Positions 1 through 64,000 of a DNA stretch of 64,000 bases are shown here, piece after piece. Origin of the DNA: Ophelia neglecta (lineage: Eukaryota). Every line of letters begins with the position of its first letter. Within the stretch, counting starts at the first letter, position 1. The notes beneath the pieces were generated by a model. That model was not told the origin of the DNA, made no database searches, and was given only the letters and a program-made list of their open reading frames with translations. A program made the position numbers and the translations under genes. The stretch is from the NCBI GenBank assembly GCA_965285935.1, contig OZ260664.1, positions 51,584,001 to 51,648,000 on the forward strand, read 5' to 3'.

Positions 1-3000
1 ATTAAACACTCAAATATTATTACATTTTCTGCACCAAAAATGTTCATACCTCACAGATAACTGTACATAGTTGATGCATATTTTGTTCGGATTGGAAATG
101 GGCATTTTAAAATTTGAATGAAAAGTGTACAGTCCCATTCAGCACTACAATGTGGACCAGCGTGTAGGTCTATGAGATGTGTTGGCTCTAGTGTTCCCTT
201 CTTCCCAATCACCTCAACAAGAAAGTGCAGGAAAGATACTCATTGCAGTCGCCTCCCCATTATAGGTGGTAATTTCATTTTGGTTCTTCCCCTGTGGTGG
301 CAAGTGGTTAATTTTCAATCAATAGCAATAGCCTATTGGGTCCAGAACGTAGATGGGTACCATCAAGCAAAGAGCAATGATCGCAGATGTGTTCCGTCAG
401 TTGCTGCAAAAGTCGCTGTTTGCTTGCTTGCAGAAATTGGATGATACACTGGAGAAGATAATGGCTTAATGGTATTCAGCACCAAAACCATTGAAATGTA
501 TAAGGGTTTATATAAATGGCTATATACAAAGCACAGAATGTTGGGAAACACTTCTTTTTTCCAGAACTGCAAAACAATTTCGGCTGGCAGACTGAAAGCT
601 TTGATTCTATTACTGGCTCTGTTAAACTGCAGTGATCTGAAGGTTATTGGATGAAAAAAGAATTCTGGCCTCAGTGTCTCAAGATCACAGAATTTATGAC
701 CTCTATATAAATTTGACACTTTCAAGCAGCAACGTCTGGGCCGACTGCAAAATATGAGGCAAATCAATCAGAGCAAATACCAAAGCAGGTGCTGAGCAGA
801 GCCTATAATGTGATGGATTCCGTTTATAATCTGCAATTCACCAGGGGCACACCAATCTAATTGACACTCAACACAAGAAATTTAGGACCGCTTGTATGAA
901 ATTAATAACCCCAATGGAAGAGGTCCCCTGTCCTGTATGTCCCCAGGGTATGTGATGGCAAAGTGCTCTGAATATAAGGCAAGGATAGGACAGTTTATTT
1001 TCTGGAGTAAATCCACACCACTTGACAAACTGTCCAGAGTGTGATGTATAGATTTGTCAGTCCTCCATTAACTCCCTGACTAGAAATCAAGCCCTGTTCT
1101 GGCCTCAGGTCATGGTCCTGCTTGGAACTCAAACCTTTTAGCCTAATTTCCATATACAAGGTACCTAAATGATACCTGAACAGCTGTCAGTGGCTGCAAT
1201 TCAGAAAAAAAACATGCATTCTACAAAATGCATAAAGGTACATGTCCATTATTGCTAAATGGATTTAATGGAAGCCAACAACAGACACCCTGAAGCATCT
1301 GAAGGAAGCACCCAGTCTTAGTAGACACCCAAACCATTAGCAGCAGCAGGTTTGAATTAATGCCACATACAGATATAACCCCTCACTGGTATCAGCTTTA
1401 ACAATGGTACTCCCAGTACATGCTTTCCAAGAGATGTCAGTTAAAGACTCTGCAGCTCAACTTGCATGAGCTAACATACAAGTATATAATATTTCTTTAT
1501 TACTATAAGATGTCCAGGCTATTGTAACATTATGTTAATAGCATAGCTACATGCATTACCTTCCAATCTGCTGCCATGACCTAGCTAGCTGTCTGTGGCA
1601 AATATATTTTATACCAAATTGTCAATCGGGCTAGTAGAATATTGGAATACTACTAGGCAGAAATATCTGGCACTTATCTGAATTAACCACCTAGCCTTTT
1701 GGTTTGCCATAGGAATGATGTTTAAGTGAATTCCTATGTAACATGTTCATAAAAATTGAGAAAGGTAAGGCAAAGACTGAGGACAGTTATTCACAGTTTA
1801 ATGTGAACGTGTTGAAGGATATATAGGCCCTTCAGTTCAGTGGGGCTAGTGGGTATGAATCTACACTAACCCCAATAAAAGATTTACTAGATTTTAGGCT
1901 TCTTACTAGTGCTAATTTAATAGCACAGACTACATGTATATTTGCTATAAATGGTGTGATTCCATTAAGCAAATTAACCCCTGACTTTTACACTATTGTT
2001 TAATAGTCAAAAGATCCAATGCTCTATTTGTAATGGCCCCTCTCGGAATCTTATACTTTTGATTTCTCTCTTTAATCATCTGCCTTCATATATGCACTGC
2101 CCTCCTTCCACAGACCCATACTTTCCGGGTATGCTTTTCTTTCTATACCATTATGCCAGAGACCAGTGAGCATAATATTTTATTTTCTAATCGGCTATAG
2201 TTGTTATCCTTACAACAATTATTGTTGGTATACAATGCATAGGACATGTATTTGTATATACTAATGCATTCAAGTCTGGAAAATATTTTGGGATAGTGAT
2301 TAAGACAGATATAAATGCATTTATATGCTACTTCAGTCAATATCCATGTTTGTTGTAGCCACCTACCTACATTATTTCAGGTGTGTGTGTGTGGGGGGGG
2401 GGGAAGGTTCCATAGAAAAAGTTTTTTAATTTTATCTTTTATCTTAATTGGTTTAAATAGTCAGAGGTGAGATGAAGGTACACTTTGATTGTCTCGGACT
2501 TTTCAACTATAAGATATTATACTTACAAACCATTTAAAGATAATTTAAGAATAACTCACAATGTTTTAATGAGTAGAGTTCATGCTTGTTTTTTTGGCCC
2601 CCATAGATGACCTTTATCATGGACTGACTACACAATTTTAGCTGCATGCATTCCACTTGAATAGAATATAGTAGTAATAGTACCCAGTATATATTTAAGA
2701 TGGTCATTGATGATAAATTATTGAGAAATTCGTTGTGATAGTAGTCCTCCAATGGGAAACCTTTGGCCTGACCCTTGGCAGTTATTATATAGAGGCACCC
2801 ACCGTGGCGGAGACCATCTCTTTAAAGTTAATTCATCAGAAACTATAATTGTATTTGAAAATGCCTCTTGCACGGCTCATATACTATACGTCATCAGTCA
2901 TTTGGAAAGCTCTGGGAAATAACTTGTCTAGCTGTTGGCTCAGCATGTTACTGACCTTTTGGGATCTGATATTTTGTGTGATCTCATGTCAAGCACGCTG

Positions 3001-3397
3001 TCTTTCTCAGATTGATTTGTTCCAGGTCATTTTTTACGCTAAAATGAGACTTTTGGAACTCATTCAAGCTGACTTGGAGATATTACCATATTGATTGTTG
3101 GGTTGGTGTTTCCTAGGAAGTTGATGGCTTTACTCTGTTGCCTATTTGACAGTGCCCATATGACCAAGTACACCTGATTATCTTTCTGATTTCACTTAAC
3201 CTAACTATCTGTTAAGTATAAGCTTCAATGATCCTGAAAAATCACAGGTAAAATACTTTATCTCCCACCATTTAGAATAAAACCAAACCTCCAAAACTTA
3301 ACATAGATGACTGTCCAGTGTTTTTTTTCAATAAGAAGCACTGGAGATAATTCTCCCAACCAATGCCATAGAGCAGTAGATTGCTCAAATGCACACA

Positions 3398-3575
3398 CAG
3401 TGAAACCTGTGAATTAAGACCACCAAAAGAACTGGATAATTCTGGTCTGATTTCTGTGCTGGTCTGTTTAGACAGGTTATTTTACATTTAAAACATACAA
3501 GATGATCTTCATAACAGTGGTCTGAATTGGCAGATAGTCTGATTATAGAGGTGGTTTTTAAGGCAGGTTTCACTG
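3398..3575. mobile_element. MITE, Tc1/mariner(pogo)-type, ~178 bp, complete copy
   Basis: Perfect 12-bp terminal inverted repeats CAGTGAAACCTG...CAGGTTTCACTG, extending imperfectly inward (TAAGACCACC / GGTGGTTTTTA). TA follows the right end and CA precedes the left. Related copies lie at ~21.6, ~28.4 and ~60.4 kb. Confidence 0.85.
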
Positions 3576-4231
3576 TAATTGGTTCTTGTACAGTACAGCT
3601 GTTAATGTGAGAAAAAATCCATCCTACATACTTCATGGACATACACATGTAACAGGGTAGTGTAGCAAACAGAAAGGTATTTACAAACTACAATGAATAA
3701 TAAAACATGAATGTTTTCATTATATAAAATGCTCATTTTTCTTCTCTGTTGTTTTGCACAGCTATAGCTGCTTCTCAGCCAGTACCAGGTACATGATGTG
3801 TATGTGTTTAAGATAGCAGTGATCAGACTCTTTAGATTTCCATTGCCCTTGGCAGCCACAGTGAAGATTTATTAATTCTAATAAGACAACTAAGACGGAT
3901 TGCATTTCTTCTGTCCACTTTCTGCCAAACACTTGAAACCAGAGGTGGTTTTCTCTTCCGTAGATTCATTTATGTCTCATGAAATATGCACAAGTAGCTG
4001 TCTGTGTTCTCATTATTGGGAGCTTTTTTGGCTATATAGTAGACATCAATGAATTAGGCAAAATAGAAATATCACCTCTAGACAATTTCGGTAAAATAAC
4101 CTGTATCCAATTTTTGGAAATAATGTCTGGAAAGCCTCTTTTAATAATAAATCGATGAAATGGCAAATGTGAGATTAATGTGGCTCAGCTGATGACTCCT
4201 GAATAATCAAATTACTAGTGCTTTAATTGGG

Positions 4232-5177
4232 ACAGGAACCAGGCTGACTTGTCATCAAGGCTGTAAAGAGGCAGAACCCAGGCTGACTTGTCATCAAGGC
4301 TGTAAAGAGGCAGAACCCAGGCTGACTTGTCATCAAGGCTGTAAAGAGGCAGAACCCAGGCTGACTTGTAATCAAGGCTGTAAAGAGGCAGAACCCAGGC
4401 TGTCTTGTCATCAAGGCTGTAAACAGACAGAACCCAGGTTGTCTTGTCTTCAAAGCTGTGAAAGGACAGAGGCCAGACTGTCTTGTCATCGAGGCTGTAA
4501 AAAGACAGAACCGAGGCTGTCTTGTCATCAAGGCTGTAAACAGACAGAACCCATGCTGTCTTGTCCTCAAAGCTGTGAAAGGACAGAGGCCAGACTGTCT
4601 TGTCATCGAGGCTGTAAACAGACAGAACTGAGGCTGTCTTGTCCTCAAAGCTGTGAAAGGACCAAGGCCAGGCTGTCTCTTGTCCTCAAAGCTGTGAAAG
4701 GAATGAGGCCAGGCTGTCTCTTGTCCTCAAAGCTGTGAAAGGACCGAGGCCAGGCTGTCTCTTGTCCTCAAAGCTGTGAAAGGACCGAGGCCAGGCTGTC
4801 TCTTGTCCTCAAAGCTGTGAAAGGACCGAGGCCAGGCTGTCTCTTGTCCTCAAAGCTGTGAAAGGACCAAGGCCAGGCTGTTTCTTGTCCTCAAAGCTGT
4901 GAAAGGAATGAGGCCAGGCTGTCTCTTGTCCTCAAAGCTGTGAAAGGACCGAGGCCAGGCTGTCTCTTGTCCTCAAAGCTGTGAAAGGACCGAGGCCAGG
5001 CTGTCTCTTGTCCTCCAAGCTGTGAAAGGAATGAGGCCAGGCTGTCTCTTGTCCTCAAAGCTGTGAAAGGAACAAGGCCAGGCTGTTTCTTGTCATCATG
5101 GCTGTATACAGACTGAACCCAGGCTGTCTTGTCATCAAGGCTGTAAACAGACAGAACCCAGGTTGTCTTGTCATCAC
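4232..5177. repeat. Minisatellite with 39-bp and 41-bp related units
   Basis: 39-bp unit AGGCTGACTTGTCATCAAGGCTGTAAAGAGGCAGAACCC at both flanks. A central block (~4670-5080) has the 41-bp variant GGCTGTCTCTTGTCCTCAAAGCTGTGAAAGGACCGAGGCCA. Confidence 0.95.
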
Positions 5178-8100
5178 GGACTTGAGAACTATACCATGTA
5201 CTGTAGATCTATTAGGTATATTTTATAGAAAGTAGAGAAAGGGACAACATAAGTTTTTAACCAAGTGATCAGCCTTGATGCCAAATTCATTGGTGTTATT
5301 TAAGCCTAGGCTATCATGATAGGCTTGGGAAGATATGGTACAGACTGTAAATGTTCTGGGATTGAATGTCCTGTGCTTGAAGGTCCTTGGAACAAAATGC
5401 TGGTAACAAATGGGGCCATCTAAAACAAAAATAGAGGATGAAAATTCTGGGGAAAAAAAGTTATAAGGAAAGAAACGCCAGGAGACCAGAGAATGTCCTT
5501 GTGCCAAATATAGTCTAAGGATAAATAGAGGCATCTTTGCTGTGATAGGTTTCATGGTTTGTCAATCATGGTGCTTCACAGGAAATAGTAACGATGGTAA
5601 ACGGAACAACGTGATCCAGGAATTAAATCCTTGGGTTTGTCCAGCTGCTACAGCACTTCTCAGCATGTCAGGTACATGTATCTTGTGTTATGGTTTTATT
5701 GGTTTTTGTGAGTCTTACTCAAGTTAGGTAACCTTTGGAATGTACTACAGGTAATTAGCCAGTTGTACTGTGATGGCCTTACAGTATCTCCCAGTAATAA
5801 TATGTATTTTTGTGGCTTTGTATTGTTGTTTGATGGCTTTCTAGATGCATCTACCAGTAGGACACATTCTAAGTGCTACTGGCTGTTTCCAGCTTCCTTT
5901 GACCTAATACGGCAAAAGCTATTTTTGTCAGAAAAACATTGCTACATATATAAGCATTAAAAGATTATCCTAAGTGCCCTTGTAATACACCATGCTAGTT
6001 TTTCACCCAGTCATGCACAGAAACGAAGACCATAATTAGATAGGATCCATTCAACCGCCAGTCTTTGAAGGCTGTCAGCCAAAGGATTTTATTTACTGTT
6101 CCATTTCAAATACACTAAACACTTAAACTAGTCATTACCATTTCCAGTCAATTTGTGGTATGCTGATTTAAACTTTTTTTATTTTGCTGTGTTAGGAACT
6201 TTACATTTGCCCAATGTAATACATCACAGTACTGACTTTCTATGTACAGGAATAGTATAGGAATTTGCTCAACAGGCATATAATCAGCCTTTCTGCATCA
6301 ATGGTTAAATTGCCCAATAATATAGGGATTCTGGGAGAGGGTTTCCAATAATGCAAAATGCTATGTAGAATCTATTATGATAAACTTGCGTGGTAACAAT
6401 TGGATTCCCAGCAGGCTCAGAAGGGAGTGAGCAGTTTCCTAGTCCATTAGCATGCTGTTAATTCACTTTGTCATTTAATGGAATGTTTATGAGATTCCAT
6501 TATGTTGGAGGTTTGGCAATTGTATTCCACCATCTACTGCTTAGTACCTGTAAGATAGTCAGTTCCCGACCCCTGATAGTTAAAAACGAAACAAGGTGCA
6601 GTACAGAGGGAAAGTGATTTACATGCTATTGATTTTCCTTTTATCACGTTTACTGATAATGCTGACTGCTCGTCGACAAACAGGTTCCATCGTGGGGGAT
6701 GAAAGACGAAGATAATGTGATTCCCATATTGTCCTAATGGCACATTGAATGATAAATTATCGTTCCCTCGTAAAATCTGTCAGCCTGCCTTTCTAGATGT
6801 ATTTGCCCATTTCCTTCTTGGCAATTGCTTTTCTCACTTTGAGTATTTGTGGTTTAAGACAAGAAGCCTCTTTTCTTGTTTTGTTTCGTGTCTATGTTAG
6901 GAATTACTGGTCCAGTAGAGTTGATTGAATGACTTAATTAAGTGGAAGAAATTACAGAAAGAACAATCCACTTTGATGTTCGCTAAAATGTGAATAATGC
7001 AGCTATATTGAAAAATTATGCGAATTTTAACGAAAAAAGAGGCTTGGTGGACTGAAATGCATACCCTTGCTATCAGCCATTTGGAAATTGGTTCTCTTCT
7101 ATTAATTAGTGGCACCGCTTTGAAACATGCAAATCTGCATGATGCAATTAATTGTCCTTCCAGAAGAGCAAATTGCATGCTTTGATTCACAGAAAACGCA
7201 CTCGAAATATCACTTGCTTTATATAATAATGAGCATACCTGTTCTGCTCAAAGGAATGTATTTAGGTCATTCATGGTATAAGATTAGTGTGGGCTATTTA
7301 ATGGACAATCGTGAGCAAGAATTTGTTCATTATTTACAGTTCACATGCTGAACTTCATCTGCCATGATGAAAATACATGAATGGTCATTCCTAAAATACT
7401 AGTATGTGACAGCATGCACCCTACACTACTCTGTGTTGACAATGGTAACCTATTTATATTCTGGTCTGCGCAGCATCCTGGTCAATATTTATCACTTAGG
7501 TGTATAGGCCCTCACCTGAATCTCTGCTAATGCCTGATACTTGTTCTTGCTCATGCCCCCACTAATGTACTTGTTCTTATAGCCACCATGTGATTCTGTA
7601 GGAGGTGCAAGGCATGCAAGCCTGTCCTATTACCTCCATCCTAAACCTCCAGCTGGGCCTCAGCCCTACATCAACATGTATATGTACAAATGAAACACCT
7701 GAATTTTATTCAGCAAGTTATAACTGTGGACCCTCCTTCCCAGCTCACTATTAGTAACACTGGTCATGCTGCTGTTCAACTATCAGAAGCATTGATCAAA
7801 TTGAATGTCAAATCTGCCACTATACGGCTGCTTTTTGTTATTGATTAATTAAATTGGTCTGCAGAGAACCTTTTTAAAACCATATTGCAGATAATGCTTG
7901 ATTTCATTATATTTGTGCAACATTTAATTAATCTACTGTATATATTAATAAGAAGGATTTCATAAAAATGCAGCATGTAACATATGAATTGAAAAAATGT
8001 GGTTTCACCTACACTGTATGGCCTTTCAAACAGAAAGAATAAATATTGAGTATGAAAATGTATGATTCTCTGTGTGACAATTTCTCTAAATGTTTGAGTG

Positions 8101-11100
8101 TCATATTGCCCCTGATTCATTCACAGGTACATGATGGTTACCAGCAAACCTCACAAGCATTTGAGATGCCAAATTAATTGGCATACCAGACTTACATAAT
8201 GGTGACACCATTCATGCACAAGATTCATGAATAATTAGGGGCATGCATTAAAATCATCCAGCCACAATTGACCTAGTTAGGAGTTTTTGCTCTTTGGTAT
8301 AAAACACTGAATGAAGGTATGAAGAATTGGACAAGGGCTTTTGTCCTAAAAAAAACAGTGTATGTTATAATATGTACATGTACACCAGGTATGTATGAAG
8401 GGCCAGCATTGGTCGTGACAAGGTCACATGGTATGTCTTAGAGTCTAAATTGGAAAGCTGGTCAATAGTCAAGTACTATTGCCCAGTTATTAGTATGTTT
8501 ATTATTGACCAGTCTACTACCCGACTATTAAGCCATGTTTTGATATCTACTAATTTGAAGCATGACCAGTGCCATTGCCTTCTGTGGTAAATATTTATAT
8601 CAATTATGAATTTGATATGTTGTCATGAAAATGTTGTTATGCAATTTGAAAGTTTGACCTACTAAAAACTTTACTCTTTTTTATGATATTGCAACTAAAA
8701 ATGTTTAGTGCTGTCATAGCAATAATTGGGCTCTTGAAATAAGAATTGGGCATATAATCAAACAAATAATGTCTGCCATATTTTGTCCATATATATCGGT
8801 ATTATATATGTCCCAAGGTACTATATCCAGAGGCCATAGCTCAAGGGATATAGCACCTTGTGATGAATTACCTCTGGGACCATAATTCACCAAGTTGCCC
8901 TCAATGGCAGTCATTGTTTGCTTTATATGAAACAGGATATAAAATGGGTAGAAGTTAAAGTGTTTCCTCTATTAAGGCTATTTACCCAAGCACTCTATAA
9001 AATCCTTTTTAATAAAATTGATCATTACTTGGTAATCAGTGAATATTTTAGCTCATCTGCCAAACAGCATCGAAGCTGATCATTATATGGTAATCAAATA
9101 TAACCTGAATTTACTGAAAATAGCTTAGACTTTGCCGCCCTTAATATTCATGGTTTTGATATTTGACTTATTTAGCTGCCCTTTTGCATTTTAGAGCTTC
9201 CTTCAATAGCTTCTGGCAGGTCTTTAATTTTCTTGAGCTACATAAGTTTATGGTTTGGACCATGCTCATGAAGCTGCAAAATAAAAAAAAAGAGCTTACA
9301 AAAATTATGGGCTTCACAGTAGTTAAAAATTAAGCTTTACAGTGATATATTATTCTCAGATGTACTGATGAAAAACAGTGGAAGGGTTTTTTAGCACAAT
9401 GTGTAACTATGTCATTGCAATTTAGTACTTGTATATTGTTCATTTCACATTTAAATTATATGAAAAATATAGCCTCGTGGGTTTTTACATGTATGTCCCT
9501 AACTAACTGAAGTAGCATGTTCAGTGCAACTTTTAAGATCATAATATCACATTTTATACCTTAGTCACACTTTAATTATAAAAGTTTTTTTGGGGTTTAA
9601 TCATAGTAGTGCATAATGTTTAAGTGTTTGACAAAATCATAAATAATTCAAATCTTTATTTATTTTTGAGTTTTTTTTTCTATTCACCTTAACCTTTTTT
9701 TTAAAATGTTTTAGCTTCTAATTGCCACTGCTTCAACTTCAGCAATGAATTATTATTACTATCCTTTAAGGGTGATCGAGTGGTATTGTTATAATCAGCC
9801 ATCTCATACATTACAAAGAGCAAAGTGTTAACCTACAGCATAGATAATGGAATTTCATTTCAGTATTTAAAAAATCACTGCACATCAATACTGCCACAGG
9901 ACAATCAGTTATAGTAAATACAAATACCTCAAGTGTGTTGCCCATAGCCGCCTTGTCAGTAGCATACTTATTAGTATTCTGCTCCACTGCTGCACAGCTT
10001 TCCCATTTTCTCGATTTCTTCCGCTGGCTGTGAGGATACATTGATTTGTGTTCCATGGTTAGTTAGAGAGTTGAGTGGCTCATTCAACAAACTAAAATTG
10101 TGCCGAGTCATTCTCCTACATTCTATTTATCAGCCGCCAAACTTGAACTTTGTTACATGGGATTTGGACATGTTTGTTGGGTCTGTTTGATGGCAGTGGT
10201 TATAACTCACTCCCGGGTCACTAGGTGTCAGTGTGCCCTGTCAACTAGCACCATGCTGGGTGAGAGTTATACTGTTTCATTGGGTAGCTATCTAGGTTGT
10301 CTGTTGCCAGAAGATATACTCTGGCCTCCTGCTGGCAAATTGCACTAATGGGCAATCTCTCCAAACTCATCTCCGCCTGTGATCAGGTAGCAAGGTGGAC
10401 TGGCGTATTAAGCCTTGGGTAATCATGATAAATCAGTAAATCGGCATGCACTACTTGCTGCCTGGGATGCCTTGGCCTTCAGACAGGTCGCAGTATCTAG
10501 TCTAAGCTACACTTACACATGACTGGGAAAACTGCTACTCTTAGTAAGTAGTACAGAAACACATCAGTCTGTTACTGCCTTTCATTGTACTGTGTCACAT
10601 ACATTGGTGTTAATTTCAGCTGTTTTTTTGTTTATTGCATAAGCTGTGCCTTAAACACAATACTGGTAATGGGTAACTATAAGAATACAGAGGAAGAGAT
10701 TATGTGCTGAATTCACCACTCATATGGTATGGTATGTACATGTATATCAAAAGTAGAAACTGGGAACTGAAGGCTGGTCTTCCAATTTATAATTTGTGTT
10801 GGGACTTAACCCCCCCCCCCCCCACCCACCCCCCTGCCCATATTAATTTTTATATAGTTTCAACTTATTTTTTACAAGCTATAATTATCACACCTCCTTG
10901 GTATCCTATGCTATCCAAGATCAGAATAAGTAAGCATGTAGGCCTGCATGCTTGTTCTTAAACCAGTTTGAATACAGATCTGAATGACTTCTTCGTTTCC
11001 GAGTTCCGATCCCTCCATAATGTTACTTATTTACAAGACACCAGGTTCTATTGATATTCAACAGGTGATTTTTCATCAGATAAGATTTTTTTGCAAAAAA

Positions 11101-14100
11101 ATATTGCTATATGGGACCTGTTATCGTGAATTGCGAACGACAATTAGAATTACTTTGTGCTTTCAAGCTTGAGTAACCTTTAGAATATCTTACTTTAAGT
11201 CTTAAACAACAACTCTGCTTTGAATAGATTGGACTAAATGAGGACAAAAAGTCCATGTTCTGTGATTAAGCCAAGTTTCATTGATCTTGATGAATGTTTT
11301 CCTCATTTCTGTGCTTGAGGTTTTCTTAAGGTAGATAAAATGAGGCAAATGTGCTCATATTTCAGTGAGAGTTGCAAGACATGTTGACATCAAGACAGAA
11401 GGTGAAAGTCTCACACCTGCACACTTTGAGCCCATCACAGAGAAATCATATTAGGCACTTGCCAGTTTTATTAGCCAAGTTGAAAACTACTGCTATGCTT
11501 CAGAAGTTTATATAGCTATCCCGAGAAATAAAAAAGACAAATTATTAGAAATGATGACCAGAAACAAGTGGAAAAGAGTGGTGTAGTTATGGCCCTGACT
11601 GTTTGATATAAAAACCATCTAATGATGTCTACATTACATATATGATTACAACCTTAGGGAACTGCTTTCCTAGGCGGGGCCTACCATTAAAGCTGATTAA
11701 AGATGTCATAGCTATGACTGCTGTAGCAATATGTAAACCAGAAAAATATAGCTGATTGGCTTTTTGGTTGTTCTAGCCTCATCATTTACACGTAACAGTT
11801 ATTTTGTAATATATTTGAGGTTTAGTATACAGTAAGAAAAATAAACCACTTTTATCCTAAGGCATCCAAGGTCTGAGATCATGGAAGAATATCAGCAGAA
11901 AAGCAGAAGGTTTGATAAACAAAAAAAAAGATTTATTTGACAGTAGCAAATTATTATTTAAAGAATTAAATAATTTTGTTCTCCTAATTTACGTAGCAAT
12001 ACAGGTGTAATATGAATCTGTCTACCCAAATATGCATTTTGAAATGTCTTCCAATTATTTATACTATTAAGCAATGTCTGATGGTTTGAAGAAAACTGCC
12101 AAACAAAACTATTACTCTGGGGCTTAGAGCAAATCATGCAAAGAAGATATTCAATTTAAGAAATAATTATGGAATCCTTCCATTATAGGAGCTTTTCAAT
12201 CATGACTTTCTCATATGTCAATTGATTCTAATAATAATTTTGACATGGAACATATAAACATCTACACCAGTAACAACATGACAAAGACGGTGCACTCGTT
12301 TCAGAAAGGCAGGGAGTGGGTAAATGAAAAAATCCATGTTATGTTTTAATTATAGAAGATGTTTTATATTTCATTTATAGTAAGAGAAGCCTATTTGCTA
12401 AGTTCTGGCTATTTTTCTGCTGATTCTATGCATGTGATCTCGATTCCACATGAGTAAATGTAGTGTACTGAACATACCATACACTTGTATGTTATAAAGA
12501 CACTGAGACCTAGTCATAAACGGTATGGCTATACATGTAGTGTCATTGCTATTCCTGGAATAGTGTTTTCAAAGTGTACAAGAGAATTAGAATTTTGTGT
12601 TATGTTTGAAATGTTTTTTTTTCTGAATGCAAGAGTACTATGATGCATTTTATCTCATATTGTGTGCAAAAACTTATTCTGTATAGATGTTGAATGAATT
12701 GAGTTCAGGGGGTTACAATATTTGAATCAACAACAAAAAACTCTAAACAGGTGATGAAAAAATGCACCCTTATATCTGGATTTCAAGGCTATTACCATAG
12801 CAATGTGTTTTTAAAATATTGGACAACTAATTTGAAAATCAATGCCACAGAGCAATAAAACATTGTGATTCCAGTGCTGGCCAATATTCTATACCAGGAG
12901 AAATTGTAAAAATAAGTTGAAATAGGGTTATAAGCCCATTATCATGGCAACCAGGCCAAATCAGCAATGTTGCTCTATCTTAATTTGGTAAGGGCACTGA
13001 TATCTACATCGCTGCCAAATTTGGTGGTTGAACTAAATGAGCACAATATTATGCTGAAATTTACTCCACTACAAGGACTGAATGATGATGAGTTTTGGTA
13101 TGTATACCAGTGTGTCTCCGTGCTGTACTCCAGTTTGATCTTGATGGACAAGAATCTGGAATATATTGCCCCAAGGCTGAGATCAAGTGTATGGTTACTC
13201 TCTGGATGATCTTCAATACCTTTTTGGGTTTTTATTGCAAACTTAAAGCTCTTGCTTTTTGCCATTATGAGGCAATTAATAGAAATGTTTTTTCCATATT
13301 TTCTTATTATCCATGGCAGGCAAGGCTAGGAGGAGGGGTTGGGTGCTGATAGAGCAAATGAGAGGAGTGCCGGGAACCTAACACGATGACTGTGGATGGT
13401 TAGGGGGAGGGGGAGGCATGGATGGTGTTGGATGGGTGGAGGAAGGGGTACAGTGATGTGTATGCATTAAGTTGTTGCCTGAAAAAAAAAACATGCTGGT
13501 AGGACATCTAAGGGGTTGAAAGTGAGCAAAGTGAACAGATCTTTCTAGTATCTACAAAAAAAAAAGTGCTATGAGTAACCAATCCCAGCTTAATGTAAGC
13601 CTAAAATGCATAAATCCTGGGGTCTGTTCCTCACCGATCACACTGGCTGCAGGTGTTAATCTCATCTAAATATTGACTCTAGGTGGCAGGGGGGTACCCT
13701 GCTGCACTCTTTGTTAGCCAACTAACTGGCCCTGAGCATGTATCAAAAGCCTGGCCATTCTGGTGCCATCCAATACCTCTTCAATGAACCCATCCTCCTA
13801 TTTGTTCAATGCAAAGAGATTAAATACAATTGGAAAAGAGCCCTTAGAGCAAGTTTAATTACTGGATTATGGTCTTAAAAACTGATCTAGACATGCATAC
13901 AGTTTATATATAAGTCTGAGTCGTTTCAAAGTGTTCCTGAACTTAGAAAACCTGTAAAGAAGTTGATATTTAGAAAATAAAGTGATTCAGAAAGTACATT
14001 TGACATTTTTGTTCAGTATCACTTCTCCAAGCCTTCAAAGCGGACCAAACCTGGAAATCCAAGCAGAAAATCAAAACAATTGAAACAATTAAAAGCCCGC

Positions 14101-14324
14101 ACTCGCAACACATGCCAAAAACCTCCTGATGCTAAATTCAGAACTTTGATAACACAAGTATAATATTTGTGTTAAATATCTGAGAAAATTCCTTGAGGTC
14201 TGCTGGGCTTCTATTATTTTGGCTCTATGTTATTATGGGAGAATATTTAGCTACAATCGGAGGATCAGCTTAAAACAGATATTGATGATGGCAACTGTGT
14301 TACAGATATATATCTGGAGTCAAG

Positions 14325-15095
14325 TGTTTGATGAAGGGGAGCTGATGGTCCAGTGGATGGGGAAGGGAGCTGATATTCCAGTGGTTAGTTATAAGGAGAG
14401 CTGATAGTCTAGTGGTTGGTGAAAGGAAGGTGATAGTCCAGTGGTTGGTTAAGGGAAGATAATAGTCTAGTGGTTGGTGAAGGGAAGATAATAGTCCAGT
14501 GGTTGGTGAAGGGAATGTGTTAGTCCAGTGGTTGGTGTAGGAGAGCTGATAGTAAAGTGATTGGTAAATGGAAGCTGAGAGTGGAGGGGCTGGTGAAAGG
14601 AAGCTGATAGTCCAGTGGTTGGTGAAGGGAGCTGATAGTCCAGTGGTTGGTGAAGAAGAGCTGACTGTCCAGGGGTTTGTGAAAAGAAGCTGATAGTCGA
14701 GAGGATGGTGAAGGGAGCTGATAGTCCAGTGGTTGGTGGAGGGAATGTGTAAGTCCAGTGGTTGGTGAAGGGAAGGTGATAGTCCAGTGGTTGGTGAAGG
14801 AGAACTGACTGTCCTGTAGTTGCTCAAGGAAAGCTGATAGTCAAGTTATTGGTGATAGGAAGCTGATATTTGAGGGGCTGGTGAAAGGAAACTGACAGTC
14901 CACTGGTTGGTGCAGGTAAGCTCATAGTCCAATGGTTGGTGAAGGGAAGCTCCGAGTCCAATGTTTGGTGAAGGGAAGCTGAAGTCAAGTGGTTGGTGAA
15001 GGGGAGCTGATAATCTTGTGGCAAGTGAAGGGAAGTTGAAAGTCCAGTGGTTAGTGAAGGGAATCTGATTTTCCACTGATTAGTGGAAGAATGGG
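14325..15095. repeat. Degenerate ~29-30-bp minisatellite
   Basis: Repeated unit approximately GCTGATAGTCCAGTGGTTGGTGAAGGGA(A), G/purine-rich on the + strand. Confidence 0.92.
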
Positions 15096-16126
15096 TAACT
15101 ACCAATATAAGAAGGGTAAAAATTGGACTTCAATAAACACAGTTTTTTTCTATTTTTGTGAAAATTTTACAGTGCAAAATCTTGTTGGTTTACAGCTGTC
15201 ATACCTCACAGAGCTCTTCCTGACAATTGTACTCCTTTAGCTCACCTGTCTACAATATATCAAACTCATTATATCAGATAACTCCCTCCCTCTTCAATAA
15301 TACATCTCAACCTCAGAGCTGAATAAGGACTTGCCTACTAATGATGCTACAGCTAGGTTGTTAATGTGGTACCTAAATAATAGTGACGACCAGGGGTGTG
15401 GTAACTATCAATCCAGCAAGGGCATGAAATGAACAGCATACAATATGTAAAAAGAAGGAGCTAAATGTTATGTGTCTTAAATATTGAGTTTGGTGGGTTG
15501 AATGATGTTAATCTGGCATGAAATCTACAACCTGAAGTGATACAATATGAATTGAATTCTCTTTACTAATGTACAGACTTGGCTTTTTCACCTTTTGACA
15601 CCGTAGAAGTAGTTCCAGGCCCTGGTATTTTTAGTTGTGGGAAGGACTTGGCACCCAGAGCATGCACCCTGAGATCAATTTGGTAAGGCTACATGCAGGG
15701 ATCAGCCCCTGTAATCTGCTAGAGACCAGGAAGAGGCCTGCTACGAGTGCCCTGCCTGCTTCCTGAATATGACATTCTGTTGTCCAAGCCTTAATCCACT
15801 GGTATAATCAAAGCCAGGGGTAAGGAACTGTGATGTGGAAGTACAAGCCAATATTGTGACAGGCTCCAGAAGTCTGTAGCTAAATGGGCCTGGCTTTAGA
15901 TGTGATCCCATAGGACTGGCAGCCCTTCAATCACACCATTCTCCTCATCTCCTTATGTCTGCTGCCATTGTTCACCAGCTCAATGACCACATATCTTCAT
16001 TGCAGGTCCTGTCAAGCTATGAAGATTTTTTTCTGCGCTCTTGTGCCTGCCTTGTCTAGGAGCTTCTAAAGCCCTGGGGAAGGGTATCTACATTGGGCCA
16101 ATAATCTGTTTGAAGCAGCATGTGAA

Positions 16127-16389
16127 ATGAGCTCGCATTGGGGCAGTTCAAACAATATATTCCTAACTGCTGCACTCTGCTGCTCAGTTCAAAGGCCAAT
16201 GATTGCTCCTGAAGCGACTGGGCTCAGTTGCTTGCTACCAATTCCCCAGGTTCCTCTCTTTTTGAAAACCTCTATAACATCCCCTAAGTGTCTTTCTCAA
16301 CACTCACGCTTGCTGCGATCATGCCAAAAGTCAGGAAGCACACTTAATCACTGTCTGAGAGCCTGTGATCTGGAGTTATTTAAAAACAG
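16127..16389 (+). CDS. Weak candidate alternative first exon (MSSHWGSS...ELFKN+AG), phase 2
   Basis: 87 codons from ATG to CAG|GTTAGA in phase 2; the unspliced frame stops a few codons later. Local CpGs are retained, but the donor is only moderate. Confidence 0.25.
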
Positions 16390-18776
16390 GTTAGATAGTT
16401 AGATGGCTGCAGACAATGACACTGTTGGCACTATATTTGAAGTTATCACCAGAGTGTCTGTACAGTTAATGGTAGGGAATCACTACCCACAAATGTTCTC
16501 TTCACTCTCACAGTGAAACAGCATGGACTTGTGTGAATGCCAAGCAATTTTAGGAACAAACAGTGATGAGATTGATGTAAACGAGGAGCAGTGTTACCAT
16601 TCCTATATCACTGTGATATAAAGTGATGTATGGGGACTTAGGGAGACCAAATGGATAGGGGAGGATTCAAGTTGCCATGCACACTTGTTGAAATACTGTC
16701 AGATACGGCAGTAGCTGTCATTTTTGATTAAATACAGATCACAGCAGTAGGTAAATTGTGAATGGAATCTATGTAAATGAACAACATTTTTTTTGTGTTT
16801 ATCCATACTTACAGTCAAGTATAGTGGGTGTGTTGGAATTATAAACAAATTGATTTTATGTCATGGACCTCCAAACATTACTGGGAAACTAAGTATCTTG
16901 ACCATCACAAAGGAACCTGTAAGAGAATTGTTTTGCTCTCAACAACTAAAAAAGCCAGTCTAACAACAAAAGAGGTGATGTACTATGTACAGAGATAAAT
17001 TATGTGCTAATGAGCAGGGACAATATTTGGCATGATTAGCATTGTGATAAAAGGGTGATGCAAAATCCAATTTTACAACTTAGTTATCTGCATAGAATTG
17101 AGTAACAATTGTAAGTCAATGTCACACTAACCAAAGCATCAGTGACATTATATACATCGTTTTTAGATGCCTGGGCACATCCAATACTGGCTTATTACAT
17201 GCCTGATTATAAATCTAGCTTCCTTGTGTGGACAATTAGCTGAGGCAATGTGGCTGTTTCAAGAGGAAAGGCTATTGAGTATCCTTGTTGCTTGATAATG
17301 GTCATCTAATGGGCAGCATCAGAAGGAGTGCAATCAATCTTGAGGGAGTAATTGGTCTTGAATCTAGCCAGGGATGGAGCTACTTATTGTTTAACCTAGT
17401 TGGATATTTCTAGGACATTTATTTACATAGGAGATGTCATGGCATTGCATTCTGGAGCTGTATTCTGATTGGACCAATCTTTAAGGACATGGACCAAGTA
17501 CAGCAAAGTATTTATGGGCACTGTTAAAACAGTATGCTAAAAGTGAGAAGGAACACAGACTCCTAGCAATTCATGAGAGCATTAAGGATCAGAAGGAACT
17601 GATAGGACGTGTCTCTTAGTGATTCGTGTTTATGAGGTGAGGAAAGCAAGAATTGAAAGTCAATGTTACTATGATTCACATGATAATGCTTTCAAATATA
17701 TGGAATTGCAGTGTATTATACATTCAGCACTTTCAAAATTGCAATATGCACCAACAGATAGAATATCTTAGGTATGCATGTTAGCAGCTTGATAAATTTC
17801 ATATACAATGAAAGATGCTGAGGGGTATGAGTTTGCTAGCCGTGCTCCTGCACAGTGCGTGACATCTTGGTATGCTCACAAACTGTTTATTTGATAAAAA
17901 AAAAATTGTATTTTCAACTTCAGACATCCTTGAGTCTCACAGCAAGGAGCCAAAAATTGTTAGCGCATTTCTGTGAAGAAACTGTTGACCCTTGGTGACA
18001 CCAATTCCTGCCTGGTGAGCCCTCGCAGTTGCAGTGGTGCATCATTCATTTTTGCACAAATTAGTAGGAAGTGGTGTAATAAGTTGGCCCAATGAGATGG
18101 TGGTGGAGAGTGAGAAGGCTAGGATTGCAGCGATCAGTCTCCCACTCTCTTGCCACAGTATCAATACTCAGAGAAACACTGTAAGATTGTATCTGATGCT
18201 GGGGCAAGGAGGCTTTGCATTTGTGATTTTCTTTTTGTAAAGATGAACTAGTTTTTTATCATTAGTCAGGAACTGTCTGGAAGAAAGGCAGAAGTCAGGA
18301 ATATTTCTGGTTTCGGAGTCTATGAAGACATCCGGCAGGTCGTATCAACATGTCTGAGCAACCAAACAGAGCAGGGCTACATGCACACCCGACCCACAAT
18401 TTCTAATACCATTCCTAGATGACATAAAATCCAAACTGCTCTTGTCCAGACCCTGTGACATGCCTTCACCCGGTGACAAGATACATGGATTATTTATAGG
18501 GATTCAGAGGATCTCCGTTTCCATAAGATGTGATTGCGTTTATTGAATCAGATAAAATCGGAGTTGTCTCCTCTCTGCAGGAGCCATTCCCTTGCCATCA
18601 CCATTTGAGATAGGAGCTACTTTGTCACTGTACATGTACACCAAAGTGAAGCAATGTCTGATAAGGCACTTAATTTCTTTACTGCTATCTGAAGACTTTT
18701 GTGCTATGATTGCAGACTTAATGTTTCATATTTCTATGGAGAATACTCAAGCTAGCTTATAGGAGTTTCTTGGACA

Positions 18777-18856
18777 ATGCTGTGCCGATGCTGGTCAGAC
18801 AAGCAGGCGAGAGCCCAAGCTCTGGATGCAGGGGCTCGGTCCTTGCAATCTTCATG
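18777..18856 (+). CDS. Candidate alternative first coding exon MLCRCWSDKQARAQALDAGARSLQSS(+TG), phase 2
   Basis: ATG in acaATG context with an in-frame TAG upstream. 26 codons + 2 nt, ending at consensus donor ATG|GTAAGT. Region is GC/CpG-richer than background. N-terminal Cys pair. Confidence 0.6.
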
Positions 18857-21633
18857 GTAAGTCAGCTAAACAACCTACAAACATTCTCAAAACTATTAAT
18901 TAATGTACATGCCCAAAGCAACAATCAAAACTGATGGAGCTGAAAATTGTTTAGCTGATGAATAGCTCCTATCTCTGCCTAGCAGAGCTAACTAAAAGAA
19001 TTAATCAAAACACAAACAAATCTTCTTATGCTGGGAATTCCAATTTAACCTAAAGAATGATGGTGGCCCATTTGGCAAGTCACTATAAAAGTTATCATGT
19101 GACTATTTGTTGTGGATTATCCTATATAAGTGAATAAACTTGCTACTTTAAAGCAGCAAATGTTGGCATACAGGATTAATGTTACAGAGATTAATTAAGG
19201 CATATAAGACAGGAAAATTTCCTGTGCTAAAATTAAAATCCTATTACCTAGGTCCTGCTCAACATTGCTTTGATGGACAAAATTTGCTGCCTGTAAAATA
19301 TCAGCTGGCTCTCAGGCCATCAAAGTATTGAGGGTGTTTTGTCTGTTATAAATTCACCCTTTCCTATATGCATGCATACTGCTGGAAGCATTGTGAAACA
19401 GCTTTAGATACAGAACTCTAGGTTGTTATGGGTCTTTTGATATTGTAAAAGTGAAAAATTTGTAGAGCCATTCAGTCGCTTAATATCTGCTGTATGTTAT
19501 TTTCCTTGGTACTTAATTTAATTTTTGGTTTTTTTTACAACATTTTATTTCAGTTTCAACTGACAGTGGTTCCAATATATTTCCAAGTAGCAGGGGAATT
19601 GATAAAAGTAGGGAGAGATGTTCACAGTCCAGTGTATATAAGAGCCATGTTATGTGAGAGTTATGTAGTGAAAAGTAACCGTAGATTATTGTGAAGTAGG
19701 TGGTGAAATTCTCTGGCTCCTGACTACTATTGATACCACTAACTTACTATAATAAGTAAGGAAAGATACTGCATAAATCAGTTAAGTGTCAATCTTAATG
19801 TAGTGTGGTTTCTTCATACCACAATGAAATTTACTTTAATTAGTTCAATTCACTATATGATATACTTATACCCACTAACTATGGGGTAAAGTTGATCTCA
19901 CACAGAATGTAGACACCAGCCTTGATACTGTTAACATTTAGTTTGTGCTTCTGATTGTTGAAACAGTCATGCAGAGGCTTGTCTGTTAGAGGTAAAGAAT
20001 TTTTCTTGAATTTTTATTAATTCATGAGATCAAGGGAGCCAGTGTGATTGCAATTCCATGAAATTGTGAAATAAAACAGGACACAATTTACAAATTGTTC
20101 CATTCATGCACATTCGAGAAAAGGAAGTAATATTTCAAGAGAATGCTTTGATCTTCCCTTCATTTGGCAATCTCTGGCCGTTATCTCTTTTGTAAAATGA
20201 TCACCTTCTTTAGTTTCCTATGGGAAGTCTGGGAGAGTTATGGCACACTTTTCAAGTTGGATCAAACCTTTGCCGATTGGTTTTTGATTCCTTGAGGGAT
20301 GACCTTTACCTCTAGGGCGTAGCCGGATGCATTGTTTGACAGATGTGACCAGCATTGCCTAATCCAATCAGATGATAGCTCTGTTTACCAGTCTTCAGCC
20401 ACCATGCATCGATCACACTTTTTGATTGATGTCTTTCTCTTGAGTGCTGTCAGTCCCTTAAAGAAAGGGCCGACTGAACTCAACATGACTTACCCCCGCT
20501 GCCCCTGATGAAAACGAAATCATTTGGGATTAATATTTAGCTAGTAGAGCTTAAATTGAATTTAGGTTTTTTTTTTGGCAAATCACCAGCACCATATTCA
20601 ACTTTCTTTTTCGTAAATTCATATGGATCAATTCTTATTACCATTGGGAGGCATCTCATAAAATATTGATGTATATTGCAGGAAGTTAGGGTACCCATAA
20701 TATTAAATAACTCTTGCTAAACATGTCATTCCTGTGCAATACCAGGAAAAGCATATCCGTGGCTAATAGGAATATTGCATTGCATGATTGCAAATGAGGT
20801 GGTAAACAGTTGATATATACGTTTTGTGTAATTACTCCAAACATAAAAATGCAGCAAATTACTTTTCCTATATTGTAAATGAGGCTATAAAACAGTATTT
20901 ATTTAGGCTTGCACTAGCTGCTTTTCATTAACATGTCAACTTCTTTATTACAGAGAATCAGGTTTCTTCCTCTCAAGCAAATAAAAATGTCAGTGTATAA
21001 AAACTCTGGTCTACATATATCATTAATTTAATTGTTGTAGAACTAAACACATCAGATAACATGAGTATGTCCATTGCACAGCTATACAACAGATATCACT
21101 GTACTGCTTTTTAAGTTGCAAAATGTTTCATTGGGCCAGACATTGCATTAGTAGAGCAACATCTTATTCTCAATTAGAAGTATATACCTAGCCATTCATT
21201 GCCTTTGAATTGCAACACAGTATTGGCAAACCAGGGCCTGATTTCTGAAAAATGAAAATCAGGGTTTCTGTCTTTTAGGTAATATGATTCTTGGCAATCA
21301 GATTAGTGTACTTCTGAAGAAGAAACTTGACACACGTTTCCTAACTGTTTTTCCTCTGCTTTGTTCTCAAGGTTCTTAAGGACAACGATCTTAAATCCTT
21401 TCTTCACCTAGGAGGACAAATCCGTACCATGTAGACTTAACAACCAACATATAGAATGTCAAAGATGTGGCACTTTGGTAGCCTGCGTGCGTGCTCCCTG
21501 GCAATTGGAGAAGGCTCAGGTGTGATAATGTGCACATCATGTAAGTGGCTTAGGTTCTGCCTGGAACATGATACTGATTAATGTTTTCCTGACTAAAGAA
21601 TGGTACAAATGACTTATAAACTGGTAGCTTATA

Positions 21634-21800
21634 CAGTGAAACCTGGGAATAAGACCACCCAATGGACTGGACAATTCTGGCCTGATTATTGAGGTGGTCT
21701 GTTTACACAGGTTATTTTACATTGATAGTGTACATCATGATCTTAATATTAGTAGTCTGAATTGACAGGTGGTCTGAATATAGAGGTGGTCTTTAAGGCA
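21634..21800. mobile_element. MITE copy (same family as 3398-3575), right TIR truncated
   Basis: TA-CAGTGAAACCTGGGAATAAGACCACC...AGAGGTGGTCTTTAAGGCA; colinear with the 3398 copy. Confidence 0.85.
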
Positions 21801-23024
21801 ACAGGGTAGAATTGGGTGTCTCTGTAGAATGTGAATGAGTAATGGTGGTCTATTGGAAATAATACATTTATAGTGGTTGATTAATAATCATGATGATAAA
21901 TAAACAGGTGTTTATCTACAGCCTATTCATCTCCACAGCTAACTTCTACCAACAATGAATTGAACAGTGCAATATACATGCACACATCCATTCAATGTTC
22001 ACTGGCAAGATCGCATATTAAGTGGTCTTCTGCTTCTAAAGGATTGTATCTTCATGAGAATTTTTTAAAGAATTGGGTACTGTAAATTGTAAAATGAACT
22101 CACACAAGAAATTGGTGTGAAATAATGGCTGCAAAATCATCATGTGGCCAGAATTGTAATCTGATAGTCAACTGTTTCTGGTTTACATATTTTGATAGGG
22201 TATATACTCAAGCTGGAGATAGTCCTATTGTCCCAGTTTTCTGGCTGATAGACCACACAAACCATGACCATTGTCTATCACTTGATTGCTTTGATCTATT
22301 GGAATGTAATCCAGTTTTTGGCTTCTGAACTGGATTGAGATATTGGTGGTATCCCCATGGTAGGAGGTCAATAAGTCAATTGACAATACCTTCATAGTGT
22401 AATCCACCTGCCTTCAATACTGTTGACTGCAATGTGAGAAGGTTATCCTGAAGTTCATTATTTTGAAAAAATGAAAAGTGAGTCTTTTATAAGATCAAGT
22501 ATGGTACTGTACAGACAACACTTTTGTATTCAATAGGAACAAGCAATCAACATCTGGGACTTAGTTGGGAGGTTCCCCATGAAAGGACAATATTTTCAAA
22601 GAAATTATGGAATATAATGCATTTCTGTCCCACATTTAGGGCATTGACTAAATGGATATGAATTACAACAATGATTAATCCGAAGTCATACAGGTTAGGA
22701 TTTATTCAAGGAATTTTAAGTGACAAAGAGAAACCTGTTAAAGTCAGCCTAACAACCAGTATATACTATGGTATACTTATTGTGTGAACAATACACAAGT
22801 TAATCTGTCCTGGAATCTAGCTTTCTATTGTGAGGAGTAGAGAGAAGGTCAGTGATGTATTCAATGTGCACGTAGACTGATAGTCAACCACTATTAGTAT
22901 CTTATTGGATTTAAAGCTGTGCTAATGGGAGTAACAAGGATAGAGTAGTCTTCATTCTTGTGGGAGGTAATAGCCAGTTTATGAATGGTGTCTATGGTAA
23001 TAGAATACTCTGACTGATGTGACT

Positions 23025-23122
23025 ATGGGATCTGCCCATGGCCTGTTGAAGACCAACCAAACAGGAGGCAGTGCTGGGGAGGATGAGGATCTTGTAGGCA
23101 GCTACAGGGCATGGAAGGAAGG
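23025..23122 (+). CDS. Candidate alternative first coding exon MGSAHGLLKTNQTGGSAGEDEDLVGSYRAWKE(+GG), phase 2
   Basis: actATGG start, 32 codons + 2 nt, donor AGG|GTAAGG. GC-richer than flanks, protein-like composition, Gly at position 2. Confidence 0.6.
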
Positions 23123-24377
23123 GTAAGGCTTCTACACAATTAGCCATGTGATATATTTTACACATGAGTGACTGCTAGTTTGCTGTTGTTTTGATTATAG
23201 AAATATGTTATATGTATGATAAATATATGTATCAAGATCATGATTTATTATTTTAGGAATTTTGGTGGTTCTGCAGATATGAATCAGTCTATTCTCATGC
23301 ATACATTTATGAATCACATGCATATAGATTTGAATTCTTGAGACTGGCAATGTTTTGTGTTTGTTTCCTGAAAAGATTTATTTCCTAATATTAGTGTAAG
23401 CCAAATGATACAAGCTGTGACTGTAAACAGGTCTTTTATAAGCATTATGTTGCTTGTCTCATTTCCTGTATCCAGCATGAATCGAGCCTGCTGTTAGACT
23501 TGTGGAGCCAACATACTTACAGATTCATCCCATACTATTACCTTAAATGTCACCGGATCAAAAGCTAGGATATTCCACACAAGTAACGACTCAGATACAC
23601 ATCTTGGATGCCAGTGTCCCAATAGAGTACATTGCTTCTCATTCAAGAAAATCCGTCATGGGCGCAAACAAGTTGAATGGGTTCTTCTTCCATGTGCTCG
23701 GTTTAGGACCAATCATAGGCGTTGTGCTGTAAATTGAATTGGTCAAATAAATTTAGTAGATGAGGGCAGACAGAAGATTTGGTATTGAAAGGCTTCCATT
23801 TCATAGCTGAAAGGGAATTGGGCATCCCATTATTGTCTCTTCAAGTCACCTTGTCTCCTGAGAATGTTGATGAACTCCTTGTTCCGTATCAGACAGAAAC
23901 TCTTGTGTGATAATCACATTGGATACAAGTACCTTCTGGAATATCACCTAATCTTATTCTCTGGTCATTGGTATTTTCAAGCTGCCAAGTTTATAGGAAA
24001 AGTCTTATTTGTACAGTAAATGGCCATGTGTATAGGTTACCACCATGGCTCTAAGAGGCCAAAGAGACTTTGTTACTTTGTTACCCAGTATACAATTTTG
24101 TTCCCTCAAAACACTACAGCCTTATATTGGGATCCCTTATGATGCTTTTTCAGTGCACTGATAGTGTGGCATGTTCCAAATTAACAAACCATTTTGTTCT
24201 CTTTTTTTCTTTATTGTTCCCTCCAATATTTTTTCTTTCAAAACAAATTCTTTCCCACAAAATATCCATTATATTCTATCAAATAACTATTTTGTCCAGT
24301 CAAAATACGTTAGGGGAGTCACAATACAATAAGTACACAATGTGTAACATATATAATATTATGCATTACATATGCAT

Positions 24378-24570
24378 GATGGGGTATGAGTTTTCCCCCC
24401 CCTCCTACATACATGTAACAGTTATAGGGTATTGGTTTTCCCCTCGGTTACATACTTTTAACAGTTATGGAGTATGGGTTTTCCCCCTCTCTGACATACA
24501 TGTAACAGTTATGGGGTATGGCTTTTCCCCTCTTCTATGTGCATGTAACAGTTATGATTTTCCCCTTTCA
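24378..24570. repeat. Short degenerate tandem repeat (~43-45 bp, 4-5 copies)
   Basis: Recurrent ATGGGGTATGG..TTTTCCCC....ACATACATGTAACAGTT. Confidence 0.8.
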
Positions 24571-24889
24571 AGCCTTTGTATATATTTTTCTTTAATTGAA
24601 GAGATCCCTTATCACACTAAAATTTCCCAACAAAGAAATGTTCAAAAAAATGTTAATCAATGAAATTTTGATATAAATCATATGACTTGTTAATTCTGAT
24701 CATAGCTTACAATATTTTCTTTCAGCTAAATTACCCACATTTATGCATCAGAATATAGGTCCTGTAACTCTTTATTCAGCAAAATTCTAATTCAGCTAAA
24801 ATATTAATACTGATAATACACAGTTCAATTGTCTTGCCCATTTATTTGTTATAACAAACCAACTTTACACAAGTGAGACCCATTAGTAA

Positions 24890-27490
24890 ACAAGGAAGGC
24901 ACAGGATGATGAGGATATATGACAGAGGGAGAACAGGGATGAATAGGATATGTGACAGAGGCAGAATGAGGATGAACAGGGCATATGACAGAGGCAGAAA
25001 GTGGTAGATGAAAATATGTGACAGAGGTAGAAAGAGGATGAAAAGGATATGTGACAGAGGCAGAATAAGGATGAAAAGGATACCCGGTATGTGGCAGAAG
25101 CAGAATGGGGACGAAGAGTGTATGTGAAAGAGGCAGAAAGTGGATGATGAAAATATGAGGTAGATGCAGAGAGAGGATAAAAGGGATATGTGACAGAGGC
25201 GGAATGATGATGAAGAGAGTATGTGACAGAGGCAGAAAGTGGATGATGAAAATATGAGGTAGATGAAGAAATAGGATGAAAAAAGGATATGTGACAGAGG
25301 CAGAATGACGATGAAGAGAGTATGTGACAGAGGCAGAAAGTGGATAAAGAGCATATGTATAAAGGCAGAGGGTGATAAGTATAAATGACAGAGCGGAAAG
25401 AGGATAAAGAGGATGTGGACAGAGGCAGACAGAGATGAAGAGGCTGTGGGACATGGGCAGACGGAAGAGGATGTAGGACAGAGGCAGACAGAGATGAAGT
25501 GGATGTGGGACAGAGGCAGACAGAGATGAAGAGGATGTGGGACAGAGACAGACAGAGATGAAGTGGATGTGGAACAGAGGCAGACATAGATGAAGAGGAT
25601 GTGGGACAGAGGCAGGCAGAGATGAAGAGGATGTGGTACAGAGGCAGACAGAGATGAAGAGGATGTGGGACAGAGGCAGACAGAGATGTAGAGGATGTGG
25701 GACAGAGGCAGACAGAGATGAAGAGGATGTGGGACAGAGGCAGACAGAGATGAAGAGGATGTGGGACAGAGGCAGACAGAGATGAAGAGGATGTGGTACA
25801 GAGGCAGACAGAGATGAAGAGGATGTGGGACAGAGGCAGACAGAGATGTAGAGGATGTGGGAAAGAGGCAGGCAGAGATGAAGAGGATGTGGGACAGAGA
25901 CAGACAGAGATGAAGTGGATGTGGAACAGAGGCAGACAGAGACGAAGAGGATGTGGGACAGAGGCAGGCAGAGATGAAAAGGATGTGGGACAGAGGCAGA
26001 CAGAGATGAAAAGGATGTGGGACAGAGGCAGACAGAGATGAAGAGGATGTGGGACAGAGCAAGACAGAGATGAAGAGGATGTGGGACAGAGGCAGACAGA
26101 GATGAAGAGGATGTGGGACAGAGGCAGACAGAGATGAAGAGGATGTGGGACAGAGGCAGACAGAGATGTAGAGGATGTGGGACAGAGGCAGACAGAGATG
26201 AAGAGGATGTGGGACAGAGGCAGACAGAGATGAAGAGGATGTGGGACAGAGCAAGACAGAGATGAAGAGGATGTGGGACAGAGGCAGACAGAGATGAAGA
26301 GGATGTGGGACAGAGGCAGACAGAGATGAAGAGGATGTGGGACAGAGGCAGACAGAGATGAAGAGGATGTGGGACAGAGGCAGACAGAGATGTAGAGGAT
26401 GTGGGACAGAGGCAGGCAGAGATGAAGAGGATGTGGGACAGAGGCAGACAGAGATGAAGAGGATGTGGTACAGAGGCATACAGAGATAAACAGGATGTGG
26501 GACAGAGCAAGACAGAGATGAAGAGGATATGAGAGTGAGGTAGACAGAGATGAAGAGGATGTGGGACAGAGGCAGACAGAGATGAAGAGGATGTGGGACA
26601 GAGGCAGACAGAGATGAAGAGGATGTGGGACAGAGGCAGGCAGAGATGTAGAGGATGTGGGACAGAGGCTGACAGAGATGAAGAGGATGTGGGACAGAGG
26701 CAGACAGAGATGAAGAGGATGTGGGACAGAGGCAGACAGAGATGAAGAGGATGTGGGACAGAGGCAGACAGAGATGAAGAGGATGTGGGACAGAGGCAGA
26801 CAGAGATGAAGAGGATGTGGGACAGAGGCAGACAGAGATGAAGAGGATGTGGGACAGAGGCAGGCAGAGATGTAGAGGATGTGGGACAGAGGCAGGCAGA
26901 GATGAAGAGGATGTGGGACAGAGGCAGACAGAGATGAAGAGGATGTGGGACAGAGCAAGACAGAGATGAAGAGGATGTGGGACAGAGGCAGACAGAGATG
27001 AAGAGGATGTGGGACAGAGGCAGACAGAGATGAAGAGGATGTGGGACAGAGGCAGACAGAGATGAAGAGGATGTGGGACAGAGGCAGACAGAGATGAAGA
27101 GGATATGAGAGTGAGGTAGACAGAGATGAAGAGGATGTGGGACAGAGGCAGACAGAGATAAAGAGGATGTGGGACAGAGGCAGATAGAGATGAAGAGGAT
27201 GTGGGACAGAGGCAGACAGAGATGAAGAGGATGTGGGACAGAGGCAGACAGAGATGATGAGGATGTGGGACAGAGGCAGACAGAGATGAAGAGGATGTGG
27301 GACAGAGGCAGGCAGAGATGTAGAGGATGTGGGACAGAAGCAGATAGAGATGAAGAGGATGTGGGACAGAGGCAGACAGAGATGAAGAGGATATGTGAGT
27401 GAGGTAGACAGAGATGAAGAGGATATGTGAGTGAGGCATACTGAGAATTAAAAAGGGTGAGGGACAGAGTCAGAAAGAGTATGAAGAGGA
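24890..27490. repeat. Purine-rich 32-bp satellite (~2.6 kb)
   Basis: Unit GACAGAGGCAGACAGAGATGAAGAGGATGTGG, highly homogeneous over ~25500-27400 with degenerate ~31-bp units on the left. Accounts for the three overlapping minus-strand ORFs with a 32-aa period. Confidence 0.97.
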
Positions 27491-28344
27491 TTTGACCAGA
27501 GGTAGAAAGCCAAGAGAAACACAAAAGTTAATTGGTATTACATGTAAACAAAGGTGGTGATAAACAAATCTGATCAAATATTAATATAAATGTGGATCAG
27601 TTGACCTTTGTATAAACCTGGTGTATAGTTCTGTGTCAATGTAGCACAGTACTCCCATTTGATTGAAAACATTTGTGGCTGTTACTTCAGCAAAATGTTG
27701 CAGCATCCAAGAGCAGGTGATTTGGAGGCAGCAAATCAATGTTTGTGAAATCCCTGCTTTCCTCCTCGTTGGATCTTCCTTTCCATACAAGCTTTGATGG
27801 TCAATATTTGCCTGACAGCTAAATGCCAGTCTTGACCAAACTCTCCGGCTATATTAGGTGACAACCTGTTCCTTGGATGGCATATCAAGTGGCTAGAGGT
27901 GGTCACTGGTGGTAAATTATGATTAATTATTTTGTCAGTTATCAAGCCTAAGCCGGCTGTTACATTCAGACAGCTACTGGAGAGCTTGTCAGCCTAACCT
28001 CAAACTAGATCCATACCTTGGCCTAACAACTTTTCAATATGACAAGATTTATCTTGATTCATTATTTCCATCCAGGCATGAGTAATTATTTTTCTATTTT
28101 ATTATGATGACTTGGCATTTGGCATAGAATTAGAAATATTTGAAATTACAACAGTTAGGAAGTTTAATAACATATTAAAAAAATATCACAAGTATTGCAT
28201 GAAATTTGAAACCGGTATATTGGACATAAAAGTATGCTGTTTATTTCTGGCACACAGATTACATTGTTAAACTATCAGACGGGGCAGTGTGTATTGACAG
28301 CAATGTAATGGCAATGCAAGGTAGAACCAGAGAGTAGAGTGCAT

Positions 28345-28498
28345 CAAGAGGACTTGAAAATGCAGGTCTGATTATGAAGGTGGTCTGTTTTGATAGGTAA
28401 GAATATACTGAAAGTGAAAAGTATGGTTTTCATATCAGTGTACTTGATTGACAGGTGATTTAAACACAGAAATAGTTTGTCAGGCAGGGTTCCATGTA
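28345..28498. mobile_element. Degenerate MITE copy (same family as 3398-3575)
   Basis: GGTCTGATTATGAAGGTGGTCTGTTT...ATTGACAGGTG...GGCAGGGTTCCATGTA matches the internal part and right end of the family. Confidence 0.6.
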
Positions 28499-31400
28499 TT
28501 ATGTATTTTAAGAACTTCAGATCTGCAATATATAGCAGTTTAATAGCAATATGTTGTTTTCAAAGAACTTCTGTCATACGTCCATCTCAAGACATCTTGA
28601 AGTAATTCAATGTTAAGCCTTTGTGTATTGAAAAAAATCACCCTGTCTTTTTCTTTTATTGTATGTAACTACTGATACTAGTAAATGAACCAACCACTCA
28701 ATGCCCCACCCAATCCCTACCACACTGCCTTGGGTTTAGTTCTCTCCTCTGTCATACCATTACATCCAGAGTCCAGACAGAGCAAACAGCCCTTAGTGAC
28801 TACCCTTACAATCGCCTTTTTAGCCTCCGCCTGCTCCCCCACCCACAGCCTCGCACCATTTAACCTTCCACGGGAGAAAGACTCCCCACTTTGTTATTTT
28901 CCCCCAAGTCATCATGGTTGTATCTAATAGCAGCCTTTGATTTTTTAGATAGTGTGCCAATAACTTGCCATTGTTTGTTTTTTGTTGCTTTATGTATTTA
29001 ATCTAATTTATTGCATATTAATGGGTTGCTTTATATGCTGCAAACTTTTATCATTTTACCATATTCAAGGGGTGTCCCACAAATAATCAGAAATGGTTTC
29101 ATTTCTTGGACCCTGCTCAAGCCTACCCACCCAAAACTTGCTGCCCACCTGGTTAATACCTCAGCTTGCTGAGGCCCCTAGATGGGTGGCATAGCCAGAA
29201 CTTCTCCAATATAGAGAAGACACTAAATGGCCCGAATGGTGCTTGTGTTGTTTAACCAAAAAAATCCAATCTATAATCCAATATGGAGTGATGTCGCAAC
29301 TCTAAGCCGTACCACTGAGCCATGGTGGAGATACAAATCTTTGGATTGTTGAGTGTCCGACTCAGGGTTTGATTCTTGCATGTGCCACAGCTGATTTTTT
29401 CCCCTCTCACACATAAAGTATTGTATTCTGTGCCCTAGCTTTCTCAAAGCCCTGAAGTAGTCTGATTAACTTTGCCTCAAACACACAAACCATAGACAAT
29501 AGAGGAATGTTGGTGAATTTGATGAGCTAGTCTTTTAGAGCCCATGTTGAGTTGTTATTAGTACCAATGTATTGTAGGAAATGTTCTCTATATATGCTTT
29601 AGGCATCACTGTCCCTTTTCTTTTATGTCTAGAAAAGCCACAAAGATTCTGAGCTATGTATTCTATTACCAATAAACATTTTTTATGGCTGTTCAACATG
29701 CACTTTTGCTTCCTTGTTTTCCTCCTTGGGCTATGCTGGCATGTCCTTTGCCTTTAAATGCTCTCCAATGGCCTCTAATGGCTTTGGGTGAGATTGCCAT
29801 TGTGTATGTAGTGCTTGCACAGAGAAAACAACAGAAGACAAACAGCTCTGACCGATACTTTGCCACCCTACCTCCTGAATTCTTTTACCCGTGATGGATA
29901 ATTTGGCAATTGGAAAAAATGTTCATGCCGTTTTCATCACAGCACGAACCATGTTGGGAGCTAATGGGGCTGTCTAGATGTGTTGGTTGGCATACCGCTT
30001 GTGAACAGCTATCCCCCTAAGGCTCGCCAGCCAAATTACCAGTCTGAGAGTTACTTTGAAATTGGGAGGGTTTGGGTTTATTACACTCAAGGGGCCATCA
30101 AAAACTAATGGGGTCATTTACATTCATCTTTATCATAACTTTTGCGGCATTTAAAATAAAAAAAGTTTAGAATTTGACAATGACATGTTGGCAATGTTTG
30201 TTTTCTGGTAATTTGATGATCTAGAAGGAGACATGGAAAGCAGGGCTGCTGTTTAAGTCCAGTTTGGTTGGTCAATTACCGTTGCAAACCTGGCCATCCA
30301 CCTGCTGTAATCTCATCTATAAAGTTGACATCAATATTGCAGAACTGAATGTCAGTCATATTGGCAATGCAGCCTGAAGAATGGCTGTTTGGTTTGACAC
30401 ATTTTAATCTCCCATATTGGTTTGTCCATGAGAAGATGCAACTGTCCGACCCACCGGTCCCTAGTCTGACCTCTAAACAACTGGTAGGATATCCATGCTC
30501 CAGGTCATTCATAAGGTCATGTTATACGAGTAAGGCAATTACCCAAGCCTTGGCTCTCCTGTGACCCGCTTCTGATGTATTCTGACCAGTGTGAACAATA
30601 AAGATTTCTGCTCCCAAGTGTTGATTTGCCCTGTGGTCAGTGAGAGTATAAAAGTCCCTTGGCTGCCTGCGGGGCTTGCAAGCCACAATATTATTGCCCT
30701 AGCTAGCTTGCATCAAAGAATTTGAATTGCAAGACACAGACTCTAGTGGAGACTCAGATGGATAATTTATTAATCCCTTGGTGATGGTTGAAGTGCCAGA
30801 CTGAAGATTTAGGTGTGGGCTGGGCAGTTAGAGCCTGGAGATGATTTATCTTGGACGAGCCATCACTGACTAATGAAAGCAGTCTTATGAATGTATGCAT
30901 TACAAAGCTGCTATGTGTTTGTTCAAGCTCACTCCTGAATTTAACTTTAATGTACTTTGAAGCAAAAAACCAAACTTAAAAAACTGTCTGTATGTTAGCC
31001 TCTAAGTAGACTGGCATGCAATGCATATCCTATGATATGATTAATATTTCTGTCGGCTGGTTATGTTCAGTGAAAAGCTATTTGATTAATCTTTTAAAGT
31101 TAAGCCTCTTTCTCCAGAAGAGTTTGTCAAGTTGGTTTAGGCAAAGCTTATTAATCTGAGGGGATGCCATTGTCAGTAGTAGCAGTGTTGGGTGGACTGG
31201 GAGATGACCAGTGGCAGATATTGATTGCCAAGCTGTTAGGATCTCATGATTGATTAGATCTCCTGTGGCACTTCCTCAGACCAGTGGTCATCTCCTAGGG
31301 ATGGTCCTTTAAACCATACATCTACAGGGACTGGTGTTGTTATTCTTTATCAATGCAAAATAATATCTATTTTAGTTATGCATAATATATGTTTTATATA

Positions 31401-34229
31401 GTAATTAACTTATCTGAGGAGAGTAGACCAACTAAATGCCAGTCCATTAAGAGAAGGAACTGCCTTTGATATGTCCATTTTGGATAATTGTACCTAGTAT
31501 ATAACCATATATATAGTGCATGAATTCCATATATTCCTTAGTGTCCTTAATATCAGGAGGCTAGTAGAAAAAAACTAAATGTACATGTATATTGTTCCAA
31601 TTTTCCTTTATCAAGCCAGTTCTGAACAAGTCAAGCCTATATAATAGTACAGATAGATGAGTGCAGTAGCATCTGGTATGGTAGCAATGTCTCTCTTCTC
31701 TCTTTTGGATGCTTTCTCATAATTTTTTAAGCACCATATTCATGGAGCCTAGTCCAATTAATTGTGAAGTAGCAGAGTTGTTAATAAATGCAACCAATCA
31801 TCACTGTTTGTTAACTACAAGCTTATTTGTCAATCATTTTAAAAGTTTTGGTAATGATTATATCAAAGAGAAGTCGAAACATTGAATTTTTCTATAATAA
31901 AAAGCATGCAGGTTTTAAGAGACACTATAAGGCAACCAATCCGACGTGGGCAGAGCACTTTTTACAATAAAAGGCTGGTATCAATCAATAGTGGAGACAT
32001 AGTGGCAACAACCAGCCAAAGACACCACTGACATGCCAGCAGTGGTACCACTGTTCCTGGAATTGTCACAGCTAGTGCATGGCTCTTTCCCATTTTTCAA
32101 GTTTGAGCCTATCCTTTATACAGTTCCTAGGTATCTGTATAGAGAGCTTGAGTAGTTATACATTAATTGGTTAGGGCCTGGGAGTAGAGTTGACCAACAT
32201 TTTCTTATTTCTGTATTTATAAATGTCCAGGGGTATGTGATGTGTTAAAGGAAGCAAACACCATTTGATAATATGACGCCTACACCAGAACCAATGCAAT
32301 TACACCGGTATCTCATTTGATTCTGGAACTGGAAAAAGGATTTAAAGAAGAAATGCTCACAGGACATGTAAACTGATGATACATCCTAATTAGCCTAATT
32401 ATGCCTGCCATCTGAAAGTGGAGAACAAAACTGCATTTATTCACAGTTTTACATAGAAATTCTTGCAGACTGAACATTCCTTGAACCAAAGATGCTGTGC
32501 TGCTAATATAATTTGCCAAATTTGTGACCGAGCAAGTCAGCATCAGCTGGGCTTTTGGTACCATGCCATGTATGGCAGCTTACTGTATTGACAAGCTTCA
32601 TGTAGATCAACAGAGTCACAAGCGCTTGCATGGCAATGGCCAAGAAGTGAAGCAGAAGTTTTTGAGAAAGTCTTGAACAGTGCTGGAACTCATCCTTGCT
32701 GTAATACAGGATGGTGAAACTCAAGTCTACCGAATATTAAAAGAATAATGAAGAGAGTTCTACAATGAAATAGGAAAGAATCCTGTAATTAACTCATCTG
32801 CTTGATTTTCAGGACAACTGATTCAACCAGTGACATTTCACTGGCACCATAACCATTTAACAGTATCAAGTGTATTGTGAAGACTTGTATATCTTTAAAG
32901 ATATTCTAATATTTAGTTAGAATTAATGTCATTAGCCCACAAATGAGATTCACCGATCACATCTCCTTGAAAATACATAGTTTATAAACTGGTATATCCT
33001 CTTCAGTCACTGGTTTATAGGTTAATGGTGTATTTATGATGTTTACATTGTTCTCAGGCCAATTTAATGACAACTCTTCCAAAAAAGCTGCTGTCATCAC
33101 CTGGTCCCTTGGAAGTGTTGACATTGTATGTGCAGAGCCTGCCAAATCTGGGTAACTATCTGGCCTGTCATGTCATAGCAGGAAGCAGCTGGTAGTGGCT
33201 GGTAGCAGGCCTGCCTTCACAGCTTTTCAATAACCCATCCGATGTAACAATTTGTAGTTTATATGCCATTGTGTCTTCTATGGCATCTTCTCAATGAGTT
33301 TTTTGAAATGTGAAGAGACAAATGAGCTTTTATCATTTTTTGTTGTTGACAAGTGTGGTTAATTCATCAGTTTTTGTGTTATTTCTTAAGGACAGATTGA
33401 ATACCTGGATTCTTTGAAATCATATAATTACACAGAAGAAAGTTAAGTTTTAGGGCACATAGCATAAAATAGGAGGTTTCATAATTTACTTGTTTCACAT
33501 GCAGTATAATACTTTTATTCATACAGGTGTAAGCATAGCACAAGCTGCTTGAGACTGCACCATTAACAAATCTTTAAGATTTACCACAGTAATAATAATT
33601 CATTGCCACTCTGTCACAATTATCATTGAGATTGAATATCAAATTGGCATGGAAATGTTAGGTTATACATGGTTAAAAATATATGCACAAATAGTACAGA
33701 ATGATATGATATGAAGAATGCCAATTTAAGGAAAGAATTCTTTTTCTATTGTGTAAAGAATGATATTTTTCAGCACAATTTCCTTGATATAAAAAAATGT
33801 CTAAATATAATGGATAAAAAAAGGTCGATACCGTGTGCAGAACAATTTCTGCTATGCACATTTTACATTACTTTAATTACTAAACTGTTTTCCTGTGTCC
33901 GGTATGCCACTCTTTGGTTCACATGCACTTGAGGGCCTGTAGGTATCCCTCTGTCATCAGTAACATGTCTTAAGGATTGGATTTTAGATGTGTGACATTA
34001 TGTATATATCATATAACATAGGTACATATTAATTGAGAGTGAAGTTAGAAGTCAGATTGAGGGTCAATTTTCTCTTCTAAAGCATTCACACACAATGTGG
34101 ATAAGTACATCTACCTTGTCAATTGTGTTATATAGCACACTAAAAATCAGTGTATTATAGCCAAATTACACTTGACTTCCCTCAAAAAGAAATGAAGTGG
34201 GCTATAAAACCACTGAAGTACACTCAACT

Positions 34230-36330
34230 CTCCAAGGAGGTATGGTATGTGAGAGGCATACGGGGACTCGCAATGTCCCACCTTCTATCTCTCTACTTAC
34301 CACACCTCCAAGGAGGTATGGAATGCGAGAGGCATACGGGGACTCACAAGGTCCCATCTTCTATCTCTCTACTTACCACACCTCCAAGGAGGACTCACAA
34401 GGTCCCACCTTCTATCTCTCTACTTACCACACCTCCAAGGAGGTATGGAATATGAGAGGCATACAGTGACTCACAAGGTCCCACCTTCTATCTCTCTACT
34501 TACCACACCTCCAAGGAGGACTAACAAGGTCCCACCTTCTATCTCTGTACTTACCACACCTCCAAGGAGGACTCACAAGGTCCCACCTTCTATCTCTCTA
34601 CTTACCACACCTCCAAGGAGGTATGGAATGTGAGAGGCATATGGGGACTCACAATGTCCCACCTTCTATCTCTCTACTTACCACACCTCCAAGGAGGACT
34701 AACAAGGTCCCACCTTCTATCTCTCTACTTACCACACCTCCAAGGAGGACTAACAAGGTCCCACCTTCTATCTCTCTCTACTTAGCACACCTCCAAGGAG
34801 GTATGGAATATGAGAGGCATACAGTGAGTGACTCACAATGTCCCACCTTCTATCTCTCTACTTACCACACCTCCAAGTAGGTATGGAATGTGAGAGGCAT
34901 ACAGTGACTCACAAGGTCCCACCTTCTATCTCTCTACTTACCACACCTCCAAGGAGGACTCATAAGGTCCCACCTTCTATCTCTCTACTTACCACACCTC
35001 CAAGAAGGTATGGAATGTGAGAGGCATACAGGGACTCACAAGGTCCCACCTTCTATCTCTCTACTTACCACACCTCCAAGAAGGTATGGAATGTGAGAGG
35101 CATACAGGGACTCACAAGGTCCCACCTTCTATCTCTCTAACCACACCTCCAAGGAGGACTCACAAGGTCCAACCTTTTATCTCTCTACTTACCACACCTC
35201 CAAAGAGGTATGGAATGTGAGAGGCATATGGGGACTCACAAGGTCCCACCTTCTATCTCTCTACTTACCACACCTCCAAGGAAGACTCACAAGGACCCAT
35301 ATTCTATCTCTCTACTTACCACACCTCCAAGGAGGCATGGAATGTGAGAGGCATACGGGGACTCACAAGGTCCCACCTTCTATCTCTCTACCTACCACAC
35401 CTCCAAGGAGGACTTGCAAGGTCCCACCATCTATCTCTCTACTTACCACACCTCCAAAGAGGTATGGAATGTGAGAGGCATATGGGGACTAACAAGGTCC
35501 CACCTTCTATCTCTCTACTTACCACACCTCCAAGGAAGACTCACAAGGACCCATATTCTATCTCTCTACTTACCACACCTCCAAGGAGGCATGGAATATG
35601 AGAGGCATACGGGGACTCACAATGTCCCACCTTCTATCTCTCTACTTACCACACCTCCAAGGAGGCATGGAATGGGAGAGGCATACAGGGACTCACAATG
35701 TCCCACTTTCTACCTCTCTCTACTTACCACACCTCCAAGGAGGACTAACAAGGTCCCACCTTCTATCTCTCTACTTACCACACCTCCAAGGAGGTATGGT
35801 ATGTGAGAGGCATACAGGGACTCACAAGGTCCCACCTTCTATCTCTCTACTTACCACACCTCCAAAGAGGACTCACAAGGTCCAACCTTCTATCTCTCTA
35901 CTTACCACACCTCCAAGGAGGTATGGAATATGAGAGGCATACGGGGACTCACAATGTCCCACCTTCTATCTCTCTACTTACCACACCTCCAAGGAAGACT
36001 CACAAGGACCCACATTCTATCTCTCTACTTACCACACCTCCAAGGAGGACTCGCAAGGTCCCACCTTCTATCTCTCTACTAACCACACCTCCAAGGAGGC
36101 ATGGAATGTGAGAGGCATACAGGGACTCACAAGATACCATCTTCTATCTCCTTACTTGCCAACCCTCCAAAGAGGTATGGAATGTGAGGCATACAGGGGC
36201 TTACAAGATCTCATCTTCTGTCTGTCTACTAACCAGTCCTCCACCAAGGGAGGGAATGTGAAAATCATACAGGACCTATCTTCTATCTCTCTAACCCTCG
36301 AATCTACTAACCAACCTTCCAAGGAGTTAT
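34230..36330. repeat. Composite satellite of 51-bp and 76-bp units; the 76-bp units are self-complementary
   Basis: Core GACTCACAAGGTCCCACCTTCTATCTCTCTACTTACCACACCTCCAAGGAG (51 bp; e.g. 34341 to 34392) with or without a 25-bp insert GTATGGAATGTGAGAGGCATACGGG (76 bp; e.g. 34392 to 34468). Decays after ~36130. Confidence 0.97.
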
Positions 36331-36562
36331 GAAATGATTGAGAAGCATCCTGACTTTATGTGAAAGTTAAACAACTACATGTCTTTTTAAATACACATAG
36401 ATCTGGGCTTAATATTGAACAGACATTTTGCATGATGCTTTGATGATGAACTATCTAAAAGATGTTTTTGAACCAGTTCATCATGGCTTGTAATCTTGAT
36501 ACATGTAAAATTAGCCGAACATGGGTTATTGTCATTGAGAGTGCTATTGTGCATTTATATTG

Positions 36563-36585
36563 ATGGCACTACAAACCCTCTCCAG
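36563..36585 (+). CDS. Weak candidate short first exon MALQTLS(+AG), phase 2 (or recursive-type site)
   Basis: ATG GCA CTA CAA ACC CTC TCC AG|GTGAGC. Strong donor, but only 7 codons. Confidence 0.3.
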
Positions 36586-38846
36586 GTGAGCTACCTAGCC
36601 TGTCACCAGGAAATTGGTACAGTCAATGATTTAGATTGCCACTCATATTACTAGCTTATTGAGTGGCTCCCCCCTCCCCCCTTCCAACTTTTCCCCTGGA
36701 AAGATCTTCCAAGAATTCTTCCAGACAAAACATTATTTAATAACTAAGAATGTTCATTAGGCCAGCTGTGTGCAATAAAAAAAAAATAAAGCAACACCAT
36801 CCACCGTGATTGTTCCAGTACTACATCACTGACACACGCATGTCCCTTGCGACCTCCCTCAGGACCCCGAGTTCCTTGTGTGAAACACACTTATGGCATC
36901 AACATCATTTTTGGGTAAAGTCTCGTTGACAATGTCACATGCGGGGAGCACCCAAAAGTGCCCTGGTCTTAGCCATTAACAATATCTAAAACCCAGCAGC
37001 TGTGTGCCATGTTCACATGGCCAGTACACCTGTGGGAATGTGTTAATTGGTGCCTGCCTTCTAGCCAGATGCTCACCTGAGAGCCTGATCACATGAGTTC
37101 ACGTAGCATCCAGTATCCAAAAAATCTTGTGTGGGGAGATACTAATAGATTAAGTATTAAAACTAAAACTTTTTCCATTAACTTTTATATGATAGTTAAT
37201 GTTGAATCTCAAATGATGGGTGTTTGGTGACAAAAGTAAAATATTGGAATTGTGTTTTCTTTTTTCATGATAAAATTTCACTGTGAAGTAAAGTTCTACT
37301 ATATTCTATTCAAGAGTTTGGCCTTTATGATCACATAATATTACATGATTGAGGACTAATGCCAATGTGATTGACTTTTCTTAACGCATTAACGTGTAAT
37401 ATCATGAACAACCAACTATACACGGAAATATCCAGTGCCAACAACAGTTACAGGCGCAATAGATTTTTGGGTGTGCCACTTATGAATTGCCAGCCAATGA
37501 ACCATGTCAGATTTGTCTTTGACCTTTCAATCAGCATGTATTGGAAATCTACAGGACTTATCTGTGGTTTCATAACTCCAGTAAAACAATTCAGTCTATT
37601 ACTAAACAACACTAGTTTTATATCAGCAAATAAGTGTTTTTGTCTGCCAGAAGTCAAGAATGGTGCCCCACGTGGTGCTTTGTTGATTCAACCACCAGTA
37701 CAGGATATTTACTGGTTAGGTGGCATAGCATGGTAATAGTTGGCACACAATACATTACCCTTGTATAGAAATCCAGCTTTGTTTTTATTTAGCTGCATAG
37801 GTTTGCATTAAGGATTTGTGCTTATAATTTGTTTTGTTGACTTCTGAATTAGTAGACTGTAAAGTTGTAGCACGTCGATGTGCCAAACATATCTGGTGCT
37901 CGGAGTTTATGGCTAACCTAGTTGGATAAGCATGTATGGAATTATGTGAGATTAAGACACTATGAATGAGGATTATAGTAATGTTGATGGAAGAATATCA
38001 CATATGATCAGGCTGCTTGTGTTCTCTGACATTGAAGTTATATTTATGACCATATATTATATTATATTTAATATACCCTGATCAGTACATGCAAGGTCCT
38101 GCCGTCATGGCTACACATTGATGTGTCTTTATATGTGTGGGGTCCAAACCTGAAATGTGACAATACGATACTCAGTGAAATGCTGCTTTGTGTTGATATA
38201 TTACATGTGTATTATTGTGTATACCATGTAAAATATGTGATCCAATAAATCATGGAATTCAGAGAACCCAAAGTTTGGAAATGCCAGTATTAATGTACAC
38301 CACTAAATGCTTTTATTAGCAACATGTCCCATGAATGTTCAAAGGTACACAAGTCATGTTTGGACATTGTTCCACTTCTTTAGATATCTTCATTTGGATC
38401 GATTGAGCATCATTATCAACTGATTCTGTTAATAGACACAAATTTCACACACACACACACACACTTCTCCGACTAACTTAGACTTGATACAATTAGTCAT
38501 TTGGACAGTGGTGATTACATTTCTTAGCTGTGTCTCAGTGATTGTGAATCGAGATAGATTCTGATGAATGGGTCTCTTCACTCTACATCATAATTAACAT
38601 CCTTGTTATAATTATGGAATTTGTAATATCTAGTCATTGTGACAGATTTGTGTCTAACTGATCACCTAATTAGGATATGCATTGTAAAAGTACATGTAGA
38701 TTGAATTTTATATTCAGTTGCTGGATATTGGGAGGGTCAGTAATCAGTCGGATGTATTCTCTTAGAGTACATGCCTTCCCATTGAGAAGCCGCTATCTCA
38801 CAGCACAAACGTATATGCAAAACTCAGTTGCTCAATCACTTTCAGG

Positions 38847-38923
38847 ATGTTTCGTCGGAAGCCTAAGATTTGCCGTGCATGTTCTAAAGAGGACTTAGCT
38901 GATTATAATGAAAACAAAGGAAG
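38847..38923 (+). CDS. Candidate alternative first (or 78-nt cassette) exon MFRRKPKICRACSKEDLADYNENKG(+AG), phase 2
   Basis: 25 codons + 2 nt, donor AAG|GTAAGG, CpG-retaining island, no upstream in-frame ATG before a TAG. An acceptor-like CACTTTCAG|G lies immediately before the ATG. Confidence 0.6.
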
Positions 38924-41900
38924 GTAAGGAGAGAACAGAACAAATGAATCTGTTTTTTAGTTGTGATTTGTTAGTTCTTTAAAGTTCAATACTATTAGGC
39001 TAGCCTGGTCAGAATGTAAGAGTACAATTTTAGAACTACATAAATTTAATGCCATTAATTTGGTAACCTAAGTAAATGCAGGGGGCTTTTAGAATTTTTT
39101 AAAAAGTTCTTAGTGAACATAAGTGAGCCAAGTCAGAGAATGAAGCGTGATGAAATTCAAATGTTTTTGTTGCAAAAACGAATAAGTCAAACTCTCCCAG
39201 CTTCAGCTGCATGCCCCTAATCTCATGGGAGCATAAAGTAAGGAAAGTATGTTTACTGTTTAGTTTTAGAAGACATTCTAAAGAGCAAAATGGCCACCAG
39301 ACTACGTCATACAAGATATCAGTCAAGTATGGTAAACGCTTAAAGGTGCAAGAGGAAAAAAGTCTAACTTGATCTCTTCATAGCCTGTTTTAGCCTGATG
39401 TTTACCCAAAATTTGTGAGCCATGAAATTAGGTCTAAACCCCTCCAAGTGTGTGTAGCCAGAGGTTTTTAAGCCACTAATAGTGTCTGCATGATTAATAA
39501 ATCAGGAGGTAACTGTTTGCCCTCATTGAGAATTTTCATTGGAAACACTACAATTGTTGAAACACCTTAGTCATATTTCAACAGGATATAAAATGAAAAA
39601 TAGCCCAGTATATGAAACATTTGCCCATTTAAAAACAGTCTTCACATTATACTGCATATGGCAACTGGTTAAATTTTTTGTGTCTTGGCCTGTCATATTG
39701 TCATTGTCTAGAAGATGGATTAGGTTTCTCAGACTAGTGGCTATGATTAAGGCCCCTCAACCTCATCAGTCAATGTTGAAATTGTGCTTTTACTACCAAA
39801 CCATTGGAAGATGTGGGAGAAACAGTTGCCATAATTATTCATATGTGGCAAGACATGCAACACCAAAAAGTTGGCCACAAGATATTTATTATGTGTACTG
39901 TACCGTCTACAGAGTAGCAGGGATAAGTATAGATTGTTAGAATGTCATAGAGATTGATTGTAGTTAAGTTATTGAGGATAGTAAAAATTATATCCCTTAA
40001 ACTGTGTATTATATAAAATTGTAGTTGCTTGGACACACTTATGAATATGATGAATTTGATTTAAGTCAATGGCTGAAGGATTTTACAGGAATGACAGACA
40101 CCTGAATTAGAGTTTGTAGCTGTTTTCTCTGGTTATGTGCTTTTGATTGTGATCTTGTGATCAGGTCGTGATATTGTTGAGTTGATTGATGGTGTGACTT
40201 GTACATATATATGTACACTTTACATGTACATGTATGTCTCTGGAGAACTGTGCTTTTTAAATTTGATTGTACTATATATTTTTATGGTGATTGTATTACA
40301 TATTTTTATTGTGATTTAAAGATCAATGTATCATTCAGATGGAATAACAGTTTGTGGATAAAAGTCACAATCTCTAATCCAGAATAAGAATATGATACAC
40401 ATTTATTAGGTGAAATAGGTGATGTTTTTAACAACTTAATCAGCAACTTCCAGGACTAGTTTAATCAAGAAAACTCAAATGAAGTCAATGCAGTCTGGAA
40501 AAAGATTGAAATTCATAGACTTTTACCTAACTCTAATCTTTGAATCTTTTTGTTCACAAAACACGGCTGGATATTGTCATGAAATTAAATCCTGATGTAT
40601 TGTAGAAGAAATATCTACTTCTGCATCCAATTTAATCCAACCACATGTATATCCTGATCAATTGTACTGTCATGCATCATCCATTTTACATAGAATTTAT
40701 GTACTAACCCTTTCCATGTGTACCAAAAGTAGCTAGGCTTACAAAACCTGTGAAATTGAGAAGTATCAAGGCTCCTAATTGTGCCAGCTCCTTCAGAATC
40801 AGTTGGTAAGCCCAGGCAATTAGGACATAAAGATTGGGAGGGGGGATGGAGGAGGTACGTCTCCATGGATTGTTATGATGTTGCCGGTCTCCGTTGCATG
40901 TTCCAGGATCATAGCCAGAGGCCCAACTGAAGTGTATTAGAATGGTCATAAAAATAACTCCTTGATCTAATATTTCACAAATAAATCCTACCTTCTTTAG
41001 CTTTCCTTATAAATTTCACAAACAATGCTAATAATTTAATATCATCTGACATTTGGCATGATATCTATTCATCCATCAATTCTCTTTGATACCAAAAATG
41101 AAAATAAAGAATCAATATAAAATGATCATTCCATTTCAAGTAATGGTGTTGTTTATTGATAATGCACATTCTATTACCAACCCAGGAAAATAAATAAGAC
41201 AAGGTGGTTGGTTTATCCCCGTTTAAGGAGAAGGATTCAACTGAATGGGTATCACGGACTACTGAGGTCGAGTAAACTGGATGGGCTATTATGCTAGAAG
41301 AAACTTGGTTTAGGATAGGACCATTAATTTTTATTCAATTAAAAGCCAAGCCACGTTCTTTCCAGCACTTGGGTCTTTGATTTGGAAAGGAACAGAGATT
41401 GAATAAAAAAACATTATATCTTCAATATACAAATGTGCAAATTAAGAATACGTACTGCGGACAAAGTGGTCATGAATTAAAAAAAGATTTAATGTATGAA
41501 AAAGGTAACTTGCCTGTATTATAGAGCCTTGGCTTTGTCTAACATCAGGCCATGGCCCTTTATTAATAGAAAGTTCCTGTTTCTTGTCAGATGAACTTAG
41601 TGTAGAAATGGTTAAAGCAAGCAGAGGGGGAGGGAGGGATTATTGGTGTCAAGGGCATGCAGGTCAGAGTAAGGGTGAAGGTGCTGGTGACAGGCATTGT
41701 GATGCACCCCCTAATCTCTGGTAGCTGGCTGGAAGGGACACACTGTTGGAGATTAAATGATTGGTGTACATTTATGGGGGTGGAAAGATTGTTGAATTAT
41801 GGTATGTTTTGACATCAAATGAAATGTCTCCCTGCATTGTGCTGTCCACACAGATGGTGCTTATATGGACTGACAATAATTGAGCCTGAGCTATTAAAGC

Positions 41901-42839
41901 TCAATGATATTAACCATAAATAAAGATTTGATAACTACCTGGATGGTGTAAATTTTTGCTACTGTCATAAAAGCAGGCTTACTTGCATCAAATAAAAGAT
42001 TGCACAAATTCGCTAAAAACAACAACAACGAATAATATGTGGTCTGCTATTAAATAATGTGACATGTTTACTAGGACCATACAGCGCTGGCCTGCTGAGC
42101 CTCTCGATCCTTTAATTGTGAAAACCCATGGGTGTGGATAGGGTTTTCTCTGTTGTTATTGTGAAAATCTGGCAGATACCTATGAATTTGGAGGCACTGT
42201 TGACAGTTTAACTTCCCCAATACAAGAAAAGTGACTGTTATCCAGCAGCGACTAATTGTTATCATGAAAGAAAGCTGTGTTCAAAACCACGGATGTCCAC
42301 TGGGGAAGTTGGACAGACTGGTGAGCATAATTACACATATACTGGTACACGGAGCTAGCAATTATAGCCGCTCGTCTGCAGGGACAGCTAATAGCAAGGC
42401 TTAAGAGCTCAAGGTCTTAACTGGACTTGAAGCCTTAAAGTTCTTACCATGATTACGGAGTAACTAGCTGAACATGTCCTAATCTCGTGGTTACATTATG
42501 TGTTGCATTTTGAACGTGGGCCTTTATATTTTCAATGTTATCATCAAACCAGGATATAATGTAAATTGTCAAGTATTGGCATTAATTTATTCCATTTATT
42601 TACTGTCTCTTGTTGGCATCTTGATAGCACCTGCATTTGGTTTATTATATGTAACATATATTGTTTTATGTGCATTTGTAACAATTTAGAAACGTATGTA
42701 GACATGTCTGTTTTCTACTGAATGATGGTCATCACACTCCATTTAATTGTAAGTTGCCTGCCTAGATAGATAGACATGTCAATAGTGAAGGTCCAGAAAC
42801 ACCCCTTCTCCTCATGCCATTCATTACACAAGCCTGCTA

Positions 42840-43370
42840 AGCTTCCCTAACCTTCTCACTTAACATACCCCACCCCTTAAATATACCCCACCCTACCTCC
42901 TAGACATTCCAAACACTACCACCAACATACCCCACTCTACCCTCTAAACATGCCCCCCTATCTCCTAAACTTACACTCAGTCTGCTCCTGAAAGTTACCC
43001 TACCTTTACCACGAAATGCATTAACTTGACCTCTAAAGTACCCCTACCCTACCCCTTAGACCTAATCCTACCATCTATCATACCCCTACCTAACTCCTAA
43101 GCATGCCCCCTATCCCCTAAACTTAGACCCAGCCTGCTCCTGAAAGTTACCCTACCTTTACCATGAAACATATCATCCCACCTCTCAAGTATATCCAACC
43201 CTGCCCCCTAGATATACCCAACCTTACCCCTTAACATACCCATACCTACCCCTTTAATCATACCAAACTACTCCCTAAACTTACACCCAGCCTGGTCCCA
43301 AAACTTACCCTTCTCTGCCCTCTAAAATACCCCACCCTACTTGGACATGTATCCCACAATGCCCCTTAGA
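42840..43370. repeat. Degenerate C-rich ~24-bp tandem repeat with a higher-order duplication
   Basis: Repeated CCCTAAACATACCCCACCCTAC-like units. The segment CATGCCCCCTATC...CTGCTCCTGAAAGTTACCCTACCTTTACCA occurs at ~42949 and again at ~43102. Confidence 0.8.
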
Positions 43371-44939
43371 CATAGGTTTCACAATAGTCAAAGCCTTCAA
43401 AAGTCAGCATTACAAACTACCAGTAAATACTTTGGCCAGTGCCTCAACAGTCCTTATTTACCTGTAATGCTGACTTTTTCTGGCATAAACTATTAACAAT
43501 ATATTTATTTAAGTATCTCTTGTGCATGTACATGCATATGTTACCAGTATGTGATTGAAAAAACTTAACATCCCTAAACATACCCCATGCTATAAGTAGC
43601 CCCCCCCCCCACCCACCCCTTTGACAAGCCTACCTGCTGAACATGCCCAACTCTACCGGCTATATATGCCCACTCTATCCACTGAACTTTTTTTTTTTAA
43701 TGGAAAATAGATTGTTTAAAAAACAATCAATCAAGCTCCTCCAAATAAATCTACTTGCCTACATTTGTTGAAAAGGAACAAGATATTTGGGAAATATAAC
43801 CCCAGTCATCACCAACCACCACCTGCAACTGTGCATGTATATTACAAACTTATGTGCATAGTAATTATGGGAGAAAAGTATCTTACTGGTAAGAAATAGT
43901 TGATACTTTGACCAACTCTGCACTGAGATGTTTATACACATACCTGTTATAATGTACATTACTTTTTAACTGGCATAGTACCACAGAGCATTTTACTAAA
44001 CTAATAATAAAATTAGGAATGCATATATAGTTTATATTTTGAAGTGATGTACATGTATATATATTTGTTTATGTGCATAAGGGTAAGTTATCTTTTATGA
44101 ATAGGACCTATATTGTATGAGTTACCAGAAAGAATATTAGAGAAATATACCGGTAGATAGTATTGAATATACATATATATAATAATAAACTTGTCATGTA
44201 ACATTTCAAAGGGGGTGATGATGAATTAGTCCACTTTAGGACAATTGGTGTATTGTGAAGCAGATGTTAACTATTGTGTAGTCAGAACGCCTATCCTTAG
44301 AGTGATAACTAACTACCACTAACTAAAAGATGATGTATGTAGACTTCATCAATGGGAAGGAAGCTGGTTGTCGTTTTCTTTTTTTATCATCACAATCACC
44401 TGATAGTTGAGCAGAGGCGTTTTTTGTGTGGGAGTTGGTTGCTGCCATTTACTCAGAAACATGCTACTAGGAGTTGTTAAATTATACACATCACATGTAT
44501 TAAAACCATGTGGTTTAGTGTGTTTTCTTGTCATTTGTCACTCCAATCATATCTGTGCTCAGTGATTGTCTCTACCAGCTGCTCTGTCCAGTGTAAATGA
44601 CTCCATTTCTCCAGCTTGATGAACATACACGTACACACTGTGTACATCATTTGATGCTTTTTATATGGATTTTTTCTTTCTTGGAAAGGCCAAAATGCAT
44701 GTGAATTATGTTACATCAAATAGTCGGCAATCAGTAATTTATTGACTCCTTTTAGCCTTTCACTGGAGTAAATGGATCTGCAACTGATTGACTTGTCACA
44801 TCTATTTCCTCTCAGGTACACTCTATACCTACACATCTGGACCAGGCTGGGTTCTCATTGAATAGTTTAGTATCTAATTTATACCATTTTTTCATTAATT
44901 CATGAAAGTAAATGTTCCACTTATAGATCAAATAATTCA

Positions 44940-45098
44940 AATGTATATTCTCTTCTTTCAGGTAAGTGTTCAAACTTGGATATTCAGATAGAATTTTTTC
45001 ATCTAAGCCAATGTGCTCCTAAAGATCCAGGTAAAGAAGGAATTTAGAAAATAAGGATTACTTGTCAACAAATTCTATGCTCGTGTGAAAAGGTAAGT
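44940..45098 (+). other. Candidate recursive splice site (3'ss|5'ss at 44961/44962) with 131-nt RS-exon
   Basis: Pyrimidine tract TATTCTCTTCTTTCAG is immediately followed by GTAAGT. A second consensus donor AAG|GTAAGT lies at 45092/45093. Confidence 0.5.
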
Positions 45099-48000
45099 TT
45101 CTTATTTGCTTATGGAAGAATCCTTCTCTAAGAAGTTTTAAAAACTTAGCCTCAAATCATAAAAATGAAAAGAACCTGTTCAATACATGTAACTTTCCCT
45201 ATTCAACCATTATGATTTCCTGGCATTCGGTGATGATCGAAGACTAAATCCCAAGTGCCTTAAAAATGAAACAATTTTGGCTTCAGATGGCAAAAGGTAC
45301 AGCAACCATCCAAGAAATTGCCTGCCTTGTTATCCTCCTGCTTGGCAATTTAAACCATTCTAGAATTGCCTCTTGGCTATTATCAATAGACTTGCCTGGT
45401 GAAATAAATGGAAGTCTATAAAAAGTGTTGAATGGTAAAATGTAATGTTATGTCACGTATAATTAATGCAGTAAGTTATATTATAAAGGAAAGTTTTGAA
45501 TATTTTTACCTGAAGGGTAGATTATATGTATGATTTTGAGTGAATCAAACTAATTTATAGGCAGCCTGTAAGATATTATTTGCAGTTCCAGGTACATGTA
45601 TTAGTATAGGAACAATATGCTAATTAGGAGGTAGAGCATTGTATTTTTGTCTAAAAGGGCATTCAATTTGCATCTCTATCACGGAGTCAATATTCTGTCG
45701 CAAAGTGGCAGAGTAGCATGTGTGGATGCACTCAAGCTGCAGGAGATTTCAACAGACAATGTCTTCAGCAGATTTTCACCTTGAAGACATTTTATAATAA
45801 AAAGCTAATGGCAAAACTATGTGAAACCCTCCTTTTCAGTGATTGGTGTAGATGTTTTACCAAAAGACAAGGTCTCTACCTCCCCCAGGTCCCCCCCAGG
45901 CCCATGTGCCGGGCATTGCATGATATAAATGTGTACTCTTAGCTTAATGCAGTCAAGCTGTATGGATTGAAGATTGCTGGATTTGGCTGGTTTATCATTG
46001 AAATGAGTATACCCATGATACCAAGGGCATTCATTGATCTCTCTCTCTGTTGCTCAGGCTCATCCCATAGTCCTTGAAACTGGAATATACCAAGTTTTGT
46101 ACAAGCCTTCAGCCTTAGAACAAAGATTACTTTTTGTCTATCTGTTTCTTTGAGATTCTAACCATTTATATATTTTTAAGAAGAATATGAACAAAAAGTT
46201 GTCTGTTATAATTCTACAGTGTTTTCATTGTTAGTTAGGGAGTTTTCATCATTTGTACTACTGGCCCAAATTTGACCCCCTCCCCCCCCCCCCCACTCCC
46301 TCCTGCCTCTTCCTGCTGGATTTGTTATTTTTATAAACTGTTTGCAATTTAATGAGCCAGAGTTTTCGCTGTGATTACTAAATGCCTTTTAAACAATGTA
46401 AATGGAACTGTGCTTATGAATGTTCAGTAACTTGCGTCATATGCTCTTTTCATTCGCCCTCATGGATATTCTTTAGTTTCTCTTTGAGTCGCTGAGAGGA
46501 AATGGGTGCACCTAACCCTGTATGATGGATGTTTTGTTCAAAGTGTGTTCTTCTCTGGTGATCATTGGAGCCCTTTGGCTTCTGGGCTGCCAGTCACACA
46601 CACACAAAACAAATTGGGCATGGACAGCAATTCAAATTGTCCATGAACTTAATTAAGAGTAAATTTCTTACAGCTTTATTTCTTTCTTCAGATTGTCGCA
46701 AACTTTGAAAAACTGTAAATAATGTCATTTAATTGTCTACAGCTGGTCTTTGTGTTTTTGAATACCTGTCTTGGTGACAGATTGTATCTTTTTCACTCCC
46801 AATACACAGCAGAAAACCCATATTGTTGCAAAATTATCAGATCATACGAAGATACTGTGAGGAAAAAACAAAGCATGGAGGGAGGGGGGGGGGGGTTCTC
46901 AATGCGATATTTTATGAAATATTTGTTGTTGTTCAGTTGATCAGAAACATGATTTTTGCAATGAAAAGTCACTGGGCTTGACTGGAGAGCCGGTGAAAGG
47001 GGCAGTTATGGACAAAGAGAAATACCCTTTCCATTCTGCAGTTATAATACATAGTTGCTCTGTGCTAGCTTCAGTGTACATAAAGAATATTCTAAATCAT
47101 ATCTACAATGCAGATGGTTGCATCATACACTGTTTGGATACTCTTTGGAAAGGAATATAAGCATTTCAGTATTAATTTTATACATTTATTTATGATACAC
47201 TATTTCCCTACAGCCCTTACTATATGTAATTATATATTTTAGAGATTCAAGGGGAAAAATGGGAATAGATACCAGGCTTAGAGGTATGGTAGGTTATATC
47301 TCTCAGTCAGACCTTCCTTCTCGCTTTCTGTTTGCTATAAGATCGATCTTGCTGACACCCAGGTTAATGTGTTCTCTGGTAGCCTAGGGTTGTGTTGTTT
47401 TCTGACTAATCTGGCATTGGCCCGTACCGACCTTCAATCGACCAACTAGTGCAACCTACATCTACATAGTCTGCAGAATCGCTTAATGTTGACAAGCTGC
47501 AAAATTCTTCTGCTCGATAAGGAAACAAAAAGATTGCCAAAGTGATGACACACTGGGTCCCTGAGCTATAGCCTTTGAGGCTGATATTAGCGTATTGATG
47601 CATTTAGTCGATAAATCAGATTGGCTTACAACCTTGTTCTATCCGAAACATGGGCAAAAAGGCACACATCGTGATGCTGCATCAGAGTTATACCTTACAA
47701 ATTGAAAATATTGATGCACCATGTTGAAAGCAATTGTTATGTTTGATAGCTATGGGTCTTTGCTAGAAATCAGTATATAGTGGGGCAAACAGCCTCGAGT
47801 CTAGAGTGGAAGCTGCTATGAAAATGAGGTGTGAAAGGCTGTGGAAAGATTAAACCACTACACAAGCAGACAGAACATAGTTATGCCTGACATTATTCTT
47901 TTTTGTCCTGATTTTCGGAAGTCCAAATTTTGTATATTGGCTATTATTGATGAAGATTGAATGGAGCATGACTGGTAGCTATTGGCTTCGTGCTGAAAGT

Positions 48001-49214
48001 GGCTTGTAGCACTATGGTGCTGGGGTCACAAGTCAAGGAGCTGCTGGTAATCTAGATGACTTGATAAATGGTGTGTGTCTACCTGGCAATGAACACTGAC
48101 AATACACAAGGCTGGAACGTGATGGCTTAGTCGGAGGTCATGACCAGTCAGGCATACACCAGTGATAATGTTAATAGTAATGACAGCAATTGGAATTTGG
48201 ATACAATAAATACCGGTAGTGCAGAACTACCAAGAATTTTATCCATTGATCTTTGGAACCAACTTTATGTGAAGCACAGCATTGGTCATGGGAGTGAACA
48301 TTTTTTAGAAACAAAAATCAATTATAAATGTCTAGGAATTAACTCGCCAGAGGCAAGTCACATCATCAAATGTGTTGACTTCACTAATGTAATGGCAGAC
48401 ATGGTGATCGCCTGCATGCAGCAAAGCAGATGATTCCTTGTCTTCTTTATTCAGCACTGGCTATTATCTTATGGCTGAAAGGAGTGTTCCTGACTACTTG
48501 TATAATCTCCGTATGAGTCTGAAGTGGTTTAATCAGTGGGTAATTACCATTTCACTGGGCTCATTGTCACCATGGAGCTCTCTTTTTGGGCAGCTCAATG
48601 ATTAAACATGAACACTTACCACCAAATTTAGAGCAGCTAGTCTTTTCTGACCTCGGGTAGAACCATAAATCAAAGTATGTGATAAGCAAAGATAGCTATC
48701 ACTTGATTATTTTATTAAGGTACATCATAAATAATTGGAAATATTTAATTTAGTGACCTCACCCATTATCCAGCTCTCAGCTAATGGCAGGAACCAGTGA
48801 AAATGAATACATTTACAAGCTGATACTAAAATCTGCATGAACTGCCAGAGACTATCGGAAAAGGACAGAAATTTATGGATTTCTCTGATTCCACATCTAA
48901 TTGGGAGATTGTGAAGACATTCTTGGCCTTTCAGACAGTTCAGTAACCTTAGGGGGGATTCTAAAGCTCTGACCCCTGTGTGCCGTTGGGCAGATGTACA
49001 ATGGCCATCTCATAGGACAGTCTTCCAGGAATTATGGACTAAAACAAGGAAAAGAAAGTCAACCCAATTCTGAGACACCAGATCAGTTTAACTCCCACTG
49101 AAATGTGTCAACTTTCTATAGTCAGGAACCATCGTAAGTAACTTTGATAATGCCTGTGTTGATCATGTGGTGAAATTCAATATAGATTTCTTTGCATTTG
49201 ATCAGACACACAAA

Positions 49215-49384
49215 ATGTGGCAGAGCGCAAATGACAGAGTAAACAGTACATTTTTGCCTAAAAAATATCTTCAAGGCTGCAATCTGAACGAGGATCATTT
49301 GGCCTGGGGACGCAATATATTGAGATACCTGGAGTGGCATGGCTGTGAGGAGGCGGCTAACAAACAAGTCAGACGGTACCTCAG
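49215..49384 (+). CDS. Candidate alternative first coding exon MWQSANDRVNSTFLPKKYLQGCNLNEDHLAWGRNILRYLEWHGCEEAANKQVRRYL(+AG), phase 2
   Basis: caaaATG start, 56 codons + 2 nt, strong donor CAG|GTGAGC; the unspliced frame stops immediately. Protein-like composition, CpGs retained. Confidence 0.7.
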
Positions 49385-50166
49385 GTGAGCCGACCTTCAT
49401 GTTATATTGAGACTTGTTAAGGTGATGTACATGTCCATGTATCTGTGCTGGCCTGGAGCTAGCTCAGGGCCGAGGAGAAAGTCAATGGTTTTACTGGGGT
49501 TGATTGTGTTACTCTGGCTACACCAGGCTCAAAGGGCCAAAAAACAAGTGACATTAACCTCGTTTAGGGGATGTTGCTATAAATACTGGTTTGCCTAGGT
49601 CAGTAGGTGAAAATCTACATGTACATTCAAGCAGCGATGAATAATAAAGCTAGGAGAATAAGATTTTAGTAAGATATTTTGGCGCACTGTACCAATCTGA
49701 GCTGTTGTTAATAAATAAGATAAAATGATTAACTCCTAACCATATGACACCTAATACATAACTTTTTGTCTCACATAACAATTAGTTTATTTTTGTGATT
49801 GAGGAAGTTAAGAAAAATGTCACTTAGACTGACTAGCAGAGGAATCCTAACATGTGTTCTAGAGATATCAGAGGGAGTGAAGCTAATGAAAAGAATACCT
49901 ACCAGTGTTTCCATCACTAGAAAGTCCTGTCCCTTGATAATTGAGTCCCATCTTACAGCTACTTACAGCTACTTACAGGTCCTATTTTGACTATTTGGTC
50001 TTGAAGCCTCTAGCATCATATTGTGGTACTGTTCGAGATTTGACTGTACATGTCACATTTGAACTACAAGTTTCTATGGCTATTTGTACAGGTACATAGA
50101 TATTACATGGCCTAGATCATATAGGCCCCCATATAGGCATGAGTTTATTTAACCCATCCCTTTACA

Positions 50167-50792
50167 CAGGGATAATTCTGCTATGCGGCATTGCCGCATT
50201 GCCCCATTAATTCTTAAAATCCCCCATTCCACCGCCCATGGGCGCGGGAAAAGTGAGCATCGTTTTCGAGGGTAAGACTACGTGGAATGGCTAGGCAAAG
50301 AAGCACTCCGGGCTTCCAGTGTGTCCCGTAGTTGTGAAATTTGTCGAAACCAATACCCGTTCATAACCCAAGAATATCCGCCACAGTTTACATGTACACG
50401 ATGTGCAAGAAAGTGGATCTGGGTTTTCCGAGGCCCGGTTTTGCCCGCGATCTCTAATGGGACACTTCTTCCTTAGTACTACTGCTGCCACTGCTGATCT
50501 CACTTCGCATATCACATTTTCTTTGCGGGCAAAGTATGCCACCAAAAATGCGTCTTAGGCCAGACAAAGGCCCGAAGGTGCTGTCTACACTTGGAATTTT
50601 TAAACAGAATAATGTTTGTGTGATCTTTCAACATTTTATTTATTTGAACAACTTTTTATTAACAAACGGCATATTATAGACCATTATAATATGACTGAAA
50701 ATGTATCCCCCATTCCTCAAAAAATGGCCCATTGACTAGGTCAGAGATGGGGGCAAATCCCCCATTCTGGCCACAACCCTGAATTATCCCTG
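50167..50792. mobile_element. Non-autonomous hAT-like DNA transposon (626 bp)
   Basis: Perfect 12-bp TIRs CAGGGATAATTC / GAATTATCCCTG. Imperfect target duplication CTTTACA / CTTTAGA(T). Subterminal CCCCATT motifs at both ends, CpG-rich interior, no transposase ORF. Confidence 0.85.
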
Positions 50793-52140
50793 CTTTAGAT
50801 ATTTGCCTGAGCCTAAGGTGAGGCAAGCAATTGATTCAGTTAGGCCTATACAAGGGACTATAGTTTAACATCCACCCCAAACCACATACATCAGTCATAC
50901 ATGAACATGTATGCTGCCAAATTGGCAAACATTTCTAAAAATGGGCACTGTTATTTAACCAAATCTTGTCCACATGTAAATCAGCACATGTCTGGGGAAA
51001 CTTCATACAGGGGACTCGCAGGAGATGATAGTTTTGTAGTCCAATTTCAGGTAGTGCCTGGCTTATTTGTAAACTTCAACAGAATGGGTGCATATTGCTG
51101 GAAATATGAGACCAGTCAAAAATATGCATAAATCGGGTATATTTGTTACCATCTCATCTTACTTTTTGTCTGATATATTTTGTATTTTTTCCCGTTAATT
51201 AGGTCTGTACTTTTCAGAAAACTGATGCTAACCATAATGGCTTGTTGTGACCATTTAATACCTGATTTAGGTTAGATGGCAAAAACAATAAAATTATTCT
51301 TTGCCCATTGTTTTGTAGGTCTAACCATCTGACTGTCTGCTAGACTGGCTCAATATGCACTCTTACTTATTTCGACATGGCCCTGGCCATTTCTATCCAG
51401 CTATACTACTTAGTGGTATTATGTGTTGCTACTTTTCTACCAGGTGGGGATTGGTATCCTTGGGACTGGAGTGTGTGTTGGTGTAGGGGGAGGGAATGGG
51501 GTGTAGGGTATTAGATACTTATTTCTTTCATTTTCCTTGTTAACCATTAAAGCAGGGAACTCTTTCTCAAAGAAATATATTGGAGCAAATATGGTAGAGA
51601 AAAAAGAATTGGCAAGGTTACCAGTGCACACCTTAAAGAGAGATTCCGTACCACTTTAATCTACCTACTTGTATCTAATTTGTATTTTGGTCCCACCAGC
51701 AGATTTTGCTCTTGGATTAATCAATAGATGGAATGCATGACACAAATTCTAATTGGGAAAAATATGTACTTTGATGGTCATACACTTGCAATCTTCTCTG
51801 TGGATACAATAATCTTGCTTTCTTTAGGGATAATTGTTTGATATAATTCTTTGTAGTTTTATATAAACATTGTTTAGTTTATATCCTTTGAAAATCTGTT
51901 ACTTAAAGGCTAAGTTGTAGGGTAAGTAAATGACTCAAGCCAAAAGTGATTTTACATCCAAATGCATGGAGATAGTAATATGCTTTTGTATTCAGTTTAA
52001 AGCAAAGTCATATGTCAAGCTTGGAGGTTCCTTTTTTTTTAGGATACTTAAGTTAATGCATGGGTGGGCTATTGGGGGTCAGATAACCAGTCTCTGATGT
52101 GACAAATTAAATTTGCAATTAGAAAAACCGGTTTTGGAGT

Positions 52141-52291
52141 GCCCTTAGTCAGAGAGCTACAAATACTATATTATTCTTAGCCCTAACCAGAGACCAACAC
52201 ATTCTATATTCTTAGCATGTATCAGATAACCACAAATCCTATATTATTCTGAGCCTTAATCAGAGACCTCCAAATCCTATATTATTCTTAG
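52141..52291. repeat. Short ~38-bp tandem repeat (about 4 copies)
   Basis: Recurrent AAATCCTATATTATTCTTAGC...ATCAGAGACC. Confidence 0.8.
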
Positions 52292-52478
52292 TTTATTTAT
52301 CTAATTACCTTTCTATCTTTTTATACATTGTCACATTTTTCATTTTTATGTCAGATGGTGTGATATAAATATTTCACCTCAAACTAAGACATAGGGTAGA
52401 AAAACCAAATACCAAATAGTCAGAAATAAAATTCTGAAATACATCCATTCTGTGCAAAATTGATATTATCTTTCAAAG

Positions 52479-52503
52479 ATGAGTTCTTGCAATTTAAGCA
52501 GAG
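52479..52503 (+). CDS. Candidate 25-nt micro-exon
   Basis: ATCTTTCAAAG|ATGAGTTCTTGCAATTTAAGCAGAG|GTGAGTAT. Strong donor, modest acceptor. Reads (D)EFLQFKQ+AG if entered in phase 1 and exited in phase 2, or MSSCNLSR+G (phase 1). Confidence 0.3.
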
Positions 52504-54889
52504 GTGAGTATGTGTTTAATATGAGCTCATATATCTATTTGCTCATCAATATATGCGGCCTTGAGTTCCACTTGAGGCCTGCTATTTATGGTATTTTATG
52601 TACTGATCTCAAAGTGTGTTTGTTTTTGCATGTGTGTCGGGCACACCTGTTTTATATTACCTAATCTATAAGTCAACTTAAAGGTAATGTTAACGGCCAT
52701 TTAAATCAGTGTTTGATGGAATTTTATTGCCTTTTTTGGCTTTTGTGATCATGTTCAAGTAACATGTACATGTATGCTGATTACAGTGAAATGTAAATGC
52801 AAGTGGTTAAATCAGGCCTATAAACTCAATATGCTTCCATAAAAACTTCCCTGGAGTACAAAAAATCCATTATGGTTAATACACCTTGACTTTGTATAAT
52901 TTCTGTCAAAGTTCTTATTTTTTGGAGTGGGTGAAGTGGATTTGATTTGGCCGGGGGCCAGATATCAATTCTATTGTGTCTACAAAAGACTCAGCTTGGA
53001 GTGTTATAGGGATATACATTTGATAATTCTGTTATATGTACCTTGAACATACTGACATACACTGTGTGAAAAGTTCACAAACATACAAAGTCAAGCTTTG
53101 AAGGTGTTGTATGGAAGAGGCTCAGGGGTGACAGTTATCGCTTATTGTTTGTAGTTTTTCCTTACTACCATTTAATTCATAGTGCAGCATACTTGTAGGC
53201 TCATGTACCCTTGATCTGAGTATCCGGCCGAGAAACAAACCATATCAAACTGTACCAGTGAGTAAAGTTAGCTGGGAGCTAGGAGAGCTGTCACTCGCCA
53301 GAGCAGTTGACCTTTAATTTGCAGTGTCATGAACAGGATTTGCGCTCTTCCTGCCCAGCATGGATGGGAGTTTTGTCCGGCAGTGATTGATGGAAGCGTT
53401 CGTTGTTTAGATATCACACTCTATGTTAAACCAATGTAAATTCAGAAGAGTGGCATAGGAGCCTTGTTTTGATGAATTGACTTGCTTGTACACATTTTGG
53501 TAAAAAGCGGTTAATAGTGATTTATTAAAACCTTCTATGGCAAACATGAGAGGTGGAATGACTGGAACTTAAAAACAATTCATTACAAGGTTTTTGACAA
53601 TAAAAGCTGTAGTATGGGGTACTTAAATATGATCAGCTCACTTTGGAAATTAAATGTCTCTTCTTTTAATGTGGAAAGTACACATGTGGATTAAATGTGT
53701 GCTAATGAATTTGATGCTATATGTAGTGATTAACATTGTTATGAATTGTCTTGTATTTATGCACAGCCTACATGATCCTCTTTTTAAGATGTCATTGTCA
53801 TCAGACTGATCATGTTATGCCTTGAGTGCATGAGACATTGAGTTGTAATCTTTGAATATTGGAGGATACATCTTTGACACCATGATAAACAGAATAATAA
53901 GCCAGTAATAAGCCCGTAGGGAGTGATAGTAGCTCAGTAAGTAATCAGATTACCAGACTGGAACATGCTATCAGGAAGCCATTTTACATGTTTTACATGC
54001 AGAAATTACATGTACATTTAATTTTCTGTTTCTGAGACACACAAATGTGAATCAGTGATGTAAACTTCTAGACATTATAAGCTGGATATAAAAAAGAAAA
54101 ACATATTGTATGCCTCAGATCAGATCAATATCCAGTTAGATACAACCTTCAGTGCATGAGTATTAGATGAAATCCCTCTGCATAACTCTTATCTGAAGGG
54201 TACCAAAGTTCAAGTGGACATATACATGTACAGTATACCGCAGGATTAAACCATTTCATTTTTGTGTGTTTATGGTACATTTTAGTCACCCACTTCTAGT
54301 TTTTTTATTTGTTCTTAAAGAAATACTTCTTTGTCAGTTTCAATTACATAAAGGTGTATACATGTATGCACATACTCTGATTGGGTACTTCTTTATTGTA
54401 TCTATTTAAGCCAACTTAAGTTTTCTGTTATGAAATAGCCTGTGGTTATAAATAGAAGTTATAACATTAAACCCATTTTACATACATTTTACTTCTTTGA
54501 CAGTTGAACAGAGAAGGAGCAAGTAGGGGTGGGATAAAGTGGGTTTATAAATGAACTGTTAATTTTATTCATGTTACTGAAGGCTGTAAATGATCTTCTT
54601 TTAAGTGGATACCTTTCAACTTGACTACAATTTATGAGTTCACTACTTTGATTTAGTATAATAATTAATTCAGATATTCATTTCTGTACTTTTATTGGTG
54701 CAGATTGCCAGCATAGAAATTGTTTGTCAATTTCATTTTTAATTCATCAATGAAGCCCATGACATTAACATGTAAATAGCTTTGTTACCTGACAGCTGAA
54801 GAGATACGTTTACATCAGCGGCCACTTTGCACTGTTTTTGATTTGTCAAAGAATGGCAAGTCATGATACAGACTACTTGGACCTATGGA

Positions 54890-55075
54890 GTATTGATACT
54901 GGGAATCAACATACATTCTGTGAAATAGGACCTTTAAACATAGATACTGGCAGTCAACAGACATCTGTGAGATATGACACATTAATATGGACACTGAATG
55001 TCACATGTATTCTGTGAGATATGACACCTTTGTATGGATACTGGAAGTGGCTGCCTTCTGTCAGATATGACCGTC
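54890..55075. repeat. Degenerate ~42-bp tandem repeat (4-5 copies)
   Basis: Recurrent GATACTGG..GTCAAC...TTCTGTGAGATATGACAC. Confidence 0.75.
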
Positions 55076-56410
55076 ACTGTATGTGGGATTGAGGACAATC
55101 TTGTTTCTGATCACAAAGCTATAGGCTGACTACACCCCAATAAGTATTGATGATTTCACATGGAAGTGGAACTATGATGGTTTGGTTGGATTAATCAAAA
55201 GTTAGAGATATTGTTGCAAACTGCATCTGGCACAACATTTAGCCAGCAATCTCTTAATACAAATGGAAAACATGAAAAAAAGTGCAGATTGAATTAATTT
55301 TAAAGATGATCATGACAGAACACTATATTTCCCTGAGCTCATGATTGACTGGAATTTATTGCCTTGTGAAATGGCTGAGAAATTTGTTGCCTGGTGTCAG
55401 ATAATGAGCTGGTTAGGGGGTAAGGGTTACCATAGTTTGTCAGCCAGTGGTAGGTCCTATTGTATACATAAGCTTTATAATACACCATTCATCATCTGGC
55501 TGTATTTTTGCACTTGGGTCAAACTGATAAACTAATTTTTGATGATGTCTCTATTTATCACTTTAATGGAGTGCGATGGATTCGAGGGAACAGTAAACTG
55601 CAGTGTATAATTTAGTATTAGGTGTCTCTCATTATTAGGACTATTCTGGGTGGGAGTAAATTTATGTTGCCTACCATTGGATGTGCTGGGTGTTTAAATA
55701 TAAAATGTGCAGGGGATTTTATTTTTGCTAAGATATTTGCAGAATACAATTATGACTGAAATATATCCCATGATTGTTCAGTTTCATCTGAAAGATGAAT
55801 TCTCAGCAAGCATACTGACTTCAAGTTGAATTTGAAGTATAATAACCCAGCCGCCTTCTGCATGGATATACAAGGATATTGTGCACTGATGATATAGTTT
55901 CAATAGTCCAAATTATCGCGGCCCTGATAAAGATATTATTACCTGTATGTATAGATGGAGTATGTAGGCGTAAGAGTTGGCCTTTCATATAGTAACCTTT
56001 CACTTTAAAGAGGATACAATGTTATGATGCCAATGGACAGCACACCTGATCCTGGAAGGAGCTATTTCTGTCTGCCATCCCAGAGACTATTGGTTATATG
56101 GGCTAATAGCCAGTCTTATCTAACCACATATCACTGGAACAAGTAGTGAAGTGGCAGCCATATATACACTATATTACTATGATATGATAACCGTCTGGTA
56201 ATTGACTGCTGCTGTTTAAAAAAGGACTCACAGATTTGGTCCAAGCCTTCAGAAACAATTTGGTAGAATAGACTAGTGCGTTGTCCTCAGAAAGCCTAGT
56301 GTCAGTATGAGACAGACATTGATCATTTTAGAGATTGTTCCTGTGTAAGAAGTCACACTTAGACATACATATACATGTATTTGTGAAGATAAGTTGCCCC
56401 CTGTGCTGAT

Positions 56411-56586
56411 ATGGGAGCAGGGGCTAGCTCAACAGCTAAGAGAGGTGCCACCTCTGGTGGCAGTTCAGGTGCTTCCTCTGGTGGCAGGTCTGATGGCAGA
56501 TCAGGCCCTAGAGGATTTGTGGTGACCACCGCTGCACCAGGAGCCAGGATTATCACTGATCACAAGAAACAGGACAAACAAAAAAG
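56411..56586 (+). CDS. Candidate alternative first coding exon MGAGASSTAKRGATSGGSSGASSGGRSDGRSGPRGFVVTTAAPGARIITDHKKQDKQK(+AG), phase 2
   Basis: 58 codons + 2 nt in a GC-rich island, donor AAG|GTTAGT, after which the sequence returns to AT-rich. MGxxxS N-myristoylation consensus followed by KR. Confidence 0.75.
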
Positions 56587-56936
56587 GTTAGTTTGCCAAT
56601 TTGCATCAATTTGGTTAAACAATATACTGTGGGGGAAAGTTTATGTCAAACTCCAAGTGCCAAAATTTCCACTACTTTACAGTAAATACATGTACATTGT
56701 TTTGTATGAAAATGAGCTTGTGACCACTACCATTGCTAACAAATGTAGTTCTAATTAGGACTTGGTTGACTTGAATTACTATCGAGGCTGATTAAAGCTG
56801 GTTAAGTCCCAGTTAATTTTCAAAATTATTGATTTCTCTACATTTTCTTTTGCTTACAACCATTGGTACATCCATTTGAAGGTTTATTTGAATGGCTGAC
56901 TTTGTGTAGACTTTGCCCACTTGTCAATGTTTACCA

Positions 56937-56944
56937 ATGGGGAG
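56937..56944 (+). CDS. Weak candidate minimal first exon MG(+AG), phase 2
   Basis: ccaATG GGG AG|GTAAGT with a perfect donor. A competing out-of-phase ATG lies 10 nt upstream. Confidence 0.25.
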
Positions 56945-59900
56945 GTAAGTGTGTCAAGTATATTGATTGTTCTGATATCACTGGGGGGCTCTAATGGTTT
57001 TGATTGAGTGTGAGGACTAGGGTCCTAAACCTCTCTTCCTTCAAGTGACTTCTGATTGTGTTTACCTGAGAAATGACAACAAAAGACCAGGGTCTGCTGC
57101 CACAAAATCATCAATACACAACTTGAAATACCATACATGTATATGAAATACTCAATGTGGATTTTCATTTTTGTAGAGCATTTTTTGCACACATTTTTCT
57201 TACTACATCATTTTAATGTATTTTCCTACAGTTGGTGCTCGAGAGTAGCTAGAGAAAGGAAATCAGCTGCAATTCTTCGCTTGTCCTTCTTTAGCTTTTT
57301 AGCTGAATAATATTTTTTACCAATGATAAAATCTACAGGTTATCTTGTTGAGGCTGAAAGCCTTGTCTAATGAAACTTGACTGTTATCTCTGTATTCCCT
57401 TGTCAAATTCAGTTTATCAAATACTTAAAAGCTTTTCGCAGCTGGTGCTTTGGTTTCCAACTCTAATGAGCCTGTTTTGGGGAGGCTTTTCACAGCAGAA
57501 GATAATAAGCTGTGATTTCTAGGTATCAGCTGAGCCATGCTAAAGCTTCCCTATATGGGTTTGTTGGGAAGATTATGCCATGAGCATTCAATTCTCAGTA
57601 GTGTTTTTGTTTAGTCTGGGATCCATGGGGTCTGGGTGTGAAATCAATAACCATGAACAATTGAGAGATTTACTCAAAAATGTCCTAAGACTCATCGAGC
57701 TGTCGGAGTTGGGAATTGCTAGCCGGAGGCATTGCTTAAATGTAATCGCTAGTCAAATAGTGTGCCCTACACATCTGTGAGCAGTGAGTGCTCCTGTGGA
57801 TGGTGGTAGTCAGTTTATGAATGTAGTGAGATTGAGATGGGGATTGCCTGCTGTTGACCTTTCCCACCACCCAAATACTCTATGACAGGCACTGTCACCT
57901 GACATTGCAAGATCAAACAAATATTTTATATGAGCTCCAGGCCAGTTTGTATATCATCAGAAGAGGTGGTTTTCACTCATTTACCTGTGTGATTAAGCAT
58001 TGGCTGGTGTCAGCAAATGATTATTACATTGTTGTCATAAACATCATGTTATAAACATTAAAATTGTGAAGTAGCCAATAGTATAAATATATTGTATAGA
58101 TAAAAAATTCTCTTGAATCAATTAAAACTGAAAAAATGTCCGCCACTGAACTTGCTTAATGATTAAGCTTTACCCAACATGTAAACACGAAATATGCATG
58201 TTGCCTTGGCAGTAAAGCTCATGGGTTATTTAGATTTGGGGTCTCATGCATTTATTGGTGGCATTGCGATTGTAGTCTTTGTTGAAAGACTACTCTTGTC
58301 ACGAAAATGCAAACCGATGTCTTCATTGTAGTAACCATGTGTATCACATACATGTACCTACAAGAATCAATGCATGAATCCATTTGTTACAGGTGCATTT
58401 ATATGAAGCATAAAAGGCACACCTTTATTAGGCAGGCATTTTTTTTATTGAAATAATTCACAAAGTGTTTATAATTTTCCCATTTTCACTGGAGTCATTT
58501 AACCTGCCCCTTGAATTTAATAAATTGACAATACATATGCCATCCTCCAGTGAGTCCTCAAGCCCGGTGGCTTCTCCAGTGGCCTTCCCAGTGGCCTCTC
58601 CCCTCTCCAGTGAGTAACAGCCATGGAGATCATTCATTACAGGAGCTGTGTTTAAGTGGCACATTTACATTCCCTTACTGACGAAACTACACTGTAGATT
58701 CCTAGCCAGTGTCTGTAGGCAATGGTTATTAACAACTGGGGGGAGCTAGCTCAAAGGATCATGGATTATAGAGTGGTTAAAATGGAGGGAAACAAGTCTG
58801 CAATATGGCCACATTTGACATTGCAAAAGTAAATAAAGTCATGGGCATAGTTTTAAAGGAGTTAGCATTTTTTTTAATCATTTTACTGCTGTTCACTAGA
58901 GTAATTGAGGGGATGTTGGGACACACTGAAATAGGTCAAGCAAGGCATGCTTCTGTATCAATTGGCAGTATCCACTCAGACCATATTCCAGAAGTGCCAA
59001 GATGATTGTAGATTTATAAAAGTGATATGGATATGATTAAAGTTACTGGTCACAGTGATATCACACTAGCCTTTGCCAGGCAGGGATACTCCATTCATCT
59101 ATTCACAAAGTGCATATCTCTGAGATCGCTGAACATATAGTAACTGTTAAAAAAATACACTTGCTAGCCTTCTAGACCCCCCCCCCCCCCATTTTCAATT
59201 TTCTGCCATTTTGCCTGTTTACCACAAGCTGAACTGGGGTAGGAGGATCATTCATTATTTATTGCAGCCGATATTAACTGCTTGATGAAAGGTTTTAATC
59301 ACACGTTAACCACACCTGGTCATAAAATTTGCTCATGTTAAGATTTTCCATCAGATTATGAAGTGACGTGAATAGGGAGTGGTATGTAAATATATATTAT
59401 TCCACATGTTTGTACCCCCGCTGCATGTTCACCCCAACCAAGACCTGCCCTGCCCTGCTTGAATAAAAGCATATCAAGAAAGCAATGTTGTTTGGCATGT
59501 AAATATTTCAACAGTATAAGCTGCACCTCCATTGTTAAGAAGAATAATCGCTACATTGCAGAGGCCTAAGTCAATTAAAGATTGGTTATTCATCCAATGC
59601 ATTGTATCCATCATTAGATTTAAAACTAGTTTTGCGATCAGTAGCAATTGGTCTACACAGGCATTCCTGGTGATCTATGACCTATTTAGATCACACCTTA
59701 TTTATTGACTGTCAGCCAGCAGAAATTCGACGAGGAAAAAATACCCAATATGCAATGGAGACATCAGCGAGATACACTCATCTTACTCCATCCTGATGTG
59801 TATTTGATAAGCATTTGAGTAAGCATGAATTTTTTGTTAATCTGGAAGTTGGCAGTTAACACCACAGATGCTGGGACTTTCAGTTCCTACACCTCAAAAT

Positions 59901-60389
59901 GTATTCTTGTAAATCAAATATCCGTTTTTATAAGTACACTCAGTCTCTCAGACCAATCATTAATCTTTGGAGTGCTGGAAAAACCTGGGGCTTTGAAAAT
60001 GTTCACAATTAATTGATGTTGGCTCTTTAAAAATAAAAACCAGAGCCTGGCCTGGTCAGTAAAGTTGTGAAGTGTGAAAGAAGTTCACAAGAAGCCCTAC
60101 TTCTTGGGACCACAATGTCGACACCAGGAACACTATCATGGCAGATTTGCATACAAACTGTGGAAAGCTTAGTTAAAAGAGGAACTGGTAATCATGTCGA
60201 GCCATTTTGAATGCTCGCTTCATCATTATCAACATGGTGACATGTCCCCTTGTTATTTGGCCCTATATATGGCAAAAATACATTCACACAGGCTCTAAAC
60301 TTTGTGAGTGGTCATCCAATTCTTGGGCTGGAAGCAAAGCACTATATACACAAAATATGCTGTATGTCAGAAAATATCTTAACTCAGTT

Positions 60390-60566
60390 CAGTAAAACTT
60401 TAGAATTGAGACCACCCAGGTGACTTGAATACACTGGTCTAATTATTGAGGTATTCTGTTGGGACAGGTTACTTTAATTGAAAGTTCCCTATATGGTCTT
60501 TATATTAAAGGTCTGAATTGACAGATGGTCTGATTAAAGAGGTGGTCTTTAAGGCAGGTTTAAATG
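60390..60566. mobile_element. MITE copy (same family as 3398-3575)
   Basis: CAGTAAAACTTTAGAATTGAGACCACCC...GGTCTGAATTGACAGATGGTCTGATTAAAGAGGTGGTCTTTAAGGCAGGTTT; full length with decayed TIRs. Confidence 0.8.
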
Positions 60567-63500
60567 AACATGTACAAAGAGATATTCCAATGATCCTTAG
60601 ATGTCATGGCAAACCTTTAGTGATGCAGCTCACTTCAAACCTTTATTAAATGGCTGACATACACTGACAGTTTGCCTGACATCCTAGTAGTTATTAGTTC
60701 TTTACAGTCAAGTTAACACATAAATATGAACAAGCCCACCTCTTCTGCTCCAACTTTTTGCACTACATTTCATTCATAAAGGCTCATGGGAAGCTTGAAA
60801 TGCATGGCCTGTCATGACACAACACTGTCTTAATTGATTTATATCATCTTTTCCCTGCTATGGAATGTTGAACATGTAGTGAAATGGATGTTTTTTTGTC
60901 TTTGTTGGGACAAGGAATCTTACAATTACACTACTACAGTCACTCCTACATATTTTCAATTGAAAGCTTACAGTCCATATGTTTTTTATGAATTGACTTA
61001 CCTTTCAGTGTAAATTCTTTGCTGCTTGTTTGTGTCATATTCATTTAAGTATGTGGAAAGGAACTACATTAGATTACTATTTTTTCCTGTCTATTGAAAG
61101 GCAGCTAAAATGGGTAAACATTTGACTTGCTCGTCAGTCTTATCCAGATCAGGAGAGTTAGGGATTCTTTAGGAACCAACACAAACACTGCCTGGAATTT
61201 AGATGGAAAAGGCAGATAAATTTGAGGATATATCAAGGTATAACCTGTGTAGACTGTCTTCTCAGTTTGTCTTTTTGTATTATGTGTTTGTGTTCATATA
61301 AACTGTAAAGCCTAATGTAGTAAAAGACTGGACTGGTTTCTCTATAAGTTGGTAAGTGATATCACAGTGGTTTACTAGAAGGTTTTATCTGGATATGTCA
61401 GTACTGCTATTTAAAATCTACAATGACATTTGGGAAACATTCAGGTACAGTAACCACTGCCTACATTAGAACTTGCATTTACTGGAAAAATGTCCAAAGT
61501 GTCTAGAGATATAAACATAGTATTTAAGCCCTTAGCATAGTCACAGGGTATGATTATGTCTGCCTTTCACAGATAAGAATAGTGTGATCATGTCTCTCCA
61601 GCACTCACATCATTCAGCATTTAGTGCTAACTTATGGCAAGGTGATATATGTTCCTAGGATGGGGGCCCTCGCATGCTGATTGCTGACTAACAGGGAGAG
61701 TTTTACCCAGGTTGGTCAGTCTTGTCATGAGAGGTAAAGCTAAAGCCCTCTGACTGCATGCAGCACAACCTCCAATTGTAAAAAAGTCCATTTCTCTGTG
61801 CATTTCCTCTATGTGTGACAGTGCCTAGAGGGGGTGACAACATCTCACCAAGCTGCAACTTGAATCACTAGAAATGAAAACCATTTAAATGTCATGTATA
61901 GGGCATTTCAACCTCATTAGTAGCTGTACCTATAATTTCAATCAAATGGTTCTCATTTAGTGACATTGGAAATTTATTTTGCTACTTCTTCTTTGTTGAT
62001 ATATAACTTTATTAGGTATTTATTTGGTCAGCTGGATGGATTTAAACTGTCTCACATTTTCTGTTTATTTTTACATATTTCAATTTTTCTAATGATTCTT
62101 TTAGTTTTTTCAGTCATACATGTGTATGAGACTTGATCATTTATTTATATATTTGTTGGTATACATAAGTATTTAGGACCCTTTCATTTGAGGCTTCTTA
62201 GTGTTAATTATCTACACCTGAATATCTATATCTCATAACAGGTAATTATATACAATTATTCGGAGGTGGTAGTGTCACAGATGTTACGTGTGAGGTGTAG
62301 CATATGATTTGACCAAAATATGTTAGGATTATGTCTATATTAGGCAAACATTTGGGATAATTTTTGGTACATATATCGTAAGTCATCGGCTGGATTTGAT
62401 TTTGCCAGTTGTAACCATGACTTTGTGTTGATACTCCAGGGAATGTTTGAAATTGAACTCAGAATGGCCCTTTCCCGTTATCAATATCGCTACTTTTAAT
62501 ATCTTCTCAGTTTTGTATCCCTAAGAAAATCAAACTAGCCTTATCTAATCAAGAAAGCAATGGACCAGGTTAACCGGAAAACCTGCAGTCAAAAACTGAG
62601 ATATTCTGATGACATACTAGGTGCTTAGATTCAGTGTTGCATTATGAGGAGGGGTTAGTTAAGGTAGGTTTGGTATACATGTATAGCTAGATGGGGCTAA
62701 GTGTGTAATTTTGAAATTTCTAACCATAAACCTACACAAGCTTTCACTGTAATTGTTCTTTTTTTGTATGTCTGTATCTTTTATATCTATCTTGTATCAA
62801 TGTATGGTATTTTTCATAATGCTGCTATATACATGTACATGAAAACGCCAACTTAAAAAAAATGTTATCGCTTATAATCTCAGATAAGTCGTGCCAGAAG
62901 GTTTAATTGAACTGCTGATTTGGATGGGATCATACTTTGATTTGTTACATTTTTATGAGTAGTACATGTACAAAGTTTGTATTGAGTGAATTCAATAGAC
63001 ATTTAAAAAAATTAATAAATAGTATTTTTTTGAAAATGGGAAAGTATATGGCACTGTCCATCAAAATAGTATATGGCTTGAATAAAACTTAAATCTGAAA
63101 TAACTATTGAGATGTTTTCAGCAATTTGAACTTTGCGGGTGTGCTGCCAGGATGATGTGTGTAAGGATAGCACTGAATAGCCCTGCTGATGCAAGACTGC
63201 CGCTGGCTGTTGTGAATCTATTTACAATCAGAAAGCCTAGCTGATTGTATTTCTGAATTGATCCTGGTAGATTGCAGTCTGTGGAATCTGATTGTCCTTC
63301 TAGTTGTGCATCAGTAATTAAGGTTTAAATTGGATCTAGCCAACCCTGTGGCAGAAATGTGGCAATCACCCTCTTGTACAGAAATCCTAACCTTTCAAGT
63401 ATCTCGGTGGGTAAGGTATCTAATAAACATTTTTTTCCAGTCCAGGAAAACGACAGTTTACTGTTTAAACTATAGTTGGAGGCAGATGCCCAGAATACAG

Positions 63501-64000
63501 ACAAAACTTAATTTAAATTGTTTTTTTGTTTTTTTTTTTGCTTCCAACTGCTTAGGTTGTCACTACCACATTTTTTAGCTTGAAAATGTTAGTTTAGCAC
63601 TTGCTCTTTCTTTAAACGAAGCTTCATGCACAGTGTAGGAGGTCTTCTAGCATGTCGAATATATGGTCATGTACAAGTTGCTGGCATTTGGAACCATATA
63701 TGTACATGTACATGTGTATCTTGAATGTATCCAGGGCATGCATTTCGACTGTCCATCCTGTATACTACCTTGATCTCTGAAAGAGATAAAAATGTTCTGG
63801 GCATGATTATATATCAAAGAAAGTTTGCCAGCTGAAGTAATTGAAAAAAGCTCAATACAATTAAATTGCCTGTCTGGGTAGTGTTTTATGACTGTTTTAT
63901 GGTTGTTGAGACACTATTGGGATATTGAGACATAAACATCACAGAGTTTATGCTGCTACAGGGAGGAGATTTCATTGGAAATTGATACCTTTTATGAATG

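What the first reader, a model, noticed from the sequence alone, without database searches (positions are those of the whole stretch)
18777..56944. Array of phase-2 alternative first exons that could give one protein many different N-terminal targeting tags
Seen: five isolated, protein-like, ATG-initiated mini-ORFs on the + strand (18777, 23025, 38847, 49215, 56411), 4-16 kb apart. Each ends exactly two nucleotides into a codon at a GT donor (TG|GTAAGT, GG|GTAAGG, AG|GTAAGG, AG|GTGAGC, AG|GTTAGT). They are too short or truncated to stand out in the ORF track and share no sequence similarity. Established: a common exit phase is the signature of mutually exclusive first exons joined to one shared exon; Gly2 (MGxxxS) directs N-myristoylation, and N-terminal Cys or polybasic runs direct palmitoylation and membrane binding. 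Inference: a promoter-choice system supplying one downstream protein core with different localisation signals (MLCRC, MGSAHG, MFRRKPKICRAC, MGAGASS, and the unacylated MWQS). Because one exon ends in TG, the shared exon cannot start with A (TGA). A cyclic-nucleotide phosphodiesterase such as PDE4/dunce is one hypothesis, since vertebrate PDE4D long-form N-termini join as C/S/G before FDVDNG, but nothing in this window identifies the gene. Caveat: I looked for phase 2 after seeing the first cases, so there is selection bias.
Basis: partly seen in the sequence, partly recalled or inferred. Interest (0 to 1): 0.85.

Follow-up and report, generated by a model that had tools for sequence, protein, structure and literature searches.

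The report
Giant intron of FRMPD4-like scaffold gene

Summary
The five ATG mini-ORFs exist exactly as written, each 3n+2 before a GT, and all are single copy. They are not more than chance: outside tandem repeats the + strand holds 6/16/13 such ORF+donor pairs in phases 0/1/2, against about 9±3 per phase in shuffles.

The gene is not a phosphodiesterase. It is a FRMPD4/Preso-like WW-PDZ-FERM scaffold gene at G000:C7:51581800-51741458 (+).

The window lies wholly inside the 104-kb intron between two exons:
- the canonical WW1 exon (…GRIYYV+AG|GTAAG), 2.1 kb before the window;
- the shared WW2 exon (ag|C CAC… = HHTQTTQWIPP), 38 kb after it.

A conserved third exon, MGNKNTKGCQCLSP…K+AG|GTAGG (L003:3189-3274), lies 23 kb past the window. 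It resembles the MGN… N-termini of mollusc and arthropod orthologues and also exits in phase 2.

They show no similarity to 43 orthologue N-termini, the two tested (c4, c5) found no protein homologue, and no RNA data were available. Most are probably chance ORFs in GC-rich islets. Verdict: partly supported, moderate interest.

The parts
1..64000 (+). Interior of the 104,071-nt intron of a FRMPD4/Preso-like gene. The intron runs from the WW1-exon donor at C7:51581886 (2.1 kb before window base 1) to the acceptor of the shared WW2 exon, which starts at C7:51685957 (38.0 kb after window base 64000). The conserved MGN first exon (L003:3189-3274 = C7:51671189-51671274) lies 23.2 kb after the window end, inside the same intron.
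   Evidence: Window = C7:51584001-51648000. A profile of 27 orthologue WW1 N-termini has its best genome hit at C7:51581800-51581883 (E 1.7e-4). Pattern hits: GGC AGG ATT TAC TAT GTT AG|GTAAG at C7:51581866-90 and AG|C CAC CAC ACT CAG ACA ACC CAG TGG ATT CCA CC at C7:51685955-89. P0017 maps exon by exon to C7:51685955-51741458 (+).
18777..18856 (+). Candidate c1: ATG ORF MLCRCWSDKQARAQALDAGARSLQSS + TG, donor ATG|GTAAGT. With the real acceptor (C) it would read ...SSC-HHTQ. Unverified.
   Evidence: Sequence. Single copy. GC 0.59 against 0.38 in flanks. Best match to 43 orthologue alternative N-termini is E 0.046, not significant.
23025..23122 (+). Candidate c2: MGSAHGLLKTNQTGGSAGEDEDLVGSYRAWKE + GG, donor AGG|GTAAGG. 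It would read ...KEG-HHTQ. Gly2 is present, but position 6 is Gly, a weaker myristoylation context. Unverified.
   Evidence: Sequence. Single copy. GC 0.56 against 0.35. No orthologue similarity.
38846..38923 (+). Candidate c3: MFRRKPKICRACSKEDLADYNENKG + AG, donor AAG|GTAAGG. An acceptor ctcaatcactttcAG| lies directly before base 38846. So this is equally a 78-nt phase-2-in / phase-2-out cassette candidate. Unverified.
   Evidence: Sequence. Single copy. GC 0.39, the same as the flanks. No orthologue similarity.
49215..49384 (+). Candidate c4: 56-codon ORF MWQSANDRVNSTF...KQVRRYL + AG, donor CAG|GTGAGC. Unverified.
   Evidence: Sequence. Single copy. No Pfam match. No homologue among 5.8 billion proteins in the allowed length range. 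No orthologue similarity.
56411..56586 (+). Candidate c5: 58-codon ORF MGAGASSTAKRGATSGG...HKKQDKQK + AG, with the unusual donor AAG|GTTAGT. It has Gly2 and Ser6 (a good N-myristoylation context) but is Gly/Ser-rich and low in complexity. Unverified.
   Evidence: Sequence. Single copy. No Pfam match. No homologue. One heterozygous synonymous SNP at 56491, with SNP density as in the flanks. DNA contigs only, no spliced form.

Best explanation
The window is intronic DNA of a FRMPD4/Preso-like scaffold gene (WW-WW-PDZ-FERM) transcribed on the + strand.

The gene has at least two mutually exclusive first coding exons.
- Canonical exon: encodes the first half of WW domain 1 (...GRIYYV) and lies 2.1 kb upstream of the window.
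- MGN exon: a conserved short exon, MGNKNTKGCQCLSPIRKKRPIHCQTSLK, 23 kb downstream of the window. It has a Met-Gly-x-x-x-Thr-Lys myristoylation context followed by CxC.

Both end with AG two bases into a codon. Both should join the same exon, which begins C|CAC CAC ACT... (Ser-His-His-Thr-Gln-Thr-Thr-Gln-Trp-Ile-Pro-Pro).

That shared exon carries the second Trp-Pro half of WW1. Inferred from this: promoter choice gives either a complete tandem-WW protein or a protein with WW1 destroyed and replaced by a probable lipid anchor.

Shown here: exon positions, phases, orthology, and the conservation of the junction and of the MGN exon.
Inferred: use of two promoters in this species, acylation, and its effect on localisation.

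The five mini-ORFs inside the window would be in frame with the real acceptor. They are most likely chance ORFs in GC-rich islets of a very long intron, picked out because they end in phase 2.
For: Gene identity:
- The 282-aa ORF L006:1083-1928 finds a 1660-aa Tubulanus protein, P0017, with WW, PDZ, RA-like and FERM_M domains.
- P0017 maps in collinear order to 13 + strand exons at C7:51685955-51741458.
- G000's own exon L005:6920-7141 scores FERM_M at 33.9 bits (cut-off 23.8).
- 120 full-length orthologues are named FERM and PDZ domain-containing protein 4/3 or uncharacterized.

Architecture:
- WW1 exon and its phase-2 donor.
- MGN exon with an in-frame TGA upstream, strong start context and phase-2 donor.
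- Acceptor ag|C CAC at exactly the start of the P0017 match, one of only 9 pattern hits in the genome.

Conservation:
- The MGN exon resembles the N-termini of Argonauta, Argopecten and Stegodyphus proteins (E about 5e-5; M-G-N invariant in 12 sequences).
- Species with RefSeq isoforms have WW1 plus MGN forms.
- In 106 distinct orthologue junctions the residue before the constant His is never K/E/Q/M/W, as a phase-2 intron with a pyrimidine-first exon predicts.

Chance origin of the five:
- Phase counts 6/16/13 against shuffles of about 9±3.
- No similarity to 43 alternative N-termini.
- No Pfam match for any of the five, and no homologue for c4 or c5, the only two searched.
Against: - No RNA evidence of any kind was available for this species. 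Neither use nor non-use of any exon, including the two conserved ones, is shown here.
- c1, c2 and c5 are sharply GC-richer than their flanks. All five have a purine at -3 of the ATG. Their donors are good except c5's GTTAGT. This is what young, lineage-specific first exons would look like.
- The nearest annotated orthologues are only about 60% identical in the FERM exons. Lack of similarity for fast-evolving N-terminal exons is therefore weak evidence.
- Some crustacean, oyster and nemertean orthologues carry a third, unrelated N-terminus.
Confidence: 0.62

Rival explanations
1. One to three of the window ORFs (most plausibly c5 MGAGASS..., then c2 or c1) are real, lineage-specific extra first exons of the FRMPD4-like gene. 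Each would have its own promoter, adding further N-termini to the WW1 and MGN forms.
For: - All five are in frame with the acceptor now identified (C first base, phase 2).
- c1, c2 and c5 are GC-rich islets whose limits match the ORFs.
- All have a purine at -3. All are single copy and not transposon-derived.
- c5 has Gly2 and Ser6.
- Other lineages have third, unrelated N-termini: Ostrea MRLL...KKKSKSSSESH, Lineus MDFDLNDDYIDLSVGESH, Penaeus.
Against: - No phase-2 enrichment.
- 27 other GC islets carry no such feature.
- No similarity to any orthologue N-terminus, and no homologues for c4 or c5.
- c5's donor GTTAGT is a rare type and its peptide is low in complexity.
- SNP density in c5 equals that of the flanks.
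Confidence: 0.27
2. One reading: all five are promoter-driven mutually exclusive first exons, an array giving one protein core five (with the flanking exons, seven) different localisation tags.
For: All five share the exit phase that the real acceptor needs. The locus demonstrably uses this mechanism for two other exons.
Against: - Phase-2 candidates are as common as chance predicts, and phase 1 is commoner.
- Orthologues with isoform annotation show 2, rarely 3, N-termini.
- No support for any single exon, and c4 and c5 found no homologue.
- The proposed gene (PDE4) is wrong.
Confidence: 0.03
3. c3 (38846-38923) is an internal exon rather than a first exon. It would be a 78-nt phase-2/phase-2 cassette or decoy exon, used during stepwise removal of the 104-kb intron or included in a minor isoform. 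The AG|GTAAGT site at 44961 would be a recursive splice site of the same intron.
For: - A good acceptor lies directly before base 38846, and the length is divisible by three with matching phases.
- The AG|GTAAGT at 44960, with 15/20 pyrimidines upstream, is the only such site on either strand of the window. It lies 47 kb into the intron.
- Established knowledge: very long introns in animals are often removed in steps.
Against: - If included after the WW1 exon it would insert 26 residues into WW domain 1.
- GC content is no higher than the flanks.
- No conservation or RNA evidence. AG...GT pairs of this size are common by chance.
Confidence: 0.08

Closest known systems
FRMPD4 / Preso1 (vertebrate FERM and PDZ domain-containing protein 4) and its relatives FRMPD1/FRMPD3
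   Same: Same WW-PDZ-FERM order (PMC4192811 introduction; Pfam on the orthologue P0017). Exons map collinearly. G000's own FERM_M exon scores above the cut-off. Many orthologues are named FERM and PDZ domain-containing protein 4 or 3 by their sources.
   Different: The invertebrate gene encodes a second, N-terminal WW domain split across the first intron. It also has an alternative MGN... first exon. A search of the held literature for FRMPD together with myristoyl found 8 papers, none with either term in its title or abstract; judged from titles and abstract openings alone (none was opened), none appears to describe an acylated FRMPD isoform. From memory, not tested: human FRMPD4 begins with a short non-WW exon ending ...SSH before RTKSSGWPPP, which would be the same junction.
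Alternative-promoter N-terminal switches of synaptic scaffolds, e.g. PSD-95/SAP97 alpha (palmitoylated Cys) versus beta (L27 domain) isoforms; also KChIP N-terminal variants
   Same: Works alike: mutually exclusive first coding exons joined to one common exon exchange a protein-interaction module for a lipid anchor. This comparison rests on general knowledge and was not tested here.
   Different: Unrelated proteins. Here the exchanged module is the first half of a WW domain, whose second half lies in the shared exon. The switch therefore also makes or breaks a domain.
PDE4 / dunce long-form N-terminal exon array
   Same: The concept is the same: many upstream first exons spread over a large region and one shared acceptor.
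   Different: No PDEase_I exon lies downstream on the + strand. The nearest on C7 are 1.8 Mb away on the - strand and 2.5 Mb upstream. The shared exon encodes HHTQTTQWIPP, not FDVDNG.

Membership tests
FRMPD4/Preso-like FERM-and-PDZ scaffold | WW domain near the N-terminus | tested here: met
   P0017 residues 40-81 (Pfam WW at 61-90) map to C7:51685955-51686083. The exon start reads HHTQTTQWIPP. WW1 half-domain exon ...GRIYYV. The exons were read only through matches, not in full.
FRMPD4/Preso-like FERM-and-PDZ scaffold | PDZ domain after the WW domain | tested here: met
   P0017 residues 79-169 (Pfam PDZ at 113-178) map to C7:51698562-51698729 and 51699183-51699293 at 66-68% identity.
FRMPD4/Preso-like FERM-and-PDZ scaffold | FERM domain after the PDZ domain, on the same strand and in order | tested here: met
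   L005:6920-7141 scores FERM_M at 33.9 bits (cut-off 23.8). Six collinear exon matches at C7:51710343-51715141.
FRMPD4/Preso-like FERM-and-PDZ scaffold | Binding to PSD-95, Homer/mGluR or LGN, as shown for vertebrate members | not testable with these tools
   Functional property; needs experiments.
Mutually exclusive alternative first coding exons with a shared acceptor | Two or more ATG-bearing exons upstream of one acceptor, all with the exit phase that the acceptor needs | tested here: met
   WW1 exon ...GTT AG|GTAAG. MGN exon ...AAA AG|GTAGGC. Acceptor ag|C CAC. All are phase 2.
Mutually exclusive alternative first coding exons with a shared acceptor | Transcripts that join each first exon directly to the shared exon | not testable with these tools
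   Only three DNA-like runs were found for this organism. Laid contigs are unspliced genomic DNA. In other species, source annotations list both N-termini joined at the same His. That supports the two conserved exons only.
Mutually exclusive alternative first coding exons with a shared acceptor | The five window ORFs belong to the set | tested here: inconclusive
   They are in frame with the acceptor. But phase 2 is not enriched, and they have no orthologue similarity and no Pfam match; c4 and c5 found no homologue.
N-myristoylated / palmitoylated N-termini | Met-Gly start with a small residue (Ser/Thr favoured) at position 6; nearby Cys for palmitoylation (established consensus) | tested here: met
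   MGN exon: G2, T6, K7, C9, C11. M-G-N is invariant in 12 orthologous N-termini. c5: G2, S6. c2: G2, G6. This is a motif match only; the modification itself was not tested.
PDE4 / dunce | PDEase_I catalytic domain exons downstream on the same strand | tested here: not met
   PF00233 search of the whole genome. The nearest hits on C7 are at 53.44 Mb (- strand) and 49.07 Mb. None lies between 51.58 and 53.4 Mb.

The most novel reading that the evidence does not exclude
The 104-kb first coding intron of this FRMPD4-like gene is a promoter-choice array. Besides the conserved WW1 and MGN exons, several of the five window ORFs would be lineage-specific first exons, giving the scaffold up to seven N-termini: a second myristoylated one (MGAGASS), Cys-rich and polybasic ones, and unacylated ones.
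Probability: 0.05. Interest if true: 0.6.

Novelty: new member of a known kind. Interest (0 to 1): 0.35.

Why it matters
FRMPD4/Preso is a postsynaptic scaffold linked to intellectual disability and epilepsy (PMC13060437, PMC5414091).

The data here show that its invertebrate orthologues keep an old two-promoter switch, shared by molluscs, cephalopods, spiders and crustaceans. The switch gives either a form with a complete tandem WW domain or a form in which the first WW domain is cut and replaced by a Met-Gly-Asn / Cys-rich N-terminus of the lipid-anchor type.

This switch can be seen in database isoform models, but I found no description of it in the held literature. It gives a simple testable idea of how the scaffold could be directed to membranes.

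For the scan, the case is a calibration. 'Same exit phase' across hand-picked mini-ORFs in a long intron carries no weight without a phase null, even when the locus truly uses the proposed mechanism.

Tried and rejected
1. PDE4/dunce: rejected by the whole-genome PF00233 search.
2. Pfam on the five peptides and on ten downstream ORFs: nothing useful.
3. RNA evidence. The look-up of sequencing runs on a 9-kb stretch returned only three DNA-like runs.
4. Genome letters. I did not fetch more letters by other tools. All later whole-genome searches were run with loci 0. The WW1 and shared exons are therefore known only from match tables and two short pattern matches.
5. A first pattern of 36 places exceeded the size limit and was shortened by one place.
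6. A weak tblastn match of a WW1 N-terminus at window 56034-56078 (WTAHLILEGAISVCH) was rejected: no YY motif, no donor, E 0.016 among about 120 queries.
7. Repeat origin of the five ORFs: rejected, all are single copy. The broad query was swamped by a SINE-like element.
8. The search for homologous proteins with c4 and c5: no homologue. This is weak, because only proteins of 0.55-1.75 times the query length are seen.
The only joined step was in the local comparison, where each candidate peptide carried the single junction residue and the His implied by the acceptor.


Full report
**1. The observation**

ATGs at 18777, 23025, 38847, 49215 and 56411 open frames of 80, 98, 77, 170 and 176 nt. 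Each frame ends two bases into a codon before a GT, and the peptides are as quoted. The window has 38.5% G+C, no N and no soft-masking. All five stretches are single copy in the genome, so they are not transposon fragments.

**2. Is it more than chance?**

With ATG-ORFs of 75-400 nt ending at GT[AG]AG, the + strand gives 4/12/19 in phases 0/1/2. About ten of the phase-2 cases are copies inside the tandem array at 34.2-36.3 kb.

| Set | Phase 0 | Phase 1 | Phase 2 |
|---|---|---|---|
| + strand | 6 | 16 | 13 |
| - strand | 5 | 6 | 4 |
| 100 dinucleotide shuffles (sd about 3) | 9.5 | 8.6 | 9.0 |

Phase 2 is not enriched, and the five are 5 of 13. Four of them coincide with GC-rich islets (exon GC 0.46-0.59 against 0.35-0.39 in flanks). 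There are 31 such islets in the window. GC-rich DNA in an AT-rich intron holds open frames by itself. The common exit phase therefore has no evidential weight here.

**3. What the locus is**

The window is G000:C7:51584001-51648000 of a 762-Mb animal genome.

- Sample L006, 80-90 kb downstream, holds long + strand open frames.
- The 282-aa frame L006:1083-1928 was searched against 1.84 billion representatives. It found 18 proteins, among them a 1660-aa protein of Tubulanus polymorphus, P0017.
- P0017 has WW, PDZ, RA-like and FERM_M domains.
- P0017 maps exon by exon, in order and on the + strand, to C7:51685955-51741458.
- G000's own exon L005:6920-7141 scores FERM_M above the curated cut-off.
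- A search with the WW-PDZ-FERM part of P0017 gave 1672 relatives. The best 120 are full-length proteins of molluscs, nemerteans, brachiopods, annelids, arthropods and echinoderms. Many are named FERM and PDZ domain-containing protein 4 or 3.
- Vertebrate FRMPD4 (Preso1) is a WW-PDZ-FERM postsynaptic scaffold (PMC4192811).
- The PDE4 idea fails: no PDEase_I exon lies downstream on the + strand within 1.8 Mb.

**4. The N-terminal architecture of the family**

The N-termini of the orthologues fall into classes. All classes join the common sequence at one point, x-His-x-Thr-Gln-Thr-Ser-Ser-Trp-Leu-Pro-Pro.

- The commonest class encodes the first half of a WW domain (L..GWEAKL...GRIYY.NH).
- A second class starts Met-Gly-Asn and is rich in Cys and basic residues. 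It is seen in Littorina, Babylonia, Mactra, Mercenaria, Ruditapes, Argopecten, Argonauta, Stegodyphus, Daphnia, krill and Tigriopus.
- A few species have a third, unrelated class (Ostrea, Lineus, Penaeus).
- Where a source lists several isoforms, a species shows two distinct N-termini as a rule.

In 106 distinct junction contexts the residue before the constant His is N, S, D, G, T, R, I, H, C or A. It is never K, E, Q, M or W, which together make 19% of the neighbouring residues. That is the signature of a phase-2 intron whose downstream exon begins with a pyrimidine. The contexts are not phylogenetically independent, so the small P value is only indicative.

**5. The same architecture in this genome**

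(a) WW1 exon. A profile of 27 WW1-type N-termini (A1) has its best hit in the whole genome at C7:51581800-51581883 (+) (E 1.7e-4). A degenerate pattern for G-R-[LIV]-[YF]-Y, five free bases and GTRAG hits six places in the genome. One is C7:51581866-51581890, reading GGC AGG ATT TAC TAT GTT AG|GTAAG. The canonical exon thus ends in phase 2 with AG, 2.1 kb before the window.

(b) MGN exon. tblastn of the orthologue N-termini against the held DNA found L003:3189-3272, MGNKNTKGCQCLSPIRKKRPIHCQTSLK.
- The ATG follows an in-frame TGA with no other ATG between, and has A at -3 and G at +4.
- The exon ends AAA AG|GTAGGC, phase 2.
- It resembles the MGN N-termini of Argonauta, Argopecten and Stegodyphus (E about 5e-5 in a small database).
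- It lies at C7:51671189-51671274, 23.2 kb after the window.

(c) Shared exon. A pattern for AG, a pyrimidine, His, six codons and Trp-x-Pro-Pro hits nine places in the genome. One is C7:51685955-51685989: AG|C CAC CAC ACT CAG ACA ACC CAG TGG ATT CCA CC. This is exactly where the P0017 match begins. The shared exon therefore begins with C in phase 2. AG+C gives Ser, TG+C gives Cys and GG+C gives Gly.

The window lies wholly inside this 104,071-nt intron. Its positive G-over-C skew on the + strand is in keeping with transcription in that direction.

**6. How it most likely works**

Shown: two first coding exons with the same exit phase, one acceptor, and conservation of both exon types and of the junction.

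Inferred: each exon has its own promoter.
- The WW1 exon plus the shared exon give a complete first WW domain, because the second Trp and the Pro are in the shared exon.
- The MGN exon gives a protein without a functional WW1. It has Gly2, Thr6 and Lys7 (the N-myristoyltransferase context) and Cys9 and Cys11 (palmitoylation candidates).

The switch would exchange a ligand-binding module for a membrane anchor.

**7. The five window ORFs**

All five would be in frame with the real acceptor, but so would any of the 13 phase-2 candidates.
- None resembles any of 43 distinct alternative N-termini of orthologues (best E 0.046).
- None has a Pfam match.
- c4 and c5 find nothing among 5.8 billion proteins within the length limits.
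- No RNA run was found. The three runs that hold the region are unspliced genomic contigs. They show one heterozygous, synonymous SNP in c5, with SNP density as in the flanks.

In favour of some being real: the sharp GC contrast of c1, c2 and c5, a purine at -3 in all five, good donors (except c5's GTTAGT), and the fact that other lineages have evolved third N-termini.

c3 has an acceptor directly before it. At 78 nt with phase 2 on both sides, it is as good an internal-exon candidate as a first exon.

My estimates:

| Outcome | Probability |
|---|---|
| None is used at a meaningful level | about 0.6 |
| One to three are real | about 0.3 |
| All five | about 0.03 |

**8. Limits**

- The closest annotated orthologues are only about 60% identical in conserved exons, so absence of similarity for N-terminal exons is weak.
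- The WW1 and shared exons were not read in full.
In one search the candidate peptides carried only the junction residue and the His.

**9. Verdict**

It is wrong about the gene and unsupported for the listed exons.

The underlying biology is a conserved switch between a tandem-WW form and a lipid-anchor form of a FRMPD4-like scaffold. It is a new member of a known kind of system and is of moderate interest.

Noticed in passing
window 44947-44967 (+): tattctcttctttcAG|GTAAGT is the only AG|GTRAG with at least 15/20 pyrimidines upstream on either strand of the window. It lies 47 kb into the 104-kb intron now identified, which is the right context for the recursive splice site proposed in note s1-733688.
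   Followed up: partly
window 21629-21800: A SINE-like element of about 170 bp, with more than 3000 first-look candidates across the genome at 80-94% identity. Some copies are in short tandem runs, e.g. C1:95408581-95409477.
   Followed up: partly
window 4239-5176, 14318-15069, 24903-27491, 34230-36261: Four tandem arrays with units of 41 bp, 29 bp, 32/64 bp (about 66 copies, strongly G-rich on the + strand) and 51/76/127 bp. The last array produces many spurious phase-2 ATG-ORF+donor pairs.
   Followed up: partly
L007-L010 (C7:51748001-51818000 as sampled): A 483-bp satellite begins a few kb after the 3' end of the FRMPD4-like gene and fills every sampled 10-kb chunk for at least 70 kb. Its orientation flips near L010:5000.
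   Followed up: no
L012-L013 (C7:51544001-51574000 as sampled): A tandem repeat of about 1.9 kb, each copy with a 135-aa open frame (SLDCCVGFHTFQLYRADTSEFGHQ...), lies just upstream of the WW1 exon. Its nature is unknown.
   Followed up: no
L014:4338-6442 (-), L016:1374-2660 (-): A BTB-like coding region on the - strand upstream of the gene, and a reverse-transcriptase-like ORF of a retroelement further upstream.
   Followed up: no
orthologue proteins P0017-P0222: Across 106 distinct junctions in molluscs, nemerteans, arthropods and echinoderms, the residue before the constant His is always one with a pyrimidine-ending codon. The phase-2 intron that splits WW domain 1 therefore appears to be ancient.
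   Followed up: yes
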